In this document: positions 1 through 52,092 of the stretch, piece by piece
Layout of the letters: each line of letters starts with the position of its first letter
How positions within the stretch are numbered: position 1 is the stretch's first letter
Origin: Escherichia phage flopper
Sequence record: NC_048845.1
DNA length: 52,092 nucleotides
Reading direction: 5' to 3' (one strand)
Made by a program: the position numbers and the translations under genes
The notes under the pieces: model-generated
What the model was told of the DNA's origin: nothing
Database searches by the model: none
Seen by the model: the letters and a program-made list of their open reading frames with translations, nothing else

Positions 1-19
1 TCCAACTAATGTTTCAGAA
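1..19 (-). promoter_or_regulatory. conserved intergenic motif copy at the window edge
   Basis: TCCAACTAATGTTTCAGAA. Confidence 0.3.
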
Positions 20-80
20 TTATTCCAATATTCCAAACAAAAAGAATAATAAGAATAAATTAAATAAATGAAGAAAGTGC

Positions 81-110
81 TTGACACCCATTTGGCGATA
101 AGTGTATAAT
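81..110 (+). promoter_or_regulatory. near-consensus sigma70-type promoter on the plus strand (antisense to all genes)
   Basis: TTGACA (81-86), 18-nt spacer, TATAAT (105-110) with TG immediately upstream. Confidence 0.4.
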
Positions 111-140
111 GCCTTTCTTCCCTAAGTGGTCAGAATCAAA

Positions 141-158
141 TCCCACTAATGTTTCAGA
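141..158 (-). promoter_or_regulatory. conserved intergenic motif copy
   Basis: TCCCACTAATGTTTCAGA. Confidence 0.35.
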
Positions 159-220
159 CTAAAGCCGAAGGCCAATGCGAGTACAAACCCGCTTGGCACT
201 TCGAAGAAACCCGCCTGGAA

Positions 221-460
221 CTATAGTGTTTTCCAATCTGAGTCAAACAGCTCTTTCGGTCGTGTATAGATAGTAGAAGAGTCAATACTTAAGAAAGTGT
301 GGTCCCCGTACTTCTTCACTTCTTGGTAAGCAAACCCATCCACCCAACTTCCGCAGCGAGTTTTAATCTTTGTAGGCCCAAGAATACGATAGAAAGTGTT
401 TCGAGGCTGGTGGTGAACAATCAATCCAGCCTCAAGTTCAGCAATATTTAAATCACGCAT
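221..460 (-). CDS. hypothetical protein (start moved to internal ATG at 460)
   Basis: ORF 221..520 overlaps the upstream gene by 68 nt; the internal ATG at 460 gives an 8-nt ATGCGTGA start/stop overlap with the stop of 453..1001. Confidence 0.4.
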   Translation of the reverse strand: MRDLNIAELEAGLIVHHQPRNTFYRILGPTKIKTRCGSWVDGFAYQEVKKYGDHTFLSIDSSTIYTRPKELFDSDWKTL

Positions 461-1001
461 TTGAGAATAGTATCCCTTCGGAGAAAGTGTAGTCACTTCC
501 GTAATCTCTCGCAACTGCATCCCAATCGATATATGGACGAAGATGGTCTGGAACTTCTATGCCATCGTATTGCCGGAAGTAATCCGCAATTGAATCACAT
601 CGGGCAATAACCTTGTCGTTCAAGTCATCCACAGTGAAAATATCAATATCACCACTACGGAATGCTGCAAGAATTACATCCAAATCGGTGTCAACAAGCA
701 GCTCATTGAACTTATCATATTTACGGATGCTGAACAGTCCATTGGCAAAGCAAACTTCGGTAACATCCTCTTCGTTTGATTCAATTACGTCATATGTGCC
801 GTCTTCTGGATATTCAATGCCATATTCTTCATGCAAATAATCCCGCATGTCGAAATCATAGTGACGCCAAGACAGGCCATCAATCCACGCATCTACAAAT
901 TCAGAATTAGTTTCGCCTGTGTAGAAACGAACCAATAAGGTTTCATCTCTACGCCAGGACTTAAGTTGTTCCACTGCTTGAGTAATGTTATCGTTTTGCA
1001 T
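453..1001 (-). CDS. hypothetical highly acidic protein (D/E and aromatic rich)
   Basis: 182-aa ORF with high Asp/Glu content; no recognisable catalytic motif. Confidence 0.5.
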   Translation of the reverse strand: MQNDNITQAVEQLKSWRRDETLLVRFYTGETNSEFVDAWIDGLSWRHYDFDMRDYLHEEYGIEYPEDGTYDVIESNEEDVTEVCFANGLFSIRKYDKFNELLVDTDLDVILAAFRSGDIDIFTVDDLNDKVIARCDSIADYFRQYDGIEVPDHLRPYIDWDAVARDYGSDYTFSEGILFSNA

Positions 1002-1278
1002 TGAGTTTCTCCCAAGTACCTCTCAATTCTGTGTCCAGAATCTTAAGTTGATTGATTCGCTCATTCCCACCTTTGATAAGTGCACTGAGGATAGCAGCCT
1101 TCTCGTTGTAACTGACAGTGTAGACTACATCGTCAAGTTCCATAGTGTACTGCATCTTCTTTTCATCACCTACGTTAATTGATAGGTGCTGGTGGAGAAT
1201 ATTCTCTGCACGGATGGTTCTTGACTCCAGTGCATTCAACTCTCTTGGAATATCTTCGTAATTCATCGGATGCTCCAT
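988..1278 (-). CDS. hypothetical protein
   Basis: 96-aa ORF tightly packed with neighbours on the same strand. Confidence 0.45.
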   Translation of the reverse strand: MEHPMNYEDIPRELNALESRTIRAENILHQHLSINVGDEKKMQYTMELDDVVYTVSYNEKAAILSALIKGGNERINQLKILDTELRGTWEKLNAKR

Positions 1279-1286
1279 TGATTAAG

Positions 1287-1685
1287 TTATGCTGGAAGTT
1301 CGAAGTGCGGTGCGTCGAGGAACTTGGCCCATTTCACTGGCTTAGTGAAGGTCCGTTCCCATGTTCCGCCCCAACGAATAACAACTCCAAGCTCTTCTGC
1401 GGCTTTGAACATATGTTCAGCCACAGTTTGGAATCGTTCGAGGTCATTCCAGTCAATTGGATATGGTGCAATATCTAAAGCATTGCCTGACATGTGTCGG
1501 CTAACTGAAACTTTGGTTGCACCCTTCATTAACAGCTCTTGCTGACGCTCATAAGTGCGCAATCCTTCAAGAACAGTTACATCAAACGGCATTGTTTCAC
1601 ATGCACGCTTGAAAACTGCTACCAATGAGGGATTTACACCTTTGAGTCGGTCAAGTGAACGTTGGCCCAGTTTGACGTTAGACAT
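1287..1685 (-). CDS. peptidase M15-family peptidoglycan hydrolase (L-alanyl-D-glutamate peptidase-like)
   Basis: 132 aa with the SxHxxGxAxD zinc-binding signature (SRHMSGNALDIAP) and a size typical of small phage M15 endolysins; no signal peptide. Confidence 0.65.
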   Translation of the reverse strand: MSNVKLGQRSLDRLKGVNPSLVAVFKRACETMPFDVTVLEGLRTYERQQELLMKGATKVSVSRHMSGNALDIAPYPIDWNDLERFQTVAEHMFKAAEELGVVIRWGGTWERTFTKPVKWAKFLDAPHFELPA

Positions 1686-1947
1686 TTTTCAACTCCTGGT
1701 CCAAAGTTTCTTGCAGTGTTGCAAGTAAATTCTCAAGTGTTTCAACACGCTTTTCCAGTTCAGCAAGACGGTCTTCCTGAATCTGGATAAACTGTGCACG
1801 ATTCATTGAAAACCAGATATTGTCTGTGAACAGCTGGATTTCTTCGGACGTTGAGCCTTGCTCTTTCAGTGTTTTTACACGTTCTGAGTGAGTTGCAAGC
1901 TCTTGTTTTGCTGCCTCAAGATGGTCAGCTAGTTCTTCAACTTTCAC
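1678..1947 (-). CDS. hypothetical coiled-coil protein
   Basis: 89 aa with heptad-like Leu/Glu-rich sequence. Confidence 0.45.
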   Translation of the reverse strand: MKVEELADHLEAAKQELATHSERVKTLKEQGSTSEEIQLFTDNIWFSMNRAQFIQIQEDRLAELEKRVETLENLLATLQETLDQELKNV

Positions 1948-2170
1948 GGAATGGATTTCCTGTTGGGTTGATGGTTAATTTAAAAGATACAAGCTCCCGA
2001 TTGATTTCGGTTGTTCCTTCTACTGTGGCTGTAGTCAGAATAGCTGCATCTTTCCCTACTCGCTCCAAGAATTTAACTACTCGGTCGCGAATTACTGACC
2101 AGTGACGATATTCGCAACTGGATTCAAGTAAGTACGGTACTCCATCAATGGTAAATTCGGATGACGTCAT
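1937..2170 (-). CDS. hypothetical protein
   Basis: 77-aa ORF, same-strand packing. Confidence 0.4.
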   Translation of the reverse strand: MTSSEFTIDGVPYLLESSCEYRHWSVIRDRVVKFLERVGKDAAILTTATVEGTTEINRELVSFKLTINPTGNPFRES

Positions 2171-2517
2171 TTAACTTCCTTACAATATGTTGATAACAGT
2201 GGAAATTTGGCATGAAAGAAGTCAATGTCACGATAAATCTGTAGCACTAAACGTTCCTCAGCGTCAACACCAACTAAAGCCAGCTTACTGCTCTGTGTGT
2301 TATAGAACACTGTGGACATTGGGTTAGGATTCCCGTTATCTGGAACCTCAATCCAAGTACCTTCGTGCAAAGAAATTGTTGCAATGAGTGGCTGGCTCAT
2401 TGTAATTGTTTCAACGGACATTTTATATCCGCCACATTGAAAGTTTCGGACAGATGCTTCCGATTTGAATGCGAACACTCCAAATAAGATTGTCAGTGCA
2501 ATGTATAAAGTTTTCAC
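2167..2517 (-). CDS. hypothetical secreted protein
   Basis: N-terminal signal-peptide-like segment MKTLYIALTILFGVFAFKSEA followed by a polar domain. Confidence 0.5.
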   Translation of the reverse strand: MKTLYIALTILFGVFAFKSEASVRNFQCGGYKMSVETITMSQPLIATISLHEGTWIEVPDNGNPNPMSTVFYNTQSSKLALVGVDAEERLVLQIYRDIDFFHAKFPLLSTYCKEVK

Positions 2518-2705
2518 GGAATTAATGCCTCTGAACTATTTTAGATACAGTGTGTAACTTACCTTTATAAAGAATTGCACACCCAACTGTAATAAATTGT
2601 GTATTAAGTGTTGAAATTGGCTCGTCAACACCTTCAAGATAAATATCCCACATAAATCCTCCAATAATTAATCGAGGCCACTCGAAGTGGAATGACCTCT
2701 GTTAA

Positions 2706-3422
2706 TTACAGCTTCTTGATAAGCTCTGCGGATTTGCTTGCGGCAGCTTTCATTTCATCGCGTGCGGCTTTAGTGATTGATGCCTTGTCCACGCGAATGT
2801 TGCAGTTGCTGATTGCAATCTTGCCATCTTCTGTCGGTGCAAGCTGGGATAGTTCCAGCATTTGCTCCAGCTTTTGCAGAAGAATACGTTGTGCTTCAAT
2901 TGCATTTTGAATATTTAGAGTTTCCATAACTGCTCTTACCTTTCTTGAATAAGTTCCAGATAATGTCAGACGTACTTGCAAACCTTTTACGCCATCATAG
3001 TCAATATTGACTTTGTTGAATGGAGAATTTGGATGCTTGTACACATTTGTAACAGTTGCCCAATTGGCGTTGTACCAAATAACATCACCAACTTCCACAT
3101 CTTTTCCGAGAACATCTTCTTCATCGGATACTTTCTGCTTATTGAACTCTTCTACAGGAAGGAATACTGGAGTTACTATTGGAGTTATTTGGTTGGAAAA
3201 CTCAATTGTTGGAGTTTCCGAAGCTGGTGGCCTGTCCAACACTTTGACTATGCGCTCAAACTCAAAATTGTAATATCCACCAGAATATTGGAGTTGAACT
3301 ACAGAACTAAATCGTACAACCCTTTCAATTAAATATTCTCTGTTGCTGTATACTAGTACGTCCCCAGCTTTAACTAAATTGGCAGGTATTTCGACAAATT
3401 TATTTGCCATGATATTCCTCAC
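2706..3422 (-). CDS. hypothetical protein
   Basis: 238-aa ORF; start ambiguous (ATG at 3422 or 3410). Confidence 0.5.
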   Translation of the reverse strand: MRNIMANKFVEIPANLVKAGDVLVYSNREYLIERVVRFSSVVQLQYSGGYYNFEFERIVKVLDRPPASETPTIEFSNQITPIVTPVFLPVEEFNKQKVSDEEDVLGKDVEVGDVIWYNANWATVTNVYKHPNSPFNKVNIDYDGVKGLQVRLTLSGTYSRKVRAVMETLNIQNAIEAQRILLQKLEQMLELSQLAPTEDGKIAISNCNIRVDKASITKAARDEMKAAASKSAELIKKL

Positions 3423-3531
3423 GCATTGTTGAACAGTGTTTGCACACCCAAATGGTTACATAATCGTTTTCGTGTGAAATTTCCCAATTATGTAGCCCTA
3501 TAAAACATAGAATTTTCATAGGGCATCTCCA

Positions 3532-3906
3532 TTAGAACGGAATGTCGTCGTCGAAGTCTTTCGGCTCGTTCGGGTTGTAGTTGCTCTGCTGTTGTTGCTG
3601 AGCAGGTGCTTGCTGTTGTGCAGAAGGTTGCTGACGTTGCTGTTGCTGTTGAGCGGCAGCTTGAGGTTGAGCTTTGGCTTTAGCCTTCTCTTCACGCTTA
3701 CGCATCATTTCATCAACCTGTTCCTGAGTCATGATGGTTAATGCAAGTGAGGTAAACTCATTACCATTTGCTTGCTTGTTCCAACCAGATACCCAATACC
3801 AGATTCCGTCAACGTTAATACGCCCACGAATGTCGGGATGTTTTGGGTCTTTCTTGAAGCCGTTAGGACCGATGATGCCAGTGTTTACATCTGAATATTG
3901 TGCCAT
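3532..3906 (-). CDS. small SSB-like protein with SSB C-terminal tip
   Basis: 124 aa; Gln-rich linker and C-terminus NEPKDFDDDIPF, matching the E. coli SSB tail (...MDFDDDIPF); the N-terminal domain is only ~65 aa. Confidence 0.55.
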   Translation of the reverse strand: MAQYSDVNTGIIGPNGFKKDPKHPDIRGRINVDGIWYWVSGWNKQANGNEFTSLALTIMTQEQVDEMMRKREEKAKAKAQPQAAAQQQQQRQQPSAQQQAPAQQQQQSNYNPNEPKDFDDDIPF

Positions 3907-3982
3907 GATTAAGATTCTCTTAAGTTAATTACAGTTTAAGTTTCAGCGACATTGCTAACCACGGAATAGCTTTGTCCCTCTT

Positions 3983-4000
3983 ATCCAACTAATTGGATTA
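3983..4000 (-). promoter_or_regulatory. conserved intergenic motif copy upstream of the SSB-like gene
   Basis: TATCCAACTAATtgGAtt about 77 nt upstream of the start at 3906. Confidence 0.35.
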
Positions 4001-4031
4001 TTCGGGTACACTCGTAAATGCACCCTGATAA

Positions 4032-4565
4032 TCACTCAGATACAAATTTCTCAAACCTCGCTACTACAGCAGGGTCAAACAGGTTAAAACAAGGTATTCC
4101 AGACTGCACTGCAACCTGATATGCAGTGTTGGTGCCTCCGCTCACACCAGTTGATGTTGTCGGAGCATACAAGATACAGAACTTGGATGGGGTGTCTAAG
4201 TTAAGCCCAAGTACCTGACTAACATTTCGTGCCTGTAGTTTCCAAAATCCTCTGTATTTGTCGAGGTTTCTTGTCTCTTTCTTGTGAATTAGTGGGTTTA
4301 CGTTTTCAACACTTTGCAGGTATTCCCAATTTCGATTCAGGTCCGGCACTACGCCACCATAACTTCCAAAACCATTCCAAGGTATAAAGTTCTCTGTCCT
4401 TCCGTTGCAGCCAGCCAGGAATGCTTCGTCAGCACCTTGAGCACCTCCCGTACGAACTACCCAACCAAGTCTGGCCAGTTTGGAAGCCACTTTAGTCAGC
4501 AGTTCGCAAATATGCCCGGGAGTTTCACGACTTCCCACACCAGTGTAAAACATAAATACCTCCAA
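4032..4565 (-). CDS. SLOG/DprA-like Rossmann-fold protein
   Basis: GVGSRETP...(n)...VVRTGGAQGADEAF resembles the GxGSR...SGGAxGxD motif of the DprA/Smf/YpsA superfamily. Confidence 0.5.
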   Translation of the reverse strand: MEVFMFYTGVGSRETPGHICELLTKVASKLARLGWVVRTGGAQGADEAFLAGCNGRTENFIPWNGFGSYGGVVPDLNRNWEYLQSVENVNPLIHKKETRNLDKYRGFWKLQARNVSQVLGLNLDTPSKFCILYAPTTSTGVSGGTNTAYQVAVQSGIPCFNLFDPAVVARFEKFVSE

Positions 4566-4580
4566 AAGTTGTTATTCACA

Positions 4581-4597
4581 CTCAACTAATGTTAGAT
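4581..4597 (-). promoter_or_regulatory. conserved intergenic motif copy
   Basis: CTCAACTAATGTTAGAT 16 nt upstream of the start at 4565. Confidence 0.35.
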
Positions 4598-4632
4598 TAA
4601 TCAGGAACACTCAATGAATGCTCCTTGTTAAT

Positions 4633-4920
4633 TTACATCATCTTTGAAATTGGAATTGGGTCCATGTTTGATTCAGGTTTATACCAACTGACTTCGCCAG
4701 AATCTTTCACAAGTTCCCAATTATCGGAGAATGTACGATAACATAAATTGCGGTTATCGTCATTAACGACAAAACCCAAAGGAGATTGAATATACGCACC
4801 GAGTGTACCGTTGTTACGAGGAACTCCGTCACCACGACCTGCGACGATTTTGTATTTCTTGCCGCTGGTAAAGTTGTAGTTTGTTTTACCAACATAACGT
4901 AAGACTGAATTCTTGTTCAT
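4633..4920 (-). CDS. hypothetical protein
   Basis: 95-aa ORF. Confidence 0.45.
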   Translation of the reverse strand: MNKNSVLRYVGKTNYNFTSGKKYKIVAGRGDGVPRNNGTLGAYIQSPLGFVVNDDNRNLCYRTFSDNWELVKDSGEVSWYKPESNMDPIPISKMM

Positions 4921-5150
4921 TGCTTTAGTTTCTCCAAAGCGGATAATACGGAATCTCCAGAACCACTAATCACAAGCGTTTCTCCTGGAAGATTGTAGGA
5001 TATGTAAGAGAACGTCCATTTTACAATAGTTCTCTGATACGATGAGCTGTATTTATCAGACAGCTCTATATCTTGCCTTGCATCGTTTAGCAAGAACTCC
5101 TGCCCATTGATGGTCAGTTGCTTAAACATTTCGATATAATTCTTACCCAC
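4917..5150 (-). CDS. hypothetical protein
   Basis: 77-aa ORF with 4-nt overlap to its neighbour. Confidence 0.4.
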   Translation of the reverse strand: MGKNYIEMFKQLTINGQEFLLNDARQDIELSDKYSSSYQRTIVKWTFSYISYNLPGETLVISGSGDSVLSALEKLKQ

Positions 5151-5433
5151 GCTTCACCTTCTCCCATTTGGATAAACCACCTTCAAGATTGAAGATGCGA
5201 TTGCAACCAGATTCATCTTTGATGACAAACTGAGTTCCGGTTAACTGGATTGGCTCAAGTGCACCAAATATTATCTTGGGACCAGACAAGCTGGTGGCAA
5301 GAACTTCATATGCTTTGCTTGGGCAAATATCAAAAGCAAAGTCACGAGTGTAAACTAAGTCACCAACTTTCAAGTATGCTGGCAACAAGCGACCTGTGGC
5401 TGGGTCACGTTGTAGACGAGTACGCTGTTTCAT
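5143..5433 (-). CDS. hypothetical protein
   Basis: 96-aa ORF. Confidence 0.45.
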   Translation of the reverse strand: MKQRTRLQRDPATGRLLPAYLKVGDLVYTRDFAFDICPSKAYEVLATSLSGPKIIFGALEPIQLTGTQFVIKDESGCNRIFNLEGGLSKWEKVKRG

Positions 5434-5496
5434 AAATGCTCCAAGTTAATTAATAATATTCAGCAACCACTCTCATTACAAAAGTGGTTGAGGAAA

Positions 5497-5703
5497 TTAT
5501 TTAATCTCTTCCCAAGTCCAGACACTACCTTTTAGTGGAACTTTTTCGCCAATGTTCCAGTAGGGTCTTCCGTTTACAGCCATTCGGTTGCCAACATTCG
5601 AAATAACTATTCGAGTGCCTACCAGTTCTCCTTCAATCACATCTCCGACTTTCGGAGTATGTTCAGATGAAGAGGTTGATTTCACACATTTAAACTTTGT
5701 CAT
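5497..5703 (-). CDS. hypothetical protein, paralog A (KFKCV...WTW family)
   Basis: 68 aa; shares MxKFKCVxST, a GE-containing core and a WTW motif with the adjacent ORF. Confidence 0.45.
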   Translation of the reverse strand: MTKFKCVKSTSSSEHTPKVGDVIEGELVGTRIVISNVGNRMAVNGRPYWNIGEKVPLKGSVWTWEEIK

Positions 5704-5939
5704 TGTAATAAGCCTTGTTCACAAATATCTGCAAATTCTGCTTCATGGTCACGCTGCCATGTCCAGAATGCACCATTCATAGGCACTACAGCACCTTTAC
5801 GAAATGCTGGAGAAACACTCTCAGCCGATTTGGTCACTTTAAATTCCAAAGGTGAGATAGCTTCACCTTCAACGATGAAGCCAACTGGAACATAATCTTT
5901 GGTTGAAGCAACACATTTAAATTTCATGATATAAAACAC
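5700..5939 (-). CDS. hypothetical protein, paralog B (KFKCV...WTW family)
   Basis: 79 aa; tandem paralog of 5497..5703; the true start may be the internal ATG (MKFKCV). Confidence 0.45.
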   Translation of the reverse strand: MFYIMKFKCVASTKDYVPVGFIVEGEAISPLEFKVTKSAESVSPAFRKGAVVPMNGAFWTWQRDHEAEFADICEQGLLQ

Positions 5940-6192
5940 CTATCTCAGATTTGAGGTTAAATTCACGAAAGAAATCCATTGTTACAAAACGGATTTTACC
6001 TTCATCATCAACTACGTTACAGGAGATTTCGGAGTGGACCATACGGCCCAACTTCAAAGCAACTTCTGACAGGTTTGCTTCACCAGTGCCAGAAATAACT
6101 TCATAGATTTTATATGGTGTAAAGCCGCTTAAAGAGTTATTACGGCTTGGGACAATCATCATTCCGGTCTTAGTAGCCATAATAACTCCCAA
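5917..6192 (-). CDS. hypothetical protein
   Basis: 91-aa ORF. Confidence 0.4.
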   Translation of the reverse strand: MGVIMATKTGMMIVPSRNNSLSGFTPYKIYEVISGTGEANLSEVALKLGRMVHSEISCNVVDDEGKIRFVTMDFFREFNLKSEIGVLYHEI

Positions 6193-6195
6193 TTG

Positions 6196-6489
6196 TTATT
6201 TGGTTAGTGTTAGTCTGTCTATTTCTTCAAGCGCAACTGCAAGCCGTTGCTGCAAATGGTTTTTCGTTTGCAACAACTCTTCATAAGCTGCTTTTTCCGC
6301 TTCACGTAATTCACGTAAAGTGGATATTTCACTCTTGCAATCTGAAACCTGTTTCTCAAGTTCGGTAATGTGCTCACCAGCCAAAGCCAGAAGTGCAACA
6401 TCAACACGCATTGAGGTAAGAATATCGGGATTGCTTGGAATAGAATTCTTAGCAACATTTGCTACATCGAGGAATTTCTGAATTGACAT
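6196..6489 (-). CDS. hypothetical coiled-coil protein
   Basis: 97 aa, helical Leu/Glu-rich C-terminal half. Confidence 0.45.
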   Translation of the reverse strand: MSIQKFLDVANVAKNSIPSNPDILTSMRVDVALLALAGEHITELEKQVSDCKSEISTLRELREAEKAAYEELLQTKNHLQQRLAVALEEIDRLTLTK

Positions 6490-6582
6490 GTGATACCTAT
6501 TAATAGATTAAGAAGCTGCCCACAACGAGCAGCACTAAAGGGAACATTAAAACGCAGAATACGAGCTTCTTTACAATATCCA

Positions 6583-6768
6583 TTATTTCACCAGGAAGTA
6601 GAGAGCAATCAGAAATCCAACACATGCAATGATTGTTGGCATATAATTATCAATTTTACGATATTGACGTTCAACTGGCTTCTTGCCCTTGATGGCTTCC
6701 ATCAGTTCTTGATGATTAATCTGCTGCATGAATGTGTTGAATTGCTGGTCGTTCATTTTATACTCCAA
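6583..6768 (-). CDS. small membrane protein (C-terminal TM helix)
   Basis: 61 aa ending in the hydrophobic segment IIACVGFLIALYFLV. Confidence 0.4.
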   Translation of the reverse strand: MEYKMNDQQFNTFMQQINHQELMEAIKGKKPVERQYRKIDNYMPTIIACVGFLIALYFLVK

Positions 6769-6913
6769 TTCCCAAAGACTAGATTAACGATTTTAGCCAC
6801 CTTACGTGCTGGCATACGAGGATTTGCAGCTCTTGCTAATTTCTTAGCCTTACGCTTTGAAGCACCGTACATAGCCATATATGTAACCGTTTTGGTCATA
6901 TATTTGAGCTTCT

Positions 6914-7102
6914 TCATTTAGCCTCCAGAATTTGGCTTAATGAACTGAACACGATTTCCTCATGTTCGTCAGGTGTACATGCGTTGATGTATTCAAAGTC
7001 ATACCCAACAAACTTCTCCGCCCACTGTTGCAAACGAAGTAAAGAATTGAAGTACAATCTTTGCTCCACACCATTTAACTTAAAGTAGACGATGAAGTCC
7101 AT
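6914..7102 (-). CDS. hypothetical protein
   Basis: 62-aa ORF. Confidence 0.35.
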   Translation of the reverse strand: MDFIVYFKLNGVEQRLYFNSLLRLQQWAEKFVGYDFEYINACTPDEHEEIVFSSLSQILEAK

Positions 7103-7117
7103 GTTTACTCCTATGTA

Positions 7118-7336
7118 TTAAACTTCAATTGACTCTTGAACTAAATCAGAAGCAGAGATTTCTTTAAACTCTTCCTCGGTAAAAGTTCTCTCATTGTCAT
7201 TTAATAAAACACCAATGCTAGAATCACCAACGAATACGGCATTTACATTAATGTCATCTTCCAAAACTTTTTGCAGATGTTCTCCGCCACGCGTAAAGAA
7301 GATTGCACCATCTTCCAAATCTTTAAAACGAGTCAC
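7118..7336 (-). CDS. hypothetical protein
   Basis: 72-aa ORF, first gene downstream of the 1.1-kb non-coding region. Confidence 0.4.
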   Translation of the reverse strand: MTRFKDLEDGAIFFTRGGEHLQKVLEDDINVNAVFVGDSSIGVLLNDNERTFTEEEFKEISASDLVQESIEV

Positions 7337-7530
7337 TTTATTCTCCTAAGTTAAAGAAAACTCCCTACAGAACGATTGTGGAGGTCTTGTCTTACCTCAA
7401 TCCACCTTAAAGTTGTAGGGAGTATGTGACACAGCAAGTGCCGAAGAACTACAATGATTAGCTTGGAGACATAATCTCTCTAAAATCTGTCACACAATTT
7501 CAGCAGAGTTTACAGAGATTTGGTCTTATT

Positions 7531-8360
7531 CACATGCAACTAATGATAAATGGACATGCTTAATTGCAACTAATTCATCTGCCAAATAGACGAATTTTGT
7601 CACAATTAAACATGCGTCATTAATTACAGGTTTACTCCCACACTTAACGTATTTGGCACATTAAGATTGGAGCAAGCAGGTACGGAAAACCGACCATGTA
7701 CAGCATAATAAAACTAATTAAATAAAGGGTTTTATCCCAATATTGTCACAATATTACATGCGATGATAAAGCCTTCGCTTGGCTGGAAGCCAGTATTCAT
7801 GCGGGTTGCAAGAATATTGGGTCAATACTGATACAGCTATTACATGCGAAATTGGCACAAATACTGTTACAAAATTAACATGCCAGATTGGTAGACGATT
7901 GTATCTTCGAGGTGATTAGTCCTCTAACAATTCTGCCACATTCCAACATGCCAATTTGTAGCAATATTTACATGCCATACTGCGACAATATTGTCACAAT
8001 ATTTGTTGCTCAAAATCGGGCGGGCTACGGGATTAGTTTCGCGGCTTTGCTCCGACTCTTCTCTTCTTTCGAATTCTGATTGAAAGAAAGAAGCATGTCC
8101 AAAAGTTCCAATATTACAAAAGTTATCTCCCGGCTTGTGGGTGGGCCTTTATAATAGGAGATGGAGCAATATTGTCGCAATTGAACATGCTTTAGTTGAA
8201 GAACAGTTTCGGATGATAATCCTACTTCACACATGGTTGCTGGAACTTTGTCCGGCCAAAGACAGGGAGTTCAATGATTGCCACATCATTACAACACTGT
8301 ATGTTTAGTTGACATGCTGAAATGTTTCTAGAATGATTTCAACATGACATGCGGAATACT
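7531..8360. repeat. cluster of at least 12 ACATGC half-site repeats in a non-coding region (candidate origin/regulatory region)
   Basis: Plus-strand ACATGC (often as ttACATGC / aACATGCc) recurs about 12 times in ~830 bp, plus aatattgtcacaatatt-type elements and a hairpin cttctttc-N11-gaaagaag near 8058-8095. Confidence 0.5.
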
Positions 8361-8381
8361 TCTCCGTATTCTGTTACTTCA

Positions 8382-8402
8382 CATCCAACTAATGTTACAG
8401 AT
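8382..8402 (-). promoter_or_regulatory. conserved intergenic motif copy at the edge of the ACATGC-rich region
   Basis: CATCCAACTAATGTTACAGAT. Confidence 0.35.
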
Positions 8403-8469
8403 GGCTACAATATTGAAGCCAGCTCTAAGATTAATTAGAACAAAAATAGGGAGCCGAAGCTCCCAAGTA

Positions 8470-8694
8470 TCAGAACGGTATCTCTGTATCAAAGTATCCA
8501 GAATTGTGTAGGAATGAGTGCAATAGTACATGCGACTCTTGTTTATATTCTGCTAACAATTCTAAGAAGTCTTTAGTCTCCTCCACTGTAGGACGAGATA
8601 AATTACTCATATCACAGGTGTGATGAGGATTGAAACAGTTTTCGATTTGATTGATTTGTTGAGTATTCATTGTAGTCTCCAAGTTTGTGGTCAT
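8470..8694 (-). CDS. hypothetical protein
   Basis: 74-aa ORF immediately downstream of the RNA polymerase gene. Confidence 0.35.
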   Translation of the reverse strand: MTTNLETTMNTQQINQIENCFNPHHTCDMSNLSRPTVEETKDFLELLAEYKQESHVLLHSFLHNSGYFDTEIPF

Positions 8695-8711
8695 CCTTGA
8701 CCCAATTAATG

Positions 8712-10652
8712 TTATTGACAGAAGTAGTAAGCGTGTTCGCTCATCAGAAGCTCTTCGGTTACGATGTTCTCATGATACATCTGAATGCCACCAAGTTGCT
8801 TAGACAGATTCTCGAATTGATTGTTGGTTACGAAGATTTCAACATATGCTGCACGAATAACTTCCATCATGCGTGGAGCATCAGCTAAGCAGCAACGGAA
8901 ACAATCGTGGATTGAAGTAAAGCCACGAAGACCAGCTTCTTTAGCTTTAACTGCAACAGTACGAGCAACCAATGCGTCAATACCTTGGATGTAGTTAACA
9001 ACGAAGGTACGCTTGAACTCTTCTTTAGTTGGATTGGACTCACGAATGGTCCAAGGCTTATTCTCCTGAATCTGACCAAAGATGACACGAGTTTGAGAAT
9101 CAACACGAATGCTGAATGCCTCACAGATTTCACGAGATGGGAAGCAAGGCTTCATTACAACCTGACCATCAGTGTGGCGATATGTGATGTACTCTTTGCC
9201 AAGTTCAACACAACGGTTGTATGCAGCATCAGCAGCTTTCTCGATGAACATGTTAATCTTAGCACCCAATGCGTTATGGATTGCTTCTACACACAGTTCA
9301 GCAAATGCCTCAGCTTTCTCCATAGGAATCTGGAGAGCTTCTGTCATGTAGCTAATGAAGTCAGAAGAACCAGTCAATGCAGCTTTACCACCACCATATT
9401 GGATAGCCATGTATGGAGTTTTGATAAACTTACGACCAGCTTTCGGATTCAAGAATTCATCCATAATTTCAGGAGATGGCTTCATTGAAGAACGGTCTAA
9501 TAACTTCAACAGTTCACGAAGAGATAACTGGTATGGGTCAGATGCTTTAGTCTCAGAATCAACCAGACCTGTTGCACGAGCCATTTCCATGTTACCAGCA
9601 ATGAATGCCAGATATTGAGTACCAGAACATTTAGCATCTAAGCCAAAGCCTACACGAGAATCGCATTCACCTGTAGTCTCGAACTTGAACCAATCCAGAG
9701 CCAGACGAACATAAGTGAATGGCTTGGAAGGACGTTCAGCTTTAGGCATGTTCATCATGCGAGCAAGTGAACCAGCTGGATTCTGAGCAACATAAGTTAA
9801 ACGCTTAGCACTGCACCACTCACCACCGGAAATATCTTCCAGCTCTGCCATGAACATGTTGTATGCAATGGTAGTAGAACCATCTTCGTTAAACTTCTTA
9901 ACGATGTTCTCAACATTGTGAGAATACAAGCAACGAGCAAAGTCAGAGGATTGTGGGTTAGGACCAGCACATGCTACATGATACAGACGACCACGGTTAT
10001 CAGCGAAGTAGTCAGAATACAGCTTATCCTGATTCATCATTGCTACAGCATTGTTCCAAACATGAAGTTCAGTCTGGATTGCTTCTGGCACCTGCAAGCC
10101 ACCATAAGTACGTTGCTCAAGCATGGACTGGATGATGCGAACCATCTCAGTCTCCACATGGTACTCAGTATCTTGCAGGAATTCGATTGCAGCTTTCAGA
10201 GTTTTGGATGGCTTAACTTTGCCACCTTTAACGAAAGGCTTGCGACGAGATTCAGATGTAACACGCTCAGTGAATGGCACTGCTGTGTCTTTGGTTGTAA
10301 CCAGTTCAACCCATGTATCAGTTTGTTGGAATGACTTGTCTTCGTTCATGGTGATGAATCCAAAGTGCTTAGCCAAACCAATGAGGTTGATAGCTGGGTC
10401 AACATAGTGCATTGCTTTCAAATCGTTGTTATAACGGTTGGCATCAGCAATAGAAGCAGAAGCCAGCTCAACCATCGCGATGGCAGGAACAACGTCATCA
10501 CGAGTGAAAGACGTCATCATCTTGAAGATGGCTAAGGCAGCAATAGCACAAGTCTGTGGCTGCATATAGTTCTGTTTCTCTTTGGCACGATATACCAGAG
10601 CAGTGATAGCAGGAACAACGGATTTGATAGTTTGAGTGGTGATAGTAGTCAT
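8712..10652 (-). CDS. single-subunit (T7-like) DNA-directed RNA polymerase, short form
   Basis: 646 aa with motif A-like DAKCSGTQYLAFIAG, motif B-like RKFIKTPYMAIQYGGG and motif C-like IHDCFRCCLAD; GGAG RBS 8 nt upstream of the ATG. Confidence 0.8.
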   Translation of the reverse strand: MTTITTQTIKSVVPAITALVYRAKEKQNYMQPQTCAIAALAIFKMMTSFTRDDVVPAIAMVELASASIADANRYNNDLKAMHYVDPAINLIGLAKHFGFITMNEDKSFQQTDTWVELVTTKDTAVPFTERVTSESRRKPFVKGGKVKPSKTLKAAIEFLQDTEYHVETEMVRIIQSMLEQRTYGGLQVPEAIQTELHVWNNAVAMMNQDKLYSDYFADNRGRLYHVACAGPNPQSSDFARCLYSHNVENIVKKFNEDGSTTIAYNMFMAELEDISGGEWCSAKRLTYVAQNPAGSLARMMNMPKAERPSKPFTYVRLALDWFKFETTGECDSRVGFGLDAKCSGTQYLAFIAGNMEMARATGLVDSETKASDPYQLSLRELLKLLDRSSMKPSPEIMDEFLNPKAGRKFIKTPYMAIQYGGGKAALTGSSDFISYMTEALQIPMEKAEAFAELCVEAIHNALGAKINMFIEKAADAAYNRCVELGKEYITYRHTDGQVVMKPCFPSREICEAFSIRVDSQTRVIFGQIQENKPWTIRESNPTKEEFKRTFVVNYIQGIDALVARTVAVKAKEAGLRGFTSIHDCFRCCLADAPRMMEVIRAAYVEIFVTNNQFENLSKQLGGIQMYHENIVTEELLMSEHAYYFCQ

Positions 10653-10722
10653 TTGTAAGTCTCCAAGATTGTGTATGATTTAACTGAAACGGATTATAAT
10701 AGCGTAGCCATTACACAATTCA

Positions 10723-10740
10723 CAACCAACTAATATCACA
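10723..10740 (-). promoter_or_regulatory. conserved intergenic motif copy (candidate phage-RNAP promoter) upstream of the RNAP gene
   Basis: caACCAACTAATatcaca matches the repeated cacATCCAACTAATGTTtCAGA family. Confidence 0.35.
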
Positions 10741-10899
10741 AACCTGTGCCATTGTTACAACAGCACGGAGACTTTGACCTTGACTCATAAGCGAAGCGCC
10801 TAACTTGGTGTTATCATTAAGCCGATAGGCTGTAGAAAAAGTTGGGTAGGGACCGTATTTTAAGTCCGATAGGACGTTGGGCTTCCCCTCCTCGCCGCC

Positions 10900-11115
10900 T
10901 CAAAAAATAAAAATTAATATTGCCACAATTCTAGTCTCGTTAATATTGAAACAATTTGAGTCTCATTAATTCTGTAGCAATATTGAAAATAAAAAAAAAA
11001 ATTATAAAAAAAAATTATTTCATAGTCGGACTTCTGTTCGAACAAATTTCGGCGAGATACAGCTGACCGACCATGAACGAATTTCTATCCAGGTACAGTT
11101 GACCGACCATGTACC
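10900..11115. repeat. A-tract plus 13-bp direct repeats between nrdB and the RNAP gene
   Basis: aaaaaaaaaattataaaaaaaaattattt (about 10981-11010); tgaccgaccatg x2 (about 11063-11075 and 11100-11112); tagcaatattg elements. Confidence 0.45.
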
Positions 11116-11259
11116 ATTTGGTTTTAACTTTACGCATTCCTAATATTACTCTTAATATTGTAGCAATATTGGGAATAAATAAATATTTAATTTACTTGTT
11201 TTATTCTAGTTCAAAGAGAAACGACGCTAACGCATCGAATCTCTTCTCACATTTAATCG

Positions 11260-12360
11260 TTAAAGCTCAAATCCACCCAGAGCATTGGTGTCCACTTCGG
11301 AATCAATCTGCCCAACAAGGTACGAACTAATCTCCGTTTCTTGTGGAGCAACCTGTACAGCATCCGAATTCAACCATGCGTTAATCCAAGGAATCGGGTT
11401 AGTAGCACCTTTGAATGGAGCATCCAATCCAACTGCTTGCATACGAATATTTGTGATATATTCCACATATCCGCACAGAATTTGCTTGTTTAAGCCAATC
11501 ATTGAGCCATCTTTGAACAAATAATCAGCCCAATCTTTCTCTTGTTGGGCCACATTTTCGAACATTAGTTGGCATTCTTGGCGACATTCTTTAGCAATTT
11601 CGGCCATTTCTGGGTCATCAACACCACTTGCAAGAAGGTTCAGCATGTGTTGAGTTCCGGTCAAATGGAGTGCTTCATCACGAGCAATTAGGCGAATAAT
11701 CTTGGCATTTCCTTCCATTAACTTGCGTTCAGCGAAGGCAAATGAGCAAGCAAAACTGACGTAAAAGCGAATTGCTTCCAGCGCATTAATGGACATGAGG
11801 CATAAATACAGCTTCTTCTTAAGCTCACGAAGAGAAACTTTATCTTCATGCAGATGCCACATGGAAGTTAGATGTTGAAGCTCGTCATAATATTGGGAGA
11901 TGCCGATTGCACGCATTTTAATGTGCTCATTCTCCACAATTTCATCGAAAATTACACTTGGGTCTGTCACGATATTACGGATAATATGCGTGTAAGAGCG
12001 AGAGTGAATTGTCTCTGAGAATGACCAAGTTTCAATCCAAGTTTCCAGTTCAGGAATGCTCACAATTGGTAGCAAAACTGTAGTTGGTCCACGTCCCTGA
12101 ATGGAATCAAGGAGGATTTGATAGCGCAAGTTGCTTGTGAAGATGTGCTTCTCGCATTCAGGCAGACCAGCATAGTCAATTCGGTCCTGACTAACATCAA
12201 CCTCTTCAGGTCGCCAAAAGAATGATAACTGCTTCTCAATTAACTTCTCGAAGATGCTATACTTCTGTTGGTCGTATCGAGCAACGTTAACGTTCTGACC
12301 AAAGAACATTGGTTCTAATAGTTGGTTATTCTTGGTTTGTGAAAAGGTAGTGTAAGCCAT
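11260..12360 (-). CDS. nrdB: ribonucleotide reductase class Ia small subunit (R2)
   Basis: 366 aa closely resembling enterobacterial NrdB along its length (by recollection; identity not computed); ATG overlaps the upstream stop as TAATG. Confidence 0.9.
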
Positions 12361-12914
12361 TACAGATTTCCTAGATACTCATAGAATTTATGGCCACCAT
12401 AACGTCCCAAACCTTTAACATTCTTGAAGTTGCACTTCTCTGATGCTGTACAAAAGTGGGTTGCTTTGGTGACAGAGGGTTGATTAAATAATACAAAAGA
12501 GATTGCAACATTAATGGTGTCCAGAACTTGTTGTTGTTCTGTGGCATAATTAATCTTTGCTACATGCTTCCATTGAGCATTCTTCTTCTTTGCTTCTCGT
12601 GTCCATGCAAATTGATTGCGTTGATAGACAACATCACAAACGGTGTTAGCGAATGGCTTCCCGAACTCTGTTCTATTACGGACGACATTAGCTACCAGAA
12701 TCTTTCCATGTTTGTCTTCTCCGCGAGCTTCATACCAGATAACTTTAGTATAGCATTCTAGCTCTTTTCGTTGTGAAGAAGATAGTTTCAGACTTCCATT
12801 TAAATAAGAATGACTTGCAAAATCTGTAATAGCAGAATTCACTGCCCCAACCGAAGCTGGGGCGTTGATGTGAACTAAAGCTGTCAGAACTGCAAGGACT
12901 TTGAATGATAGCAT
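12360..12914 (-). CDS. SleB/CwlJ-family cell-wall hydrolase with N-terminal signal sequence (probable endolysin)
   Basis: YEARGE...G...VANVVRNR...QFAW hydrolase_2-like motifs; hydrophobic N-terminus [24 protein letters not shown]; directly downstream of the holin. Confidence 0.7.
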
Positions 12915-12931
12915 TCGAGTTCCTTATCATT

Positions 12932-13273
12932 TCATCGTGCCTTCTTGAACCACGTCAAAGGATTAAGTTGTTTGATTGCGCCAGAGAAACTTTCCCTGAC
13001 AGTTGTGATAATGAGGTTTGCACCGATGACACCAATCACAATAGCCAGAACTAGCTGCATAGTGACGTTAGTCGTGAAGGTTTCAAATGTGCCAGCAACA
13101 TGAAAGGCAAACAAGCCGATTAAGCTGCACAGCGCCGCATCCAGCAGCGCCTTGCTCAAGCCTTCACTTTCATATGCCCCACGGATTAAGGCCGTCAGAC
13201 CGGCCAATAGCCCGTGCCATACGCCGTATTGGTGCATCAGGTCCACAAACATCTGAATGGATAAGCGTTCCAT
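12932..13273 (-). CDS. class I holin (lambda S-like)
   Basis: 113 aa from the internal ATG at 13273 with AAGGA RBS; IRGAYESEGLSKALLDAALCSLI parallels lambda S [23 protein letters not shown]; several TM segments. The longer ORF to 13381 would overlap the fibre gene. Confidence 0.65.
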   Translation of the reverse strand: MERLSIQMFVDLMHQYGVWHGLLAGLTALIRGAYESEGLSKALLDAALCSLIGLFAFHVAGTFETFTTNVTMQLVLAIVIGVIGANLIITTVRESFSGAIKQLNPLTWFKKAR

Positions 13274-13280
13274 GATTTCC

Positions 13281-14318
13281 TTAAGCCGTCCGTTTCCAGA
13301 AGGCATAGTAGTGTACGGAGTTACATACATTGAGTGCAGTCCCGTCGCCAGTTGAGGTTGTTTCATTGCTGCTAGGGCCACCAGTGGTTAGCGGTGCACC
13401 TCCCGTCCATCCTACACTAGGGCCACCACTTGTACCTGTGAAGTATGGAATGTCCACAGTGTGTGCATGAGCGCCAGTAGAGTTGGTAGAACCGCTTATC
13501 GAATGTGTGTGAGCACCAGCAGGGCGAGTGTTTACACCACTTTGGTTTTGGTTAATGGTGGCACCACCGCCAGCAGCAACAGAGACAGCCCCACCTATTG
13601 AGTGAGTGTGGTCCCCAGCAGATGACGTACTTCCACTTACACTGTGAGCGTGTTCACCAGATGAACTTGATGCAACTGCCGCATGGTCGTGGTTGATGGT
13701 GTGAGTGTGGTCCATCGTGTGTGAGTGGGCTGCAATACCGTGAGTGTGGTTCTGCATCCCATGCGTGTGGCCTGGTAGGTTGGCTACAGCAATGGTGGCG
13801 GTATCAGACCCACCTACTGAACCAATCTGGCCAGCAGTTGTGCCTGCTTCTGGGCCAGTTGCAGCACGGGCAGAGCGACCATCGGTGATTTGTTCCCACA
13901 CAGTACCAGTGAACATGTTGTTCGGGTTAGTGGCATTATCAAACTGGAGAACAATTCCGATTGGGTAGATTGAGTTATAAATGTTGTTTGCATTTATAAG
14001 CTCTCTCCAAGTCGCCCATGACCTGTCACCATCACCTCCTTTTTGAGAACGCATCCACATCCTTAAATCGTTAAAGTTTGTGTATCTCTGTATGCAATTC
14101 CCAAGAGTACCGGCACTAGTAAGTAACACTTCCAAGTTACCTGCTGAGGCCCCAGCAGGATACCCATTCTCAACTGTTGCATATGCAGCTATGTTTTGGA
14201 AGAATGTTCCTACATTATCCTTGCCCCACTTATCATTTATATTGCTGTCACCTAAACCAACTGCATCTTTAATGTAGTGTTCGTTAACCAGCGCATCTAA
14301 AGAATAACCTTTAGCCAT
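13281..14318 (-). CDS. tail fibre protein with His-x-His repeat tip
   Basis: 345 aa with a run of HxH motifs (GHTHGMQNHTHGIAAHSHTMDHTHTINHDH...) as in T4-type fibre tips. Confidence 0.65.
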   Translation of the reverse strand: MAKGYSLDALVNEHYIKDAVGLGDSNINDKWGKDNVGTFFQNIAAYATVENGYPAGASAGNLEVLLTSAGTLGNCIQRYTNFNDLRMWMRSQKGGDGDRSWATWRELINANNIYNSIYPIGIVLQFDNATNPNNMFTGTVWEQITDGRSARAATGPEAGTTAGQIGSVGGSDTATIAVANLPGHTHGMQNHTHGIAAHSHTMDHTHTINHDHAAVASSSSGEHAHSVSGSTSSAGDHTHSIGGAVSVAAGGGATINQNQSGVNTRPAGAHTHSISGSTNSTGAHAHTVDIPYFTGTSGGPSVGWTGGAPLTTGGPSSNETTSTGDGTALNVCNSVHYYAFWKRTA

Positions 14319-14326
14319 TTTGAATC

Positions 14327-15703
14327 CTATAAAGTTGAAACTTGCTTAGCAGATAGTGGTGCTGACCAGACTCGGAAATTACGAAGGGCAGTGACCCTGT
14401 CTACGTATGACCCAAGATTTATCAGCGCTTTTCTGCTGTTACTGTCGGCTAACTTCGCATCACCAGGTTGGGAAGCAACCAAAACGCCATTTACATATAT
14501 CTTGAAAGTGCCATCATAAGTGGCAACAATCCTGTTCCAAGCGTTCGGAGTCAACTTGTTTTCAGAATATGCAAATTCAGCGCTGACTCCAGTGCTCACT
14601 TCCGCCTCTATAGACAGTCCACCGTTTTGGCGTACAAGCACCCTTGCTGCACGTAACCCTATTGTAAACAGCCAACCAGTACTTGCTAGTGGGGTTGGGT
14701 AGTAGTAATCGAAAGCTATTGTATACTGTGAGCCACCGATTACGGCACCGGAGCTGCTATATACTTCTCCAGAGACTACCCCAGACGCATCAAACGAGAA
14801 GGCACCACCAAGGTTTTGGTTGTACACAGGCACTCGGTCAGAGTTGTTGTATACGATGCCAACACCACGAACAATATTGATTGAGTTAATCAACGTCATT
14901 TGGAAATCTGGTTCTAAACAGGCATACTCAGGTTCTTGTGCTGCCTTAATACCTGGGAAGCTCAGTTTCGTTACAATATTCGACTTACTTGCAGCAGTGC
15001 CAGTTTCTGCATTGCCCGTGGTCCCGTTGATTCCGAGGTAGTGGCTTCCATTGCGAAGATACAGACCACCATCGTTCACAATCTGTGCAGTTTTGGAATC
15101 ATTCAGATACACAGTTGTGAAAGTAACTTCACCAGTGTATTCACCGCCAGTTGCAGGAACAGCACCAACCTGAGTTGCAGTAAGTTTGTGTGGGTTGTTA
15201 TAGTCCGTTACGTGGGCTTGAACCATTGCACGATAGTTGGCAACAATATTATCCAGTTCGGACTTATTGTATGCACCAATTTGTGCAGCAGTTACTTTGT
15301 GCGGGTTTGTAGTTACATCTGCAATGTGTGCATTAATTGCTGCAACAATTGAGTCGTAATTCGCACGAGAAACTTGAATGGAGCTAGGACTCCACTGTGC
15401 AGAGTTTGCACTTGGGCGTAGTGTTTTGTTAGGGCTGGCAACAGTACAAACATAAATCGTTTTGTTTGTTTCGTCCCAAGCCAAACTACCAACGCCATAA
15501 CTTACATCATTTCCCCACTCAAAGATTCCACGCTCTGCTTGTGCAAGCATTGTGGTGTCAATCTTATATTGCAGGTAGTTAAGAACCTGATAGGTCGGAA
15601 TCTCCGCAACCCAGCCCTTGAGGTATTTTTCATCCCCTGGGTCACGTCTTGCGACAGAGTTGTTTGAAGTCCAGACTCGGTTCAGTTTAGGACGAATCGC
15701 CAT
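14327..15703 (-). CDS. tail fibre protein
   Basis: 458 aa, Gly/Ser/Thr/Asn-rich, in the fibre block. Confidence 0.55.
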   Translation of the reverse strand: MAIRPKLNRVWTSNNSVARRDPGDEKYLKGWVAEIPTYQVLNYLQYKIDTTMLAQAERGIFEWGNDVSYGVGSLAWDETNKTIYVCTVASPNKTLRPSANSAQWSPSSIQVSRANYDSIVAAINAHIADVTTNPHKVTAAQIGAYNKSELDNIVANYRAMVQAHVTDYNNPHKLTATQVGAVPATGGEYTGEVTFTTVYLNDSKTAQIVNDGGLYLRNGSHYLGINGTTGNAETGTAASKSNIVTKLSFPGIKAAQEPEYACLEPDFQMTLINSINIVRGVGIVYNNSDRVPVYNQNLGGAFSFDASGVVSGEVYSSSGAVIGGSQYTIAFDYYYPTPLASTGWLFTIGLRAARVLVRQNGGLSIEAEVSTGVSAEFAYSENKLTPNAWNRIVATYDGTFKIYVNGVLVASQPGDAKLADSNSRKALINLGSYVDRVTALRNFRVWSAPLSAKQVSTL

Positions 15704-16852
15704 TTATACGCTCGCTAACATTGATTTATTGTAGGCTGTCAGTCTTGGGTAGTATGTAATCCTTGATACATACGTTGCATTTGTAAGGCCCAGGTTTGTT
15801 AGAAGTGTGCTCATTGATGTGTAGTATCCACTAGGAGCATCTACCACAGCTCGCAACTTCTTGCCTGCACCATCCATAGCATAAACCACAAAAGTCCCTG
15901 GTGCTGCGTTCCGAAAGCCTTCGAAAGTTACTGTGTTGTTATCTACCCTGAGTCCGCCGTCTACAGCCTGGAAAACAGGAGGTGCAGATGTTGAAATAGT
16001 CCAACCATTTACGGAGGATGCGTCATTCAAAGTTTTGGTAATATTCATATCCAGGTACGGCATAGGAAGTGCGAACCTGTTTCCCCAGCGAATCTGAAAC
16101 TCTGAGTAATTCAGTTCTGTCATCACTGGATACTCTTCACCACCAACTATGCTCCACAGAACATTGCCAAGTGCATCAATGGATAGAATCCTATTACCTG
16201 CTCGCATCTCAATTCTCCCATTTCCTGGGTTCATTCGAATTGTGATGTTTGTTCCAAACTTCATACCACCCAACAGTGACACAGGTCCGGAAAACTTGCC
16301 ACCAGATGTTGGAAGTGTTCCAAGCTGTTGTGGAGTTTCTTGGTGTACGCGACCAGTTTGTAGCTTATGATACACGATGGTCCTTGGGTCTGTGGCGCTT
16401 CCAAAGGCATTATCTATATCAGTTTTGCTATAAGTTTTGTCTGTGATGGTGTCCACAGTTTCTTTATGTGGATTGGTTGCAGCCAAGTGGTTATCGTAGA
16501 GGGACTTCAAGTTACTTACGTCATTAAGGTAGTCAACCCTCTTAAGGTCCATCACCTCTTCCCAACCTGTGGGTGTATATACACGAACAACACCATTGAG
16601 GGAAGATACTGCACCAACTTGATAAGTCACACTTGAATCAAACTCAGCAATGCCACTGAACAGCAGAGATATAATCTTCAAATCACTAATTTGAGATAAG
16701 AAGTTCTGCCATTCGTTGGGAGGCTTTTCAGCTTCCCAGCCCAGATTGGCGTACCTGTTTTCGATAAAACTTGGCGCAGTGGTATCCAAGTCCGGGTCTT
16801 TAACTTCACCATCTTGCGCCCAGGGAAAATTAAACTTAAGACGTTGGGTCAT
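15704..16852 (-). CDS. tail fibre / baseplate-associated protein
   Basis: 382 aa; position between baseplate and fibre genes. Confidence 0.5.
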   Translation of the reverse strand: MTQRLKFNFPWAQDGEVKDPDLDTTAPSFIENRYANLGWEAEKPPNEWQNFLSQISDLKIISLLFSGIAEFDSSVTYQVGAVSSLNGVVRVYTPTGWEEVMDLKRVDYLNDVSNLKSLYDNHLAATNPHKETVDTITDKTYSKTDIDNAFGSATDPRTIVYHKLQTGRVHQETPQQLGTLPTSGGKFSGPVSLLGGMKFGTNITIRMNPGNGRIEMRAGNRILSIDALGNVLWSIVGGEEYPVMTELNYSEFQIRWGNRFALPMPYLDMNITKTLNDASSVNGWTISTSAPPVFQAVDGGLRVDNNTVTFEGFRNAAPGTFVVYAMDGAGKKLRAVVDAPSGYYTSMSTLLTNLGLTNATYVSRITYYPRLTAYNKSMLASV

Positions 16853-17493
16853 TATTCCTCCGGAGGATAATCTTTAGAACCATAAACCAAAGCTATATTA
16901 CCTCCTACATCTTTAAGGGTAATACTAACCCCAACAGGTTTAAAGTTTGGAAGCATGTGTGCCATGAGAACTTTCTCAGGAACAGATAGCCTTTCATGGA
17001 CAACATAATCCATTGTCTGAAACCCTTCGATAATTTGGAGTTTCAACTCCCTTCCCACGACCAACTCAATATACGTGATGATTTGTTCGATAGTGCAGTT
17101 GCCGGTTATCTTGATGATTCGTGCACGTATCGCAGCCTTCAACTGCGCATCTGTTCGAACAAAGTCGCCAGAGTCCCTGTCGTAATCTGATTTCAGAATA
17201 CCACCAACATTTGGGTCATTATCATCACCAGCAGAGAATGCACCTGGGTTGGCATAGAAGCCAAAGTACCCAAGTGCTGCGGCACCATGTATTACGCGAG
17301 AAGCCCCTACAATATATGCAAGGTCATCAACCATGATGCCGAATGAGTCTGCTAAGTATCTGTACTTGATTGAGTCAGTCATGGCTTGTTTAACTTCTGC
17401 AAACTCTTCCAAGAAAATGGAGATATACTTGCGAAGGTTTGGTGAAAGTGCATACTGCGAAAGCAGCATGTCTAAGCCATGTTTACCAGCCAT
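16852..17493 (-). CDS. baseplate protein (P2 gpI-like position)
   Basis: 213 aa immediately downstream of the J-like baseplate gene. Confidence 0.5.
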   Translation of the reverse strand: MAGKHGLDMLLSQYALSPNLRKYISIFLEEFAEVKQAMTDSIKYRYLADSFGIMVDDLAYIVGASRVIHGAAALGYFGFYANPGAFSAGDDNDPNVGGILKSDYDRDSGDFVRTDAQLKAAIRARIIKITGNCTIEQIITYIELVVGRELKLQIIEGFQTMDYVVHERLSVPEKVLMAHMLPNFKPVGVSITLKDVGGNIALVYGSKDYPPEE

Positions 17494-17494
17494 A

Positions 17495-18652
17495 TTATAC
17501 CGTTACGTCAGTGTAGGTTATATTGGCAGCAACGCCACGAGCACGCTTATCAATATCCAAATCAATGGTTGCTGTTCCAGTTGGGTTTGGAGCAATACCA
17601 ATAAACAAGGAATCAATTTCAAGCGACTGTGTTGCAGCCATAATTGGAGCAAACATGTTAGACCATACTACACTCTGCCCTGGTTGTAGGGAGTTGAGAT
17701 AGTTAACAGTTGCTTCGGTCAGTTGACGAATAGCATCGTTAGAACTCAAGTTGGCATTTGCACGGCGACGGAACGTACCTTTGACATAAATGTCTGTGTA
17801 AGTTGGTCGGCTGAAATGAATATCGTGCGGATAGCCTTTTGAGTCTGACACAGTGATTGTAATATCGCCATGAGTAGGAACGCCACCAGTTTTGGCATTG
17901 TAGATTCGACGGGCAATATCATTATTGGTGCCGCCATCAACTACAACAAATACAGTGCCCGAAGGCTGATTGCCAATAGGAGAGCCGGTATCATTATCAC
18001 GAACACGAATGTAATTAATATCGAGGTCAGCGAGTGAAGCATAGATGGCTTCGACTGTGGCTGTGCTACTGACTGCCGTAGTCTTTTCTCGACGTGCTCG
18101 AAGTTGTGGGTCTGGCTCATAGTTAATACCTGTCTCACCAGCTGTTTCATTGTTAACAGAAGCCCAACCAGCAACAGGAGTTACAATTTTGTTGATGGTG
18201 TTAGGTGCGATATAATACTCACCTGGCTCTTCTGCAATAACAGTTACGTCACCTGGAAGTGTTACGTCTGTGTCAAGCACGAAGCGCATTGTTCCATCAG
18301 TTACAACAGAACCAGCAGGAACAATAGTCCCTGTATCACCTTTGCACAGAACAGTTGCTTGTGAGGGTTTATCAACATATCGAACAGTGTTTGTTAACTC
18401 ACAAACGTTATCCAGCCCAACACCAGATACAGCACCTGGACGGAATGCGTTGAATACTTGTTCGGCCTGTTCCCAGCACGAAGCTATTTCGTCTGCCATA
18501 ATTCCAATATATTGTCCATCGGGGGATTCCGGACTTATATCAAAGTTGGAACCAAATGCAGCAATAAATTTGTTATTAAGGCTTGATACAACGTCGGCCA
18601 CAGGTTTACGAACAAAGCCGTTCTCTGTTACGCCGTATTTGATTGTTGCCAT
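17495..18652 (-). CDS. baseplate J-like protein
   Basis: 385 aa following the gpW-like gene, as in the P2/Mu-type W-J-I order. Confidence 0.6.
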   Translation of the reverse strand: MATIKYGVTENGFVRKPVADVVSSLNNKFIAAFGSNFDISPESPDGQYIGIMADEIASCWEQAEQVFNAFRPGAVSGVGLDNVCELTNTVRYVDKPSQATVLCKGDTGTIVPAGSVVTDGTMRFVLDTDVTLPGDVTVIAEEPGEYYIAPNTINKIVTPVAGWASVNNETAGETGINYEPDPQLRARREKTTAVSSTATVEAIYASLADLDINYIRVRDNDTGSPIGNQPSGTVFVVVDGGTNNDIARRIYNAKTGGVPTHGDITITVSDSKGYPHDIHFSRPTYTDIYVKGTFRRRANANLSSNDAIRQLTEATVNYLNSLQPGQSVVWSNMFAPIMAATQSLEIDSLFIGIAPNPTGTATIDLDIDKRARGVAANITYTDVTV

Positions 18653-18999
18653 GTTAAGAATTCCGTAATGTCGCCATAGTCAGACAATGCAGTAAAGGAG
18701 ATTCCAAGTTTTCTGGCTCGATAGTCTGCATCAATATCTATAGATATTAGTTGCTGAACACCAGCAGTTCCACGAATGATATTGGCTATTGCTGCCTCAA
18801 TGTCCGAGGGACGCACTTGCTTTGTGAAGATTGCTTCGAACCACGGCAAGCCCAACGAACTGTCGAGCTTCCATTCTCCGAAGATTGTCAGCAATCTGCA
18901 CTTAACCAATTGAGCGACCTGAGCAGCACCTGAAATACGAGTTGTTCCACGACCAATAATAATGTCGTGGTTTGAATCAAGAGCTAAATTTCCAGCCAT
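18628..18999 (-). CDS. baseplate wedge protein (gpW/gp25-like)
   Basis: 123 aa; size and sequence character fit gpW/gp25-like proteins. Confidence 0.6.
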   Translation of the reverse strand: MAGNLALDSNHDIIIGRGTTRISGAAQVAQLVKCRLLTIFGEWKLDSSLGLPWFEAIFTKQVRPSDIEAAIANIIRGTAGVQQLISIDIDADYRARKLGISFTALSDYGDITEFLTWQQSNTA

Positions 19000-19814
19000 T
19001 ATTTCATCGGCCCAACGTCGCCGCCTTCTGGGTTAGTGTGAGTGTGGCCATCAACCTTAATACCATTAAGAGTGAGGGAACCAGTTTGGACCATGTTACC
19101 ATCCATCTTAAAGTTACCAGTGAACGTTGCAGTGGAGCCGTCTTTAGTCCCAGATACAGCCATGCCGCCCATCACTGTTAAAGATTTTGTAACGGTCGTA
19201 TCGCCATCCAATGTAATCTGCGGCGCTTTAACTGTAGCTTGCGACGTAACTTCAACGAGAATCTCCGAATCTTTTGTGATTTGAATCTTCGCAGCACCAG
19301 TAATGATTTCAATTAAACCATCACCATGCAGTGTTAGTCTTTGGCTCCTGTCTGCATTACGCAGTTCTGCTACTCCACCATTAAATCCCGGAATAACTTT
19401 AGTCAAAGGCTGAGTCCCAATGGTACATACGGCAGCATTGTGTGAGAACAGTTGGCTGAACTCTGGGGCAGGTCGCCCGTTTATTAAGCCAGCACTACTT
19501 TTATTCTCTGACAACCAATGGTCTATTCCTCGCTGGGAGAAATGGACATAACATGGAGTGCCATCTGGAACCGGATGAGTTAAACTCCAGCCGCCACCCT
19601 GAATAAATTGAACAGGAACACCCTGCAACCTTTGTTTTGGCTGCAAGGTGTAGGCTTCGGCATAACCCACGAACAAGTTTTCGATTGCAAGCTGGACTTC
19701 ACAAGTCTGTGTTGCTGCATCGAAGTTGTAGATGTGTCCTGGATAACTTGTGTTAATATCAGGAGCATTTTGGTTATTGTTATGACTAGCCACGTTCAAG
19801 TACACTCTCGTCAA
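18999..19814 (-). CDS. baseplate spike/hub protein (gpV-like)
   Basis: 271 aa with beta-rich C-terminal region ending GHTHTNPEGGDVGPMK (His-x-His at tip). Confidence 0.55.
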   Translation of the reverse strand: MTRVYLNVASHNNNQNAPDINTSYPGHIYNFDAATQTCEVQLAIENLFVGYAEAYTLQPKQRLQGVPVQFIQGGGWSLTHPVPDGTPCYVHFSQRGIDHWLSENKSSAGLINGRPAPEFSQLFSHNAAVCTIGTQPLTKVIPGFNGGVAELRNADRSQRLTLHGDGLIEIITGAAKIQITKDSEILVEVTSQATVKAPQITLDGDTTVTKSLTVMGGMAVSGTKDGSTATFTGNFKMDGNMVQTGSLTLNGIKVDGHTHTNPEGGDVGPMK

Positions 19815-20148
19815 TAATGAATAGGTAGAGTTGTCGGTAGCTTGTTACTTCTTCACCAGGGAATACTGTGTTAGCTGCATACATGTTTGGGAGAGGTGTC
19901 TTGTATTGCTTAAGAATATCAATACCGCATCGAATAGGGATTCCGAATATTTTATTCGTGGCTCCCCAAGCTAAGTCAAACATGTAGCAGTTTAAAGGTT
20001 CGTTTAAATATAGTGCAGACATTTTAACTGTTACACCATTAAACTCAAACGACACATCTTTCCTTATGTTGTAAGGAACACTTTTCACATATCCAGGGGG
20101 CAGAAGGTCAGCAATCTGTTTTAGGGCTTGATGTTCCTGCTCAATCAT
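19786..20148 (-). CDS. hypothetical tail/baseplate protein
   Basis: 120 aa in the tail block. Confidence 0.4.
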   Translation of the reverse strand: MIEQEHQALKQIADLLPPGYVKSVPYNIRKDVSFEFNGVTVKMSALYLNEPLNCYMFDLAWGATNKIFGIPIRCGIDILKQYKTPLPNMYAANTVFPGEEVTSYRQLYLFIIDESVLERG

Positions 20149-21032
20149 AGAATACGTCCCTTGATAGAAGAAAGTGGAGAAGCGAGTTTGCTCAACTTAC
20201 CTTTCAAGTTGGATAACTGTTTGGTTGGAGGAGTGCCAAGAGCACCAAGTCCCGGAAGTGGAACACCCCCAAGAACACCCATCCCCAAACTCTGCGCAAC
20301 CTTTGCAAATTCGGAGTAGTCAGACATTGATTCCATTGCCTTACGAGCTTCGCTGGCAAGAGCATCTTCTCCTACTGTTTGCAGCTCTTCAAACAAGATT
20401 TCAACCGACAACATTGCAGAAGTCATTTTATCATGTTTGGTTTTGATTGAGGTTACTACACAATTCAAATAGGGTCCCAGAATGGTGGAGATGTATAACT
20501 TCTGCCCCGTAACACGGAAGCTGTTAAACAAATCGTAAGTAGACTGGATTCGGTTGCTTGTCTCAAATGCAGAAGCAACACCACCAGCAATACCACCAAG
20601 AATTGGGATAACTGGACTATTGAAGATTGCACCAGAAGCAACAGACAAACCTTGTACAGATGCAGTCCACATGGATGAGTTCTGCATGTTGACAGCAACA
20701 GCGGTTAGCTTAAGCACCCTGTTCTGATTAATAACATGGTCGCTAACCAGGAACCCAGAACTAACAGGGAACTTGGTTACAGTTGTTTCCGATGCGTGTT
20801 CTTCGCTAACCATAGCATCGAATTTAAAGGAGTTAAAACTTTCGGTGGCAGACTCACCAACAACAGGTAAGCTCTCAAGAGATTTAGCAAACCCGCCAAA
20901 TAGCCCTGACTCCTCTTCCTTCTGTGTTGCAGGTCCGTTGGACCACATAACAATAGATGGATGATGCCCATAGCTGAAATTCTTCAAGCCAGAGGACACA
21001 CCACCAATGAGGTCGGTATCAAAGATAGACAT
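20145..21032 (-). CDS. tail/baseplate hub protein
   Basis: 295 aa between the tape-measure-like gene and the baseplate genes. Confidence 0.5.
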   Translation of the reverse strand: MSIFDTDLIGGVSSGLKNFSYGHHPSIVMWSNGPATQKEEESGLFGGFAKSLESLPVVGESATESFNSFKFDAMVSEEHASETTVTKFPVSSGFLVSDHVINQNRVLKLTAVAVNMQNSSMWTASVQGLSVASGAIFNSPVIPILGGIAGGVASAFETSNRIQSTYDLFNSFRVTGQKLYISTILGPYLNCVVTSIKTKHDKMTSAMLSVEILFEELQTVGEDALASEARKAMESMSDYSEFAKVAQSLGMGVLGGVPLPGLGALGTPPTKQLSNLKGKLSKLASPLSSIKGRIL

Positions 21033-22126
21033 TAAAATGACTCCATTGCCATTCCACTGTTAGCATACATTTCCTGCCACGCAGCTTCCTTACCGCCCAT
21101 CATTGTATTGCCACCCAGGATTGCAGTGATTGATGTTTGATAAGTGGTTGTGTGAGTCGAACCTTTATGCACAACTTCCATGATAAAGTATTTGTCTTCA
21201 ACAGCCCACCGGAATACGGACTGGTCTGTGTTAAGTACAATACCTTCCCCTGAAACAGAGGTCACACCATTGGCAAGTAGCTCATCTCCAAGCAAAGGAG
21301 ATACATCAAGAATCATCCCTGGTTGGAAAGATGGGTTTAGGAATGTGTTTAAAGTGTAGGTGCAGATTCCAGCAACAGGGTTTCCAATGACTGAGTTGGC
21401 ATCCAGCTTAACTGGCTCTCTGTCTTTGGACATTCTGTTTACTGCATCTTTATCACCAAAGGTGTCTGGGAAGATTTGGACTTCACCAGTTGTAACAGTG
21501 TATAGCAAGTTATACTCGCCAAGCATGTTACGAAATTCGTTTAAGAATGTGTCATGAAACACACGCCCACGAGGCATCACTGTTTCAAGGACTGAATCTT
21601 CAACACCAAATGTGGAGATGGTATTGAATCCATAGTCAGAACACATTGAGCGCATTGCATCAATGAGCTTGGTTCCAGGCTTGATTGCAGTCAACTGTTT
21701 GAAATCGGTGGATGCACCATATGCCTTGGAAATACAAAACAATTGTGTTACATGTTCAGGAGGCTTTCTGTAGCCAACTGCGTTTGTAATAATTCCGGAG
21801 AAGATGGTTGGCAAAGTGGTGTTTATTTCTATGCGGTTGCCTTGTTCGGCCTTCTGACCAAACTTTTTGACACCACCACTAGAAGCACCACGTTCATCTT
21901 CTGCATACCCTGCACGAATTTCAATATACATATCTCCGTAGGTCTTGTCCTGGAGGAACTTAACTTCTTCTAATGACAAGTTAAACAGAGTTATGTTTGC
22001 TGTATCGGCGGGCCACCCAACAGTAGAACGAACTTCAAAATCAATACGATGTGATTTAAATATTGTTCGAATGCTTGGGTCTTCTTTACGTGAAACTATT
22101 ACCTCAACTCTGCGTAGCCACGGCAT
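21032..22126 (-). CDS. tail protein (DNA-circulation/distal-tail-like position)
   Basis: 364 aa immediately downstream of the tape-measure-like gene. Confidence 0.5.
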   Translation of the reverse strand: MPWLRRVEVIVSRKEDPSIRTIFKSHRIDFEVRSTVGWPADTANITLFNLSLEEVKFLQDKTYGDMYIEIRAGYAEDERGASSGGVKKFGQKAEQGNRIEINTTLPTIFSGIITNAVGYRKPPEHVTQLFCISKAYGASTDFKQLTAIKPGTKLIDAMRSMCSDYGFNTISTFGVEDSVLETVMPRGRVFHDTFLNEFRNMLGEYNLLYTVTTGEVQIFPDTFGDKDAVNRMSKDREPVKLDANSVIGNPVAGICTYTLNTFLNPSFQPGMILDVSPLLGDELLANGVTSVSGEGIVLNTDQSVFRWAVEDKYFIMEVVHKGSTHTTTYQTSITAILGGNTMMGGKEAAWQEMYANSGMAMESF

Positions 22127-22154
22127 TGCAATATACCTATTGAAATTAATACAT

Positions 22155-22172
22155 ATTCAACTAATGTTAAAG
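22155..22172 (-). promoter_or_regulatory. conserved intergenic motif copy (candidate phage promoter)
   Basis: ATTCAACTAATGTTaaAG lies between the tape-measure stop and the next start, just downstream of the hairpin at 22179..22192. Confidence 0.35.
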
Positions 22173-22178
22173 TAAGCT

Positions 22179-22192
22179 GGGGATTTCTCCCC
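22179..22192 (-). terminator. GC-rich stem-loop after the tape-measure gene (possible terminator or processing site)
   Basis: ggggaTTTCtcccc hairpin 6 nt after the stop; no clean U-run follows. Confidence 0.3.
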
Positions 22193-22198
22193 AACTCA

Positions 22199-25100
22199 TT
22201 AACGTCTTTGTTGCGCACCGTTGTTCATGTTCATTTGTTGAGTCACAGTCTGACCACCAGGAATTGCAACTGTAGCAGAAGCAGTCTGGTTGTTGACCTT
22301 AGCATCAATCTTAACATTAACAACAGTTTGGGTTTGACCGTATGACATTCCATTACGAGTAAACCCTGTAGCACCTTCTTCCAGAGATTGAGAAGACTTG
22401 GACCATTCACGGAATGCTTTGACGCGATTCTGTGCTTGTACAGGAACAGCAGTCAGCCAATCCAATCCATTCTTATCAACAGCTTTGTCAACAGTGCCAG
22501 GACCATCTGTGTAAGCAGCCATTGCCTTTTCGTGGTCGCCATAACGCTTGTACATTGCGTCATAGTATTCACGACCAACTCGCGCATCATCTTCTGGAGT
22601 TCCATCAGACGGCCTGATTCCAAATCCTGGGTCACGGGCAGTCGAAGGGAGAATCTGCATTATCCCACGAGCACCAGTTGGACTTGTTACACGAGAACCA
22701 TCTTTGTTGTATTCACGACCGCCAGATTCCTCTTGGGCGATAAAGTCGTAAACATTTCCAGCAAATTCTCGCGTCTTATTCAGTCCAGTGCGTACACCGT
22801 CAAGTGCATCACTGCCAGCCTCAAATACAGAAGCACCATTAGATAAGACACTTTGTGGCACGTTGTAGCTTGGCAGCATCCGTGCGCGGCTTCCCTGCAA
22901 CATTTCCGATTGGGCCATACCTTCGGCAAAGTCGGAGTTTCTACCCGCTTCTACCACCGAACCAGCTTGCTCATGGCTGTATTCCGTGCGGTCATAGGCT
23001 CGCGCCATCCCATTCAGGCCAGCCATTTCAGCAGCACCTGCGATACGGGCCTGACTCCAGCCACGCTCCTTGCCCCTTTCCTGCATGATGCGAGCCAGGG
23101 CCACAGGGTCGCCGCCTGTCGCACGAATATCACCTATGGTGAGCAATCCCCTACTGCCGCGAACGATGTTCACAGCGGCGCTGGGGTCGCCGTTAAGCAT
23201 GGTGTTGTAGGCACTATGTGTGGTTTGATTCAGACGTGCCGCTTGTTGTGAATTGAGTCCTAACATCTCCAAGCCTTGCGACATAGAAGAATATTCATTA
23301 GGATTTATCACACCAGCATCAAGCGAGTTGCCGATAAAGTCATTCATGTATTCAGCAGCTTCATTGCCAATCTGAATGGCACCAATGCCTACGGCAGCCA
23401 TACGTCCCGCAGGAGTTGCCATCAATGCTTGCATAACTCCGTTGGTTGCTGAACCAATACTGCCACCAGCAATACCAGCAGCTAGTGAACCACCCATGCG
23501 ACCGTAGTCATCATAGTAGTTGCCACCACTTGTGAAGTTGCCGCCACGACCACCGCCACCGCCAGAATATCCACCGCCATTGGCAGCGTCAAATCTCTCA
23601 CGGTTCCAGCCCATTGAATCAGCTTTGCCGTCAAAGTCTGCATCTGCACCGATACCTTTCTGCCTGTTTTCTTCCTGAGCAGCAAGGATACCTTTCTTAA
23701 CAGACAATGCCATCGAGTCATTTCCGGTGTCACCATTACCAGTGGTTGCCGGAAAGTTTTGCTCGTGCAATACAAAGTTTGGCTTGTAGTCAGAGTAGGA
23801 TGCTTCTGGATTGTACGAAGAACGCGAACCAATAAACGGGTCTTCTGGGGTACCAGCAACAGCAGAATAGCCACGAGTAGACTTTTGACGAATATCTTTC
23901 CAGATTCCATCACCAGTCATTGCACTTCTTGCACCAGCAATCAGCTCTTCTCGCCCTAATCCAGCATTGTTTCTAACAAACTCTCGCCCAGCATCAAGAC
24001 GGCCAAGCACAGAATCAAGGCGATTTCGGTTTCTCTCGTACCATCCTTCGTCCTTCTCAATCCATTGTGAACGTGTTTCGTCGTTGATGGTTTGTGAGAA
24101 CAAAGCACGAGAACGGCCAGAAACGTGCATACCAAATTGAATTTGGTCCATGTAGTCTGGATGGTCGCCTTTAAGAAGGTCAGCAAACTTACCAGCCCTT
24201 TGCGGATTCTTGTGCTCCCAAATGGCATCATCCCCAATAAGACCATCAGGAGAATACATGAAGGCGGGATAGTTGTCATTTGTTATAGCGCCAGTTTGTT
24301 TGATATCAAATCCAAATTCCTTACTAACACGAGCGCGTGCTTCTTCTTCCGTCCTGTGACCATCAGCGAACATCTTCTTGGTGAAATCGCTGTGCTCTTT
24401 ACTACGAGATAGGCCAATCTTATCAATCATACCGGCCCAAGGTCGGGTGTATGGGTTGTTTCCTAAGAAGGTCCCAACAGTTGAGCCAGTTATGTCATAA
24501 TTTTTACGGAAGTCTAGCCACTCTTGGCTGCCCTGTTCTAAGTCGTGGAATCGGACGGGGGACTTGGAACGTCCTGTGCCATAGTCTGATACATCACGGA
24601 ATCCAGCACTATCCATGTTTGCAATCGCAAGTTCCTCGCGACGCATTCTTGCAGAGTTCCAATTGGTGGCCTCTCCAAGTTGTGCTGTAAAATCTGTAGA
24701 TGTTGACAGTGAATCTTTATCGACTCGCTGTGAAGCTCCCTTCATCTTTGGAATGCGAACAGGTTCGGCATCCATTTTATCATAAGTGTTTTCGAGGATG
24801 GCTCGAACACTTGATGCAGAATAAGCTGGCTCATCTGCAAGTTCAGAACGAAGGTTTTCGTATCCGCTTCTGGCTTCTTCCAAATCCGTGTAGCGTGTTG
24901 CACTATCAATAATCATGTCACGGTCAGATACTTCGTGACGAGTATTCAGCATCCCTTTGGAGCCAGAATAAACTTTGGCAGCAGATTTAACAGCTTCACT
25001 AATAGAAGAATACAAAGCCTTGCTTGGTGCACTCCAACCAGTGCCACCAGTTAATGATGCAGTGAGGGAGTATTCTGGATTTATGCCAGAACCATAAGAG

Positions 25101-25924
25101 CCAAGTGGTAGTCCAGATGCGTTAAGAGGTGCACGAGGATGCGCAATGCCAGAAACAATTGAAGGAGAACCAATCTGAGGGAGTGCATCCATGTAAGAAA
25201 TATGTGGGGCCGATTTATTTCCTACATTAGATGCGGATGTATACCCAACTTCCTTAAAGGCTGAGGGTAACTCTCGTTCCAGACGTTTGGCAACTCGACT
25301 AATGTCTCTTGCGTATTGTTCATGATTGCTGTATTGCTCACGGTCAACATACATGTGAGCCATGTAGTTATAGGAGTCAGCAATGTTTCCACGGTTGGTG
25401 GAGTATTCTGCCATAATATCCCCAGCATAGTGACCTGGGATTTCTGGCATAATGTCTTGATGCCCTTGCAAAGTATCTCGCATATAGGCATTAAGCATGT
25501 TGAAGTTACCTTGCGGTAAGTTCGGATTTGGCTTCGGCATGTGCATCCACACATCATCTGTGCTAACGCCAAGCCTTTCCATGTATGCGTGAACAGCTTC
25601 TACATGGTGTGATGGGCCATTCATTGCTGCATGAAATGCTTCTGTGTAGCCAGCACTTGAAAGCACTTGTGCAATGTGGGCAGCGTCTGAAATCATGGAA
25701 GAGTCACCCAAAGATTCAGTAATCAAACTGTCATCTTCGAACGACCCACCCATTAATTCTGCATTTGTATCCAGCCATCCCGAAGCAGCGCTCGCACTAA
25801 GTTGTTGAACCATGTGCGACTTCTTCATACCAGCATGGAAAGTCAGACCGCTTTGAGAGCCTAATGCAATTAACTCATTAACGCTCAACTTCATTAAATC
25901 TTTTTGATTAGCCATTGTCTTCAT
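22199..25924 (-). CDS. tape-measure-like multi-domain virion protein (nuclease + hydrophobic segment + SLT lytic transglycosylase)
   Basis: 1241 aa in the tape-measure position; aa ~460-575 QEWLDFRKNYDITGSTVGTFLGNNPY...SPDGLIGDDAIWEHK (YqaJ/lambda-exo-like); aa ~780-860 Gly/Ala-rich hydrophobic stretch; aa ~1055-1160 ESGGREYN...GIMQILPSTA...YY (SLT-like). Confidence 0.7.
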   Translation of the reverse strand: MKTMANQKDLMKLSVNELIALGSQSGLTFHAGMKKSHMVQQLSASAASGWLDTNAELMGGSFEDDSLITESLGDSSMISDAAHIAQVLSSAGYTEAFHAAMNGPSHHVEAVHAYMERLGVSTDDVWMHMPKPNPNLPQGNFNMLNAYMRDTLQGHQDIMPEIPGHYAGDIMAEYSTNRGNIADSYNYMAHMYVDREQYSNHEQYARDISRVAKRLERELPSAFKEVGYTSASNVGNKSAPHISYMDALPQIGSPSIVSGIAHPRAPLNASGLPLGSYGSGINPEYSLTASLTGGTGWSAPSKALYSSISEAVKSAAKVYSGSKGMLNTRHEVSDRDMIIDSATRYTDLEEARSGYENLRSELADEPAYSASSVRAILENTYDKMDAEPVRIPKMKGASQRVDKDSLSTSTDFTAQLGEATNWNSARMRREELAIANMDSAGFRDVSDYGTGRSKSPVRFHDLEQGSQEWLDFRKNYDITGSTVGTFLGNNPYTRPWAGMIDKIGLSRSKEHSDFTKKMFADGHRTEEEARARVSKEFGFDIKQTGAITNDNYPAFMYSPDGLIGDDAIWEHKNPQRAGKFADLLKGDHPDYMDQIQFGMHVSGRSRALFSQTINDETRSQWIEKDEGWYERNRNRLDSVLGRLDAGREFVRNNAGLGREELIAGARSAMTGDGIWKDIRQKSTRGYSAVAGTPEDPFIGSRSSYNPEASYSDYKPNFVLHEQNFPATTGNGDTGNDSMALSVKKGILAAQEENRQKGIGADADFDGKADSMGWNRERFDAANGGGYSGGGGGRGGNFTSGGNYYDDYGRMGGSLAAGIAGGSIGSATNGVMQALMATPAGRMAAVGIGAIQIGNEAAEYMNDFIGNSLDAGVINPNEYSSMSQGLEMLGLNSQQAARLNQTTHSAYNTMLNGDPSAAVNIVRGSRGLLTIGDIRATGGDPVALARIMQERGKERGWSQARIAGAAEMAGLNGMARAYDRTEYSHEQAGSVVEAGRNSDFAEGMAQSEMLQGSRARMLPSYNVPQSVLSNGASVFEAGSDALDGVRTGLNKTREFAGNVYDFIAQEESGGREYNKDGSRVTSPTGARGIMQILPSTARDPGFGIRPSDGTPEDDARVGREYYDAMYKRYGDHEKAMAAYTDGPGTVDKAVDKNGLDWLTAVPVQAQNRVKAFREWSKSSQSLEEGATGFTRNGMSYGQTQTVVNVKIDAKVNNQTASATVAIPGGQTVTQQMNMNNGAQQRR

Positions 25925-26542
25925 CTACTGGTTCGAGTTTCTTACGCAAATCGAGAATGTCGTGGAATAGCAATAAGTCCATAATCGAATAGGTTCCATC
26001 TTGCAACTCATGTAGCTTGCAGAGAGAACTGTCTTCGATTATAGGACGATGCAGAAAATATTTTATGTCGGGGAACAGGGATACTAAACTGTCTCCGGAC
26101 TCGAATTCTTCTGCTCTGCCAGCTTGGATGCTTCCTCCGCCTCCAATCGTCTCTGTTCGTTGATTTCGAGCCCTTGCTTGAAAAAATCAAGGAAGTTTGC
26201 TTCGAGCACGAAAGCAAAGACATGGCAAGACAACATCAATTCGCCATTGAACTGCATATCATATAATGCAGGTTTGATTTCTTGTCCATCTATGGACGAG
26301 TGCATGCTGATAACACGCTTAAACAATTCTGTGAATACGGTATGCTCTACTTGCTGCATCAAGTATATAATATCAGCGAAGTTATATTTACCTTCGATGA
26401 ATGGAAATACTCGTGAGCCTAACTTGCTTACCAACTCCGCGTGAAGAGACAGTGCAGCCGAAGCCGACAATTGTCGAACAACGACTAACACTGTTTCGCC
26501 TTTGGAGTTTGTGAATTCACGTTGAAGCAATTCACAAGCCAT
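25908..26542 (-). other. predicted -1 frameshift-extended tail chaperone product
   Basis: Slippery T TTT TTC at 26180..26186 in the zero frame; the -1 frame is open for 89 codons to TAA at 25908..25910, ending just inside the tape-measure start (25924). Confidence 0.5.
26084..26542 (-). CDS. tail assembly chaperone (zero-frame product)
   Basis: 152 aa between the tube and tape-measure genes; contains an in-frame T_TTT_TTC slippery heptamer. Confidence 0.6.
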   Translation of the reverse strand: MACELLQREFTNSKGETVLVVVRQLSASAALSLHAELVSKLGSRVFPFIEGKYNFADIIYLMQQVEHTVFTELFKRVISMHSSIDGQEIKPALYDMQFNGELMLSCHVFAFVLEANFLDFFKQGLEINEQRRLEAEEASKLAEQKNSSPETV

Positions 26543-26553
26543 ACTTACTCCAA

Positions 26554-27009
26554 TTAAACGCCAATCTCCGGATAAGAACCAGTCTTAATCTGGAGGCGCT
26601 CTACAAAGATAGACCACACGTTAGACGTGAAGGACACACCACGCTGAATTGCAGGTTGCTGCAAAATAGCGCCGTTTACACCATTGACCAGCACATCACC
26701 CATCTTGTCGACAATCTGAATCTGGAGCGGTTGCCACAGAGATTTGTTGCCAGACAGACCAGTTGCCTGAGTTAACTGAGCACGGCTGTACAAGATTTCG
26801 TTCCAGTCTGCGGTTTGCAGAAGCGGGAAAGTAATAGTACCAGACAAGTCAGCCGTAGTAGCTACAGCCAACTTACCATACGCGTCAATAACAGGTAGGT
26901 GTTGAGGTGCGTTACGACGAGCAGTGATGATGGAATTACCAGAGGTAAAACCATCTACACGAGCACCGTCGATAATGAGGTCGGTATTATAGAAAGAATA
27001 TTGTTTCAC
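26554..27009 (-). CDS. tail tube protein
   Basis: 151 aa directly downstream of the sheath gene. Confidence 0.6.
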   Translation of the reverse strand: MKQYSFYNTDLIIDGARVDGFTSGNSIITARRNAPQHLPVIDAYGKLAVATTADLSGTITFPLLQTADWNEILYSRAQLTQATGLSGNKSLWQPLQIQIVDKMGDVLVNGVNGAILQQPAIQRGVSFTSNVWSIFVERLQIKTGSYPEIGV

Positions 27010-27019
27010 TTATCGCACC

Positions 27020-28468
27020 TTACTGAACGAAGTTGCCAGAGATAACTGCACCCTGTAATGCGCCAGAGCCAATTGCAATGAAGGAAGTGCCTTCCCAGAT
27101 ACGAGCACCTTTCTGAGATTGCATCAGAGCCAAGTCAGTAGACAAGACTTTGTAACCATCAGGATAGAAGTTGCCTTCATTGTCGTAACCTGGAGCAATC
27201 AGACCATTGGTCACTGCCAGTTCCAGAGCCAGGGTTACTTGCTGGTTCACCAGTGCAACACCAGTGTCCGTCCAAGGAATCTTGGTAGTGGAAGTGTAGA
27301 ACAGGTTGAACACGTTAGCACGAATCTTGGAGGTTAGCCAAGAAACACCCTGCACGGTATCGAACCAAGTACCGTCAGCCATCTTGCCGTTGTAGAACAT
27401 AGTGTTCCCACCAACGTTGATGAATGCGTTACCGTTAACACGCTCAAGTGCAGCAAGCTGGTTCGGGGACAAGTCAGCAGTCTTGATAGCTGGACCTTGC
27501 TTAAACGCCAGAACGAGCGAGGAGTTTGCAACGTTGAAGTTAACAGTAGATGCACGACCCAGGATAGAAATCTCTGGATATTCGTCGCCATTGTCGGAAG
27601 CATCATACACCAGCAGGGTGCGCTGTAGATTCTGCTCTTTAGCCCGCTTGAAGCTAGATTCAGCACCAGCAACCAGAATCTGTTTATCACTGTCAGCCCA
27701 GCCAAACACTTTCTCGTTTGCTTCTGCCCACTTGGCAACAGTCATTTGAACATTGCCAGCAGCACTGCCACGATATTTGCGGTCGATTGCAACGAAGAAG
27801 AAGTTGAACGTCGAGTTCAAGATTGCGTTCAGGTCTGTTCCTACAGATACTTCATCAGTGCCATGCACATATACCGGACTTGAATCTGCATCAAGTTCGA
27901 ATGCTGGAGCAGCAGAGCCGTATACATCACCGATAATGGAGTTAGAGCCTTTAGACTCGGTCACAACTTTAAAGGTGCCTTCGCTATGAGTCATGGTTAC
28001 GGGAATACCCGCAGCAACCAGTGCAGCGTTTGCCATAGAGGCAGCAGCATCAAAGTCAGAGGCCGAAGAGAAGTTGATTGGGGCCGTAGAATGGTCTACA
28101 CCATCAACGTTAATAGACAGCACACCGTTAGTAAGCGCAGTGATAGTTCCCAGAGTTGCAGCAGCAGATGCAGTAACAGTGCCTGGAGTTGCCGGAGTAA
28201 CATCTTCATGAGTGATAGCACCCACGAGGAAATACTTCGGAGTCGGTTTCTGAGAGTACCATGCCAAAGCAGCTTGGTAGATTTCACCAGATGGGAAATC
28301 GGCAGAAACAGCAGCCATGCTGGAATACTGGCGAACAGGAACACGTTCACCTGGTGCTGGAACAAACTGCTTGCTCAAGAACAGTAGCGGACCAAAACCT
28401 TCCACGGCAACAGCGTTAGGGGATACCGCGATGTTGACCTGGATGATATCGGAAATTGGAATTGCCAT
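27020..28468 (-). CDS. contractile tail sheath protein
   Basis: 482 aa preceding the tube and chaperone genes in the myovirus-type order. Confidence 0.65.
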   Translation of the reverse strand: MAIPISDIIQVNIAVSPNAVAVEGFGPLLFLSKQFVPAPGERVPVRQYSSMAAVSADFPSGEIYQAALAWYSQKPTPKYFLVGAITHEDVTPATPGTVTASAAATLGTITALTNGVLSINVDGVDHSTAPINFSSASDFDAAASMANAALVAAGIPVTMTHSEGTFKVVTESKGSNSIIGDVYGSAAPAFELDADSSPVYVHGTDEVSVGTDLNAILNSTFNFFFVAIDRKYRGSAAGNVQMTVAKWAEANEKVFGWADSDKQILVAGAESSFKRAKEQNLQRTLLVYDASDNGDEYPEISILGRASTVNFNVANSSLVLAFKQGPAIKTADLSPNQLAALERVNGNAFINVGGNTMFYNGKMADGTWFDTVQGVSWLTSKIRANVFNLFYTSTTKIPWTDTGVALVNQQVTLALELAVTNGLIAPGYDNEGNFYPDGYKVLSTDLALMQSQKGARIWEGTSFIAIGSGALQGAVISGNFVQ

Positions 28469-28981
28469 TTAGATTCCCTTAATTAAGATGGGTTCACCAC
28501 CATCATAGAATTTGCCGCCAACACTGGCGTCAGACATTGTTCCAATATTCATTACGTCTTCACGAAGAACATTGAATTTAATTTGGATTCCTTCTCGGAA
28601 TTCCCAATTTGTCTCAAGAGTTAACGAGGCAAGATTCAGTGGATTTTTGTCAAGTGTTGCAAAGCCTTTGCTCTTAAGCATAGCCTGAACATCTGGACGG
28701 AAGAAGGAGTTGTCAAACTTAACATACTCACTCCCACGACGTGAGAAGAGAATATAGAAGGTTAAGATTCGAATCCCTCTCGTAACAAATACTTCCTCAC
28801 CATTTCGGACTTCGATTCGAGTTTCGTCAAAGCCCGGATTAACTGACGACACGCACTTTATTGCGGCATAGTTTTCAGATGGTCGAGGTGCGTTTACTTG
28901 CATCTCATAGGAGAAGCGCGGGACGCCAACGCAGACGTCCACAATATCCTTCATCGCCTGAATATCTTCATCGTAAATCAT
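28469..28981 (-). CDS. tail completion / neck protein
   Basis: 170 aa between head-completion and sheath genes. Confidence 0.4.
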   Translation of the reverse strand: MIYDEDIQAMKDIVDVCVGVPRFSYEMQVNAPRPSENYAAIKCVSSVNPGFDETRIEVRNGEEVFVTRGIRILTFYILFSRRGSEYVKFDNSFFRPDVQAMLKSKGFATLDKNPLNLASLTLETNWEFREGIQIKFNVLREDVMNIGTMSDASVGGKFYDGGEPILIKGI

Positions 28982-29340
28982 TTCTCTAACTCCTTAGCAG
29001 CAATGACTTCAAAGAACCCAGCTGCCTTGTAGTCAGAAACAGAAATAACTTTATAACGAAGGCCGTAGATAGTAAGGATAGACTTCATCGGCATTTCAGT
29101 TCGGGAATGTACTTGCATGAATGCAGGTTGGCGCTCTCCGACTTCTGTAGCCTTAAGCGATTGGCCGCTTACGCCAGAATCCCTGTCACCATAAGGTATG
29201 GGAGTACATCGGATGGGTTTCTTTGGAGCATATGAATCACCAACCCAATTATTTTTGTCATCGTAGTAACCTTCTTGATATACCTCAAGATACATACGAG
29301 TGGTTGTGTAGCGGTTAAATGCTCGACGCTGGTTAATCAA
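28978..29340 (-). CDS. head-tail joining protein
   Basis: 120 aa, positional. Confidence 0.4.
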   Translation of the reverse strand: MINQRRAFNRYTTTRMYLEVYQEGYYDDKNNWVGDSYAPKKPIRCTPIPYGDRDSGVSGQSLKATEVGERQPAFMQVHSRTEMPMKSILTIYGLRYKVISVSDYKAAGFFEVIAAKELEK

Positions 29341-29726
29341 AACTGCGACCCAGGGCTAACCCTCGGCCCAGCAAATGCCATTCGCCGCCATTGCAAGTAA
29401 CGTTGACCGTACACAGTAGACATGAAATCAGCTTCAACATATGGAATTGTTGAGATGATTCGGTCGCTAAACTCTACCTGAACATCGTCCACATCGGTAC
29501 GACTAACAGGCATAGCTGGCATTGCGGCATCACCAGGCATTAGGTCATCAATTGTTGCAGACCAATGCGCTATTAGTGATGCCATAGCTGGGTCATAAAA
29601 CCCACACCAACGCGATTCGATTGTCCCCATAATGAGTTTCGCATCTTCAACTAGAATATCAAAACGCTCTGGGGTCATGTCAGCCATTGCCGGATAACGT
29701 TTAACCAAATCGGTCAGTGTTATCAT
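29337..29726 (-). CDS. head-tail adaptor protein
   Basis: 129 aa, positional. Confidence 0.4.
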   Translation of the reverse strand: MITLTDLVKRYPAMADMTPERFDILVEDAKLIMGTIESRWCGFYDPAMASLIAHWSATIDDLMPGDAAMPAMPVSRTDVDDVQVEFSDRIISTIPYVEADFMSTVYGQRYLQWRRMAFAGPRVSPGSQF

Positions 29727-30167
29727 TTACGCCAACTTATCGTAGAGTGCCAGTTTAACGTCTTCCGGCATACCCTTAATATCAATACCATTCTTAGTCA
29801 GAATAGCATCAATGTCAGGCATGCCAACTTTCACACGTTCAACAATGGTAAGAGAACCAGCTTTGATTGCTTCTTTAACCAGGTTGACTTTGCGAGTTTT
29901 GCCAGTGCTGTAATACTCTTTAATGACAAGAGCTTCTTTACCGGTCTTAACAGAAGCACCGATATTCTCGTCATCAAGCGGAACCACTTCTTCGCGCAGT
30001 TCTTCAACTTCCGTCAGAGATGCCGTAAGAGATTTGTAGATTTCATCGTCGATTTCTACAGTTGCGCCACCAGGAATGTGAACAAAGTCCAGTTCAGATT
30101 TGCCAGACTTTCCCTTCTTGTAGAAGAAGAATTGAAGGTTGCGTGATTCGTTGTTCTTAATCTGCAT
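29727..30167 (-). CDS. hypothetical structural protein
   Basis: 146 aa immediately downstream of the capsid gene. Confidence 0.4.
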   Translation of the reverse strand: MQIKNNESRNLQFFFYKKGKSGKSELDFVHIPGGATVEIDDEIYKSLTASLTEVEELREEVVPLDDENIGASVKTGKEALVIKEYYSTGKTRKVNLVKEAIKAGSLTIVERVKVGMPDIDAILTKNGIDIKGMPEDVKLALYDKLA

Positions 30168-30213
30168 TACTATTTCTCTTAAGTTATGGGCGAGAATAGT
30201 CCCGCCCTATTTA

Positions 30214-31221
30214 TCAGATGCCGGAGTTGATAGAGATTGCTGCCGGATACATCGCTTGGAAGCCAGCAAAACGACCACGGCCAGGAACTTCATAAACCAG
30301 ACCATGAAGCTGTACCGGTTGCCAGGTCAGCGGCAGAGGTTCACGCAGACGGAAAGTGCGGTTGCCCATTGCATTGCGGCAAACAACAACGAAGCAATCA
30401 GAGCCAGCATCGCCGTGACCTTTGATTGCGTTCAGACCCTTGATTTTATCGCGGGAGTTGATGAACTGGTTGTTGTCAATGAAGAATTGACCAATCGTCT
30501 TATCAGACTGCTCAGAACGTGCAGTGTTGAAGATGTACTGCTCATGCTCAACAGGCATCCAGATTTCGTCTGGGCGCATGATTTTCAGAGTGGAAGCATA
30601 CATTGCAGACACAGCAGTGGTCAGGTCAGCAATAACTTCGGTCGGAGTCTTCTCGGCCCACTTGGTAGAACCCCCAGCACCAGCAGCAACAGTTGCTTTG
30701 GTAATGTCTGGGTTTTCGAAGAAGCCAACAAAGCCGTTAGCTTTATCGCCGTACCATGCAGCAGAGTTAACATACTGCTCGTAACCACGAATAGCAGCAT
30801 TTGCTTTGCGAGTTTCCAGCGGGAGGCCAGTAACAGCAGCGGATGCCACTTCATCAATATCGTAGTCGAATGCAGTACCAACAGATTTAACAGGGATACT
30901 GTATTCTTTACCAGAAATGCTGGACTTCGGCAGGTCGGTTGCACGGGCGTTAATTACCTGAGCTTTACCAACATGGTTGTAAGAACGGTAGGTAAGAGTG
31001 TTTACGCCAGCACCACCAGTAGTGTCCACACCGAAAGCAGCACGAGCTTCCAGTTCTGGATACAGAGTGTCGTAAGTTTGAGCTTCAATGTGCTCAAGCT
31101 GGCGTTGAAAGAATACTGCATCGTCGTCATTCAGGACAACAGTGCCAGAATCCTGAATACGGGTGATAGCGTCGTTCAGTTCGAATTCAGAACCGTCCGC
31201 CAGTTTAATCATCTTAGGCAT
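30214..31221 (-). CDS. major capsid protein
   Basis: ~335 aa between the decoration/Ig genes and the neck genes; start set to ATG 31221 (the track ORF starts at TTG 31254). Confidence 0.65.
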   Translation of the reverse strand: MPKMIKLADGSEFELNDAITRIQDSGTVVLNDDDAVFFQRQLEHIEAQTYDTLYPELEARAAFGVDTTGGAGVNTLTYRSYNHVGKAQVINARATDLPKSSISGKEYSIPVKSVGTAFDYDIDEVASAAVTGLPLETRKANAAIRGYEQYVNSAAWYGDKANGFVGFFENPDITKATVAAGAGGSTKWAEKTPTEVIADLTTAVSAMYASTLKIMRPDEIWMPVEHEQYIFNTARSEQSDKTIGQFFIDNNQFINSRDKIKGLNAIKGHGDAGSDCFVVVCRNAMGNRTFRLREPLPLTWQPVQLHGLVYEVPGRGRFAGFQAMYPAAISINSGI

Positions 31222-31276
31222 GTAAATTAATCCGTTTTGTTTGGTGGGGCGCAACTATTAATTGCGCCATCACAAC

Positions 31277-31705
31277 TTAAGACTTCGGCGTAATAGCAAT
31301 CTCTTTAGTTGCAGTCACGCTGGAGGTTGTTTTGTTTGTTGCCTTAACCGTGGCAGAGGTATCGGTAGTTGTCTCATTTAAGACGGTTACAGTACCATTT
31401 GCAGCCACAGAAACGCCAGTCACAGGAGGCGTAATAGCGTAGGTGTAGTCTGTTGCTGTAGAGTTACCAAACTTAAACAGTTTGTCTACAGTTACAGTGG
31501 CATCAGTAGAAGACGCATCAGCCGTTACAACTCCATCTACAGCAGACACCGTAGGTGCAGGAGGCTTAGGCTTAATCGTAATCTGTTTGGATGCAGTTAC
31601 GCCAGACTCTGTTTTATTTGTTGCCTTGATTGTCGCAGAAGTGGCTGTAGTCGTTGCACTGAGTACAGTCACAGTGCCGTTTGCCGCCACAGAAACACCA
31701 GTCAC
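31277..31705 (-). CDS. Ig-like (BIG-type) tandem-repeat domain protein
   Basis: Two near-identical ~48-aa repeats (VTGVSVAANGTVTVL...ATNKT...) with a third copy upstream in the same frame, open to 31870 without ATG/GTG/TTG. Confidence 0.55.
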   Translation of the reverse strand: MTGVSVAANGTVTVLSATTTATSATIKATNKTESGVTASKQITIKPKPPAPTVSAVDGVVTADASSTDATVTVDKLFKFGNSTATDYTYAITPPVTGVSVAANGTVTVLNETTTDTSATVKATNKTTSSVTATKEIAITPKS

Positions 31706-31851
31706 GGGAGGTGTAACAGCGAAGTTATAATCTGTTGCCGCAGAGTTCTCAAACTTAAACAGTTTGTCTACAGTTACAGTTGCATCAGAGGCAGATGCGT
31801 CCGCAGTTAAAGCCCCTGCAACAGCAGATACTGTAGGAGCTGGAGGTGGCG

Positions 31852-32325
31852 TTACGGCTTTGGGACTACGTTAATCATGACCGGGACAACATCACCAGCG
31901 GAAGCCGGATAACGCAGGGCAGTCAGGTTGGTTGCTTTAGTATAACCAGCACCAACGCCACCAAATTCACCTTTAGTGGATACGCCGATGTTCTTGTCGG
32001 TGATTGCGGTTTTCAGTTTGACCATGATTGGGCCAGACAGCATAACACCCAGGGGCCAGCCAACTTTAATAGCAACAGTGCCGTCACCAGGACGAGTAGC
32101 AGATTCGATGTTAAGCTGGCGCATGGTAATGCCCAGAACAGTGCCGTCAGCCTCAATACCAGGCTTAACCTGATTAGAAGCCGTGCCTTGAACAACAGCC
32201 AGACCAAAGTTTGCCATTTCTTCTTCGGCAACGTAAGTCAGGCGCTGGGAGTTGGTGGTAGCCAGGCCATATTGTTCACCTGCATATGCTTCACCAGTAT
32301 TAATAGACCAATCTTGCTTTGGCAT
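31852..32325 (-). CDS. head decoration / accessory capsid protein (zero-frame product)
   Basis: 157 aa ending ...VVPKP with slippery C_CCA_AAG two codons before the stop. Confidence 0.5.
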   Translation of the reverse strand: MPKQDWSINTGEAYAGEQYGLATTNSQRLTYVAEEEMANFGLAVVQGTASNQVKPGIEADGTVLGITMRQLNIESATRPGDGTVAIKVGWPLGVMLSGPIMVKLKTAITDKNIGVSTKGEFGGVGAGYTKATNLTALRYPASAGDVVPVMINVVPKP

Positions 32326-32334
32326 TGTCTTACC

Positions 32335-33399
32335 TTATAAAGAGTTGAAGCGTTCTAAACGACGTTTGTTAGCTTCTTCGGAAATAGAAACTTTAGGTTT
32401 ACGAGCTTCTGAATCTTTCTTAGCAGCGAATTGCATAGACTGATTCAGGGCATCTCCTAAAGTAATGGAATCGCAATCTTCAAGAGCTGCATCGAAACGG
32501 GCGGAGATATAGTCTTCGCTCTTATCGCTGAAATCCTTGTCATGCAATTTATTAACTACAGCCAACTTAATTTCTGCATCGGTCTTGCCGGAGAAATCTA
32601 GGTTGGAGAACTCGTCGCCAAGACGGGCCACATCAACAAGCAATGCTGTACGAGCAACTACACGTTTGTCTACCTCAGCCTGAATGGCTTCATCGGATAG
32701 TCGTGCAGTTTCTGCATCAGCAAGTTTCTGCTCAAGGACACTAATCTTGTCAAGCGCTGCATCACGCTCTGCTTCAACAACGTCAAAGGTTGCCTTATCA
32801 ACAATGGCAATCTCTTCACCAGAGTCACCAATGCGAGTAGTCTGAGCACGACCACGAACAACAATTGCAGCATGGTTAGGGATAATGCGGACTTTATCGA
32901 AGTCGGCTTCATCATCTTCTGATACAGCCAGTTCAGCATTATGGCCCAAGGAGATTTGGTCAACACCAGAATCAACTAATCGAATAGCTTGCTCGTCATT
33001 CAAAACGATTGACGCAGCCAAGAAAGAACCGTCTGCAACTGGACGCCCTTCGATGAACCCTTTCTGGAGTTCTTTGTTGTTCTTGATGTTAACATCATTT
33101 TTCGGATGGCCGATAGTAACCGGAATTGAACGACAGCCTTCGATGGTTGCTTCGTCAAATAATACTTCCGGCTTGGTACGAACACGGCAAATAGATTCTG
33201 GGTCCAGATGTTTTGCAATTTCACCAAGTTCTTTAGCCTTGTACAGCATGATGCCGGTACGGGCGATGGTGCATTCTGCAATCATTTCGCCAGAGTCACG
33301 TAAACGACGGGTCGTTAAAGTAGCCTTGTCGTTCAACAAAACTACTTCATTCACGGTATCTTCGTCGTTAAGCTGAACCAGGTTTTGGTTTTGCTTCAC
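32335..33399 (-). CDS. scaffolding / prohead-protease-like protein
   Basis: Acidic coiled-coil C-terminal half; start uncertain (GTG 33399 with AAGGG RBS, or ATG 33285); the ORF to 33576 would overlap the portal by ~200 nt. Confidence 0.45.
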   Translation of the reverse strand: MKQNQNLVQLNDEDTVNEVVLLNDKATLTTRRLRDSGEMIAECTIARTGIMLYKAKELGEIAKHLDPESICRVRTKPEVLFDEATIEGCRSIPVTIGHPKNDVNIKNNKELQKGFIEGRPVADGSFLAASIVLNDEQAIRLVDSGVDQISLGHNAELAVSEDDEADFDKVRIIPNHAAIVVRGRAQTTRIGDSGEEIAIVDKATFDVVEAERDAALDKISVLEQKLADAETARLSDEAIQAEVDKRVVARTALLVDVARLGDEFSNLDFSGKTDAEIKLAVVNKLHDKDFSDKSEDYISARFDAALEDCDSITLGDALNQSMQFAAKKDSEARKPKVSISEEANKRRLERFNSL

Positions 33400-34684
33400 T
33401 TGCGTTACCCTTTTGGATGTTAGGAGGATTAGGATTTGGTTTGCCAAGGTCACAAGTTCCGAACACGCCCGAATGGAACATGACTTCGTTTGCAACTTCG
33501 GTAGTAATAGTACCGTTGTTAACCAGTAGGTCAACAGCAAATGCCAAATCTTTAGCTCGCTTCGCTTTCTCAACATTGGATTCAGGGAAGATATCTAACC
33601 ATTCGTAGTCATATTCTTCAATGCCAAAGTGCGCTTGGACAATCTTGTCTACCACATCTAAACGAGGGTCGAACACAGAAGTCTGCAAGCCTGTCAACAA
33701 GTCGATATAGTTTACGAGGTCAGATTCGCCCGTAGCATTCATACCGTCTGGAGATGCAGAAAGGAAACGTGTAGCCGGAATACCAACTGCGGCAGCAACT
33801 ATCTTCAAGTATTCCCAAATCAAATCTTTCACACCAGATAGTGCAATTGACTTGGTGTCATACTTCTCAGTATTGTCGAGAATTAAGACGTTATAAATAC
33901 TCTTTGCCAGCTTCATAAGTTTGAAGCGCTTCATCACAGCAGCTTCACCTTCCGGTGATGTAAGCAGAGATTGTAAGCCTTCAACAGTTACCACATCAAT
34001 GGTGGCTTCCTGAGCAAGGCTGGCAGCAGCAGCAGCAGTTGTATAGAATTGGTCAATCGTTTTCAGCAGTGGAATAAGTACCGAATCGGAATACCACATG
34101 TTACGTTGGAATTCAAACAGTGGCAGTTCAGTACCCTCGAACCGAAGAAAGCGAGTGTAGTGGATATAGCCGGGATACCCAGCCAAAGTGTAATACTCTG
34201 GCAAACCATAGTGAGGACTCAAAGGGTCCAGAACCATAGTTCCTGCGGCAAATAAGCGTGAGCGGTCAATAACTCTCATGGATTTAATACATCCAGTCTT
34301 CAAGTTATCCAGACGCAATGGTGTATCAAGTTTACCCGTACCTTTTAGGTCGAGCAGAACAAATGAAGTCCCATACAATCTGGCCCATTGATATGCCTCA
34401 CGGAACAGCTTACGAATACGAAGTTTCTTATCCGCTTTGCGTCCTTCTTCACTATCAATATGTCGCCACTTACGCGTCATATCTTGAGGAATAACGGTAC
34501 ACACTTTCTGTGCCACCCAATCCTCACGGAAGCGGTTCATAAGTTCGCGATAGTTCGCGTTCTTGTTTGAGAAAGTCCACTGGTTAAAAGTAGACTTATC
34601 TGCCTGACCGCCCAACCCCGTTACAAGGTTTTCTAACCCATCTGCAACTTTAACAGAAAGATTGTTTTTCTTCTTGGAAGTCAT
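33368..34684 (-). CDS. portal protein
   Basis: 438 aa immediately downstream of the terminase large subunit. Confidence 0.7.
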   Translation of the reverse strand: MTSKKKNNLSVKVADGLENLVTGLGGQADKSTFNQWTFSNKNANYRELMNRFREDWVAQKVCTVIPQDMTRKWRHIDSEEGRKADKKLRIRKLFREAYQWARLYGTSFVLLDLKGTGKLDTPLRLDNLKTGCIKSMRVIDRSRLFAAGTMVLDPLSPHYGLPEYYTLAGYPGYIHYTRFLRFEGTELPLFEFQRNMWYSDSVLIPLLKTIDQFYTTAAAAASLAQEATIDVVTVEGLQSLLTSPEGEAAVMKRFKLMKLAKSIYNVLILDNTEKYDTKSIALSGVKDLIWEYLKIVAAAVGIPATRFLSASPDGMNATGESDLVNYIDLLTGLQTSVFDPRLDVVDKIVQAHFGIEEYDYEWLDIFPESNVEKAKRAKDLAFAVDLLVNNGTITTEVANEVMFHSGVFGTCDLGKPNPNPPNIQKGNASEAKPKPGSA

Positions 34685-34908
34685 TATTTCTTCCTTAGAA
34701 TAGTTCCATTACCCTTAACAATTTGAATGTTGTCGGAGGTGTGGAGTCGCAGATTTGACTCGTGCTTTAACTTAACACAGTCGCTCTCTGTGGTAGAAAC
34801 TGCCTCAACCACGCACAAAATGTTTCCTTCCAAATCTTGAATCTGGAAGGAATTGTTCTTGCGTGAGCGGGCATCTAATCGAGTGATAACCGCCATATTT
34901 ACATCCAT
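34684..34908 (-). CDS. hypothetical protein
   Basis: 74-aa ORF between terminase and portal. Confidence 0.4.
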   Translation of the reverse strand: MDVNMAVITRLDARSRKNNSFQIQDLEGNILCVVEAVSTTESDCVKLKHESNLRLHTSDNIQIVKGNGTILRKK

Positions 34909-36944
34909 GCGGAGTAGTTGGCACTTGGGCCAGAGAATTCGATTGCAACCATATCTGAAACGTTATCGACACAATCGTCGTGTCCAGTACCACTACCCAA
35001 AGAAGTGAATCCAAGTATTTCACGTCTAACATGGTCAATGTGTTCATGACCAGCAGGGAAGAATATTCTCTTTTGCGAGAAATATGGGATTGCGTTAAGG
35101 AATCGAGTTACCTTGTCATTACCATTGATGCCATCACGAGGCAGCGGTAAAACTCGGACACTCCCATCTCTAATAAATTGTTGATTCAAGAATTGTCCAG
35201 CAGACTTGTCTTCCATGTACAGTGCACGAGGAATACAACCTACACACTTCAAATCCAACTTGTTGCATTTGTTCCAGAAGTCGATGATAGCAGTCTTGAG
35301 TTCTGGAGTTTCGAACTTACCGAGCATAATATCTAAACAATAAACATCACGCTCTTTAGTCACGCCCCAATGCTTAAGGACCGAATAATCAGAATAGGAT
35401 TTGGCAGTTGATGCCGTATCCGCTGTAATAAAACTTCTGACTATGCGACTTCTGTCGAAAACGTCTGGTTCATACTCTTGCCACCAATCTTCTTTGATAA
35501 GGCCGTGGCCTTGTGCAGATGGGTCGCCAGCATACTGTGAATTGTATGTATATGGGTTAGACTCTTTCATTGCCTCCAGAGATTCTAAACTCTTACGTGA
35601 AGGCCATAATGCAGACTTCTCTTCCTTCCTGTTCAAATTGTACAGAATGGGAATAGCATGAGTGTAGTTCTGCTTCTTGATTAACTTATCATACCATTCA
35701 GCACTTCCAACGCCCTTCTCAATAATCGCTGGGATATTGAGATAATGGTATTTGTCGGAAGAGCCGCCACGGAGTATGTAACCAACTAAATCCTGGTCAT
35801 GAACTCGCTGCATGATGATAACCATTGGTGTACGGGCACACTTAATTTGGTTTCCGTACGAATCAGTTATGCAACCATCGTTGGCAAGACGGGACATAAA
35901 GGTGTTATCAAATCGGTCGTTGATTTCTGCTCGAACTGTGTCAGAGTAGGCATCTTTTGGTTTGATAACGTCATCCACCACGAAACAACCGGAGTATTTT
36001 GCAACAAGAAGTCCAGCACCTTTACCAGTCAGCTTACCACCAGTAGGTACTGCGTGCATAACTCCAGCTTTGGTTGTACCCCAGCGCTCAAGTGAACGTT
36101 TGTTGGGGTCGATTCTCACCTTCGGAAATATGCGTTGGAACAGTGGGTCCATCATTACAGCACGGATGTAACCACTCGATTCAAGAACAACGTCTTCTGC
36201 ATACGAGGTGATAATGTTATGGCTTGATTCATTGTGGCAAAATGAATACAAGGGCAATGCAATACTCATGAGCTGAGTCTTAGAGTGTCGTGGAGGAATG
36301 GTCACTATTAAGCGGTCAATCTCACCATCAACAACCTTTTGACCAACACTGAATATTACATCGTGAAAGTCTTGTGCTTGAAATGGAAATCCCATCTGAA
36401 TATGGAACTGCCATTTACCAAAGGCTTCGAAACTTTTCATCAAGATTTTGCGAACACGCTCTGCAACCTTGGCAGGGATTACAGTTGGGTCCACATTGTG
36501 TGGGTCATGCAGAATCTTGTCTACAAGTTCCTCGGTGTTATCATGCTCCGAGTTTGGCTCCTCTAATGTGGAACCTGCAACACGGTCAGTAACACCTGCT
36601 TGAATACCTTTCTTCAACTCATCTGCATAGGCAGTTGAGTCTTTCCTGTCGCCAGAGCGAAGACGCTCAAGTTGTGCTCTGAAAACGGAACGCAGTACAG
36701 CATCGTTTTCAAGACCCTGGCCTTCTAACTCTGCTTGAATTTGTTCTTCATAGCTGTCAACTATTGCAGTATTTTCTGAAATATATCGACGGAGCAATGG
36801 CAAAGATAGAATACAGAATCTTTCTCTTGAGACTTTTAATACGTCACCGTAGTGTTTGGCAAGATACGAGGCTACTGTATCATTAAACTCCGGCCCGAGG
36901 TCATCAGTCTTTGACATTGATTCGTTCTCTTTGTTTTTAATCAC
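34899..36944 (-). CDS. terminase large subunit
   Basis: 681 aa with ATPase-like region (IPPRHSKTQ) and C-terminal nuclease-like region. Confidence 0.8.
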   Translation of the reverse strand: MIKNKENESMSKTDDLGPEFNDTVASYLAKHYGDVLKVSRERFCILSLPLLRRYISENTAIVDSYEEQIQAELEGQGLENDAVLRSVFRAQLERLRSGDRKDSTAYADELKKGIQAGVTDRVAGSTLEEPNSEHDNTEELVDKILHDPHNVDPTVIPAKVAERVRKILMKSFEAFGKWQFHIQMGFPFQAQDFHDVIFSVGQKVVDGEIDRLIVTIPPRHSKTQLMSIALPLYSFCHNESSHNIITSYAEDVVLESSGYIRAVMMDPLFQRIFPKVRIDPNKRSLERWGTTKAGVMHAVPTGGKLTGKGAGLLVAKYSGCFVVDDVIKPKDAYSDTVRAEINDRFDNTFMSRLANDGCITDSYGNQIKCARTPMVIIMQRVHDQDLVGYILRGGSSDKYHYLNIPAIIEKGVGSAEWYDKLIKKQNYTHAIPILYNLNRKEEKSALWPSRKSLESLEAMKESNPYTYNSQYAGDPSAQGHGLIKEDWWQEYEPDVFDRSRIVRSFITADTASTAKSYSDYSVLKHWGVTKERDVYCLDIMLGKFETPELKTAIIDFWNKCNKLDLKCVGCIPRALYMEDKSAGQFLNQQFIRDGSVRVLPLPRDGINGNDKVTRFLNAIPYFSQKRIFFPAGHEHIDHVRREILGFTSLGSGTGHDDCVDNVSDMVAIEFSGPSANYSAWM

Positions 36945-37122
36945 AATCCACTAATGGTTGAGTTTGCACGGGATTGATGCGAATGATGCTGCCCAAACCA
37001 GAATCAGCCTTTAAATACAGGCGGTTTAGCGGCATATATGAATCACAGATAGGACATTGCTGCGTTATGAAATCATCTTCTGCAATTTCATAGTGGCAGT
37101 TAGGGCATTGTATTGTGCGCAT
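36937..37122 (-). CDS. zinc-ribbon protein
   Basis: 61 aa with CPNC...CPIC; 8-nt overlap with the terminase start. Confidence 0.4.
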   Translation of the reverse strand: MRTIQCPNCHYEIAEDDFITQQCPICDSYMPLNRLYLKADSGLGSIIRINPVQTQPLVDCD

Positions 37123-37177
37123 AAGCGACTCCGAATAAGATAGGAGGCCAGATAGCCTCCCTAATTACGCGTGTCGC

Positions 37178-37546
37178 TTAATATTTAATATCGCTCCAGG
37201 CCATATCTTTATAGAAATCTTCCAGATATGCTTGGGTAGAACCAACAACCACCACAATCTTAAATGGCAGTATCAGCGGCTTAACAGCCGACATTAAATC
37301 TTCGCGCCCACGCTTGATACGTTCGACGTTCTTGATTGTGTTTTCACCATGAGGAAGCATGAAAACGATAACATCCGCACCTGTTTCGTTGCGAACTGCA
37401 AGTGCACGGGTGAGATAAGTCCCGCCACCAGTGGAGGTGACATTAGACTTGAGGTATGCAAATTTAACTTTGCGGTTATTTACTACAACAGGTGAGGACA
37501 GTTTCATTTCAGATAGGTTCCAGATTAATAATCGTAGGTGTCCCAA
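37178..37546 (-). CDS. hypothetical protein
   Basis: 122-aa ORF. Confidence 0.4.
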   Translation of the reverse strand: MGHLRLLIWNLSEMKLSSPVVVNNRKVKFAYLKSNVTSTGGGTYLTRALAVRNETGADVIVFMLPHGENTIKNVERIKRGREDLMSAVKPLILPFKIVVVVGSTQAYLEDFYKDMAWSDIKY

Positions 37547-37731
37547 TACTCTTGCAGAGATTCAGAATACCAGGACCAATTATCAACTCCGCCAGCTTCC
37601 AAACATTCACGCCATAAGGCATCTTTGTCTGCTTTCTCTTGGAGTTGTTTTAGCTTGGCCTTAAACTCTAAGGCCATTTCATTATCTTCCGCATTGAGGT
37701 GCGAAAGAAGTTCTTCTAACTGCTCTAACAT
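37525..37731 (-). CDS. hypothetical acidic helical protein
   Basis: 68 aa. Confidence 0.4.
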   Translation of the reverse strand: MLEQLEELLSHLNAEDNEMALEFKAKLKQLQEKADKDALWRECLEAGGVDNWSWYSESLQEYWDTYDY

Positions 37732-37760
37732 GGATGCTCCGATGGTGCTTATTTGTGGTG

Positions 37761-38270
37761 TTAAGCGTCGCGAATGGTCAGACTTTCTGGAATATGTGGT
37801 CTTTCATGCTGACCAAGTTCCACACGACCAGTTGAGCCAAACCCACCTTCGCCACGACCAGTTGCATTCAGGCGGTCAACTTCGACGAAATGGTGTTGAG
37901 TAGCTTTACTAACTTGCACCTGACAAATACGTTCACCTGGCTGAACCACAAAGGCTGTGTCCGAGTCGTTGTGCAGCTTAACCATAAGATTGCCACGATA
38001 ATCGGAGTCCAGAATTCCTGTACAGTTTGCCAGGCGGATGCCAGACTTAAAGCCATGACCAGAACGGCTATGCACTTTGAGTTCGTATCCAACTGGAATC
38101 TCGAACTGGAGGCCAGTATCGAAAACAGCAGAGCAGCCGGGATTGATAACAACAGTGCTATCGGAGATAGTGCAAACGTCAGCAGCAGCAGCGCCAGCAG
38201 TAGCGTACACAGGTAATTTCGCATTAGGATGCACTCGCTTTACAGCAACAACTTGAGTCATACAAGACAT
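37761..38270 (-). CDS. dut: dUTP diphosphatase
   Basis: Canonical dUTPase motifs: AGAAAADV, RSG, GILDSDYRGN, RICQ, RGEGGFGSTG. Confidence 0.85.
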   Translation of the reverse strand: MSCMTQVVAVKRVHPNAKLPVYATAGAAAADVCTISDSTVVINPGCSAVFDTGLQFEIPVGYELKVHSRSGHGFKSGIRLANCTGILDSDYRGNLMVKLHNDSDTAFVVQPGERICQVQVSKATQHHFVEVDRLNATGRGEGGFGSTGRVELGQHERPHIPESLTIRDA

Positions 38271-38272
38271 GA

Positions 38273-38899
38273 TTATTTCTCTACTTGATAAGTTACGCGT
38301 TCAATCCAGTTGAACACTTTGAATACAGAATCACCCACTTTACCATCAACTAAATGTTCGTCCACTGTTACGCGGGTAGGTGTGTCTGGGAGGTTGATGT
38401 ATCTGCGAGAATCGCCCGTGAAATCAAAACCATCACGATGCAAACGCACAATGAGGACAAAATCATAAGCAGACTCAATGGCAACGACTTCATCACCAAA
38501 ACCGCCATCGGGATAAATGACATTAATAATGCCACCCATACGCCCCGCGAGTTCTTTAACACGAGCAGCTTCAACCTTACCGAAGTAGTCTTGTCCGTGG
38601 CGAGGCTTATACACATCTTCGCTAACGTGAATAAGAGCCTGACGAGGTGTTCTGCCACCAAGACCTGCAAGGGAGATAGAGTCTTTGAGGTCACGGTCCG
38701 AAGCGTAGTGGATAAACTTGTCCACATCAACTTGAAAGTGTTTGGCAGTATGCTCATACAGTGCATCCTTAAACTGGTGTTTAATGAATTTGCGTTTGCC
38801 AAGGAAGTAGGGTTCCTCAGCAGCAACAATCTTATTTGCAATGGTGTCTTTGCCGCAGCCAGGAGGTCCATTAAGAATAACAGCCAGTCGCTTAATCAA
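38273..38899 (-). CDS. P-loop deoxynucleoside monophosphate kinase-like protein
   Basis: Walker A NGPPGCGKDT (compare T4 dNMP kinase SGKDT); start set to TTG 38899 with GAGGA RBS, avoiding overlap with the ligase gene. Confidence 0.55.
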   Translation of the reverse strand: MIKRLAVILNGPPGCGKDTIANKIVAAEEPYFLGKRKFIKHQFKDALYEHTAKHFQVDVDKFIHYASDRDLKDSISLAGLGGRTPRQALIHVSEDVYKPRHGQDYFGKVEAARVKELAGRMGGIINVIYPDGGFGDEVVAIESAYDFVLIVRLHRDGFDFTGDSRRYINLPDTPTRVTVDEHLVDGKVGDSVFKVFNWIERVTYQVEK

Positions 38900-39647
38900 A
38901 ACTTTCCTCACTTTTGTCTGCACGTAAACGAACGAGTGACGGGAACCGGAACTTACCAGCTTCTGTCTTCTCACGATACCGAACTTGCATAATCGAACCA
39001 ACTAGCTCGTGGCGATGTTCCCACAACCACTTACGAATCAATGTGTTAGATTCTGGAACACCGTGGTCTGCCAGGCAATCTTTCACCATTGAGCCAGCAC
39101 TGCCGTAGTTCGAGGAGATAGAACCACACATACCTTTAAGAGCACCAGTACCTTCTTTCATACCAGTAATCTTAACATCGGCGTATTTATATGGTACAAT
39201 CTTCCACCACTTACCTTTTGCATCACGGACAATGATACCTTCATGACCAAGCGCCAGATATTTATCCATCAATGCCTTAAGGTTTTCATTGCTTGGGTCC
39301 TTGCACCAGCCGATGTACAAGCGTGGGTCAACAGCACCATCACTCAACTCATAAACGTTTTCTTGCGATAACGGTATGGTCGGAGGGTCGATACGCCCAA
39401 GGATAGATGAAGTCTCGTTCCAGGAACCGCGAAAGATTTCTGCATCTTTAAATTTGAGATGGTCACAGTGAGGGAGAGGTTTAGAGTTGCGGCTCCATAC
39501 CTCACCAGAAGCATTACGAATCGCTCGTATGCCGTCAATTTTGATGTACAATTCACATCGACCACGAATAAGACAGTTTGGGTCTTCCCAGTCATGTGCG
39601 TGAGCCTTTGTATATCTTGTACCGTCAGCGAGGAGCTTAATAGACAT
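38892..39647 (-). CDS. ATP-dependent DNA ligase (small phage type)
   Basis: 251 aa with adenylation motif I KIDGIR and EGIIVR/WWKI-type downstream motifs. Confidence 0.7.
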   Translation of the reverse strand: MSIKLLADGTRYTKAHAHDWEDPNCLIRGRCELYIKIDGIRAIRNASGEVWSRNSKPLPHCDHLKFKDAEIFRGSWNETSSILGRIDPPTIPLSQENVYELSDGAVDPRLYIGWCKDPSNENLKALMDKYLALGHEGIIVRDAKGKWWKIVPYKYADVKITGMKEGTGALKGMCGSISSNYGSAGSMVKDCLADHGVPESNTLIRKWLWEHRHELVGSIMQVRYREKTEAGKFRFPSLVRLRADKSEESFD

Positions 39648-40161
39648 TAAGATTCTTTCTCAGGTATTCTCGGACAGCATTCTTACGTCCGATTTTGGTT
39701 TTAGGAACTGGTTCTATTTTAGCAAGATTGCACTTGGCAATTTGCTCTTCGTCAGACAATTTGGCAAATGCAATACACTTCTTCTCAATGACTGCATCAC
39801 GACGTGATACCCCATATCGCTCCATGTATGTAATAATGCCGTGACAATCTTTACACAGCAATTCCAAATCTTCTGGCTGAACCAGTAGAAGGTTGTCCAC
39901 AAAGCGGTGCAAGTCTTCCAACTTAAGGAGGCCACCAACTTGAACTTTGTGGTTTACTTCAATCTCTTTGAGCTTATACAACTTCTTGCAGTGGTAACAT
40001 TGAATGTGGAAGATTGGTTTCTTTGAGTCACCGACCTTCAATGCAATGCGTCGAGATTGTATTAGCGCGAGTTTGCTTGGGTGCTTAGACCAAACACTTC
40101 GAATAGCAGATTGGAGCCAAGATACAAACTTGGCTTCCGTTCCACAATAACCGTAAGCCAT
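39637..40161 (-). CDS. HNH endonuclease
   Basis: CYHCKK...EVNHKV...CKDCH arrangement typical of HNH nucleases. Confidence 0.65.
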   Translation of the reverse strand: MAYGYCGTEAKFVSWLQSAIRSVWSKHPSKLALIQSRRIALKVGDSKKPIFHIQCYHCKKLYKLKEIEVNHKVQVGGLLKLEDLHRFVDNLLLVQPEDLELLCKDCHGIITYMERYGVSRRDAVIEKKCIAFAKLSDEEQIAKCNLAKIEPVPKTKIGRKNAVREYLRKNLNVY

Positions 40162-40172
40162 TCCAACTCCAA

Positions 40173-41234
40173 TTATTTCTGGAGGTACTCTTCTTGAGTG
40201 AGGATACGATTCTCTTTAAGGTCAAAGTATTCGTTAATGTTCTTGTAGTGCCACAAGCGAACACAATTGCCCTTTTCGACTTGATGGTGCATGTAAACAA
40301 GACGACCTACTTTGAGTAGTTCTTGTTCCCAACCATCACCAAAGCGCATGATATATGCGCCAATAACTTTCTTCAAACCTTCTGCATAGGAGGTTGTACC
40401 ATCCAGCATCTCGAATGAAGCAACTGCACCAATTCCATCACGACGGAAATAAGTCTCTCCGGCTTTGGCACCAGTTTTGTAAATTCTTTCTTCAAGAACT
40501 CCGCAACCCATAACGTTATCCGTTGAGTCGCCAATAAGCAATTGATGCAAGAAGAATTTAGGGCCATTGCCCTTAACTTCTTTCTTCTTCGACTTGCCAT
40601 TGTCCTTGATGATTAGTTTGAGTTCGCCGTAATCCTTTGGAGTTACAACCTTCTCACCAATACCCTGGGTTTCTCGTTCCCATTGGTAGTGTTTAATTAC
40701 CGGACCAGCACTACCGTTCTGCCCGATTTGTCGCAAGTCTTTGTCCAACGACGCAATCCAGACTTCATCATATGTGCAAGGACCAATGCGCTTGAGGCTC
40801 TTAATCTCATTACGTTTGCCCATTATCATTTCGTATTCATGACGTGCGAATACGGCAAGGAGGTCATCTGCTTCCAGACCCTTCATCCACACACCGTTCC
40901 AGGCAACCATAAGGTGTGCTTTCGCATTCTTCAAGTTTTCTGGTCGCCAAACATCATCACGGTTGCCTTTGTAATTCTCGGCAAGAACGTTACGGAATGT
41001 TTTGGATGGTGAAATGCAGGTGACTACTTCTGTAGCTCCTACACGTTTCGCAAGGAATTCCATCTTGGAATCCATTGACATTTGAATCTTAGCAAAGTTA
41101 ATATCTTCTGAATCTTTGCCGTATTCCTCAGCAGCACAGTGACTGAATGCAACCATGTCGCCGTCGACCAGCAACAATACTCGTTTCTTACTCACTTTGG
41201 TAAGCTCCAAATTAAAGGCTCCCGAAGGAGCCAT
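40173..41234 (-). CDS. 5'-3' exonuclease (FEN-like, T7 gene 6 type)
   Basis: LLVDGDMVAF, EADD and GDSTDNVMG motifs of the 5' nuclease family. Confidence 0.7.
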   Translation of the reverse strand: MAPSGAFNLELTKVSKKRVLLLVDGDMVAFSHCAAEEYGKDSEDINFAKIQMSMDSKMEFLAKRVGATEVVTCISPSKTFRNVLAENYKGNRDDVWRPENLKNAKAHLMVAWNGVWMKGLEADDLLAVFARHEYEMIMGKRNEIKSLKRIGPCTYDEVWIASLDKDLRQIGQNGSAGPVIKHYQWERETQGIGEKVVTPKDYGELKLIIKDNGKSKKKEVKGNGPKFFLHQLLIGDSTDNVMGCGVLEERIYKTGAKAGETYFRRDGIGAVASFEMLDGTTSYAEGLKKVIGAYIMRFGDGWEQELLKVGRLVYMHHQVEKGNCVRLWHYKNINEYFDLKENRILTQEEYLQK

Positions 41235-41242
41235 ATTTATAA

Positions 41243-42109
41243 TTAGAACGGCATACCCGTACCGCCAGCAGCGCCACCCTCCGCTTCACGCTGTGCTTTT
41301 GCAGCAGCCTGTGCTTCCAGTTCAGCTTTCATAGCTGCATCGACTTCTTCATCAGAAGCCTGATTCGGTACAGCGCCTTCATCAGCAGGTTTACCGCCTA
41401 ATAGTGCAGACAGCTTAGTCTTGTAGAAATCAACACCGGAAGTAATACGGTTCTTGATTGCATACGGAGATTCGCCACCTGGCAGTTTGTTGAATACTTC
41501 TAAGTCCGGCTCAGACATGTCAAAGAAGACAGTCGGATTGACCAGAGCTTTAGCTTCTTTCTTCTCTTTAGATTTCATCGGGGAGAAGGTAGCAACTTTG
41601 TTTGCGACCTGGCCAGCATTCTTACCTGACTGCTTGGTATATTGAACAATGCCAACAATCAGAGGTTCACCAAGCCAATCTGGCAGGTTCTTGGCAGGAT
41701 GGCCCTGAATGCCTTGTTCCAGATTAGGTTTAACTTCCAGTGCATCAATCGCTTTAGCGAATTTGTAGATGTGGGAGTTCTCACCCATGAAGCCGTCAGC
41801 ATTATAGGTAAACTCAAAGTCAAACCAACGCGGCTTGTCTTCAAGATTCTTCGCCATCATGATGCCGTCATCTTCGTCTGGGTCTTGTACCATGACCATT
41901 TTACCTTCACTGTCAACTTCTTTCATGTACTCGTCGAGCAGTTCGAAAGTCACCAGAAGTTTCAAGGACGGAGTAGGATATTTAGCAGAACCAGGCTGTA
42001 AGCCCAGGTCGATAATACGGCAAACACGAGCAGGATAACCACCCGCTTCCAGTAATGGTGCAGCAGAAGGAGTCTTGTTCGAGGCCAGTGTAGGAGCAGC
42101 AAATGCCAT
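41243..42109 (-). CDS. hypothetical replication-module protein, possibly ssDNA-binding (acidic C-terminal tail ending in Phe)
   Basis: 288 aa between DNA polymerase and exonuclease; C-terminus ...AEGGAAGGTGMPF after an acidic stretch. Confidence 0.35.
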   Translation of the reverse strand: MAFAAPTLASNKTPSAAPLLEAGGYPARVCRIIDLGLQPGSAKYPTPSLKLLVTFELLDEYMKEVDSEGKMVMVQDPDEDDGIMMAKNLEDKPRWFDFEFTYNADGFMGENSHIYKFAKAIDALEVKPNLEQGIQGHPAKNLPDWLGEPLIVGIVQYTKQSGKNAGQVANKVATFSPMKSKEKKEAKALVNPTVFFDMSEPDLEVFNKLPGGESPYAIKNRITSGVDFYKTKLSALLGGKPADEGAVPNQASDEEVDAAMKAELEAQAAAKAQREAEGGAAGGTGMPF

Positions 42110-42139
42110 TTTGAGTACCTTTAAATTTCAGTTTAGGAA

Positions 42140-42412
42140 TTAATCGACTTGCAACACAGCAAGACGGAAGTCATATCCAACTAATGCTTCGGTCAGCTCT
42201 TCAATTGAAGACGTTGCCGAAATTAATGTTTGGATGTTTTTGAATGTCTCATCATTAAATGCTTGAGACTGTGGGTCAGACGAAGCGAATACTTTGTCCT
42301 TAATCTTTTCAAGGAACGCCATTACAGCGTCCTTTGCAGGAACTTCGGAATCAGCAGCAAACATATGATGCTCTAATTCCTGCATATCGAAAATTGAATA
42401 TACAGTTTGCAT
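42140..42412 (-). CDS. hypothetical protein
   Basis: 90 aa; its 3' end carries a copy of the conserved motif (42175..42192). Confidence 0.4.
   Translation of the reverse strand: MQTVYSIFDMQELEHHMFAADSEVPAKDAVMAFLEKIKDKVFASSDPQSQAFNDETFKNIQTLISATSSIEELTEALVGYDFRLAVLQVD
42175..42192 (-). promoter_or_regulatory. conserved motif copy (candidate phage promoter) inside the gene end
   Basis: ATCCAACTAATGcTTCgG about 66 nt upstream of the start at 42109. Confidence 0.3.
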
Positions 42413-44325
42413 TAGTGAATCTCTGCGTAGTTATCGCCAAATTGTACATCACATGCACAATCACGATTGAGTTTAAGTTCTTTGTTGGTTCGGTCCATTG
42501 CCTCATTAAGCAAGTCCGTCCACAAATCACGGAAGCCTTTCTTAACTTGGAGAATCAATTCGTCGTGGAATTGTCCGGACAGAAGTGGGTCACAGCCCCA
42601 ACGTTCGTTACAAATTGCAATGATGTTGTTACACCAAACATCAAACACATATGCACCAGTACCCTGACACAATGTGGAGAATCGGTCTTTCTCTGTGCGC
42701 AACGAATACCAGAATTTGTTTACTGGATTCTGTTGCCACATCTGGCCATCAACTGTGATAACTTTGGTGTTCGCAGCAATCTCTTTAATAGACCAGTTCA
42801 AGTCCCAATATGCTTTATGTAGTCGTGCAGCAGTAGTCTGGTCACAGCCAGCAGAACGAGCTACAGTTGGTACGCCAGCACCATACTGACAAGCATAGTT
42901 TGTGGTCTTAAACATTGGACGTTGTTTACACTTCTTAATTCCATCCTTGTGGTCCTGAGATTCCTGTTCAGTAATAAATCCACCAATCACGCCAATTGCA
43001 AGGTGAGCATCATAGTCTGGTGCCAACTGCTTCTTAACGTATTCAGGGTCATACATCCACTGGAAGTGGTGTTTACAACGGTCTTCCAGAGAACACAAGT
43101 CAGAGCCTAACTGTTCGTAGTCTTCGCGCCACGCTTCCAACATTGAACGCAGTTCTTCACCGCCAAATACACGAATAGAAGGGAGGTTAACAAGTTCGCG
43201 ATGTTTAAGGCGTAAAGTATTGGTAAGGCCACCACATCGTGCAGTAAGGAACCCATCTTCATCGACGTCGCGAAGGAAGCCATTAACAACAGACAGACGG
43301 TGTTTATACACGCCCATCCCAATAAGATGTTGAATACCAGAGTCGGGGTTTCTTTCCGCCAGCTTATGCAAGCTCGGACATATTTCAGGATTGCCATCTT
43401 CATCCTTCACAGTGATTTGTGGAATCTGGCGAGTTTCACCTGTTTCCTTGTTGCGGTCAAACTTAAAGGTTTCTGGTTCCCAGCCCAGGCTGAACAACCA
43501 ATCTTTAATTTGAACATGTGAACCAGCATTAGGCTTCTTATAGCCTTTAAGAACTTTGATAGCTAAGTCTGGGTCTTTCCAGTCCAAACCGTTTGCATCA
43601 CAAATAGCCTTCCACTTAATTCCAGTGGCAGACAGTTGCCCGTTCATCTTGTGGCATTTAGCTGGACGGGTTTTGATAACATATTCCGGAACACGAGGCA
43701 TTGATGCTTCCAATGCGTCCGTCTTCTCTTTAATCATTGGCTCCAGCTTGGCTTTAAATGCCAATGCCTTCTCAATGTTTAACTTCCAGCGAGTACGTTG
43801 CTGAATAACTTGTTGACGAGCTTTTGTCATTAAGTATTCAACGAAGCGCTTAACTTCGCTAGGAGATTTATAAATCTTCAAGAGTTGAATGTATTGCTGT
43901 TCCCACAGCTTCAACTGAATCTTGCAGTCTTCCATCACACGATGGTTGTATTCTTCTTGAGTTTGATTTTCCCAATCTTCAATGACTGGTTTTGGCACAC
44001 CAAACTCTTCGCCGTAACCCTCTAAACCGTGCTTAACACGACGAGGTTGCAGATACCAACTGATAAACAAAGTATCAATTAGTGTACATTTTGAAACGTC
44101 GTAGCCAAGGAACCTCAGTGCTTCAAAGTCAAAGGTTGCGCCGTTGTGCATGATTAATGTTGGGCCTGTGTCCAGAAATGCCTGGATAGATTTTCTGTCG
44201 GTCCACTCTATTACAGTTTCTTCACGAGTCAGAACATCAATATATCCGATGTTGTGAAGACGTGGTGCAGCTTGCTTTCGCATTTGCTCCAACAGACCAG
44301 TTGTTTCAATGTCACTGGCATACAT
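42412..44325 (-). CDS. family A DNA polymerase (T7 gp5-like)
   Basis: N-terminus MYASDIETTGLLE and LIMHNGATFDFEAL parallel T7 gp5 MIVSDIEANALLE / LIVFHNGHKYD; motif B RPMFKTTNYACQYGAG; motif C FHDELILQV. Start set to ATG 44325 (track ORF begins at GTG 44346). Confidence 0.85.
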   Translation of the reverse strand: MYASDIETTGLLEQMRKQAAPRLHNIGYIDVLTREETVIEWTDRKSIQAFLDTGPTLIMHNGATFDFEALRFLGYDVSKCTLIDTLFISWYLQPRRVKHGLEGYGEEFGVPKPVIEDWENQTQEEYNHRVMEDCKIQLKLWEQQYIQLLKIYKSPSEVKRFVEYLMTKARQQVIQQRTRWKLNIEKALAFKAKLEPMIKEKTDALEASMPRVPEYVIKTRPAKCHKMNGQLSATGIKWKAICDANGLDWKDPDLAIKVLKGYKKPNAGSHVQIKDWLFSLGWEPETFKFDRNKETGETRQIPQITVKDEDGNPEICPSLHKLAERNPDSGIQHLIGMGVYKHRLSVVNGFLRDVDEDGFLTARCGGLTNTLRLKHRELVNLPSIRVFGGEELRSMLEAWREDYEQLGSDLCSLEDRCKHHFQWMYDPEYVKKQLAPDYDAHLAIGVIGGFITEQESQDHKDGIKKCKQRPMFKTTNYACQYGAGVPTVARSAGCDQTTAARLHKAYWDLNWSIKEIAANTKVITVDGQMWQQNPVNKFWYSLRTEKDRFSTLCQGTGAYVFDVWCNNIIAICNERWGCDPLLSGQFHDELILQVKKGFRDLWTDLLNEAMDRTNKELKLNRDCACDVQFGDNYAEIH

Positions 44326-44411
44326 ATTTTCCCAAGGATACAACACAGTATGGCTCCAATGGATTGGTGAGGGCTACGCTGGTGGGCGGACCATGCAGCG
44401 TAGCAGCTCTG

Positions 44412-46175
44412 TTATTGATGAGGACCGTTCTTCTTAGTAAGTTGAACAATCTCTTTAGTTTCGAACAGAGAGTCATCCCAAGAACGTTGAATAATTCGAC
44501 CAGATTCGGTGTCATAATACGTCTTGAAGCCTTCTGTTTTACCACTCTTACGAGCTTTGATGGAACGAATAATAGAGCAGTTTGGGTCAACTGCCTGGCT
44601 ATTACGCTCAAAGCCGAACATACCATGAGAATATTTAGCAGCAGCACGGGAGCCAGTAAAGTCTGACTTCTTAATACGGCCACCATCCTCATGAGGTCGT
44701 TGACCTTTTGCCACAGGGTTAAGGTGCGACAAGATATTCACATGGAACTGGTATTGGTCTGCCAGCTTAGTAATATCTGCATACAGCTTACCTAAGAAGT
44801 CGTTCTTCTCTGAGGCAGAAATCCCTTCCGATAAGTAGGTTAAGTTATCAAGGACAAACATATCAATGTCTGGTCCAATCTGACGAAGAATCGTCTTTAA
44901 CCCATCCCAGGTTTCATAAGGGTCTTCTCCGGCTTGCTTGCGGTCCCAAATCTCCATGTTACGAAGCATCTTCGCAGCAGTTTGACGGAACTTAGCTTCA
45001 TCATATCGAGGGTCTTCACGAGTAAACGCAGGTTCCCAATATGGCAAGTTGTCATTAAGGCCAGCCATTCGGCGCAATGTTTCTGTAGGAGTTTCCTCCA
45101 TGTATGCAGTAAACACTCCCCAATCGTGCTTGGTAATGTTGTGATGCACAATCTGACGGGACAGCGTAGTTTTACCACCACCTTCTGCACCACCGATTGT
45201 AATAACTTCGGCTCGACGTTGACCAAACATTAGGTCGGTTAACTTGGGCCAAGGATAATCCACACCCTGTTCAACCTCGTCATCAAGTTCCTCCATAAGA
45301 AGTTCTTTGTTGACAAGTGCTGTAGGAAGAGGACGAGCAGCACGGAATACAACAGCAGATTGAGTAGCTTTCAGCAAGCCACGCTTCAAACAATCGTTGG
45401 CATCGTTAGCTGGAAGTGTTGCAATCATTGCACCAGGCAACAATCGACACGCTTCTTTTGCAGCTTTACGTCCAGGCTCATCATCATCAAATACGATAAC
45501 AACCTGCTCCCAACGCTGCTTAATTTCTTCTGCAACTGGTGACAAGCATTTGTGTACGGAATCACTTCCATCACTCAAACTAATTACAGCAAAATCCAAA
45601 TCTTCATATGCACCACCACGGTTCATAGTTTTGAGGATTTGACGCAATGCGATGCAGTCTTCTTCACCTTCTGTGATGAACAGTGTCTTACCGCCAATTG
45701 CTTTTGCAGCCATCCAGTTGTAAGGGTCGTTACCCTGGGTGTCGCCAACCGACCACATAACTTTCTTGTTCAGAAGTTTAATCTTCCAACGAACAAGTTT
45801 ACCATTTTTGGTATAGCCATGTGCCAGAGCATTTGGAGTCTTCCCATCATACTCTGAATACAGAAGTCGAACACCAGCAGCTTTCCAAAATTCCGGCTCA
45901 ATGCTGCGATGGGTTAAATCAAACGGAGGACAAGCAGTGATTTCATCAACTTCTTCCTGAATTTCTTCTGGAGTTTTGACCTTAATCTCTGGAATGTTCT
46001 CCGGATTATTGCCATAGGGATTTGGTACTAGAACGCCACACGCAAAGCAGTAACCAGAGAAGTTCTTATTACCAGCTTCATCGACATTCAACCAAACCTG
46101 TAAAGACTTGCCAGATGTGGATTTACAGTCTGGTACATCGTGCTTAATCTTAGCCACACATTGCTTGACGTTCAT
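44412..46175 (-). CDS. primase-helicase (T7 gp4-like)
   Basis: N-terminal Cys4 zinc motif, TOPRIM EGEEDCIA, helicase Walker A GGAEGGGKTT. Confidence 0.85.
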   Translation of the reverse strand: MNVKQCVAKIKHDVPDCKSTSGKSLQVWLNVDEAGNKNFSGYCFACGVLVPNPYGNNPENIPEIKVKTPEEIQEEVDEITACPPFDLTHRSIEPEFWKAAGVRLLYSEYDGKTPNALAHGYTKNGKLVRWKIKLLNKKVMWSVGDTQGNDPYNWMAAKAIGGKTLFITEGEEDCIALRQILKTMNRGGAYEDLDFAVISLSDGSDSVHKCLSPVAEEIKQRWEQVVIVFDDDEPGRKAAKEACRLLPGAMIATLPANDANDCLKRGLLKATQSAVVFRAARPLPTALVNKELLMEELDDEVEQGVDYPWPKLTDLMFGQRRAEVITIGGAEGGGKTTLSRQIVHHNITKHDWGVFTAYMEETPTETLRRMAGLNDNLPYWEPAFTREDPRYDEAKFRQTAAKMLRNMEIWDRKQAGEDPYETWDGLKTILRQIGPDIDMFVLDNLTYLSEGISASEKNDFLGKLYADITKLADQYQFHVNILSHLNPVAKGQRPHEDGGRIKKSDFTGSRAAAKYSHGMFGFERNSQAVDPNCSIIRSIKARKSGKTEGFKTYYDTESGRIIQRSWDDSLFETKEIVQLTKKNGPHQ

Positions 46176-46179
46176 TTAT

Positions 46180-46830
46180 TTATTCCTGGTTGGTCAGAGC
46201 CTTCCAACAAATTGGGAACAGTTCTGACATGATTTTATTCACTTCTTCCGCAAACAAGCGAACTTCGTATTGCGCATGTTCGGAGGAACGTTGATTATAC
46301 ATAGATGCCCAGCCATAAAGTGAGCCAGTCCAAATCCATTCAGTCATCATGGATTGTGGAAGAACCATGCGAGCTTGCTCTGGGGCAATCCCCAAACCAA
46401 TTAACGTTTCATACTCTGCGATGCAAGCCTTGTTATGACTTTCCATGCGATAATGAATATCGTCAGCAAAATCTTGTGGCAACGGTTGTGCAGTCTGAGT
46501 CATCAACTTCTCAGGACGACCGAGTACAACATCTGGTACAAAGCATTCAATCGAGATTGCTTCACCATCTTTGTAACGACGGCTAACCTCATTCCAACTA
46601 AAGCCAGTTTGATGTTTGCCGAGCTGACGTGCAATGAAGATTGGAGCTTTGCAACGCAATGTTACCTGTGCGTGGCGAAACGGCGTAATGTGCTTATGCT
46701 TTGCAAGAAACTCAATCAGCCTCTCGTCACGTAAAGATATTTCATGCGATTCTGCACCATAAGAAACTCGTGCAGCATTAACAGTTGTGAGGTCGCTGCC
46801 CATGTGGTCAACGAGTGTTGCAGTAATCAT
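46180..46830 (-). CDS. thyX: flavin-dependent thymidylate synthase (ThyX-like)
   Basis: 216 aa with ThyX-like core (FRHA...ARQLGKHQTGFSWNEVSRRY); the RHR motif is slightly degenerate. Confidence 0.7.
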   Translation of the reverse strand: MITATLVDHMGSDLTTVNAARVSYGAESHEISLRDERLIEFLAKHKHITPFRHAQVTLRCKAPIFIARQLGKHQTGFSWNEVSRRYKDGEAISIECFVPDVVLGRPEKLMTQTAQPLPQDFADDIHYRMESHNKACIAEYETLIGLGIAPEQARMVLPQSMMTEWIWTGSLYGWASMYNQRSSEHAQYEVRLFAEEVNKIMSELFPICWKALTNQE

Positions 46831-46886
46831 TTGCTCTCCGGTTCATATGGTGGGAGATTAATTAGCTCCGCACCATGATAATGGTA

Positions 46887-47117
46887 TTATTTTAATGACG
46901 CCTGAATTTCTTTCATCGACGCATTTAGTACAGAACGCTTTTCATATTCGCGTTGATTGTACGTGTTTGTCAGTGCTTCCGCAGCTTCTATTGACAAGAT
47001 TGCAAAACCACCAAAGGCATTGCGAACTTCTTCAATATCCATGTGCAGGACTTCACTGGTAATTTGGCTGGCTATTACGGCCTTATAAATCTCTTCGGCA
47101 ATTTCAGCAGTTTTCAT
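46887..47117 (-). CDS. hypothetical protein
   Basis: 76-aa ORF. Confidence 0.4.
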   Translation of the reverse strand: MKTAEIAEEIYKAVIASQITSEVLHMDIEEVRNAFGGFAILSIEAAEALTNTYNQREYEKRSVLNASMKEIQASLK

Positions 47118-47374
47118 GTTTCTCTCCAGTTAAAAATTTAAGTAAGTGTCCTGACGTGGACTATTACGAACATTACAAAACATTGGCTTAAATGATGTTT
47201 CCACTGCGGCCAAGACACTTATTAAATTTGATTCGAACCGCCCAAGTGAATCAGCCTTGTTTATGGGGACCATCGGGGAAAAGTATAAACCCGCTTAATG
47301 CTCGCATCATGTTTGAACATTAAGAACCCTCGACTTGCATATTTCATGTGTATAGGAACATAGTCTGGATTTTG

Positions 47375-47393
47375 AATCCAACTAACTTCGGGA
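47375..47393 (-). promoter_or_regulatory. degenerate copy of the conserved motif
   Basis: gAATCCAACTAActtcggg. Confidence 0.25.
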
Positions 47394-47962
47394 TGAGGAG
47401 TAACCCAAACGAAAGCCTGAACTTTCTTTCTGCACAACACAATCAGCGCAACTAAGCCGTATCGCTACGGTATGCCAGACGCTCTCTTGAGCCTTTTGAA
47501 CAGAGGCATAACTGTTGGAGGAAATTGGCGGGCACGTGACTGACACTTTGCACATCATGGAAGACGTTTTGCAACACATCTTCTAGTGACTGACATTTGC
47601 ACTAGCCCATTGTTCGGGGGATTCACTGGAATCGAACCAGTCAGGTCGTTTCACCACGGTCAAGCCCGTACATACGAAAATCCCATTGAATTTGGTGGCC
47701 GATACGTTGGCCAGACGCTGTGGCCTTTACGCGGCCAACGTGCCATTAATGCTGGCAAGACAGAGCTAACGTTCTCAAGCACTTTGTCTAGGTATGTTCC
47801 CGGCCACTGTTCTAGGAAGTGACTACCTGAACTTTCTCGCGTTCAATACGAGGCAGCAATTTTAATTGTTATGCCCAGAGCAATTGCAGGAGTTACACCT
47901 GCCATACCACAAGTGGCTAGAGTCTCGTTATTTAAAGTCGCGCACTCCCTCGACTTGTTCAC

Positions 47963-48172
47963 TCACTGTCGGGTAAGTTGAGAACACTTTTGTGCCCACG
48001 TTTCATTGTGGACTAAAATCTGTGTTTTGGTTTCGCGTGATAAGATTTTCACTTCTGCAACATTCAAATAAATTGGTTGTGCAATCAAGCAGTAATCACT
48101 TACGAACCCACTTTGAGAGCAACTCACTATCGACATTGCTATCAGAACTGCTAGACACTTCTTTCTGAACAT
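47963..48172 (-). CDS. putative o-spanin (outer-membrane lipoprotein, Rz1-like)
   Basis: 69 aa; signal plus lipobox-like MFRKKCLAVLIAMSIVSC; starts inside the 3' end of the upstream TM-protein gene in another frame. Confidence 0.45.
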   Translation of the reverse strand: MFRKKCLAVLIAMSIVSCSQSGFVSDYCLIAQPIYLNVAEVKILSRETKTQILVHNETWAQKCSQLTRQ

Positions 48173-48332
48173 GCGATTTAATCTCGATAGATTCTTTTAA
48201 TGAATCTAGTTGCTTCTCTGTGGCTTCCTGACGCTCCTCGGCTTTGCCTGAGCTTTTGCCTTTGAGGAACACTGCAATAAGAATACCAAATGCAGTCAGG
48301 ACGCCAAGAATTACTGATTTAAGCTGTTGCAT
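48096..48332 (-). CDS. putative i-spanin (Rz-like), short
   Basis: 78 aa with N-terminal TM helix (VILGVLTAFGILIAVFL) then charged helical domain; AAGGTG RBS. Confidence 0.45.
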   Translation of the reverse strand: MQQLKSVILGVLTAFGILIAVFLKGKSSGKAEERQEATEKQLDSLKESIEIKSHVQKEVSSSSDSNVDSELLSKWVRK

Positions 48333-48340
48333 AAATCACC

Positions 48341-48481
48341 TTAGATGGCACACGCACCGCTTGAGCAGTCATTATCGCCAGCACCAGGAACGATTGCTTC
48401 TTCGTCCTGCTTCTTCTTGAGTTCTTCAATTGCTTCTTCGGCAGCACCGAAGTCCAAATTGTCTAGTGCATCAATGTCCAT
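48341..48481 (-). CDS. 45-aa peptide with RNR large-subunit-like C-terminal CxxxxC tail
   Basis: MDIDALDNLDFGAAEEAIEELKKKQDEEAIVPGAGDNDCSSGACAI; GGAG RBS 5 nt upstream; the tail DCSSGACAI resembles the E. coli NrdA C-terminus CESGACKI; stop lies 8 nt before the i-spanin ATG. Confidence 0.4.
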   Translation of the reverse strand: MDIDALDNLDFGAAEEAIEELKKKQDEEAIVPGAGDNDCSSGACAI

Positions 48482-48509
48482 GAGGACTCCATGTTATTGT
48501 TGAAAGTGG

Positions 48510-48602
48510 GTGGACGAGGTTGGATTCGAACCAACGACACATCTGTCGAACAGATTGCTCTACCTGACTAAGCTCTGGAGCAGACCTTCTGAGCTACTCG
48601 TC
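48510..48602 (-). tRNA. tRNA-like element (canonical acceptor stem and T-arm; internal arms non-canonical)
   Basis: Minus strand: GGACGAG / CTCGTCC 7-bp acceptor, U8-A9, GCUC D-stem start, T-arm GTTGG-TTCGAAT-CCAAC; ~93 nt. One fold gives a class II tRNA with anticodon loop GUCAGGU (CAG, Leu); another gives a 5-nt loop hairpin. Confidence 0.4.
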
Positions 48603-49038
48603 CAAATTGGGTGGGTTTTGATAACGCAGGTTTTCCCGAACTGCGAGGCTTGTAGAATCTGTGAGCCGCCTACTGTGTTTTGACATAACGTGGGATTGAT
48701 GGTCCCGACTCACTTCATCTCAGGTACGAGGCACTACTTTGCGAGTGCAAGCAGGTGTTGAACCCAAGTACCAACAGGCAACCTAACTTATCCCACCTTT
48801 GTGGGCATCATTGGTTTGAGCAGTTTATTTCCATGCTCAGGGCAACTCACTTTAGGGTGAATTAGGTTACGCAGTGCAGCTTCGAAGTCGCTGCCACAGG
48901 CTTGAGATTCCTGTGTGGAGGGAAATCCAGAGGAGCACTTCCTCAAGGAGTTACGTTTCAAATTGGCATAGCTTCTCACACTAAACCAATTGAAGACATT
49001 CCAGTGTGCTCGTCCGTCCTCTAGAAATATCCAACTGC

Positions 49039-49234
49039 ATAATTAAGTTTGTACTCTGGTAGGAGATGCCACATAATATTTTAGGCTCCGCGCTCTCCAA
49101 CACTACCAATCATGAGTGCACCAATCTTGGCGAACAACACCAGAATACAAATTAATAATTAAGTTTGTACTCTGTCACATCCCCACGCGCACTGGAGGAC
49201 TTAAGCCTGCATTGCATCGCAGAATACAAATTAA
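49039..49234. repeat. direct repeats in non-coding region (aattaagtttgtactctg x2; agaatacaaattaat x2)
   Basis: Copies at 49039-49058 / 49154-49173 and 49141-49155 / 49219-49234. Confidence 0.5.
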
Positions 49235-49703
49235 TTATTGCTCCGATTTATTAATCACATCTCGAAGCCACAATGCGCCAAATTTGGTTACGTGGGATTG
49301 GAAGACCACGGAGAGGACTTAAATTTAATTAAGCCGCAACTCGCATTTCAGAATCATTTGCATTTATTTTAAATGAATAAAACAGTCGCAATAACTTCGG
49401 GCAGTTTAGGCCCGTCGTAAGACTCAGAAAACTACTTCAATTTGTACACAACAAATTTCCCAACATTGCCTTCCGTCGAAGGCTCATGCACTGGTGTTTG
49501 AATTATGCACAAATTGAAATAACTTCAATGAACACTCTCGTCTGGGCCATGAGCTTGGGCATCGGCCTTCCTCCCAACTCTAATCACAAGAATGCTCATT
49601 GAAGCCCACTCTTCCTTTCAGAGTGGGTTCAAGGCAGCACCGGAAAACTTCCAGTGCACGCCAGATCGATTTAGCTTAGTCTCTCAAGTTTGCCATCGGC
49701 AAC

Positions 49704-50042
49704 TTAGAATACCGGAGCTTCTTCAACAGCAGCTTCGGCAGCTTCGGCAACACTTGCGTCAGCAACTTTAGCTTCTTTCGGAGTATCGAACTTAGTACGC
49801 TCAACTTCCGGCTCGCCAGCTTCAACCCACGGCAGGTAGAATGCCAGGAACTGCTCGATGGTGTTCTTCTGCATGGAGCGAGAACGGTCGATAGCACCAA
49901 CGGTGTTCAGGTACGCTTCGGCAGCTTTCTCAATTTTAGCACCGTTTTCCAGTTTGAAGTCATGTGCATTACATTCTGCTTCGGTCAGGAACAGGGAACC
50001 ATCGTTAGCTTCGTACTGAGTTACGGTTACAATCTTAGCCAT
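49704..50042 (-). CDS. hypothetical early protein with acidic C-terminus
   Basis: 112 aa; AAGG RBS; C-terminal EAKVADASVAEAAEAAVEEAPVF. Confidence 0.5.
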   Translation of the reverse strand: MAKIVTVTQYEANDGSLFLTEAECNAHDFKLENGAKIEKAAEAYLNTVGAIDRSRSMQKNTIEQFLAFYLPWVEAGEPEVERTKFDTPKEAKVADASVAEAAEAAVEEAPVF

Positions 50043-50122
50043 TTGTATATACCTTATATTGAATAGTTTTGCACGCCACGGTGACGTGACTTAGATAAAA
50101 ATTAAAGAGCCTTTCTCTTTCC

Positions 50123-50143
50123 ACATCCAACTAATGTTTCAGA
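50123..50143 (-). promoter_or_regulatory. conserved intergenic motif copy (candidate phage promoter)
   Basis: CATCCAACTAATGTTTCAGAA about 80 nt upstream of the start at 50042, preceded by an imperfect hairpin ctgattcgt-caa-acgactcag. Confidence 0.4.
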
Positions 50144-50166
50144 ACTGCTCTGATTCGTCAAACGAC

Positions 50167-50841
50167 TCAGTATCTGTTGAATCGTTCTAGTGTTTTATTT
50201 ACTAAATCCTTTGTCTCAGCGACAGTGAGTTCAGTGATGATTGATTCGTCATAACCCTCAATCTGGATTGCTACAAAACGCCCAACTCCAGTTACAGTGA
50301 GTCGGTTTGTTCTGTCACGAACAACTACACCAGCTTCTTGCGCGACTGCTCGCAACAATTTCCAGCGTAAAGTTCGATTTGGCACAGCAAAGCCCTTTGC
50401 CGAGAACAACTCTTTCATGAGTTCTCCAAGACAAACAGCTTCAATGTTTTGTCCTCTTCCAACTAATTCTTGCAACAGGCACAGTGTCAACATTTCTAAA
50501 TTGTTGAAGTGTCCAGCGCGCTCCAAATTAAAGAACTCTGTAGGAACAGTTGAACGAGATTTAACAGCTTGCTTATATGCACGTTCTTCTTCCTGTGCAG
50601 CAAGCATTAGCATCTCCGGTTTAATGTACTTCATAGCAGAGAAGCCAGCGCGTGTGGCTTTAATTATGCGACAAGCCTCTTTCATCTTGTAGCGTTGCCA
50701 CTCACCGCGCTTCGATTCTGGATTAAAATGGACCCACATAATGATAACATCTTCCTTGGCAAGATAGACGGCATCATTATCATTGAGCCATTGCTTACAC
50801 GTTGATAGTGCAATCTCTTTGTCATCATCATGATAAGACAT
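50167..50841 (-). CDS. hypothetical early protein
   Basis: 224-aa ORF. Confidence 0.5.
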   Translation of the reverse strand: MSYHDDDKEIALSTCKQWLNDNDAVYLAKEDVIIMWVHFNPESKRGEWQRYKMKEACRIIKATRAGFSAMKYIKPEMLMLAAQEEERAYKQAVKSRSTVPTEFFNLERAGHFNNLEMLTLCLLQELVGRGQNIEAVCLGELMKELFSAKGFAVPNRTLRWKLLRAVAQEAGVVVRDRTNRLTVTGVGRFVAIQIEGYDESIITELTVAETKDLVNKTLERFNRY

Positions 50842-50844
50842 TTT

Positions 50845-51171
50845 TTAGTGGCCTTGTAGGATACGTTTGTTCGCAGTTTCTGCGTCGATTCCCAAATCAA
50901 CTAATGTCACCAAGCACTGCGAAATCCGCTCTTGCGCAGCTTTCTCCAGAATTTGGTATTTTTCGTTGTCAACGCCTAACACATTCTTGGCATGAATGAG
51001 TGTAGCCATTAGACCATGACCCAAAGCAACAGCTTGCATTGCCTGGAGTTCAAAGTTAATTGTGATTCCAGCGAGTTCGTGCTCTTTCTGGATAATCTCA
51101 ATCAACTCTTCTTTGGATTTGTCTTGTAAGTTCAAAATGGAACTCCGTAAATCGGTTGGTTTGTTGTCCAA
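50845..51171 (-). CDS. hypothetical early protein
   Basis: 108-aa ORF. Confidence 0.45.
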   Translation of the reverse strand: MDNKPTDLRSSILNLQDKSKEELIEIIQKEHELAGITINFELQAMQAVALGHGLMATLIHAKNVLGVDNEKYQILEKAAQERISQCLVTLVDLGIDAETANKRILQGH

Positions 51172-51452
51172 TTGCGAGTTGCGATTTGCATGGACTTGTT
51201 TGGGCCGTAGTAGAAATATTTCTTAACTTCGGCAAGGGTGTAGTTGGCACTGCTTTCCAGCAACTCCTTGAAGGTGTGTTTCCAGAATCCGTCTTTCTCA
51301 GACAGACTTACGTGGAAAGAATTAGTGCCGTTATAGTACCAACGCCCACCAACGAGAACGAAGTGGATTGTTTCTTCCTCTCCTTCCCCACTTGAAGGTA
51401 ACATTAGGACATTTCTCAACGTCAAAACTTTAGCAGAATGCTTGCGAATCAT
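51132..51452 (-). CDS. hypothetical early protein (start moved to internal ATG with GGAGA RBS)
   Basis: ATG at 51452 is preceded by GGAGAGTTCCT; the longer ORF to 51590 has no RBS. Confidence 0.45.
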   Translation of the reverse strand: MIRKHSAKVLTLRNVLMLPSSGEGEEETIHFVLVGGRWYYNGTNSFHVSLSEKDGFWKHTFKELLESSANYTLAEVKKYFYYGPNKSMQIATRNWTTNQPIYGVPF

Positions 51453-52092
51453 AGGAACTCTCCAATTTTTCGATTCAGTGTTTGTGACTTCTCTTCTCAT
51501 CTTTTGGCCAGGAACAGGCCACAGGGTAGCGCAGGAAGGCCGAAAATCGGGCCGCTGCCTACCGTTTGTGTCAATTCTGGATAACTGCATTGGTGAAGGG
51601 TTACTCCCGTTAGGGGTGCGATACGCTAATCACATGAGTGTCGTCGCCTTGCGGCTCAGGCGTGTCACAGAGGCTTTGCAACCCTTCCCAATACATTCAC
51701 CCAATCCACCTGCTTTGGCATAGCTGGTGGCGCGGTTTTGTGCGGATTATGCCACTCTAAGCCCTGTTTGTCCGACTTCCTCAGAGCACCAGCAGCTTGT
51801 GGCACAAACCTATTTTCGAATGACTAACATAAGCATGAGGCATTACCCTCTAATTATTCAGCCCTAACAGCTTGCTTATTTAGTTCCAATTCATCCCAAT
51901 ACATCGCCTATAACAAGTGAATAGCTTTTCTGCGAATAAGTATTCCGGCCCTTTGGCCTATGTTAAAAGATAAATGTATATGATGGAAACATTCCATCTG
52001 AAAGCAAACTAACTTCCCACAGGCATCGAACCTGTAATCCAGTGTAGATTTCTACACGAAGCAGTTTGCTTACACGATGTTGTCTCTTCAAT

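What the first reader, a model, noticed from the sequence alone, without database searches (positions are those of the whole stretch)
1..50143. A ~22-bp motif repeated in at least ten intergenic positions, all in one orientation: candidate phage-RNAP promoter
Plus-strand consensus cacATCCAACTAATGTTtCAGA (minus-strand reading TCTGaAACATTAGTTGGATGTGaa) occurs at 1-19, 141-158, 3983-4000, 4581-4597, 8382-8402, 10723-10740, 22155-22172, 42175-42192, 47375-47393 and 50123-50143. Copies lie 16-80 nt upstream of minus-strand gene starts and twice just downstream of hairpins that follow the preceding stop codon. That layout is what T7-type terminator-promoter junctions look like, and the phage encodes its own single-subunit RNAP. 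Partial copies (ACATGCAACTAATG, 7531-7575) link it to the ACATGC cluster.
Basis: seen in the sequence. Interest (0 to 1): 0.5.

Follow-up and report, generated by a model that had tools for sequence, protein, structure and literature searches.

The report
Phage RNA polymerase promoter repeats
A 19-20 bp sequence repeated about a dozen times, always pointing the same way as the genes, is very probably the promoter read by this phage's own small T7-type RNA polymerase; the same sites were annotated as putative promoters in the related phage phiEcoM-GJ1 in 2008, so it is an ordinary feature that has still not been tested by experiment.

Summary
The window is a complete, circularly permuted genome of a phiEcoM-GJ1-like myovirus (Chaseviridae, Carltongylesvirus-like), with all genes on the minus strand. 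Read on the minus strand, the motif is rrCATTAGTtGrAwgTGaa. It has 10 strong copies (at least 16 bits), none on the antisense strand and none in shuffles. Eight of the 11 copies at a 15-bit cut-off are non-coding (p = 2e-6). One strong copy before the terminase gene (36939-36958) was missed.

The motif is not new. GenBank EF460875 (2008) annotates the same sequence at syntenic positions as "putative phage promoter 1-9". No experimental mapping turned up, and the 2022 ICTV profile says Chaseviridae promoters are "not yet identified".

Comparative data support the promoter reading:
- The motif recurs in sense orientation at syntenic junctions in six genera, often after a structurally conserved hairpin.
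- It has no sigma-70 -10 partner.
- Two Nefertitivirinae phages lack it. Their RNA polymerases (32-35% identical) have a rewritten specificity loop, and different oriented motifs follow the polymerase gene.

The 646-aa polymerase has the T7 RNAP fold. The start site is inferred to be the invariant G at motif position 17. Verdict: already known as a prediction, well supported, low to moderate interest.

The parts
8712..10652 (-). Single-subunit RNA polymerase gene (646 aa), the presumed reader of the motif
   Evidence: Pfam RNA_pol E=6e-18, 65 bits against a cut-off of 22. Motifs A (GLDAKCSG), B (RKFIKTPYMAIQYGGG) and C (IHDCF) are seen in the translation. AF2 model has pLDDT 93. Top Foldseek hits are T7 RNAP, E=6e-19, TMq 0.61.
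10718..10737 (-). Motif copy GATATTAGTTGGTTGTGAAT, 65 nt upstream of the RNAP start codon (possible autoregulatory promoter). Predicted start G at 10721.
   Evidence: PWM 24.4 bits. A copy lies upstream of the RNAP gene in all six Cleopatravirinae genomes and in L008, but on different sides of the conserved block GGCTACGC. Not annotated in the GJ1 record.
8377..8396 (-). Motif copy AACATTAGTTGGATGTGAAG (best match; GJ1 promoter 1) after the RNAP gene and a 74-aa ORF. Predicted start 8380.
   Evidence: 31.1 bits. Syntenic in GJ1 2898, Y2 2226, PM1 2297, Myduc 2203 and 4HA13 2704. Preceded by the intrinsic-terminator-like hairpin 8449-8464 and the hairpin 8402-8421.
7528..7547 (-). Motif copy ATCATTAGTTGCATGTGAAT (GJ1 promoter 2) at the end of the gene-poor GCATGT repeat region. 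Predicted start 7531.
   Evidence: 27.7 bits. Conserved in GJ1 3834 and Y2 3096.
4574..4593 (-). Motif copy AACATTAGTTGAGTGTGAAT (upstream half of duplicated GJ1 promoter 3), 20 nt before ATG 4553. Predicted start 4577.
   Evidence: 28.4 bits. Hairpin 4596-4632 lies directly after the stop codon of the 95-aa ORF. Alignment to GJ1.
3983..4000 (-). Degenerate copy (CCAATTAGTTGGATAAGAGG), the downstream half of the duplicated hairpin-plus-motif unit, before the SSB-like gene. It has lost the GTGAA half.
   Evidence: Scores below 10 bits. Hairpin 4004-4025 lies upstream. Its downstream flank is homologous to that of GJ1 promoter 3.
134..153 (-). Motif copy AACATTAGTGGGATTTGATT (GJ1 promoter 4). 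Predicted start 137.
   Evidence: 26.0 bits. Strong hairpin 171-197 upstream, -16.5 kcal/mol, within the lowest 1% of the genome background.
1..19 (-). Motif copy cut by the window start (GJ1 promoter 5). The 20-mer runs 13..1 then 52092..52086 (AACATTAGTTGGA|ATTGAAG). Predicted start 52089.
   Evidence: The circular junction reads TTCTGAAACATTAGTTGGAATTGAAGAGAC. 26.9 bits.
50119..50138 (-). Motif copy AACATTAGTTGGATGTGGAA (GJ1 promoter 7), 76 nt before a 112-aa gene. Predicted start 50122.
   Evidence: 27.8 bits. Syntenic in Y2 14527, PM1 13344, Myduc 14704 and 4HA13 12634.
50451..50470 (-). Weak in-gene copy AGAATTAGTTGGAAGAGGAC (GJ1 promoter 6) inside the 224-aa gene. Function doubtful.
   Evidence: 10.2 bits. 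Present in all genera, but inside a conserved coding sequence.
50889..50908 (-). Weak in-gene copy GACATTAGTTGATTTGGGAA. Function doubtful.
   Evidence: 14.6-15.0 bits, inside a 108-aa ORF.
47375..47393 (-). Degenerate half-site CCCGAAGTTAGTTGGATTC in a gene-poor stretch. Probably not functional.
   Evidence: Below 10 bits and lacks the TG(A)A half. It lies in a block 91% identical to GJ1.
42169..42188 (-). Motif copy AGCATTAGTTGGATATGACT (GJ1 promoter 8) within the 3' end of a 90-aa ORF, 59 nt before the 288-aa gene that opens the exonuclease/ligase block. Predicted start 42172.
   Evidence: 26.5 bits. Syntenic in 4HA13 21699.
36939..36958 (-). Motif copy ACCATTAGTGGATTGTGATT, 21 nt before the terminase large-subunit ATG (36917). 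Predicted start 36942.
   Evidence: 18.5-22.9 bits. Conserved in GJ1 at 26982, where an HNH gene is inserted about 25 nt downstream of it.
22149..22168 (-). Motif copy AACATTAGTTGAATATGTAT (GJ1 promoter 9) between the 1241-aa tail gene and the baseplate-hub gene. Predicted start 22152.
   Evidence: 26.7 bits. Syntenic in all six genera.
22173..22198 (-). GC-rich stem-loop (GAGTTGGGGAGAAATCCCCAGCTTAC) immediately after the stop codon, followed by a T-rich spacer and then the motif: a terminator-promoter junction.
   Evidence: -17.6 kcal/mol, within the lowest 0.2% of the genome background. The stem sequence differs in each genus, but a GC-rich stem plus tetraloop plus T-rich tail is kept.

Best explanation
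The repeats are the promoters of the phage-encoded T7-family single-subunit RNA polymerase (gene 8712-10652, minus strand).

Inferred mechanism:
- Host RNA polymerase first transcribes the polymerase gene, which is the first gene of the genome.
- The 646-aa enzyme then binds the asymmetric roughly 19-22 bp duplex rrCATTAGTtGrAwgTGaa.
- Its specificity beta-hairpin (residues about 506-537) probably reads the invariant TTAGTTG block in the major groove.
- It melts the AwgT segment and starts at the invariant G (motif position 17, for example window 8380, 4577, 22152).
- This drives rightward (minus-strand) transcription units for the early, replication, packaging/head/tail and baseplate/fibre modules.
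- In about a third of the copies a stem-loop plus T-rich tract just upstream ends or attenuates the preceding unit, giving a terminator-promoter junction.
- A copy upstream of the polymerase gene itself would give positive feedback.

Shown: the motif statistics, orientation, synteny and conservation, the absence of a -10 element, the fold of the polymerase, and the prior annotation. Inferred: the binding mode, the start site, and the terminator and feedback roles.
For: 1. Statistics. 10 hits against 0.67 expected. At 16 bits or more, sense/antisense/shuffled counts are 10/0/0 in the window. With the same window-derived PWM they are 7/0/0 (4HA13), 5/0/0.1 (Y2), 7/0/0.05 (PM1) and 8/0/0 (Myduc). 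The motif is the top non-low-complexity repeat de novo.

2. Placement. 8 of 11 copies lie in the 10.8% of sequence that is non-coding, p = 2e-6. Copies sit at module boundaries.

3. Conservation. Copies are syntenic in six genera while the flanks diverge. The pooled logo of 55 unique sites is information-rich only at positions 1-19, with T6, A7, G11 and G17 invariant.

4. Not a host promoter. TAnnnT at the proper spacing occurs in 6/58 sites against a 4% background, with no positional peak. Sigma-70-like matches are at or below shuffle level over the whole genome.

5. Pfam RNA_pol; catalytic motifs A, B and C; AF2 pLDDT 93 with T7 RNAP as the top structural match.

6. Clade-level co-variation. 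The specificity-loop segment is nearly invariant in Cleopatravirinae, which share the motif. It is rewritten with indels in VPs20 and ZPAH14. Those two have zero motif hits and instead carry other oriented motifs starting right after their RNAP genes: CTCGCCCRCTAG, 9 sense and 2 antisense against 4.3 expected; CGRGCCAAAAG, 7 sense and 0 antisense against 1.5 expected. Intermediate clades (RNAP 54% and 44% identical) keep (CA)TTAGTTG but change the 3' half to TGGAGAATA.

7. Start site. Position 17 is G in 55/55 sites and position 18 is a purine in 49/55, while positions 20-21 show no purine preference. GAA and GGAGA starts resemble the SP6 (GAAG) and T7 (GGGAGA) initial sequences, recalled from memory.

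8. Prior art. EF460875 annotates nine such sites as putative phage promoters.

9. Hairpins. 18 of 58 sites have an upstream 45-nt MFE in the lowest 5% of the genome background, where about 3 are expected.
Against: - There is no experimental evidence anywhere. [quoted passage not shown]
- The polymerase is very remote from T7 RNAP in sequence (phmmer finds no PDB hit; profile E = 0.002). Its N-terminal domain is about half the size of T7's, so T7-style recognition through the AT-rich loop and intercalating hairpin cannot be assumed.
- The segment before the proposed start is AwgT, not the TATA of T7-group promoters.
- The CATTAGTTG half persists down to 44% RNAP identity although specificity-loop residues drift. 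That is more conservative than in the T7/T3/K11/SP6 series.
- A promoter directly upstream of the polymerase gene is atypical for T7.
- Some copies lie in ORFs.
- Orientation bias and intergenic placement would also fit an RNA-level signal.
Confidence: 0.85

Rival explanations
1. The motif is the binding site of another DNA-binding factor. One option is an activator box for host RNA polymerase, as in T4 MotA-dependent middle promoters. Another is a phage repressor or operator. Either way it would not be read directly by the phage RNAP.
For: A conserved 9-bp core (CATTAGTTG) followed by a more variable half would fit a factor box. The core is retained across RNAPs only 44% identical. The ICTV profile regards the promoters as unidentified.
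Against: There is no -10-like TAnnnT at any fixed distance downstream: 6/58 against a 4% background, with no positional peak. Sigma-70-like sites are not enriched anywhere. The motif is asymmetric rather than palindromic. It is lost exactly in the subfamily whose RNAP specificity loop is rewritten. No candidate factor was identified, although the small early proteins were not screened systematically.
Confidence: 0.07
2. The motif acts in RNA, as a processing or stability signal or a translation signal that is part of long polycistronic transcripts. In that case the neighbouring hairpins are the main functional element.
For: The motif is strictly in sense orientation. It is frequently adjacent to conserved stem-loops. 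T7 itself has RNase III sites at gene junctions (established knowledge).
Against: The motif has no base-pairing potential of its own and lies outside the hairpins. Its distance to start codons varies from 8 to 191 nt. Two thirds of the copies have no stable hairpin. A copy precedes the first gene of the genome, just downstream of the physical left end in Y2, PM1 and Myduc (positions 171-186), where little upstream RNA exists. The information profile (contiguous invariant bases over about 19 nt) is typical of duplex recognition.
Confidence: 0.05
3. The repeats are mainly recombination or cassette-boundary sequences. Like the PeSL elements of T4-type phages, they would persist because they mediate gene shuffling, without being active promoters at most positions.
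For: The window carries a roughly 590-bp ORF insertion flanked on both sides by the duplicated hairpin-plus-motif unit. GJ1 has an HNH gene inserted about 25 nt from the pre-terminase copy.
Against: This is not exclusive with promoter function, since PeSLs are themselves promoters. Most copies sit at junctions that are invariant in gene content across six genera. After the duplication, the redundant downstream copy decayed in its 3' half, which argues that selection acts on function rather than on repeat identity.
Confidence: 0.03

Closest known systems
'Putative phage promoters 1-9' of Escherichia phage phiEcoM-GJ1 (GenBank EF460875; Jamalludeen et al. 2008, AEM 74:516)
   Same: The 20-mer is the same (for example GACATTAGTTGGATGTGAAG, AACATTAGTTGGATGTGGAA). 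Nine of the window's copies are syntenic with promoters 1-9: window 8377=P1, 7528=P2, 4574/3983=P3, 134=P4, junction=P5, 50451=P6, 50119=P7, 42169=P8, 22149=P9.
   Different: The window has two further conserved copies that are also present in GJ1 but not annotated there: one upstream of the RNAP gene and one upstream of terminase. P3 is duplicated around an inserted ORF. The GJ1 paper itself could not be read here, so only the GenBank features were compared.
T7-group (T7, T3, SP6, K11) single-subunit RNAP promoters
   Same: A single asymmetric conserved block of about 20 bp co-oriented with the genes. No -35/-10 elements. Read by a phage-encoded T7-fold RNAP. Some copies sit inside upstream genes. 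Tandem copies occur. Terminator or hairpin-promoter junctions occur. Initiation at G is likely. If G17 is +1, the invariant block falls at -12 to -6, where the T7 specificity loop reads its promoter (established knowledge; the register here is inferred).
   Different: The sequence is unrelated apart from a short TTAG.TG resemblance to SP6 and K11 in another register (from memory; a lead only). There is no TATA at -4 to -1. The RNAP is 646 aa against 883 aa, with a half-size N-terminal domain, and is only about 14% identical to T7 RNAP in the structural alignment. A copy precedes the RNAP gene. The virion is a myovirus.
PeSL (promoter-early stem-loop) mobile regulatory cassettes of T4-type phages
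   Same: Repeated stem-loop-plus-promoter modules in intergenic regions that flank variable ORFs. Here the module is duplicated on both sides of an inserted 173-aa ORF.
   Different: PeSLs carry sigma-70 early promoters, whereas these have no -10/-35 elements. Only two indel examples were examined.
T4 MotA-box middle promoters
   Same: A conserved box upstream of phage genes that redirects transcription after the early phase.
   Different: A MotA box needs a sigma-70 -10 element at a fixed spacing. None is present here.

Membership tests
T7-type single-subunit RNAP promoter | A cognate single-subunit (T7-fold) RNAP is encoded by the same genome | tested here: met
   PF00940 at 65 bits against a cut-off of 22. 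Motifs A, B and C are present. AF2 pLDDT 93, with T7 RNAP as top Foldseek hit, E=6e-19.
T7-type single-subunit RNAP promoter | One contiguous asymmetric conserved block of about 17-23 bp, present in many copies, all co-oriented with transcription | tested here: met
   Logo information is confined to positions 1-19. Window counts are 10 sense, 0 antisense and 0 shuffled. The same pattern holds in five other genomes.
T7-type single-subunit RNAP promoter | Copies lie upstream of genes or gene modules, mostly in non-coding DNA | tested here: met
   8 of 11 copies lie in the 10.8% of sequence that is non-coding, p = 2e-6. Module boundaries are listed.
T7-type single-subunit RNAP promoter | Independence from host sigma-70 elements | tested here: met
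   No TAnnnT at fixed spacing. No sigma-70-like enrichment genome-wide.
T7-type single-subunit RNAP promoter | Promoter sequence co-varies with the RNAP specificity loop between related phages | tested here: inconclusive
   The clade-level pattern fits: loop and motif are both conserved in Cleopatravirinae and both changed in Nefertitivirinae, and the 3' half drifts in intermediate clades. No residue-to-base correspondence could be established.
T7-type single-subunit RNAP promoter | Transcripts with 5'-triphosphate start at a defined purine at the 3' end of the motif, and the purified RNAP initiates there in vitro | not testable with these tools
   There are no transcript data. G17 (55/55) is only an inference. 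No mapping is reported in the literature searched.
phiEcoM-GJ1 'putative phage promoter' set | Same consensus sequence at syntenic genome positions | tested here: met
   The sequences of the nine annotated features were extracted and matched.
Sigma-70 / MotA-type host-RNAP promoter | A -10 hexamer (TAnnnT) at a fixed distance from the conserved box | tested here: not met
   6/58 against a 4% background, with no positional peak 11-55 nt from the motif start.
PeSL-like mobile regulatory cassette | A stem-loop-plus-promoter module repeated at the borders of variable gene cassettes | tested here: inconclusive
   One clear case is the insertion flanked by a duplicated module. One adjacent HNH insertion occurs in GJ1. 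Most copies sit at junctions with conserved gene content.
Intrinsic-terminator / promoter junction | A stable GC-rich hairpin plus T-rich tract directly upstream of the promoter, conserved in structure rather than in sequence | tested here: met
   Met for a subset. 18 of 58 sites are in the lowest 5% of background MFE. At the tail/baseplate junction the stems differ in sequence but are kept in six genera. Termination itself was not tested.

The most novel reading that the evidence does not exclude
The motif is the cognate promoter of an unusually compact T7-family polymerase. The enzyme is 646 aa, its N-terminal domain is about half that of T7, and it has a conserved basic loop RRKPxVKGGKVKPSK. 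It would start at the invariant G17, giving a small orthogonal polymerase-promoter pair that has never been characterised.

In addition, the hairpin-plus-promoter units may act as portable cassette borders. The tandem copies at 134-153 and at the window junction may mark the replication origin, together with the conserved antisense consensus sigma-70 promoter (81-110, plus strand) and the AT-rich tract between them, in analogy to the T7 phi1.1A/B origin.
Probability: 0.25. Interest if true: 0.5.

Novelty: already known. Interest (0 to 1): 0.28.

Why it matters
For this window it explains how the single-strand gene layout is transcribed and where the transcription units begin. More generally, Chaseviridae are the myoviruses that carry a T7-type polymerase, and their 2022 ICTV profile still lists the promoters as unidentified.

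The comparative evidence gathered here has four parts:
- Six genera share one motif at syntenic junctions.
- Intermediate clades show a drifting 3' half.
- Two Nefertitivirinae genomes carry different motifs and a rewritten specificity loop.
- No -10 element accompanies the motif.

Together these make the 2008 prediction robust. They also give exact, testable start-site coordinates and a minimal 19-bp element for in vitro work with a 646-aa polymerase. No new principle is involved.

Tried and rejected
- Reading the GJ1 (PMC2223254) and Y2 (PMC3165370) papers: not held. The GenBank features were used instead.
- Full-text search for the motif sequence returned only unrelated primer sequences among the papers listed.
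- A lead to a Lavigne/Anany multi-omics paper turned out to concern a Listeria phage.
- Sigma-70 or MotA-type promoter: rejected, because there is no -10 element.
- The motif as part of the 'ACATGC cluster': rejected. That cluster is a different repeat (GCATGT plus the palindrome AATATTGTGACAATATT), and only the copy at 7528-7547 shares the hexamer.
- Direct sequence homology of the RNAP to T7 RNAP: phmmer found nothing and a profile reached only E = 0.002. Structure prediction was therefore used.
- De novo 14-mer search in the Nefertitivirinae genomes found no motif. Intergenic k-mer counting did.
- Rfam (gathering threshold) found nothing in the window.
- Fixing the start site from the SP6/K11 'TTAG' resemblance was rejected, because positions 20-21 lack a purine preference.

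Full report
IDENTITY OF THE WINDOW. Megablast places the window among phiEcoM-GJ1-like myoviruses (Chaseviridae, Cleopatravirinae, Carltongylesvirus-like). The best matches are Bp10 (92% over the first half), Bp7 and ST32 (96% over the second half) and GJ1 (94%). All long ORFs are on the minus strand. The window is a complete, circularly permuted genome. Its first base cuts a motif copy, and joining end to start restores TTCTGAAACATTAGTTGGA|ATTGAAGAGAC, which is GJ1 'promoter 5'.

CHECK OF THE OBSERVATION. All ten loci carry the core as stated.
- The 14-mer ATCCAACTAATGTT with up to 2 mismatches occurs 10 times against 0.67 expected. No shuffle of 100 reaches 10.
- A 20-mer PWM (minus-strand reading AACATTAGTTGGATGTGAAG) gives 10 sense, 0 antisense and 0 shuffled hits at 16 bits or more.
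- De novo 14-mer counting ranks the family first after CTGCTG-type coding low complexity.
- 3983-4000 and 47375-47393 retain only ATTAGTTGGAT and score below 10 bits.
- The 'partial copy' at 7528-7547 is a full-strength copy.
- A further strong copy lies at 36939-36958, 21 nt before the terminase ATG.
- Two weak in-gene copies lie at 50889-50908 and 50451-50470.
- Eight of the 11 copies at a 15-bit cut-off fall in the 10.8% of the genome not covered by coding-strand ORFs (p = 2e-6).

PRIOR KNOWLEDGE. GenBank EF460875 (phiEcoM-GJ1, 2008) carries nine regulatory features named 'putative phage promoter 1-9'. Their sequences are this motif, and they are syntenic with the window's copies. [quoted passage not shown] The ST32, 4HA13, Myduc, PYps23T and Tiny papers contain no promoter mapping. 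The finding is therefore a rediscovery of an old, still unverified prediction.

THE POLYMERASE. ORF 8712-10652 (646 aa) matches Pfam RNA_pol at 65 bits against a cut-off of 22. It shows motif A (GLDAKCSGTQY), motif B (RKFIKTPYMAIQYGGG) and motif C (IHDCF). Sequence similarity to T7 RNAP is minimal. phmmer finds no PDB hit, and a five-genus profile reaches only E = 0.002. That profile aligns DNRGR with T7 DWRGR (421-425) and IHDCF with T7 IHDSF.

An AlphaFold2 model built from 70 homologues has pLDDT 93 and pTM 0.87. Its best Foldseek matches are T7 RNAP (E = 6e-19, TMq 0.61, 14% identity), followed by mitochondrial RNAPs. Beta-hairpins at residues 506-537 occupy the place of the T7 specificity loop. 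The region before the T7-317 equivalent is only about 150 residues. It contains a widely conserved basic loop, RRKPxVKGGKVKPSK.

COMPARATIVE EVIDENCE. The window-derived PWM was applied to five other Cleopatravirinae genomes: GJ1, 4HA13, Y2, PM1 and Myduc (RNAP 92-67% identical). It finds 5-10 sense hits at 16 bits or more, no antisense hits, and at most 0.1 in shuffles.

Copies recur at the same junctions:
- upstream of the RNAP gene;
- just after the RNAP gene;
- before the SSB gene;
- inside and just after the 224-aa gene;
- between the large tail gene and the baseplate hub.

At the tail/baseplate junction, six genera keep a GC-rich stem-loop whose stem sequence differs in each. A T-rich 7-9 nt stretch and then the motif follow it. 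The copy upstream of the RNAP gene lies on different sides of a conserved GGCTACGC block in different genera. This means the copy has turned over while still being retained.

The pooled logo of 55 unique sites is rrCATTAGTtGrAwgTGaa, with T6, A7, G11 and G17 invariant. Information is close to zero outside positions 1-19, apart from a T two bases upstream.

Genus-level variants affect positions 12-16: 4HA13 has GGAATTGA and Myduc has GAGWGTGAAG. In uncultivated relatives the 5' half persists. At 54% RNAP identity it reads nGTTAGTTGG. At 44% it reads CATTArTTG, while the 3' half becomes TGGAGAATA, with 9 sense and 0 antisense hits.

In two Nefertitivirinae genomes (VPs20 and ZPAH14, RNAP 35% and 32% identical in alignment A3) the motif is absent, and the specificity-loop segment is rewritten with indels. 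Other oriented motifs begin right after the RNAP gene. CTCGCCCRCTAG has 9 sense and 2 antisense copies against 4.3 expected. CGRGCCAAAAG has 7 sense and 0 antisense against 1.5 expected.

EXCLUDING A HOST-TYPE PROMOTER. A TAnnnT hexamer 16-18 nt after the TTG of the motif occurs in 6/58 sites against a 4% background. There is no positional peak anywhere up to 55 nt. Sigma-70-like matches are at or below shuffle expectation across the genome (26 vs 28.6, 27 vs 30.3, 12 vs 18.5).

HAIRPINS. The 45 nt upstream of the motif fold more stably than the 45 nt downstream (mean -9.7 against -6.2 kcal/mol). Eighteen of 58 sites fall in the lowest 5% of their genome background, where about 3 are expected. 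In the window these are the copies at 22149, 134, 4574 and 8377. The last also follows a canonical hairpin with a U-run at 8449-8464. The degenerate copy at 3983 also has an upstream hairpin. The terminator-promoter layout is therefore real for about a third of the copies.

MECHANISM (INFERRED). Host RNAP expresses the polymerase gene, which is the first gene. In 4HA13 and Myduc that gene lies inside a roughly 3.1-3.2 kb direct terminal repeat. The phage RNAP then recognises the duplex motif.

The start site is most likely G17. That position is G in 55/55 sites and position 18 is a purine in 49/55, whereas positions 20-21 show no purine preference. The GG(A)GA start in L009 resembles the T7 initial sequence GGGAGA, and GAAG resembles that of SP6 (both from memory). 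With G17 as +1, the invariant TTAGTTG block lies at -12 to -6. That is where the T7 specificity loop reads its promoter (established knowledge).

The alternative register, which aligns TTAG with SP6 and K11 at -15 to -12, would put +1 at positions 20-21. It is disfavoured.

RIVALS. An activator box for host RNAP fails the -10 test. An RNA-level signal is disfavoured for three reasons: the distance to start codons is variable, the motif has no intrinsic structure, and a copy sits within about 190 nt of the physical left end in Y2, PM1 and Myduc. A purely recombinational role is not exclusive with promoter function.

One clear cassette event exists. Relative to GJ1, the window has a roughly 590-bp insertion (ORF 4032-4553, 173 aa, sub-threshold DprA-like hit) exactly at promoter 3. 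The whole hairpin-plus-motif unit is duplicated on both sides, and the downstream copy has decayed in its 3' half. GJ1 in turn has an HNH gene inserted about 25 nt after the pre-terminase copy.

VERDICT. The feature is already known as a prediction for the type phage. The confidence that it is the phage-RNAP promoter is about 0.85. The missing piece is experimental 5'-end mapping or in vitro transcription.

Noticed in passing
window 81-110 (+ strand): A perfect consensus sigma-70 promoter (TTGACA-N18-TATAAT) points against the direction of all genes. It lies between the tandem motif copies at 134-153 and at the window junction, next to an AT-rich tract (about 20-75). It is the only TTGACA-N16-18-TAHAAT match on either strand of the window. 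An equally perfect, syntenic, antisense copy with a different spacer sequence is the only such match in GJ1, 4HA13, PM1 and Myduc. Possible roles are an antisense RNA or replication-origin priming (compare the T7 phi1.1A/B origin). No terminator is obvious downstream.
   Followed up: partly
window 7530-8352 (- strand): This is the 'ACATGC cluster'. Eleven of the window's 32 GCATGT hexamers lie in a gene-poor stretch of about 1 kb between two motif copies, all in the same orientation. Each is followed by ATTGTGACAATATT-like sequence, and the palindrome AATATTGTCACAATATT occurs at 7739-7755 and 7987-8003. The same element forms the hairpin upstream of promoter 1 in GJ1, PM1 and Y2 and recurs after the RNAP gene in L008, whose RNAP is 54% identical. 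In 4HA13 and Myduc the predicted terminal repeat ends inside the equivalent region. Function unknown; it could be operators, terminal-repeat boundary repeats or host promoters.
   Followed up: partly
window 3983-4632: Relative to GJ1, a roughly 590-bp insertion carries a 173-aa ORF (4032-4553; weak, sub-threshold DprA-like Pfam hit). It sits exactly at promoter 3 and is flanked by a duplicated hairpin-plus-motif unit. The downstream copy has lost its GTGAA half.
   Followed up: yes
L001 (GJ1) 26982-27520 vs window 36908-36958: GJ1 carries an HNH endonuclease gene (27023-27514) inserted about 25 nt downstream of the pre-terminase motif copy. The window lacks this gene.
   Followed up: partly
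window 8712-10652 (-): The polymerase is compact: 646 aa, against 718 and 845 aa in the Nefertitivirinae relatives and 883 aa in T7. The part N-terminal to the T7-317 equivalent is only about 150 residues. It includes a strongly conserved basic loop RRKPxVKGGKVKPSK (residues about 136-150), which may substitute for the T7 promoter-binding loops.
   Followed up: partly
L005 (VPs20) 2318-21008; L007 (ZPAH14) 2766-9202: Two Nefertitivirinae phages have their own oriented candidate promoter motifs that start right after the RNAP gene. These are CTCGCCCRCTAG in VPs20 and, in ZPAH14, CGRGCCAAAAG, which in some copies (e.g. 4714-4731) forms the 3' arm of a GGCTC-N4-GAGCC-type stem-loop.
   Followed up: partly
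L008 18330-19304; L009 151-1035; proteins P0074, P0079, P0107, P0115: More distant homologues of this polymerase (35-54% identical) occur on contigs with phage integrase genes. They also occur inside bacterial chromosomes or large bacterial contigs: Hafnia alvei 4.8 Mb, Pseudomonas brenneri 6.3 Mb, P. laurylsulfatiphila, and Lelliottia. This suggests temperate relatives of the lytic Chaseviridae.
   Followed up: no
window 48507-48604 (-): ARAGORN and Rfam with default settings find no tRNA. With introns allowed, ARAGORN calls an intron-containing tRNA here, matching the intron-bearing tRNA annotated in GJ1.
   Followed up: partly
window 10690-10712 (-) and equivalents: A conserved block (A/G)TGGCTACGCTA..TAATCC lies upstream of the RNAP gene in all six Cleopatravirinae genomes. 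It overlaps a weak sigma-70-like match (TTGTGA-18-TATTAT, 10725-10696). It may be part of the host promoter that first expresses the polymerase.
   Followed up: no

Follow-up and report, generated by a model that had tools for sequence, protein, structure and literature searches.

In the 52,092-nt stretch of phage DNA analysed here (the window), a promoter sequence of the host sigma-70 type with both hexamers perfect, TTGACA-N18-TATAAT, lies at 81-110 on the plus strand (TTGACACCCATTTGGCGATAAGTGTATAAT; 6/6 and 6/6 matches, 18-nt spacer), pointing against every gene, as an earlier sequence-only reading had noticed. No base of either hexamer differs in any of the 20 relatives in which the spacer between them is 17-18 nt long, a set that spans six genera and in which the spacers themselves differ. 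Judged from this pattern, the site is very probably a functional host (sigma-70) promoter that is under selection throughout the Cleopatravirinae, and the selection so indicated strongly supports the interpretation as a promoter given in that reading. By the same comparisons 81-110 is the best-conserved regulatory signal that we found in these genomes. We predict that it acts as a promoter, and propose below that it does so in concert with a phage promoter that faces it.

The Chaseviridae are myoviruses with a T7-like RNA polymerase whose transcription programme is essentially unknown; according to the ICTV profile of the family, their promoters have not yet been identified (PMC12842549), and a literature search found no transcriptome of any member. 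The antisense promoter is marked in none of the annotated public records of relatives that we compared, and the annotation of SA91KD shows only phage promoters and terminators in the region. Such a promoter would be a precise, mutable handle on the division of work between host and phage polymerases and possibly on the start of replication, and a strong promoter placed head-to-head with an orthogonal phage promoter would also be of interest for synthetic circuits. Should it prove to be merely a modest antisense promoter, it would still be a useful annotation missing from the public records compared.

The window, the site and its neighbours

The window is a genome of the genus Carltongylesvirus (Cleopatravirinae, Chaseviridae) with a T7-like RNA polymerase, and megablast of positions 1-3000 gave 44 phage records at 82-94% identity, all of them related to Escherichia phages phiEcoM-GJ1 and ST32. 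It is a circular permutation of the usual map, and because its end joins its start exactly as in the relatives, the phage promoter 5 of GJ1 is split over the junction. The claim that every predicted gene is on the minus strand was borne out: 25 of the 27 open reading frames (ORFs) of at least 200 aa are on that strand and the other two overlap longer minus-strand ORFs, and the annotated relatives have a single gene orientation throughout, which corresponds to the minus strand of the window (PMC6266442). The annotation of GJ1 gives nine phage promoters and one sense-strand host promoter, TTGACG-N18-TATTAT, upstream of the polymerase gene. Scanning of the whole window for tRNA and tmRNA genes found none, and Rfam at gathering score gave no match over the same length; in the part of the map where GJ1 and ST32 have a 95-nt tRNA-Arg (possibly intron-bearing) and PM1 a tRNA-Cys, the window is without a tRNA gene. 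The public record PP952070.1 bears the title 'Staphylococcus phage Pel53' and gives Staphylococcus hyicus as host. Its identity to this coliphage group is 88% over 3 kb and 96.6% over 1-260, and the host label looks doubtful.

The features around the site are as follows, in window coordinates:

1-18, minus strand: phage-polymerase promoter P5 ('putative phage promoter 5' of GJ1), motif at 2-18, annotated in GJ1 and SA91KD
52088-52092 plus 1-15, minus strand: the P5 20-mer, AAACATTAGTTGGAATTGAA, which spans the window junction
20-80, no strand: AT-rich spacer (80% A+T over 21-80) between the sigma-70 promoter and P5, upstream of both
70-120, minus strand: predicted long hairpin in the sense RNA that takes in the sigma-70 promoter from end to end, with a U-rich tract after it (-17.8 kcal/mol, z = -3.2)
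81-86, plus strand: -35 hexamer TTGACA (6/6), invariant in 20/20 genomes with a 17-18 nt spacer
87-104, plus strand: 18-nt spacer, more variable than any other part of the promoter (pairwise difference 0.082)
105-110, plus strand: -10 hexamer TATAAT (6/6), invariant in 20/20 genomes and always followed by G
116-119, plus strand: predicted start of the host-polymerase transcript, from the usual distance of 7 +/- 1 nt past the -10 hexamer
135-154, minus strand: phage-polymerase promoter P4 ('putative phage promoter 4' of GJ1, AAACATTAGTGGGATTTGAT), face-to-face with the sigma-70 promoter
166-203, minus strand: terminator-like hairpin (predicted fold) at the end of the ArdA unit, annotated in SA91KD as a rho-independent terminator
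221-460, minus strand: 79-aa gene, last of the upstream unit, without a Pfam match; the first gene under the putative antisense transcript
453-1001, minus strand: ArdA-like antirestriction gene (Pfam ArdA at E = 6e-4, which falls short of the curated cut-off; annotated in relatives as antirestriction protein)

Within the window the site is the only one with at most one mismatch at 18-nt spacing, and the only 12/12 match at spacers of 16-18 on both strands, where 0.043 are expected from base composition; among first-order Markov shuffles, 1.3% hold a 12/12 site on the plus strand and 0.3% on the minus strand. The spacer length of 18 bp lies within the 17 +/- 1 bp usual for sigma-70 (it is 17 bp in the relative PYps23T), and the canonical TGn of an extended -10 element is absent. 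The predicted start is less typical: bases 116-119 are pyrimidines, and the seventh base past the -10 hexamer is C in the window and in PM1, where a purine is usual and where Faunus, phiA050 and 4HA13 have G or A. A pyrimidine at the predicted start in Carltongylesvirus and Suwonvirus counts against the interpretation as a promoter.

Read in gene direction, the elements follow one another as ArdA-like gene, 79-aa gene, terminator hairpin, P4, reverse complement of the sigma-70 promoter, AT-rich stretch and P5, an order by which the host promoter diverges from P5 over the AT-rich repeats and converges on P4. The -10 hexamer ends at 110 and the P4 20-mer occupies 135-154 on the opposite strand, a convergent geometry found in all genera examined, and the two predicted starts, ~117 for the host enzyme and ~142-144 for P4, would be ~25 bp apart. 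The path of a P4 transcript leads through the sigma-70 promoter and the AT-rich region, and P5 reads away from that region into a ~640-nt noncoding leader. Phage-promoter motifs number seven in the window against 0.33 expected, six of them in gene orientation.

The AT-rich spacer contains direct TTATTCC/ATATTCC copies at 20-26 and 28-34 and inverted AGAATAA copies at 43-49 and 52-58. Repeat number is higher than the window's 2+2 in Faunus, 4HA13 and phiA050 (up to ~9 in Faunus), and inverted copies of the TATTCC/GAATAA type (AGAATAA/GGAATAA) are found upstream of the host promoter in the same place in other genera. These repeats look like iterons or protein-binding sites. Within the genus the AT-rich stretch has a mean pairwise difference of 0.035, compared with 0.18 for the flanking genes. 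A minus-strand ORF starting at 93, which some relatives have annotated as a CDS, was rejected as a gene; it is shortened to 23 aa here (read by eye) and its frame is not kept.

Conservation of the hexamers and what might maintain them

The 20 genomes are those of 15 Carltongylesvirus phages together with Faunus (Erwinia), phiA050 (Aeromonas), 4HA13 (Escherichia; Sabourvirus), PM1 (Pectobacterium; Suwonvirus) and PA_03 (Proteus; Myducvirus); PP101 (Pectobacterium; Suwonvirus), which was read apart from the 20, is the same as PM1. Outside Carltongylesvirus similarity at the DNA level ends after the first ~60 nt and the ArdA proteins are only 26-39% identical to that of the window, and the site nevertheless keeps its position and its antisense strand in Faunus, phiA050, 4HA13, PM1, PP101 and PA_03. 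Over the first five genera compared, 12/12 hexamer columns are invariant as against 5/18 in the spacer (TTT at spacer positions 5-7 and TG at 17-18), the upstream flank is A/T-rich in every genus compared, and the base after the -10 hexamer is always G. A phage-promoter core lies downstream of the site and convergent with it in every genus examined, 31-45 nt past the -10 hexamer in the five other genera with a P4-like core at close range and ~130 nt past it in Loessnervirus. A scan of IMG/VR with the conserved TTATTCCAATATTCCAAA returned mostly the same isolates and unrelated matches, with a gain of one new genome.

A similar picture emerges within the genus: neither hexamer varies at all (mean pairwise difference 0.000 in each), the spacer differs by 0.082 on average and the remainder of 1-220 by 0.02-0.10, compared with 0.18 for the pair of flanking genes and 0.31 for third codon positions of ArdA. 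In 34 records identity over positions 1-260 amounts to 95-98.5%, as against 82-94% over the flanking 3 kb (86.5% for the Yersinia phages among them). Since the carriers infect five gamma-proteobacterial host genera that have the sigma-70 consensus in common, the pattern fits selection for recognition by the host holoenzyme. One 12/12 site is expected in ~1-4% of random sequences of this size, which is the argument for a chance match carried along by linkage; hexamers that stay perfect in six genera despite diverged spacers and flanks argue against it, and because they are intact in the 20 relatives while the spacers differ, we consider chance to be excluded for practical purposes.

A different possibility is that the hexamers are kept for a reason other than sigma-70, either as part of a hairpin in the sense RNA (an RNase III site, or a pause or terminator) or as a protein-binding site, in which case the promoter likeness would be incidental or secondary. 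This we regard as improbable, though there is structure on the minus strand to be accounted for. The hairpin predicted at 70-120, with its z of -3.2 and the U-rich tract after it, covers the promoter, and the spacer holds an imperfect inverted repeat, ACACCCAT...ATAAGTGT at 84-91 / 98-105, that pairs in full only as minus-strand RNA or DNA, by way of two G.U pairs. These two pairs, in the upper stem ACACUUAU/AUGGGUGU, become C.A mismatches on the plus strand, and the stem is 100% paired on the minus strand in six genus variants, a result equalled by 77 of 500 shuffles. Inverted repeats in the spacer exceed those of shuffles in four genera (the window, Faunus, phiA050 and 4HA13; P = 0.003-0.07) and do not in PM1 and PA_03, the Fisher combination over six genera being ~2e-4. 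In some genera the spacer thus seems to do something more, the simplest candidate being a hairpin in RNA transcribed from P4, which recalls T7, where the RNase III site R1.1 lies between the promoters phi1.1A and phi1.1B. As an explanation of the hexamers, however, the hairpin fails: they fall for the most part in an internal loop, a place where no constraint that we know of would hold a sequence constant, and PM1 and PA_03, in which the hairpin is missing, have them all the same. The lower stem is without covariation support (variation breaks its pairs within the genus, and it is absent in other genera). It is also very unlikely that any such structure would incidentally yield a 12/12 consensus at a constant 18 nt in six genera.

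Loessnervirus bears on both sides of this question. In Fifi44, Y2, SSEM1 and Calisson, TTGACA and TATAAT (TAAAAT in Calisson) stand 8 nt apart, at about 2590-2615 of the compared sequence in Fifi44, which places them outside the 17 +/- 1 bp of sigma-70 and makes the pair of no use to that enzyme; the 8-nt spacers are variable, the AT-rich repeat region is absent, and the impression is of a spacer that has lost its second half by deletion. With it the hairpin has gone and the hexamers have stayed, which speaks against the hairpin as the reason for their conservation. Yet a spacing of 8 nt is unusable for a -35/-10 pair, so that a function other than that of a canonical promoter may hold the hexamers there. 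The best alternative -35 in Fifi44 matches at 3/6, while a canonical TGn extended -10 is present in SSEM1 and Calisson. Either this genus has a weakened promoter whose -35 hexamer is slowly decaying, or the hexamers have a reader other than sigma-70. In the Nefertitivirinae (PVN03, pAh6-C and Spp001) no site of at least 11/12 occurs on either strand of the 10 kb around the gp28 homologue.

The plus-strand transcript and its possible roles

The sequence-only reading had offered two products for the promoter, a plus-strand small RNA from 111 to about 220 or an antisense RNA over the gene at 221-460. The former found no support on closer analysis. A strong promoter followed by ~100 nt of noncoding DNA before the next gene is what a small RNA gene would look like, and the predicted fold of plus-strand RNA 116-300 is somewhat more stable than those of shuffles (z = -2.3). 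But no plus-strand intrinsic terminator was found in 1-3000, and Rfam searched at E up to 5 on 1-500 gave only CrcZ, at 16 bits vs 95, a spurious match. The conserved parts of 135-203 are already accounted for by the minus-strand phage promoter (135-154) and the minus-strand terminator hairpin (166-203), the latter having no T-run on the plus strand, and the stretch as a whole differs widely in length and sequence between genera. Two short plus-strand ORFs, both read by eye, at 175-273 (32 aa) and from 151 (25 aa), were rejected as coding because they have no ribosome-binding site and indels in GJ1 and SA91KD break their frame. Given that no terminator, Rfam family or ORF remains and that 135-203 is otherwise explained, there is no support for a defined small RNA at 111-220, and a discrete trans-acting small RNA gene at ~117-220 appears very improbable.

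The antisense product fares better. A run-on RNA over 221-460 and ArdA, from an unterminated start near 117, is plausible from the arrangement of the sequence, and its length would be expected to be set by Rho or by collisions. Against it, an antisense RNA to ArdA, which is required immediately upon infection, makes little obvious sense.

The best explanation we can offer, at a confidence just short of evenly balanced, is that of a selected host promoter acting in cis, through convergent transcription or through run-on antisense RNA; the mechanism of cis-interference or antisense action, taken for itself, we propose with slightly more reserve. Host RNA polymerase would bind 81-110, start near 117 on the gene-free strand and meet P4 (135-154) head-on, and its transcript would run on unterminated and noncoding, antisense to the 3' end of the ArdA unit. 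The element would then work as a partner of P4 in a convergent arrangement linking the two polymerases: early, while the host polymerase is active, P4 would be occupied or fired across and the antisense RNA made, and later the phage polymerase firing from P4 would sweep the host polymerase off. What the comparisons show is the sequence of the site, its uniqueness in the genome, its conservation and how it is placed relative to P4, P5 and the AT-rich repeats; that it is transcribed, where the RNA starts and what becomes of it, and which way and to what end the polymerases interfere are all inferred. As the distance to P4 varies from 31 to ~130 nt, strict steric occlusion is not the conserved feature.

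Mutual interference is known for convergent promoters, sigma-70/T7 pairs among them (PMC4889929, PMC5001618, PMC5423467), and a conserved antisense promoter is known from other phages that combine a single-subunit polymerase with genes on one strand, namely LUZ19 and all phiKMV-likes (PMC10914365) and LUZ100 (PMC10134795). We favour a cis-acting role on the strength of these two lines of precedent. The closest likeness is to the conserved antisense promoter of the phiKMV-likes (P001 of LUZ19) and to the antisense RNAs of LUZ100 and LUZ7, phages that also have a single-subunit polymerase, genes on one strand and a conserved promoter pointing the opposite way (PMC10914365, PMC10134795); P001 too is genus-wide, gives a noncoding antisense transcript (predicted in our case) and has been proposed to block or modulate sense transcription. 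It differs in being read by the phage polymerase and in lying in the early region, directed towards a genome end, whereas the promoter described here has the host sigma-70 consensus, faces a phage promoter and adjoins AT-rich repeats. In the pR/pL pair of coliphage 186 and in engineered sigma-70/T7 pairs the convergent starts are likewise tens of bp apart, and firing at one promoter dislodges or occludes polymerase at the other (PMC5001618, PMC5423467, PMC4889929). Both promoters of 186 are read by host polymerase and serve the decision between lysis and lysogeny, while the pair in the window would involve two different polymerases in a strictly lytic phage, with a proposed interference between them. 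What appears to be new here is a conserved antisense phage promoter that has the consensus of the host enzyme and is paired with a phage promoter. The oop RNA of lambda, a short terminated antisense RNA of a temperate phage that uses host polymerase only, resembles the predicted transcript in its sigma-70 promoter directed against the gene flow and in its complementarity to the 3' end of the upstream gene; the window promoter differs in having no terminator and in belonging to a phage with its own polymerase.

The chief rival to a role in cis, and one that is not mutually exclusive with it, is a T7-like primary replication origin in which an AT-rich unwinding region with repeats lies between P4 and P5. 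Transcription from the host promoter would assist its opening, by the negative supercoiling left in the polymerase's wake, or would provide RNA to prime synthesis running the other way. The T7 primary origin was reportedly described by Saito et al. in 1980 (cited in PMC12839067) as tandem phi1.1A/phi1.1B promoters followed by an A/T-rich cluster, and it is not known to contain or to need a host promoter, which is both a difference from the window and a point against the origin as the reason for the host promoter. The tandem arrangement itself is found here, with P4 at 135-154, 80% A+T at 21-80 and P5 at 1-18, that is, a phage promoter, an AT-rich stretch 60-120 nt downstream and a second phage promoter. 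The likeness extends to an intervening hairpin and to a position ahead of genes of DNA metabolism; the block leading on to the replication genes lies downstream of the site. T7-type replication proteins are present as well, since the Chaseviridae have a T7-type primase/helicase and DNA polymerase (PMC12842549). The iteron-like TATTCC/GAATAA repeats, whose copy number varies between genera, and the unusual constraint on this noncoding DNA would also suit an origin. The arrangement is looser elsewhere, however: clear TATTCC repeats are missing in PM1, PP101 and PA_03, the P5-like promoter is ~300 nt away in PM1 and PP101, and Loessnervirus, without any AT-rich repeat region, does not have the arrangement at all. 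GC/AT skew is monotone along the window and locates no origin, which is uninformative because all genes are on one strand. On balance we consider an origin unlikely, and place the cis-acting host promoter before it.

Other antisense sites and noncoding regions

Sites with a sigma-70 match of at least 10/12 are absent from the gene strand of the window, against 6.7 +/- 2.6 expected (not one of 300 shuffles was without such a site), and number eight on the antisense strand, a bias that suggests that host promoters are avoided in the sense direction. In GJ1 (50 kb) there are two sense and six antisense sites. Three of the eight antisense sites of the window face a phage promoter at short range, namely 81-110, which faces P4, and the following two:

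7426-7455, plus strand: GTGACA-N18-TACAAT (10/12), facing P2 near 7533-7550, in a noncoding leader
8309-8337, plus strand: TTGACA-N17-AATGAT (10/12), facing P1 at 8385-8401, in a noncoding leader just past the phage polymerase gene

The second of these would yield an RNA antisense to the phage RNA polymerase gene. GJ1 has the same P1- and P2-facing antisense sites, and 3/6 of its antisense sites lie at most 125 nt downstream of one of its nine annotated promoters, in 2.25% of the sequence; the chance of this placement is ~2e-4 by a rough estimate from a post hoc test. No P1- or P2-facing antisense site of at least 10/12 was found in 4HA13, PM1 or Faunus, and a general rule that each phage promoter is faced by a host promoter was discarded, as it is confined to P1, P2 and P4 in Carltongylesvirus.

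These sites allow a more speculative form of the cis-acting model, which we think unlikely, in which a consensus host promoter and the phage promoter facing it make up a switch for the hand-over between polymerases and may in addition license a T7-like origin. Each of three leaders of this genus (after the polymerase gene, after P2 and after P4) would have a host promoter aimed back at a phage promoter, from which host polymerase would make RNA antisense to the unit upstream, with the phage polymerase gene among its targets, and would keep the phage promoter shut until phage polymerase had accumulated sufficiently to sweep it away. If true, this would be a timing circuit built on the collision of two different polymerases; a literature search found no such circuit for phages with a single-subunit polymerase.

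Several noncoding regions were observed alongside. The leader that continues from P5 over the junction towards the next gene (51456-52092, minus strand) is ~640 nt without a credible ORF and is conserved across Cleopatravirinae genera. Its fold has a z of -3.98, and in a cross-genus alignment of its 3' domain 22/48 predicted pairs show compensatory changes, including those of a long-range helix; by this modelling it looks like a large structured RNA. Rfam gave no match up to E 5 for 51300-52092, and the 5' end of the leader looks tRNA-like (T-arm ACAGGTTCGATGCCTGT), ARAGORN calling nothing there. A second such region, ~1.1 kb after the polymerase gene (window ~7336-8470), is nearly ORF-free on the gene strand and holds P1 and P2; it is matched by unannotated gaps at 2848-4046 in GJ1, 2630-3838 in 4HA13 and 2150-3372 in PM1. 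Upstream of the polymerase gene (8712-10652), the minus strand at 10900-11200 reaches 90% A+T in 60 nt and carries the repeated CAATATTGCTACA and GAGACTAGAATTGTGG. This region corresponds to that of the sole host promoter annotated in GJ1, of which the window's copy in the sense direction, TTAACG-N18-TATTAA (~8/12, read by eye), is a far weaker match to the consensus than the antisense promoter at 81-110.

Follow-up and report, generated by a model that had tools for sequence, protein, structure and literature searches.

The compact single-subunit RNA polymerase of Escherichia phage flopper and a candidate promoter for it

How does an RNA polymerase (RNAP) of the T7 family come to be so short in a phage with a contractile tail, is it a working enzyme, and which DNA sequence might it read? 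These questions are raised by a gene on the (-) strand of Escherichia phage flopper (8712..10652). The window analysed is the whole of record NC_048845.1, a complete, circularly permuted Carltongylesvirus genome of 52,092 bp, in which the first-pass annotation had noted a 646-aa, T7-like RNAP with a shortened N-terminal region and, perhaps, a different way of recognising promoters. Taken as a whole, the evidence indicates that the gene very probably encodes the phage's own single-subunit DNA-dependent RNAP, the counterpart in this Carltongylesvirus (Chaseviridae) of gp01 of phiEcoM-GJ1. It is the standard, already described polymerase of phiEcoM-GJ1-like (Chaseviridae) contractile-tail phages: the 2008 paper on phiEcoM-GJ1 reportedly had as its main message that a myovirus carries a short single-subunit RNAP. 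Such an enzyme is a defining trait of the Chaseviridae (PMC12842549).

The polymerase gene and its phage

The open reading frame begins with an ATG; 7 nt before it lies a ribosome-binding site, GGAGA, and 30 nt before it an in-frame TAA, and these two features fix the start of the 646-aa protein. The protein matches Pfam RNA_pol (PF00940) with E=6e-18 and a score of 65.3 bits, well above the curated cut-off of 22, and PHROG 414, 'RNA polymerase', with E=7e-98. The assignment to the single-subunit T7 family thus holds, and the Pfam and PHROG matches are to RNA polymerase rather than to a non-polymerase family. The protein has 119 homologues. The RNAP of phage TH53 is 99.7% identical, and the orthologues phiEcoM-GJ1 gp01 (648 aa) and ST32 ORF1, with 92-99.7% amino acid identity, belong to the same class of 646-648 aa. 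A look-up of where assemblies break found no independent contig on record that encodes the exact flopper protein.

The T7 enzyme (883 aa, Autographiviridae) is 237 aa longer, as the first reading of the sequence had indicated. A gap of this size could mean that the flopper gene no longer functions, being what truncation or decay has left of a longer T7-type polymerase, and the annotated lengths of the relatives' RNAPs, which range from 617 to 704 aa, could be seen in the same light. However, those length differences come from choices of start codon, not from frameshifts, and the in-frame stop sets the length at 646 aa in flopper. More than 100 homologues, some with as little as 35% identity, keep a length of 630-670 aa, and none of the catalytic residues varies; the predicted structure is confident along the entire protein; and conservation extends to the N-terminal module, which occurs on RNAPs only. 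The remnant reading, to which a negligible probability is given, is already effectively refuted. To judge from its sequence, the flopper protein is almost certainly an active RNAP of the single-subunit family.

The genome belongs to the phiEcoM-GJ1 group. Over 91-98% of its two 25-kb halves it is 92-96% identical to Bp10, ST32, Bp7 and SA91KD, and in the RNAP region the DNA is 91% identical to that of phiEcoM-GJ1 and 95% identical to that of other Carltongylesvirus phages, and the kinship with phiEcoM-GJ1 named in the first reading was correct. Its size falls within the 52-56 kb of dsDNA expected of Chaseviridae and Carltongylesvirus; it has myovirus structural genes, a single-subunit RNAP and genes on one strand (all large ORFs are on the (-) strand), together with high nucleotide identity to, and synteny with, the type members. 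The contractile-tail genes said to accompany the polymerase are present on the (-) strand: tail sheath (27020-28468), baseplate wedge (17495-18652) and tail fibres, as well as the genes for the major head protein and the large terminase. phiEcoM-GJ1 has the same myovirus gene set and, in addition, one tRNA gene, whereas the flopper genome has none.

Catalytic core and N-terminal module

Residues 206-620 align with T7 residues 409-853 (hhalign; P 97%, 370 columns), and the three catalytic motifs that had been read from the sequence are in register with those of T7: motif A with the catalytic Asp339 (T7 D537) in GLDAKCSGTQ (9636..9638, (-) strand); motif B with K411 and Y419 (T7 K631 and Y639; 9396..9422, (-)); and motif C with His582-Asp583 (T7 H811-D812; 8904..8909, (-)). 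Both catalytic Asp residues, D339 and D583, are therefore in place. The element D218-N-R220-G-R222 (9987..10001, (-)) corresponds in the same register to T7 D421/R423/R425. In 32 diverse family members, down to 35% identity, D339, R407/K411/Y414/Y419, H582/D583 and D218/R220/R222 are invariant. The protein has the right-hand palm/fingers/thumb fold. Its palm/fingers core is of the T7/mitochondrial RNAP type, and no catalytic or NTP-binding residue is missing from it.

Within this core, residues 506-540 (SIRVDSQTRVIFG...KPWTIRE; 9033..9137, (-)) form a segment rich in β-hairpin, with four predicted strands, that aligns with T7 residues ~737-781. It stands where T7 has its specificity loop and is, by sequence, a candidate equivalent. 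The segment is near-invariant in the clades that carry the DNA motif described below and different in the clades that lack it, although shared ancestry is a confounder of this pairing between loop and motif.

The term “T7-like” is true at the level of family and fold only, because identity to T7 RNAP is 13-17% and the flopper enzyme is about equally far by sequence from T7 RNAP as from the mitochondrial and N4 polymerases. The mitochondrial RNAPs (yeast Rpo41, human POLRMT) need separate initiation factors; they are much larger, with N-terminal extensions, and have no organismal relationship to flopper.

The difference in length from T7 lies mainly at the N-terminus, as had been suspected. The HMM alignment of the RNAP starts at residue 189 (T7 347), and ~205 residues precede the palm where T7 has ~408, which accounts for ~200 of the 237 missing residues. 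Residues 1-149 (10206..10652, (-)) form a compact module with predicted helices at 6-23, 32-46, 57-74, 76-81 and 87-96, a predicted β-hairpin at 100-110, and a conserved basic loop, RRKPFVKGGKVKPSK, at 135-149. This is followed, directly N-terminal to the equivalent of T7 residue 409, by a helical segment (residues 150-205; 10038..10205, (-); helices 150-160, 168-183 and 196-205), which would occupy the position of the T7 thumb. Pfam RPOL_N (PF14700) gave no match at E<=1, either with the whole protein or with residues 1-205; the N-terminal profile gave no significant match to T7 1-420 (hhalign, P 0.2%) or to N4 gp15. In contrast to T7 RNAP, the flopper enzyme therefore lacks the RPOL_N signature, and neither an AT-rich recognition loop nor a subdomain H could be detected in it; the T7-group N-terminal architecture, which combines these with an intercalating hairpin, was not found. 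The ~150-aa module occurs only in compact RNAPs, and in the predicted model it looks winged-helix-like.

It is plausible that so short an N-terminus implies a different way of recognising promoters, given the lack of RPOL_N and of a match to T7 1-420, the winged-helix-like fold, and a candidate promoter unlike those of the T7 group. A more speculative step, put forward as a tentative reading, is that the module is a minimal promoter-binding domain. Such a domain would do without the first ~70 residues of T7 RNAP, the AT-rich recognition loop and subdomain H, and would keep the β-hairpin at 100-110 as a possible equivalent of the intercalating hairpin; it would fit a promoter without a conserved AT-rich element at its upstream edge.

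Perhaps the enzyme works instead in the manner of N4 RNAP II, which depends on gp2 and a single-stranded template. It would then recognise promoters poorly or not at all by itself and would rely on a phage cofactor, a single-stranded or melted template, or both, one candidate cofactor being the small acidic protein encoded next to it (8470..8694, (-); 74 aa, PHROG 20790), an orthologue of gp02 that is annotated in relatives. N4 RNAP II (gp15 + gp16, PDB 6dt7) is a polymerase of the same family and of minimal size; with 269 + 404 aa it is close in size to the flopper protein, which matches both of its subunits structurally. The nearest BLAST matches outside the family are in phage records annotated 'N4-like RNA polymerase', PHROG 2051 and 2166 also match, and the gp02-like ORF is conserved, has no assigned function, and lies directly 3' of the RNAP gene inside the terminal repeat described below. 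When this ORF was compared with Pfam and PHROG as a possible T7 Gp2-like inhibitor of host RNAP, the only match was a family without assigned function. However, the flopper RNAP is one continuous 646-aa polypeptide and not a heterodimer of the N4 RNAP II type. The similarity to N4 in sequence is limited to the gp16 core, and the match to the T7 profile (P 97%, 370 columns) exceeds that to gp16 (P 93%, 180 columns), with none to gp15, so that a closer kinship to N4 RNAP II than to T7 is unsupported by profile comparison. The hairpin resembling the specificity loop is kept and conserved, and a conserved ~20-nt double-strand motif is dispersed before genes. An N4-like mode of action is accordingly held to be improbable, and a polymerase with promoter specificity of its own is the reading followed below.

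A candidate promoter motif

An unbiased 14-mer search over the intergenic gaps returned, as its top result, a motif of ~20 nt on the coding strand, ACATTAGTTGGATGTGAA, which marks about 11 sites in the genome, almost exclusively intergenic. The consensus of the candidate promoter is (t)aACATTAGTTGGATGTGAA(g)aAaca. Matches number 24, against 8.6 +/- 3.0 expected. With up to three mismatches there are 10 sites on the coding strand and none on the other; seven of the 10 are intergenic and the remaining three lie within the last 21-63 nt of an ORF. In relatives whose RNAPs are from 100% to about 40% identical, there are ~100 matches on the coding strand, at syntenic places, against one on the opposite strand. 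The clades with 32-39% RNAP identity lack the motif, save for four three-mismatch matches that resemble chance, and a repeated-k-mer search of those clades for a replacement returned only coding repeats.

The copy nearest to the polymerase gene, ATATTAGTTGGTTGTGAA (10719..10736, (-)), starts 84 nt upstream of the RNAP ATG and overlaps a sigma70-like site, TTGTGA-18-TATTAT (10725-10696); in most relatives a copy lies 37-111 nt upstream of the RNAP gene, and in a few it lies farther upstream. The other copies are likewise on the (-) strand. The copy at 8378..8395 has the perfect consensus and is 'putative phage promoter 1' of phiEcoM-GJ1; TCATTAGTTGCATGTGAA at 7529..7546, ahead of an early cluster of small ORFs, is 'putative phage promoter 2'. 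At 4575..4592 an ORF starts 27 nt after the start of the motif. Copies with three mismatches lie at 135..152 and 50890..50907, and one with a single mismatch at 50120..50137. The copy at 42170..42187, at the 3' end of a 90-aa ORF, and that at 22150..22167, upstream of the baseplate hub gene, are equivalent to 'putative phage promoter 8' and 'putative phage promoter 9', respectively, and a weak copy (36940..36957) lies just upstream of the large terminase gene. One further copy is split by the end-join of the record, with its 5' part (ACATTAGTTGGA) at 1..12 and the rest (ATTGAA) at 52087-52092.

The GenBank annotation of phiEcoM-GJ1 gives the same motif as nine 'putative phage promoters', and eight consensus promoters have been hypothesised for PP101 (PMC6989608), while according to the ICTV profile Chaseviridae promoters 'have not yet been identified' (PMC12842549). 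A literature search with the motif sequence returned nothing relevant; searches for a published assay of any Chaseviridae RNAP, or for transcription start sites of any member, found none. A further search on the characterisation of compact RNAPs was equally without relevant results, and apparently no member of the ~640-aa clade has been purified or structurally solved.

At several sites a ribosome-binding site and ATG follow within 15-25 nt of the motif, a spacing too short for a -35 box. No conserved -10 element was found downstream of the ~20-nt block, and on these grounds a sigma70 promoter was rejected as the identity of the motif. The T7-group promoter spans about 23 bp, has its end at +1 to +6 and is repeated on the coding strand before gene clusters; the flopper candidate is a motif of ~20 nt that is dispersed in a comparable way but unrelated in sequence. 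These sequence patterns suggest that the motif is probably the promoter of the flopper RNAP. Host RNA polymerase would first transcribe the RNAP gene from the sigma70-like site about 45-75 nt upstream; the phage enzyme would then transcribe the rest of the single-strand-oriented genome from the ~20-nt promoter, initiating at or beside its GTGAA end, and would also transcribe its own gene, in positive feedback. Given the overlap between a sigma70-like site and the copy ahead of the RNAP gene, some copies of the motif may be used by host RNAP. An RNAP that is compact by nature, consists of one polypeptide and is specific for an orthogonal ~20-nt promoter would be attractive in practice for synthetic-biology circuits and in vitro transcription, and the flopper genome supplies a candidate enzyme-promoter pair.

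Terminal repeat and DNA ends

Counted from the left end of the genome, the RNAP gene comes first, inside the segment that in relatives forms a direct terminal repeat of ~2.3-3.2 kb. The flopper assembly is collapsed, and the putative repeat is placed here by homology to JL1, Y2, PM1, Mangalitsa and Myduc. The homologous segment (~2.8 kb; 8054..10868, no strand assigned) contains the RNAP gene, the gp02-like ORF and two copies of the promoter-like motif. The duplicated ends of JL1 map to flopper 8054 and 10868; in Y2, PM1, Mangalitsa and Myduc the left terminus is homologous and the right boundary is rich in purines, and the right boundary of Mangalitsa can be located in flopper near 8058. The RNAP gene is inside the repeat in Y2, PM1 and JL1, whose records contain both copies, and in Mangalitsa and Myduc (PhageTerm). 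In PYps23T a terminal repeat with the RNAP gene has been found experimentally (PMC8762354); its reported length is 2,339 bp and, unlike that of JL1, it maps to flopper 8384-10723. Two copies of the gene are thus expected per virion DNA. In this location, within a segment homologous to the long terminal repeat of a contractile-tail phage, the flopper gene differs from that of T7.

In phiEcoM-GJ1 and ST32, as in flopper, the RNAP gene comes first, followed by gp02 and then by a ~1 kb non-coding stretch; both phages share the promoter-like motif, and the differences amount to a few percent of sequence divergence. After the RNAP-gp02 unit there is a hairpin resembling an intrinsic terminator, GGGAGCTTCGGCTCCC, with a T-tract (8449..8464, (-)), and in SA91KD a terminator is annotated at the equivalent place.

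In three different copies of the motif, a DNA end has been reported at the same phase (ACATTAGTTGGA|N), and the motif may therefore be a DNA-processing site, with or without a role in transcription as well. The dispersed ACATTAGTTGGA|NGTGAA would then be a recognition site either for a nickase of the site-specific kind known from phages of the T5, phiKMV and tf types, or for a terminase cut that creates the terminal repeat, with the true promoters elsewhere or less conserved. Both experimental repeat boundaries of PYps23T are at the identical phosphodiester in two copies, GGA|CGTGAA and GGA|TGTGAA (PMC8762354), and the flopper end-join is at GGA|ATTGAA in a third, for which the chance under random breakage is, by arithmetic done for this analysis, roughly 2.5e-4. 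The nick sites of phage tf and phiKMV-like phages have a 9-19-nt consensus confined to one strand, and several of these nicked phages encode single-subunit RNAPs (PMC3517423). However, the repeat boundaries of five other relatives are at a different pair of sites (flopper 10868 and 8054), with homologous left termini and right boundaries that are all purine-rich, and no other record among the public records and IMG/VR contigs examined begins or ends at the motif. The sites are, moreover, almost exclusively intergenic and directly before gene clusters, with spacing compatible with ribosome-binding sites, which is promoter-like rather than nick-like. A processing site in place of, or in addition to, a promoter is rather unlikely on this evidence, and the two roles are not mutually exclusive. 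A promoter that doubles as a site of physical DNA discontinuities, read by an RNAP with a stripped-down, winged-helix-like promoter-binding module, would be an outside chance of much the same order. If the ends were real nicks or cuts, then the formation of genome ends or nicks would be linked either to open promoter complexes of a compact RNAP or to a nuclease specific for the motif.

Repeats of another kind, GCATGT and a perfect palindrome (AATATTGT-G-ACAATATT), occur only in the two non-coding stretches on either side of the RNAP gene. They were set aside as promoters, being confined to these flanks while the unbiased search gave a different, genome-wide motif; N4-style hairpin promoters formed by the palindrome were set aside on the same grounds, without a folding test. 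Sigma70 promoters were rejected as an explanation for these repeats, as for the motif: a consensus scan found no enrichment (11 against 11.4 expected). Just 3' of the RNAP gene, the GCATGT repeats form a conserved, strand-specific array (7532-8533), which, if the motif did double as a site of DNA discontinuities, could be an associated replication or processing region.

Genome and relatives

The DNA of the RNA polymerase (RNAP) region is 90–95% identical to that of 41 Carltongylesvirus (Chaseviridae) phage records, including phiEcoM-GJ1, ST32, Bp10, SA91KD and Mangalitsa, and identity at the RNAP protein level is 99.7% with TH53 and 92–99% with the other relatives. A whole-genome comparison, in which each 25-kb half of the window was 92–96% identical to Bp10, ST32, Bp7 and SA91KD over 91–98% of its length, bears out the link to phiEcoM-GJ1-like phages drawn in the first-pass annotation. 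The join between the two ends of the window is crossed without a break by all 45 matching relatives (in 44 cases across 80% or more of the 600-nt query), so the window is a complete, circularly permuted genome. As that annotation had also stated, the RNAP gene occurs alongside sheath and baseplate genes: PHROG scans located the tail sheath (27020–28468) and a baseplate wedge (17495–18652), both on the minus strand, with further minus-strand genes for tail fibres, major head protein, large terminase, DNA polymerase and primase/helicase. Its statement that this combination had been described for phiEcoM-GJ1-like phages was correct; the 2008 phiEcoM-GJ1 paper reportedly carries a single-subunit RNAP and a contractile tail in its title. 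A short RNAP in a contractile-tail phage is known already, as a family-defining trait of Chaseviridae, and the remaining value lies in a compact RNAP with a concrete candidate promoter, in a coincidence of DNA ends and in an array of GCATGT copies.

Several side observations concern the genome and its relatives. No tRNA gene was found by ARAGORN in the whole window, whereas phiEcoM-GJ1 carries tRNA-Arg; tRNA comes and goes within this phage group (PMC8762354). A 1241-aa virion protein in the tape-measure/tail-lysin position (22199–25924, minus; PHROG 19855) matches RecE-like exonuclease PHROGs at residues ~455–647 and has a transglycosylase-like C-terminal segment. A Hafnia alvei chromosome (NJFP02000002.1, 2.78 Mb) encodes a 648-aa RNAP, 52% identical to that of the window and adjoining a phage integrase, holin and hydrolase; the element is present too as a separate ~52-kb contig (51.8 kb), and is apparently a temperate relative; the family is described as strictly lytic. 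Large contigs from Pseudomonas and Lelliottia also carry similar RNAPs. PP952070.1, which is named “Staphylococcus phage Pel53” and gives Staphylococcus hyicus as host, shares 89% identity with the window over 80% of 25 kb; this host label, odd for a family infecting Gammaproteobacteria, may be a mislabel or reflect a contaminant.

The compact RNA polymerase

The RNAP gene lies exactly where the first-pass annotation had put it, at 8712–10652 on the minus strand, with an ATG start and 646 aa. Two features upstream of the ATG set the start in the window so as to give 646 aa: a TAA codon, in frame at a distance of 30 nt, and a ribosome-binding site, GGAGA, at 7 nt. Annotated lengths in relatives are 617 aa (SA91KD), 648 aa (phiEcoM-GJ1) and 704 aa (Mangalitsa and JL1), and the differences among annotations (617, 646, 648 and 704 aa; loci L002, L004 and L042) are due to start-codon choices. 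Against Pfam RNA_pol (PF00940) the protein scores 65 bits (cut-off 22), and against PHROG 414, “RNA polymerase”, it reaches E = 7e-98. Since the 119 homologues found among 5.8 billion proteins reach down to 35% identity and are nearly all 630–670 aa long, the short length is ancestral to the clade and does not reflect truncation.

The protein had been described as T7-like, with motifs A, B and C, and shorter than the T7 enzyme. Invariant in a 32-sequence alignment are D339 (in GLDAKCSGTQ), R407, K411, Y414, Y419, G420 and H582-D583, as well as D218, R220 and R222. Profile alignment places these residues in T7 register (D339 with D537; R407/K411/Y419 with R627/K631/Y639; H582-D583 with H811/D812; D218/R220/R222 with D421/R423/R425). 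Foldseek matches the protein to T7 RNAP (E 1.5e-18); as sequence identity to the Foldseek targets, T7 RNAP included, is just 10–17%, “T7-like” is valid at the level of family and fold. The enzyme is 237 residues shorter than T7 RNAP (646 versus 883 aa), and because residues 206–620 align to T7 409–853 (P 97%), about 200 of the 237 missing residues precede the palm, i.e., the shortening is N-terminal. Where T7 RNAP has its specificity loop, the window RNAP has a four-strand hairpin (residues 506–540, SIRVDSQTRVIFG...KPWTIRE). The observation is confirmed and its interpretation supported; the further suggestion, that the shortened N-terminal region may mean different promoter recognition, is plausible.

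Residues 1–205 have no Pfam match, RPOL_N included, and the N-terminal profile showed non-significant similarity to T7 1–420 and to N4 gp15. Among 1.84 billion representative proteins, a profile built on residues 1–210 found 47 proteins at E ≤ 1e-3, mostly of 600–830 aa, the remainder being short fragments and one 901-aa protein. Because there were these 47 matches only, and because Pfam RNA_pol was present in nine and RPOL_N in none of the ten distant matches tested, the N-terminal module is restricted to a clade of compact RNAPs. The best register, itself non-significant and the same from HMMER and hhalign, sets residues 6–85 against T7 71–164 with a gap at the T7 AT-rich recognition loop (93–101). 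It is conceivable, if somewhat doubtful, that the module is a minimal promoter-binding domain that would lack the AT-rich loop and subdomain H. A basic loop, RRKPFVKGGKVKPSK (residues 135–149), is kept even in the most distant clades, which suggests a sequence-independent nucleic-acid contact.

A candidate promoter motif

An unbiased search for 14-mers common to the intergenic gaps of the window gave (A)ACATTAGTTGnnTGTGAA, on the coding strand, as its top result. At up to three mismatches, ATTAGTTGNNTGTGAA occurs 24 times (8.6 ± 3.0 expected), and the promoter-like 18-mer has ten sites on the coding strand and none on the opposite strand. Of the ten, seven are intergenic and the other three fall within the final 21–63 nt of an ORF, every one directly preceding the next gene; the end-join interrupts an eleventh copy. 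As gaps of ≥60 nt account for ~11.5% of the genome, the chance of seven of ten sites falling in gaps is ~2e-5, with the caveat that it was in gaps that the motif was first found. At the end-join, close relatives (loci L006–L009) are collinear up to the motif, diverge within 6 nt and resume ~84 nt later, which places the motif at mosaic (recombination) boundaries.

Twenty related loci from phages of Escherichia, Yersinia, Erwinia, Pectobacterium, Pantoea and Proteus (RNAP identity 100% to ~40%) have between them ~100 coding-strand matches versus one on the opposite strand. Their positions are syntenic: mostly 37–111 nt ahead of the RNAP gene (at a greater distance in a few relatives), then ~2.0–2.3 kb past the RNAP start and beyond. 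In the same scan, the motif was absent from the clades of 32–39% identity, save four chance-like 3-mismatch matches, and from one of two loci of ~42% identity. The specificity-loop equivalent hardly varies among clades with the motif and differs in the rest, a co-occurrence consistent with a polymerase–promoter pair and confounded by phylogeny.

A frequency matrix of 42 non-redundant sites has a ~20-nt conserved block followed by an A-rich stretch, and lacks a −10-like element at constant spacing. GGAG and ATG come only 15–25 nt past the motif at several sites, which rules it out as a −35 element. The motif is not new: the phiEcoM-GJ1 record has nine annotated “putative phage promoters” bearing its sequence, which SA91KD copies, and eight promoters of this kind were hypothesised in PP101 (PMC6989608). 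The phiEcoM-GJ1 annotation differs in omitting the copies upstream of the RNAP gene (window 10736) and the terminase gene (window 36957). Our literature search found no transcription start mapping or enzyme assay, and the ICTV profile describes Chaseviridae promoters as not yet identified (PMC12842549).

Terminal repeat, DNA ends and the GCATGT array

Direct terminal repeats are present as both copies in the records of Y2 (2,608 bp), PM1 (2,665 bp) and JL1 (2,995 bp), were assigned by PhageTerm in Mangalitsa (3,234 bp) and Myduc (3,202 bp), and were established in PYps23T (2,339 bp) by restriction mapping, ligation-PCR and direct sequencing (PMC8762354). In all six the RNAP gene lies inside the repeat. 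Because the JL1 boundaries map to window 8054 and 10868, and Y2, PM1, Mangalitsa and Myduc have left termini homologous to the window site ...CG/GACTTAAAATACGGTCCC, the segment 8054–10868 appears to be the terminal-repeat equivalent. Within it lie the RNAP gene, an acidic ORF of 74 aa (8470–8694; PHROG 20790) that is conserved and orthologous to phiEcoM-GJ1 gp02, and an intrinsic-terminator-like hairpin (8449–8464). A sigma70-like site, TTGTGA-18-TATTAT (10725–10696), 45–75 nt upstream of the RNAP ATG, is likely to be an entry point for host RNA polymerase.

The reported PYps23T boundaries, ...ATTAGTTGGA/CGTGAA... and ...ACATTAGTTGGA/TGTGAA..., each lie in a motif copy, at one and the same phosphodiester of the motif (equivalent to window 10724/10723 and 8384/8383), and the window's own break (1/52092), at ACATTAGTTGGA/ATTGAAG, lies in a third copy in the same phase. 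These three ends could be site-specific nicks or cuts, and T5-like, phiKMV-like and tf phages have documented strand-specific nicks, localised at consensus sequences (PMC3517423); however, five relatives share another boundary pair (window 10868 and 8054), and none of the other records and contigs examined has an end at the motif. The ends could also be method or assembly artefacts at a repeated motif.

Directly after the RNAP–gp02 unit, a ~1-kb non-coding stretch (7532–8533), which straddles the repeat boundary equivalent at 8054, has 12 coding-strand copies of GCATGT; the other 51 kb have 20, counting both strands. The palindrome AATATTGT-G-ACAATATT, perfect at 7739–7755 and 7987–8003, follows several copies in the array. 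Among related loci (L006–L027), those with RNAP identity down to 42% have 9–16 GCATGW copies in the same place, on the coding strand only; the 52% Hafnia-type locus has five, and clades of 32–37% identity have 0–2. Array and promoter-like motif occur in the same clades. In T7, the primary origin comprises promoters and an AT-rich region directly after gene 1, and on this parallel our leading guess is that the array would be a replication origin. GCATGT resembles the 3′ half of the candidate promoter, since some copies of the latter read TTGCATGTGAA, and half-promoters or pause sites are possible readings, as is an operator array.

Just outside the left boundary, between nrdB and the start of the terminal-repeat equivalent, is a repeat-bearing non-coding stretch (10869–11259, minus). 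It has three tandem 26-nt units, each with a AATATTGnnACAATATT-like palindrome (10913–10986; another copy at 11154–11170), a long tract rich in A/T homopolymers (10986–11018) and two copies of GGTACAGYTGACCGACCATGWAC (11055–11119), a third lying at 7678–7706. These repeats are possible packaging or terminase recognition elements.

Follow-up and report, generated by a model that had tools for sequence, protein, structure and literature searches.

A conserved cluster of palindromes, boxes, and A/T tracts next to the predicted left genome end of Escherichia phage flopper: a possible packaging region

Escherichia phage flopper belongs to the Chaseviridae and is, as judged by sequence comparison, ST32/phiEcoM-GJ1-like and Carltongylesvirus-like. 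Its record NC_048845.1 is a complete, circularly closed assembly of 52,092 nt (hereafter the window), in which every gene lies on the minus strand. Chaseviridae genomes are linear, non-permuted, and terminally redundant, with terminal repeats (DTRs) of about 3 kb (PMC12842549); promoters and control signals of the family are listed by the ICTV as not identified. As the window is a collapsed circular assembly, it holds no direct evidence of termini. Its end and start are contiguous in relatives and, hence, one DTR copy has been collapsed in the assembly. The locus is the gap between nrdB and the RNAP gene, which measures 607 bp from the nrdB stop at 11260 to the RNAP start at 10652. A preliminary description of this DNA had put the gap at about 600 bp and had singled out positions 10900–11115 as a place where the physical genome ends or early host-RNAP promoters may lie.

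Read along the coding strand, the gap features a terminator-like hairpin, a 17-bp palindrome, two box copies, a T-tract, an iteron array, and a second T-tract followed by a GC-rich block (Table 1). The hairpin right after nrdB has the properties of an intrinsic terminator (RNA fold −21.9 kcal/mol, z = −4.9), was also found by a terminator scan, and is unchanged in 13 genomes. The A-tract of about 30 bp that had been noticed earlier is present at 10986–11016 (25 A in 31 nt), and its runs A11 at 10991 and A9 at 11006 are the only homopolymer runs of at least 8 in the window. The direct repeat TGACCGACCATG occurs in exactly two copies (11064 and 11100), as first described, but its exact length is 12 instead of 13 nt, and the copies are spaced by 36 instead of 37 bp start to start. 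With 83% identity, the repeat covers 29 nt (11055–11083 versus 11091–11119). The box core GGTCGGTCAACTGT is conserved across genera. The tagcaatattg elements are indeed shared with the ACATGC region: TAGCAATATTG is exact at 10975 and 11161, and one-mismatch copies lie at 7959 and 8164 in the ACATGC-rich region. These elements are part of a 17-bp palindrome, AATATTG-N3-CAATATT. Allowing for up to two mismatches, the palindrome AATATTGNNNCAATATT has 11 matches compared with 0.30 expected, a number reached in 0 of 100 shuffles. The perfect copy between hairpin and boxes is unchanged in close relatives and also present in Y2, PM1, 4HA13, Faunus, and L020. Two further repeats, absent from the preliminary description, are a 26-nt tandem repeat (10914–10939 and 10940–10965) and a 32-nt repeat (10966 and 11152). 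The iteron units are all degenerate versions of the 17-bp palindrome; the iteron motif has no occurrence elsewhere in the window.

Table 1. Features of the nrdB–RNAP gap and of the flanks of the predicted terminal repeat, in window positions
Feature	Position	Strand	Remarks
Terminator-like hairpin with T-rich tail	11214–11248	−	Directly after the nrdB stop; marks the end of the late operon
17-bp palindrome AATATTGCTACAATATT	11154–11170		0 mismatches to AATATTG-N3-CAATATT; contains one tagcaatattg element
Box copy 1 GGTACATGGTCGGTCAACTGTACC	11092–11115	−	Direct repeat as read on the coding strand
Box copy 2 GTTCATGGTCGGTCAGCTGTATC	11056–11078	−	36 bp from copy 1
T-tract 1 TTTTTTTTTATAATTTTTTTTTTTATTTT	10986–11014	−	A-tract of the plus strand
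Iteron array	10914–10985	−	Degenerate unit (10965–10985) and two GAGACTNNAATTGTNNCAATATTAA units (10940–10964, 10914–10938)
T-tract 2 TTTTTATTTTTTG, then GC-rich block AGGCGGCGAGGAGGGGAAGCCCAAC	10876–10913	−	T-tract 2 at 10901–10913; GC-rich block at 10876–10900
Palindrome GTCC-TATC-GGAC	10863–10875	−	Palindrome at 10864–10875; bears the predicted left physical end
Second palindrome AGCC-TATC-GGCT	10820–10831		About 40 bp inside the predicted DTR
Phage-promoter-like motif ATTAGTTGGTTGTGAA overlapping sigma-70-like TTGTGA-18-TATTAT	10696–10734	−	ATTAGTTGGTTGTGAA at 10719–10734; sigma-70-like site at 10696–10725
Predicted DTR, about 2.8 kb	8054–10868	−	RNAP gene (8712–10652) and small ORFs; boundaries transferred by homology
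Right-flank cluster of the 17-bp palindrome, two perfect copies AATATTGTGACAATATT	7739–8003		54–302 bp beyond the predicted right DTR boundary
Right-flank box GTACATGGTCGGTTTTCCGTACC	7679–7701	−	362 bp beyond the predicted right DTR boundary; preceded by an AT-rich stretch

A genome end very probably lies in this gap, as had been proposed, but away from the A-tract and the direct repeats. For six relatives (Y2, PM1, JL1, Mangalitsa, 4HA13, and Myduc), DTRs are defined by sequence or predicted by PhageTerm, and all six DTRs start at one conserved site, CCTAT^CG^GAC^TTAAAATACGGTCCC (carets mark boundaries), which corresponds to window 10863–10868. Records carrying both DTR copies feature exact repeats of 2608 bp (Y2), 2665 bp (PM1), and 2995 bp (JL1), with the left boundaries CCTGTCG^GAC, CCTATCG^GGAG, and CCTAT^CGGAC, respectively. 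The DTRs annotated from PhageTerm in Mangalitsa (3234 bp) and 4HA13 (3120 bp) both start at CGGAC^TTAAA, and the Myduc DTR, with 3202 bp by PhageTerm (PMC6872899), starts at CCTAT^CGGGAG. The agreement spans six phages, five genera, and three different approaches. In flopper, CCTATCGGACTTAAAATACGGTCCC at 10849–10873 matches the boundary of each of the six, being identical or near-identical, and by homology the DTR would begin with base 10868 according to the JL1 and Myduc type, with 10866 according to the Y2 and PM1 type, or with 10863 according to the PhageTerm type of Mangalitsa and 4HA13. The left physical end of the flopper genome is predicted at 10863–10868 on the minus strand, in or just after the palindrome GTCC-TATC-GGAC. 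The arms of this palindrome covary, with CTCCC-TATC-GGGAG in PM1 and Myduc and ATCCC-TATC-GGGAT in Faunus; as ssDNA hairpins the cut-site palindromes have no thermodynamic support (z = +0.7), so that the covariation is the sole support for such a structure. The right DTR boundary maps to about 8054–8058, and both boundaries carry CGGA(C/G). RNAP is the first gene within the repeat, its ATG being 211–216 bp from 10863–10868; the RNAP start is at DTR position 225 in Y2 and PM1 and 211 in Mangalitsa. Flopper shares family and gene order with the six phages, which likewise have RNAP first in the DTR, whereas its own ends are inferred by homology, not measured. In a cut-site pattern scan of viral contigs, 11 of 50 matches were real, as judged by a second TATCGG palindrome also being present, and the remainder were due to chance. 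An exact-protein look-up of flopper RNAP, aimed at contigs ending at the terminus, returned no record.

The existence and approximate place of a terminus are already known for the Chaseviridae, and in this respect the finding is not surprising. RNAP as the first left-end gene, with a T7-like entry, is an idea already published for Myduc (PMC6872899). The Chaseviridae papers examined give DTR lengths only and leave the flanking palindromes, boxes, iterons, and T-tracts undescribed; the ST32 paper contains nothing on genome ends or promoters. For annotation, the flopper genome is to be opened at 10863–10868 on the minus strand, and about 2.8 kb (8054–10868) is predicted to be present twice in the virion.

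The predicted end lies 35 bp below the interval singled out earlier and 35–250 bp from the features noticed in it. With high probability, as far as homology can place the boundary, a family-conserved non-coding cluster of about 400 bp (10876–11250), to which this interval belongs, is located immediately outside the left DTR boundary. Since these features would be outside the DTR, on injected DNA they would not be upstream of the left-end (first) RNAP copy; in the predicted virion DNA they precede the right-hand copy only. The same kinds of elements recur at the other boundary: palindrome and GGTCGGT boxes bracket both DTR boundaries in every genus examined. Nine of the 11 palindrome matches of flopper are outside the DTR, 49–287 bp from the left or 54–302 bp from the right boundary, and GGTCGGT boxes are found at L−199, L−235, and R+362. 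In six phages scanned, the first right-flank palindrome is at R+45 to R+73. The right-flank box is at about R+350 to R+365 in Mangalitsa, JL1, Y2, PM1, and 4HA13, with an exact GGTCGGT in all of them apart from a variant in 4HA13. The two boxes of Myduc, left and right, have diverged in parallel (GTCGG to GTCAG and GTACC to GTGG), which suggests that one factor reads both. Repeated elements, hence, adjoin the predicted end-forming cuts and flank the terminal repeat, an arrangement of the pac-like, T7 type.

All gap elements are conserved in 12 close relatives and occur in diverged forms in five other genera. Their order and position are kept across genera despite a differing flanking gene, which is nrdB in flopper and an endolysin gene in Y2, PM1, 4HA13, and Myduc. 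The segment of the gap still detectable by blastn in other genera is 10805–10931 (query 153–279) and includes the DTR start site. Directly upstream of that site, the T-tract 2/GC-rich block is conserved across genera and is duplicated in EcoM1, MLP1, TH33, and Bp10. A module of TATAAT or TATAAA and a T-run is found in all genera examined. Iterons differ in sequence in the other genera and keep the same location; among close relatives their copy number varies between 1 and 3. In TH24, an exact 36-bp deletion removes one box unit, and other genera have 1–2 box copies. TH24 being without one box copy and the iteron number varying, individual copies are dispensable.

Probably, the region is a signal for DNA processing or packaging in a known phage family, rather than a promoter region of the first gene. 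As the best overall explanation we consider, with some reserve, a cis-acting concatemer-processing/packaging region just outside the DTR. The palindromes/iterons and the GGTCGGT boxes would be cis-acting sites for concatemer processing and the initiation of packaging, and would together form a recognition region of the pac type. On either outer side of the DTR, these sites would be bound by at least one phage protein, with the small terminase or an accessory factor as candidates; the T/A tracts would contribute DNA that is rigid, bent, or easy to deform, and terminase would cut 35–50 bp downstream, at the CGGA(C/G)-containing sites of both boundaries. The two T-runs are not helically phased and, hence, intrinsic bending is not demonstrated. 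In the search for a small terminase or DNA-binding protein, neither the 122-aa ORF (37178–37546), which lies upstream of TerL (34899–36944), nor any of ten early ORFs gave a Pfam, PHROG-function, or PDB match. The layout of the elements fits protein binding for packaging, replication, or transcription control alike, and a packaging function is assigned to them only tentatively.

Terminase recognition regions of other phages comprise lambda cosB, with R-sites and an IHF bend, and SPP1 pacL, with A-tracts. Common to these and the flopper region are repeated motifs and A/T tracts within a few hundred base pairs of a sequence-specific cut. In contrast, the flopper cut would lead to a long DTR and not to cohesive ends or a headful series, and no IHF consensus was recognized by eye in the flopper region. 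T7 phage offers a closer layout: its terminal repeat is also bracketed on the outside by short-repeat arrays of the CCTAAAG type (about 39,600–39,760 and 175–341), and a T7 promoter, phiOR at 39229, precedes the right repeat. At the T7/T3 concatemer junction, a packaging signal is located next to that repeat. In both T7 (GACTA^TCTCAC and CCCT^ATCTG) and flopper (CCTAT^CGGAC), a CTATC pentamer extends over the cuts. Details of T7 pacB and its hairpin intermediate were reportedly given by Chung and Hinkle in 1990. The differences are that the T7 repeat has 160 bp, compared with about 2.8 kb and a gene inside in flopper; that the motifs are unrelated, with 17-bp palindromes and boxes of about 20 nt in flopper and 7-nt direct repeats in T7; and that flopper, unlike T7, is a myovirus whose TerL is without a detectable match to any solved terminase. 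T7 maturation begins at the concatemer junction and involves the phage single-subunit RNAP (PMC3276506), and phagemids need the T7 origin, pac site, and terminal repeat (PMC13236587). By analogy, the flopper region may be a counterpart of the repeat arrays on either side of the T7 terminal repeat. The family-conserved elements around both boundaries are targets for finding out how long exact repeats are formed in a myovirus that has a T7-like RNAP.

An extension of the packaging reading, which we regard as improbable, takes palindromes and GGTCGGT boxes as the halves of a bipartite end-defining signal, with one protein bridging cut sites about 2.8 kb apart. One phage protein would hold both flanks of a single repeat copy in the concatemer, and the CGGA(C/G) sites would thereby be brought together; staggered cuts and duplication of the repeat would then yield exact long DTRs. 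If true, this would be a testable mechanism for measuring long exact terminal repeats, which is poorly understood outside T7.

Foremost among the alternatives, although unlikely, is an early control region in which one or more host sigma-70 promoters, perhaps with the 17-bp palindromes as operators, drive the RNAP gene. A putative sigma-70 promoter, TTGACG-N17/18-TATTAT, is annotated at the homologous position in the record of phiEcoM-GJ1, and this site scores 9–10 of 12 in seven of 13 relatives. The best-conserved candidate, TT(G/A)ACG-18-TATTAT with its end near 10914, reaches 10/12 in GJ1, TH29, and Ecp_YSF. A TATAAT hexamer is present in T-tract 1 of all genera, and perfect 17-bp palindromes are typical operator sites. 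In addition, within the DTR of the Mangalitsa/JL1-type group, no host promoter ahead of RNAP is both conserved and convincing, so that another source of early RNAP transcription is needed. In flopper, the ATTAGTTGGTTGTGAA motif and the TTGTGA-18-TATTAT site are inside the DTR, 45–80 bp upstream of the RNAP ATG. However, sigma-70-like sites are not enriched (2 found compared with 2.9 expected from shuffles), the flopper candidate is only TTAACG-16-AATATT with 8/12, and no genus offers a usable −35 element for the TATAAT of the T-tract. The region opens with a strong terminator, which is not a promoter context, and the palindromes are also found beyond the right DTR boundary, at a fixed offset from the cut. 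Iterons and boxes are without further occurrence elsewhere in the genome and, hence, are not general promoters. The earlier suggestion of early host-RNAP promoters upstream of RNAP is not supported by the position: by DTR homology, the left-end RNAP copy is not preceded by this region. Being outside the DTR, it could exert control only on the right-end copy or on circular or concatemeric replicative forms.

Next, and with little probability, the cluster may be a replication origin in which iterons, an AT-rich unwinding element, and T7-type primase sites (5′-TGGTC/CGGTC in ATGGTCGGTC) lie beside the terminal repeat. The T7 secondary origins near phiOL and phiOR would be the analogue. Consistent with an origin are the iteron array with its variable copy number and 26-nt iterons at 10914–10964, the longest A/T runs of the genome (A11 and A9), and the GTC-type motifs in the GGTCGGTC boxes, which are always on the same strand. 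T7-type origins depend on phage promoters, however, and the left flank has no phage-promoter-like motif. Cumulative GC skew shows no inflection at the region, and there is no adjacent initiator gene, the neighbors being nrdB and RNAP. In favor of an origin, a phage DNA polymerase and a helicase/primase have been described for relatives (PMC12842549; PMC9699118). End formation is the better explanation for the layout being mirrored at the two DTR boundaries, with conserved distances from the cuts.

A different position of the end itself is suggested by PYps23T. Of the relatives whose ends were mapped at the bench, in this case by restriction digests, ligation-PCR, and direct sequencing, this phage is the closest, and its record contains an exact 2339-bp repeat with a boundary equivalent to window 10724/10725. 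Transferred to flopper, the left end would be at ATTAGTTGGT^TGTGAA, the DTR would have about 2.34 kb, and the CCTATCGGAC site would have another role. This is very unlikely. Both PYps23T boundaries coincide with two copies of a 16-nt promoter-like motif, ATTAGTTGGA^YGTGAA, as is the expected product of template switching or recombination in ligation-PCR, and the restriction data indicate about 2.5 kb of extra DNA without a precise length. The CCTATCGGAC site, on the other hand, is common to six other phages from five genera by three approaches. The DTR boundary of PYps23T is, hence, a probable mis-assignment; adopting it would likewise leave the features of the gap outside the DTR.

Most improbable is that the gap has no dedicated function and is an AT-rich spacer with slippage-prone repeats, a second terminator (hairpin and U-run), or a small ORF. 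In its favor, T-runs differ in length and repeats in number, assemblies break there, pairing is possible between box copy 2 and CCGACTATG directly ahead of the T-run (−33.2 kcal/mol over 142 nt, z = −2.7), and some records annotate short ORFs here (e.g., PYps23T ORF081 and Mangalitsa_082), but element order and position are conserved across genera with different flanking genes. The T-tract terminator formed by box copy 2, CCGACTATG, and the U-run is specific to flopper, since the consensus fold of 11 relatives loses the hairpin and has no covarying pair. The small ORF over the boxes (11015–11137, 40 aa) was rejected as a 1-nt indel shifts the frame between relatives and AGGA is directly against the ATG. 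Rfam gave no match at E ≤ 1 in 10500–11400 on both strands. The palindrome, compared by eye with the consensus sites of CRP, LexA, Fur, ArgR, DnaA, and IHF, has no convincing match. The class II pause signal of T7 is ATCTGTT. Reading the box (CA[A/G]CTGTA; CATCTGTA in Faunus) as such a signal is no more than weak speculation, the right-flank box being without the motif.

In public contigs and records, assemblies frequently break at T-tract 1. The records of PO103-1 and FXie-2024a and two Logan contigs (L092 and L093) break inside T-runs at or adjoining the T-tracts; their starts were considered as termini and rejected as assembly artefacts. The PO103-1 record carries a long poly-T of tens of T at both ends. 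Public contigs ending nearby end in poly-T runs and not at the cut site. The records of TH53, TH25, and SKA49 also begin or end near T-tract 1. The A/T tract is, hence, a recurrent assembly break point that has shaped the start of several GenBank records.

The gap between nrdB and the gene of the single-subunit RNA polymerase (RNAP) measures 607 bp (10653–11259), and its preliminary description as a stretch of about 600 bp holding an A-tract, direct repeats, and tagcaatattg elements is correct, minor numerical details aside. The A-tract (10986–11016) has 25 A in 31 nt, and its A11 and A9 runs are the sole homopolymers of at least 8 nt in the 52-kb window. The direct repeat occurs as two exact copies of TGACCGACCATG (11064 and 11100), which are spaced by 36 bp rather than the 37 bp first given and extend to 29 nt at 83% identity. 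The tagcaatattg elements are represented by TAGCAATATTG, which has exact copies at 10975 and 11161 and copies with a single mismatch at 7959 and 8164. Further repeats of the gap are a 26-nt tandem (10914, 10940) and a 32-nt repeat (10966, 11152). The minus strand carries every sizeable ORF of the window, and upstream of nrdB lie endolysin, holin, and tail-fibre genes.

The nrdB–RNAP region is 85–92% identical to more than 30 Chaseviridae records, including ST32, phiEcoM-GJ1, PYps23T, Mangalitsa, and JL1; in the best aligned segment, the RNAP of ST32 is 100% identical to that of the window. Since a query joining the final 500 bases of the window to its first 500 aligns unbroken in relatives, the window is a complete, circularly closed assembly with one copy of any terminal repeat collapsed. 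The genome ends are therefore placed by homology to relatives, not directly. According to the ICTV profile (PMC12842549), Chaseviridae have non-permuted linear genomes that are terminally redundant, the repeats measuring ~3 kb. The ends of the direct terminal repeat (DTR) were compared in three records with both copies: Y2 has an exact repeat of 2608 bp with the left boundary (slash) CCTGTCG/GACTTAATAATACGGTCCC, PM1 one of 2665 bp with CCTATCG/GGAGATAAATACGGTCCC, and JL1 one of 2995 bp with CCTAT/CGGACTTAAATACGGTCCC. Three more records are opened at PhageTerm-predicted repeats. Those of Mangalitsa (3234 bp) and 4HA13 (3120 bp) (PMC6753284, PMC9699118) open with TTAAA(A)TACGGTCCC, the record end just before being ...CCTATCGGAC, and the 3202-bp repeat of Myduc opens with CGGGAGAGTAGGAGTCCC, preceded by ...CCTCCCTAT.

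In six phages of five genera and by differing methods, the left end falls at one and the same conserved site, within 6 nt. Because this site maps to 10873–10853 in the window (CCTATCGGACTTAAAATACGG), the first repeat base is predicted at 10868, 10866, or 10863. The surrounding 10805–10931 is the part of the gap still found by blastn in Erwinia, Pectobacterium, and Aeromonas phages. The right boundary, GAAGAGAAG/AGTCGGAGC in Mangalitsa and GAAGTC/GGAC in JL1, maps to 8058 or 8054, so that the terminal repeat of the window is predicted to span 8054–10868, ~2.8 kb. A genome end had been suspected in the gap; the six relatives predict one there, at 10863–10868, but outside the flagged interval (10900–11115).

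In most family members, CGGA(C/G) is found at both repeat boundaries (8054–8058 and 10863–10868), in the forms TCGGAC or TCGGGAG at the left and GTCGGAG, GTCGGAC, GACGGAC, or ACCGGAC at the right, where Y2 and PM1 deviate. Symmetry is preserved by two-sided changes both in the palindrome at the predicted cut and in AGCC-TATC-GGCT, a second palindrome lying 40 bp inside. Double changes occur in five pairs, with a covariation score of 0.161 versus 0.059 for shuffled data (reached by 0 of 500 shuffles), although the independent events are few and such short stems give no notable thermodynamic signal. An imperfect inverted repeat, CTTCTTTCTTTC...GAAAGAAGAGAAG, precedes the right boundary (DNA fold −9.6 kcal/mol, z = −1.1).

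A different left end was published for PYps23T (MW147598), whose repeat was assigned as 2339 bp (PMC8762354). Its boundaries (record positions 52531 and 2339) read ...ATTAGTTGGA/CGTGAA and ...ATTAGTTGGA/TGTGAA and coincide with two copies of a 16-nt motif annotated "putative phage promoter" in the phiEcoM-GJ1 record; in the window, these lie at 10734–10719 and 8393–8378, 2341 bp apart. The corresponding end at 10724/10725 (other copy ~8383) is less likely, because a boundary inside two motif copies is the expected product of template switching. In six other members of the family, the repeat ends ~140 bp further out, at the conserved CCTATCGGAC site. Ligation-PCR or template switching may have created the PYps23T boundary as an artefact; if the boundary is right, the end would still lie outside the flagged interval, on the same side.

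Features of the nrdB–RNAP region and copies of the promoter-like motif
Feature	Window position	Strand	Detail
NrdB ORF	11260–12360	minus	
Strong terminator hairpin after nrdB	11248–11214	minus	−21.9 kcal/mol, z = −4.9
Palindrome AATATTGCTACAATATT	11170–11154	read on minus	
Two boxes GGTCGGTCA(A/G)CTGTA (the direct repeats)	inside 11115–11056	minus	
T-tract 1 TTTTTTTTTATAATTTTTTTTTTT (the A-tract)	11014–10986	minus	
Two to three iterons GAGACTNNAATTGTNNCAATATTAA	10985–10914	minus	
T-tract 2 and GC-rich block	10913–10876	minus	
Palindrome GTCC-TATC-GGAC with predicted cut	10875–10863	minus	
Single-subunit RNA polymerase	8712–10652	minus	646 aa; Pfam RNA_pol
Promoter-like motif ATTAGTTGGNNGTGAA	10719–10734, 8378–8393, 7529–7544, 4575–4590, 42170–42185, 50120–50135	minus	

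By this homology-based placement, all elements from the terminator through the GC-rich block (11248–10876) are predicted to lie outside the repeat. The left-end copy of the RNAP gene would retain only ~210 bp upstream, with the promoter-like ATTAGTTGGTTGTGAA and a sigma-70-like TTGTGA-18-TATTAT. The promoter-like motif ATTAGTTGGNNGTGAA (at most 2 mismatches) has 6–8 copies in the window, always on the coding strand and several just upstream of ORF starts, one of them preceding the RNAP gene by ~70 bp. It is identical to the "putative phage promoter" annotation of phiEcoM-GJ1; the promoters of Chaseviridae RNAPs are still unidentified according to ICTV (PMC12842549).

All gap elements are found in 12 of 12 close relatives, with 1 to 3 iterons and T-runs of 6 to 11; TH24 has lost one box unit by an exact 36-bp deletion, and the module of T-tract and GC block is duplicated in four phages. 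The element order leading up to the cut—palindrome, box, TATAA(T/A) with T-run, iterons, T-run, GC block—recurs in Y2, PM1, 4HA13, Faunus, Myduc, and two metagenomic genomes, individual genomes missing some elements. The iterons are genus-specific: TTAACGGCTC...CAATATT in PM1, GATTCG repeats in Y2, and TTAAGTCGTAAG in Myduc. Since the upstream gene in these genomes is an endolysin or small ORF, not nrdB, the cluster goes with the repeat boundary and not with nrdB.

The same elements bracket the repeat. AATATTGNNNCAATATT (at most 2 mismatches) has 11 matches in the window versus 0.30 expected: four lie 49–287 bp outside the left boundary, five 54–302 bp outside the right one (two being perfect AATATTGTGACAATATT), and only two weak matches elsewhere. 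Past the right boundary, at a distance of 362 bp, there is also a third box, GTACATGGTCGGTTTTCCGTACC. The bracket is also present in Mangalitsa, JL1, 4HA13, Y2, and PM1, with the first palindrome at R+45 to R+73 (bp outside the right boundary) and a right-flank box ~350–365 bp past it in Mangalitsa, JL1, Y2, and PM1, 4HA13 having a variant box. The boxes of Myduc have diverged alike on the left (ACATAGTCAGTCGACTGTGG) and right (ATGTGGTCAGATTTCTGTGG).

Because the element positions are tied to both end-forming cuts, we infer as the favoured reading that the gap elements serve concatemer processing and packaging. It is possible that a host promoter in the gap reads into the right RNAP copy, as the phiEcoM-GJ1 annotation and scores of 9–10/12 in several relatives suggest, but the candidate in the window is weak (8/12) and there is no enrichment of sigma-70-like sites. 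The iterons and boxes are not general promoters, since a motif scan gave no further copies elsewhere in the genome, in contrast to the promoter-like motif ATTAGTTGGNNGTGAA with its 6–8 copies. The iterons, A/T runs, and GTC-type primase-like motifs would fit a replication origin, although no skew signal, phage-promoter-like motif, or initiator gene accompanies them. Tests for a structured RNA, a small ORF, or a T-tract terminator in the gap gave no support for any of the three.

For a role in processing and packaging, the nearest precedent is T7 phage, with a 160-bp repeat, arrays of CCTAAAG-type repeats on both flanks, and the phiOR promoter upstream of the right repeat. T7 maturation starts at the junction, and the phage RNAP takes part in it (PMC3276506); packaging of T7 phagemids requires origin, pac site, and repeat (PMC13236587). 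Both T7 repeat boundaries lie in CTATCT, of which CTATC is common to the Chaseviridae left site. Publications on relatives already report the terminal repeat and roughly where it lies, and put forward the idea that RNAP is the gene that enters first; the set of conserved elements on either side of the repeat was not found described in the accessible literature and is a lead, not a demonstrated mechanism.

The homopolymers of the gap are assembly break points and may be genuinely length-variable too. PO103-1 (ON778463; L083/L084) and the Logan contigs L092 and L093 start or stop in T-runs in or beside the two T-tracts, both ends of the PO103-1 record carry tens of T in a row, and the record starts of TH53, TH25, and SKA49 map near T-tract 1.

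Around and past the right DTR boundary, ~1 kb of gene-poor DNA (7530–8530, minus strand) holds ~13 copies of GCATGT (ACATGC on the plus strand), often as GGCATGT, interspersed with the 17-bp palindromes of the right flank; the pattern is kept in Mangalitsa, 4HA13, and Myduc. This is probably an early promoter or control region, comparable in position to T7 A1–A3; GCATGT does not correspond to the sigma-70 consensus. On the plus strand, which carries none of the genes, the early region has a near-consensus sigma-70 promoter (TTGACA-18-TATAAT) at 81–110. Upstream of the large terminase (34899–36944), a 122-aa ORF (37178–37546, minus strand) is a small-terminase candidate by position; its PHROG match is of unknown function, and Pfam and PDB searches gave none.

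The RNAP cassette occurs in two linked variants in the genus, as judged by alignment (10653–10770 and 8712–10652): a 646-aa RNAP with 5′ leader type A in the window, ST32, GJ1, and PYps23T, and a 704-aa RNAP in Bp10, JL1, and Mangalitsa, where the leader differs clearly from the GGTCAAGGTCAAAG motif to the promoter-like motif. TH33 has the leader type of Bp10, JL1, and Mangalitsa. These variants suggest that the RNAP cassette inside the DTR is exchanged as a module.

Follow-up and report, generated by a model that had tools for sequence, protein, structure and literature searches.

An nrdB gene without nrdA behind the endolysin gene of a Carltongylesvirus genome: a candidate small subunit for the host ribonucleotide reductase

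The presence of nrdB in a phage genome that lacks nrdA raises the question of which catalytic subunit, if any, the encoded protein works with. The window analysed here, which is the whole stretch of 52,092 nucleotides from Escherichia phage flopper (NC_048845.1), is a complete, circularly permuted genome of about 52 kb from the genus Carltongylesvirus (Chaseviridae), with all genes on one strand. Its nrdB occupies positions 11260..12360 of the minus strand, the strand having been left unstated in the original prediction, and encodes 366 amino acids followed by a stop codon. Profile matches and the alignment with E. coli NrdB identify the product as the beta (R2) subunit of a class Ia ribonucleotide reductase (RNR). 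We consider it probable that this protein is a functional small subunit, carried as an auxiliary metabolic gene and expressed as a late tail/lysis cistron, which would dock on the host NrdA to aid dNDP synthesis.

As a genome feature, nrdB is ordinary here and has already been annotated. In both ST32 and phiEcoM-GJ1, the last ORF codes for an RNR beta subunit (PMC6266442), and the state in which nrdB occurs alone is known, being annotated in about 44 public genomes and tabulated in 2013 for the type phage phiEcoM-GJ1. In that study, Dwivedi et al. listed phiEcoM-GJ1 and one further phage as having nrdB alone and left open whether such incomplete sets function (PMC3653736). The gene is found in all 44 public Carltongylesvirus records, with at least 90% protein identity, always after the endolysin gene and with an intact reading frame. 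The window NrdB shares 100% identity with its counterpart in phage vB_EcoM_Bp10 and about 99% with those of ST32 and Mangalitsa; phiEcoM-GJ1, ST32, Mangalitsa and Bp10 all carry the same gene in the same place, with nothing essential that distinguishes it from the nrdB of the window. The alleles of GJ1 and of the Yersinia phages encode 372 amino acids, about 91% identical to the window NrdB, and differ in having a beta-hairpin that is shorter than the cellular one by 4 residues only. What appears to be new is the shortening of this hairpin in these phages, together with the observation that the unrelated jumbo phage PCH45 is also restricted to nrdB and also has a shortened hairpin.

With regard to the identity of the protein, the product of 11260..12360 matches PF00268 (Ribonuc_red_sm) in Pfam with E=2e-48 and scores 698 bits against the NCBIfam equivalog NF006576, ‘class Ia RNR subunit beta’, for which the cut-off is 346. 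Two other identities were considered and rejected, namely class Ib NrdF (TIGR04171, 98 bits against a cut-off of 355) and the R2-like ligand-binding oxidase, R2lox (NF006198, where 26 bits fall short of the cut-off of 274). The ‘class 1b’ label of the SKA49 record and the ‘NrdF’ note in the GJ1 record are mislabels. The phage protein is 82% identical to E. coli K-12 NrdB (300/366 aligned residues) and collinear with it from Met1 to the C-terminal Leu, and the length and register of the E. coli and Enterobacterales NrdB (PDB 1RIB, 1MXR, 6W4X) are shared by the phage protein from the first Met to the last Leu. Other NrdBs tested, from Enterobacterales and Vibrio, show 77-80% identity; the close resemblance to enterobacterial R2 that had been claimed from the DNA letters is thus borne out, with the E. 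coli protein as the closest among the cellular proteins tested. The phage NrdB matches solved E. coli R2 structures at E=1e-199, and this sequence match is far stronger evidence than the AlphaFold2 model of the protein, which was built from a 28-sequence alignment and is too poor for a fold search (mean pLDDT 58, pTM 0.64).

The residues required for catalysis are retained throughout. In the pairwise alignment, the iron ligands D84, E115, H118, E204, E238 and H241 (E. coli numbering) are all identical in the phage NrdB, as is the radical tyrosine Y122, which corresponds to Tyr123 of the phage protein and is encoded at 11992..11994 on the minus strand (the codon reads TAC there and GTA on the plus strand). 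Conservation extends to W48, D237 and Y356, which take part in radical transfer, and to E350. All metal-ligand and tyrosyl-radical residues are therefore present, and their loss, which would have counted against the original prediction, was not encountered.

The C-terminal 20 residues, encoded at 11263..11322 on the minus strand, comprise the equivalent of Y356 and the tail that binds the alpha subunit; a C-terminal beta peptide has been co-crystallised with alpha (PMC11447812). In the phage protein, 15 of these 20 residues are the same as in E. coli. Eight tail positions, Y356, L357, G359, Q360, I361, D362, F373 and L375, are invariant in 115 non-phage homologues, and the phage keeps all eight of them, which fits pairing with the host NrdA. 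Furthermore, since Y356 and the alpha-binding tail are retained, the only sensible role for the protein would be that of an RNR beta subunit. Each of the five differences from the E. coli tail is present in some of the 115 non-phage homologues. They include D369A, at a position occupied by D in 107 of the homologues and by A in 6 (6/115), and the G371 of the phage tail is similarly rare (6/115). Judging from the alignment, these five differences, D369A among them, could alter the affinity for the host NrdA.

The region in which the phage protein departs most clearly from its cellular relatives is the segment equivalent to E. coli residues 168-187, between two long helices, which we take to contain the R2 beta-hairpin. 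This segment is 20 amino acids long in 115/115 non-phage homologues. In the alignments, a 10-residue deletion between D173 and K174, at 11839..11844 on the minus strand, removes most of the hairpin (E. coli ~171-184), so that 10 amino acids are left in the window, as in ST32 and Mangalitsa; the segment has about 13 amino acids in FXie-2024a and 16 in the alleles of the GJ1 type. There are thus three allele types in Carltongylesvirus, with hairpins cut by 10, 7 and 4 residues, and the deletions are in frame. A comparable loss is found in the Serratia jumbo phage PCH45, whose NrdB is host-like (80% identical to that of E. coli) and has a hairpin 9 residues shorter; tblastn across its whole 212.8-kb genome revealed no NrdA. 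PCH45 differs from Carltongylesvirus in belonging to an unrelated lineage, in its genomic context and in its separate position in the tree. From these comparisons, two independent orphan NrdBs have lost a segment whose length is fixed in all of the non-phage homologues, and the loss could represent either relaxed constraint or adaptation.

If the loss is an adaptation, the phage beta subunit might act as a modulator that replaces the host NrdB on the host NrdA and alters the regulation of the enzyme, either through a weaker dATP-inhibited alpha4beta4 ring or by outcompeting the host beta, with the hairpin and the tail as the adapted elements. The repeated shortening of an otherwise invariant segment and the rare substitutions A369 and G371 would be in agreement with such a role, which we nevertheless regard as unlikely: the shortening could equally be mere relaxed constraint combined with genome economy, and no evidence was found that the hairpin touches alpha. 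The idea that the deletion removes the beta surface of the inhibited ring was examined and rejected, because the sole beta residue named in the literature consulted, I297, which inserts into a cone-domain pocket of the inhibited alpha4beta4 ring (PMC11447812), lies elsewhere and is conserved, its motif DGSMIGLNK being unchanged in the phage NrdB. No evidence that the deletion alters allosteric control was found in the sequences and literature compared. Slightly more doubtful is the broader proposal that orphan phage NrdBs are tuned replacements that capture the host NrdA and change its control, adapted to this by the repeated hairpin loss and the rare tail substitutions, and that they arose independently in Carltongylesvirus and PCH45; such a hybrid reductase might resist dATP feedback or might no longer depend on a cellular partner of NrdB.

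An auxiliary role on the host NrdA remains the preferred reading. No nrdB is present in four sister genera of the same subfamily (PP101, 4HA13, Myduc, Faunus), whose genomes end with holin and endolysin genes. Homology to these genera is lost within the endolysin gene and found again about 280 nt past the nrdB stop codon, shortly before the genome end, and these breaks on either side indicate that nrdB and a short 3’ flank form a genus-specific insertion. The gene has the features of a lineage-specific accessory gene, being confined to one lineage, absent from the sister loci and closest, among cellular genes, to those of Enterobacterales. Mapping the ends of the Mangalitsa record onto the window places the predicted left physical end of the genome, and with it the start of the direct terminal repeat (DTR), at ~10863; the repeat annotated in Mangalitsa is 3,234 bp long and begins 210 nt upstream of the RNA polymerase (RNAP) gene. 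A direct terminal repeat has been shown experimentally in PYps23T (PMC8762354). With the repeat starting at ~10863, nrdB would be the last unique gene and would lie outside it. A location within the repeat, which would provide two copies per virion and the first entry into the cell, was considered and rejected, as the repeat starts about 400 nt downstream of nrdB and covers the RNAP gene.

The insertion is not recent. The GC content at third codon positions (GC3) is 0.41 in the phage nrdB and about 0.40 in the rest of the phage, compared to 0.63 in E. coli nrdB. Synonymous sites between the phage and E. coli genes are saturated (pS ~0.88), and at the nucleotide level the phage gene is about 70% identical to its counterparts in all 5,426 complete genomes of E. 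coli. A recent capture from E. coli was rejected on account of the phage-like GC3 and the saturated synonymous divergence, and nrdB is, by these measures, an old and compositionally ameliorated acquisition. In a neighbour-joining tree, the phage clade provisionally groups with NrdBs of other phages, at the end of a long branch, and falls outside the clade of cellular Enterobacterales proteins. The gene may therefore have been transferred by way of another phage, and a phage alpha subunit may have shaped its tail before the orphan state was reached.

Pairwise comparison of five alleles (those of the window, Mangalitsa, FXie-2024a, GJ1 and PYps16N) gives dN/dS values of 0.025-0.086 at dS values that reach 0.86, and nrdB is under strong purifying selection, at least matching that on the neighbouring endolysin gene. 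Between the window and GJ1, dS reaches 0.86 in nrdB and only 0.09 in the adjacent endolysin gene, a disparity which indicates two old families of nrdB alleles that recombine independently of their flanks. The low dN/dS also weighs against the view that nrdB is a decaying passenger without a present function, be it the relic of an earlier nrdAB operon or a gene captured by accident. The missing partner gene, the position at the extreme genome end, where accessory DNA tends to collect, and the internal deletion relative to cellular NrdB could all be read in its favour, but a decaying gene is very improbable given the low dN/dS at substantial dS, the frame that is intact in 44/44 records, the full set of catalytic residues, and the fact that the deletions are in frame in a protein whose N-terminus aligns with that of E. 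coli NrdB from the start codon on.

The gene is therefore maintained, and its most plausible function remains that of a small subunit acting on a host enzyme, which leads to the matter of the partner. Unlike E. coli nrdB, the phage gene is not accompanied by an adjacent nrdA or yfaE. Searches of the window by tblastn with the NrdA of E. coli and that of phage vB_CsaP_009 returned only noise, with a best E=0.49 over 33 aa. Six ORFs of the window reach 550 aa, and they are assigned to a T7-like RNA polymerase, terminase, family A DNA polymerase (PolA), primase-helicase and a 1,241-aa tail protein; no unassigned ORF of at least 550 aa is present in the window, and thus none that is large enough for a catalytic subunit. 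The claim that nrdB has no partner nrdA here consequently held in both the whole-window tblastn and the survey of large ORFs, and the window does not contain a complete class Ia system with nrdA and nrdB in the same genome. An nrdA remnant or a YfaE-like ferredoxin was also sought by tblastn in the window, including the nrdB 3’ flank, and neither was detected. No accessory RNR gene, and in particular no glutaredoxin, thioredoxin or flavodoxin, is listed in the RefSeq annotation of the close relative ST32, which does list a dUTPase, and the window encodes ThyX (thyX, 46180..46830). Many small ORFs of the phage have no assigned function. That one of them might be an unrecognised catalytic subunit, or that NrdB might have a role outside RNR, for instance in iron handling or as an oxidase of the R2-like kind, is highly unlikely in view of the ORF survey and the empty NrdA searches on the one hand, and of the R2lox, NrdF and class Ia scores and the retained Y356 and alpha-binding tail on the other.

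The preferred reading, in which NrdB serves the host reductase, also has to account for the place of the gene in the genome. Directly upstream of nrdB lies the endolysin gene (12360..12914, minus strand), which encodes a SleB-type cell-wall hydrolase (PF07486 Hydrolase_2, E=1e-15; phrog_938 endolysin) and is annotated as a SAR endolysin in relatives (Mangalitsa annotation). It is preceded by the first gene of the lysis cassette, encoding a lambda S-type holin (12932..13273, minus strand; PF05106, TIGR01594, phrog_126). The minus strand at the junction of endolysin and nrdB genes reads ...AGGAAATCTGTAATGGCT, in which the TAATG at 12358..12362 joins the endolysin TAA (12362..12360) to the nrdB ATG (12360..12358) with an overlap of one base. 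The overlap of the nrdB start with the stop of a SleB-family hydrolase gene, as originally proposed, was thereby confirmed both in the sequence and by the PF07486 match. The Shine-Dalgarno sequence of nrdB, AGGAAA, is contained in the last part of the endolysin gene and separated from the ATG by 6 nt (12367..12372, minus strand); the stretch that contains both this motif and the TAA/ATG overlap is AGGAAATCTGTAATG. The same Shine-Dalgarno sequence is given for ST32 ORF79 in a table of the ST32 paper (PMC6266442). The TAATG junction is conserved in four of five relatives, being identical in Mangalitsa, GJ1 and FXie-2024a, whereas PYps16N has a 2-nt spacer between the endolysin stop and the nrdB start and no overlap. 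The stop/start overlap is that of a translationally coupled pair, and coupling of nrdB to the endolysin gene is possible. It would not be required, because nrdB has its own Shine-Dalgarno sequence and because of the 2-nt gap in PYps16N, and independent initiation is equally possible.

With regard to transcription, a repeated 19-nt promoter-like motif, AACATTAGTTGGATGTGAA, occurs in eight copies with up to 3 mismatches, all of them on the coding strand, where 0.03 would be expected by chance. The copies are located at 135, 4575, 7529, 8378, 10719 (upstream of the RNAP gene), 22150, 42170 and 50120. Similar promoters are spread across the genomes of Chaseviridae according to a review (PMC8472413), which makes this motif a promoter candidate. 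The nearest copy upstream of nrdB, at 22150..22168 on the minus strand, is a candidate start for the transcription unit that ends with nrdB; no further copy with up to 3 mismatches was found between it and nrdB, and the genes are contiguous across the interval. A sigma-70 promoter for early, independent expression of nrdB was also sought and rejected, as 7 sites were found against 8.2 expected, and none of them lay in the lysis genes ahead of the ATG on the coding strand. Ten nucleotides after the nrdB stop codon, folding predicts a stable stem-loop (11209..11250, minus strand; dG -21.9 kcal/mol, z = -4.2, with 0/200 shuffles folding equally well), which could act as a terminator or as a stabiliser of the 3’ end, and its inner stem was also flagged as a terminator-like site. 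The abutting genes, the Shine-Dalgarno sequence inside the endolysin gene, the lack of a motif between 22150 and nrdB and the stem-loop after the stop codon fit a tail/lysis unit that has nrdB as its final cistron. Late co-expression of nrdB and the lysis genes is therefore plausible, although only inferred, and a search of the literature found neither transcriptome nor promoter data for Chaseviridae. Such a late-operon position is odd for an enzyme that makes DNA precursors and, like the five tail differences, the largely deleted hairpin and the place of the phage clade in the tree, counts against the explanation that we favour.

Taken together, the steps of the favoured explanation would be as follows. 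An ancestor of Carltongylesvirus would have gained an nrdB of the Enterobacterales type without nrdA, directly from a bacterium or via another phage, and the gene would have become fixed directly behind the endolysin gene, with no other gene between it and the right terminal repeat. In the late tail/lysis unit it would most likely form the final cistron, and its translation would start from a Shine-Dalgarno sequence of its own, possibly with coupling to the termination of endolysin translation. To assemble its diferric-tyrosyl radical cofactor, the protein would rely on host factors, as the phage lacks a YfaE-like ferredoxin. The conserved C-terminal tail would then dock onto the host NrdA, and the resulting hybrid enzyme would increase or keep up the synthesis of dNDPs while the phage DNA is replicated, together with the phage ThyX and dUTPase. 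Pairing with the host NrdA is the simplest mechanism and most likely the correct one, being the best-supported reading, and it would benefit the phage. As nrdB is present in 5,426/5,426 complete E. coli genomes and nrdA adjoins it in K-12, every E. coli host should be able to supply the proposed partner.

If the phage beta subunit does work with the host NrdA, it would constitute a bacterial counterpart of the R2-only strategy of poxviruses, and it would imply that the radical-bearing small subunit, and not the catalytic one, limits the dNTP supply in infected E. coli. It would also provide a natural, minimally altered NrdB, without most of its hairpin and with a changed tail, for probing both elements in the best-studied RNR. 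Additionally, Carltongylesvirus phages are therapy candidates against E. coli and Yersinia, and nrdB could influence how well they perform when the temperature is low, iron is scarce or the host grows slowly. The erosion of the hairpin and the second orphan lineage are modest additions to what was known, and they pose an experimentally attractive question.

Two groups of viral systems can be compared to this locus. Enterobacterales-type NrdBs, 74-75% identical to the window NrdB, are also encoded by the Cronobacter phage vB_CsaP_009, the Proteus phage Privateer and SSU5-like phage-plasmids, but in these genomes, unlike in the window, nrdA lies directly upstream of nrdB; the one sequence of this kind that was inspected, that of vB_CsaP_009, has a full-length hairpin. 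A well-studied parallel is offered by the poxviruses, most of whose chordopoxvirus members encode R2 only, which forms functional hybrids with the host R1 via its C-terminus (PMC2900304). The poxvirus case concerns a eukaryotic virus and host and an unrelated acquisition, and for vaccinia both the hybrid complexes and a replication phenotype have been demonstrated (PMC2900304), while the likeness of the phage is drawn from its sequence. Like vaccinia F4 and its orthologues, the phage encodes only the small radical subunit, an R2 without R1 that appears catalytically intact, with the catalytic residues and a host-compatible C-terminus both kept.

The nrdB gene and the endolysin gene that lies directly upstream of it appear to have different histories. 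Across the compared region (11260-12914), synonymous divergence (dS) between flopper and phage phiEcoM-GJ1 reaches 0.86 in nrdB, while it is only 0.09 in the adjoining endolysin gene. This difference implies a recombination breakpoint near the nrdB-endolysin junction, as well as the existence of two old nrdB allele families, one encoding a 366-aa type and the other a 372-aa type of the protein.

On the other side of nrdB, the intergenic region that separates it from the T7-like RNA polymerase gene (10653-11259) carries a long A/T tract as well as iteron-like TTAATATTG repeats, and the sequence AG(A/G)TACAG(C/T)TGACCGACCATG occurs there twice, with a spacing of 36 nt. All these elements could be packaging or replication signals, and a terminal-repeat boundary is predicted within the same region, at about position 10863.

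The genome also contains a repeated 19-nt motif, AACATTAGTTGGATGTGAA, which is a candidate promoter. A motif scan recovered eight copies with up to three mismatches, against 0.03 expected, all of them on the minus strand (135-153, 4575-4593, 7529-7547, 8378-8396, 10719-10737, 22150-22168, 42170-42188 and 50120-50138). All eight match the coding strand and their location is mostly intergenic, with one copy found upstream of the RNA polymerase gene itself, so that either the host or the phage polymerase might use the motif. The core of this motif, ACATTAGTTGG, occurs as a single antisense copy inside nrdB (11560-11571, plus strand), which is devoid of the downstream GTGAA portion and is probably a chance match.

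Elsewhere in the genome, positions 22199-25924 (minus strand) encode a tail protein of 1,241 aa with a YqaJ-like recombinase/nuclease domain (E=9e-14) and a lytic transglycosylase SLT domain, which is an unusual pairing in one virion protein.

Several related public records appear to be doubtful or mislabelled. The nrdB products of SKA49 (OL741059.1) and phiEcoM-GJ1 (NC_010106.1) carry the label 'class 1b' or the note 'NrdF', an assignment ruled out by model scores, which place them in class Ia NrdB. PP952070.1, deposited as 'Staphylococcus phage Pel53' with Staphylococcus hyicus as the stated host, shares 88% DNA identity with these coliphages over the whole lysis-nrdB-RNA polymerase region, and the Gram-positive host given there probably results from mislabelling. 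Furthermore, the 494-aa NCBI NrdB homologue P0004 contains the repeated peptide VSYTHLDVYKRQ inside duplicated NrdB segments; since this peptide resembles translated sequencing-adapter sequence, P0004 is probably an assembly artefact.

With regard to other phages, the jumbo Serratia phage PCH45 (MN334766.1; loci L017-L021) encodes a host-like nrdB (L019, 30783-31889), 80% identical to that of E. coli, whose product has the beta-hairpin shortened by 9 aa, and no NrdA homologue was found across its entire 212.8 kb. At the inspected locus of Edwardsiella phage pEt-SU (L015, 3501-4631), nrdB has no adjacent nrdA. The same holds for the vicinity of nrdB at the Pantoea phage Survivor locus (L012, 3495-4879), where a gene for a YfaE-like 2Fe-2S ferredoxin directly follows nrdB, the same order as in the 3' half of the nrdAB-yfaE operon in bacteria. 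Divergent nrdB genes are also present in 202 E. coli plasmid records. In the one plasmid inspected, pECOPRAWN_FPGL2 (L016), nrdB (3957-5099) is not an orphan but is paired with nrdA (1536-3851), in a cluster with the order nrdA-nrdB-pyrophosphohydrolase-thyA-HAD-dfrA51 that is typical of SSU5-like phage-plasmids.
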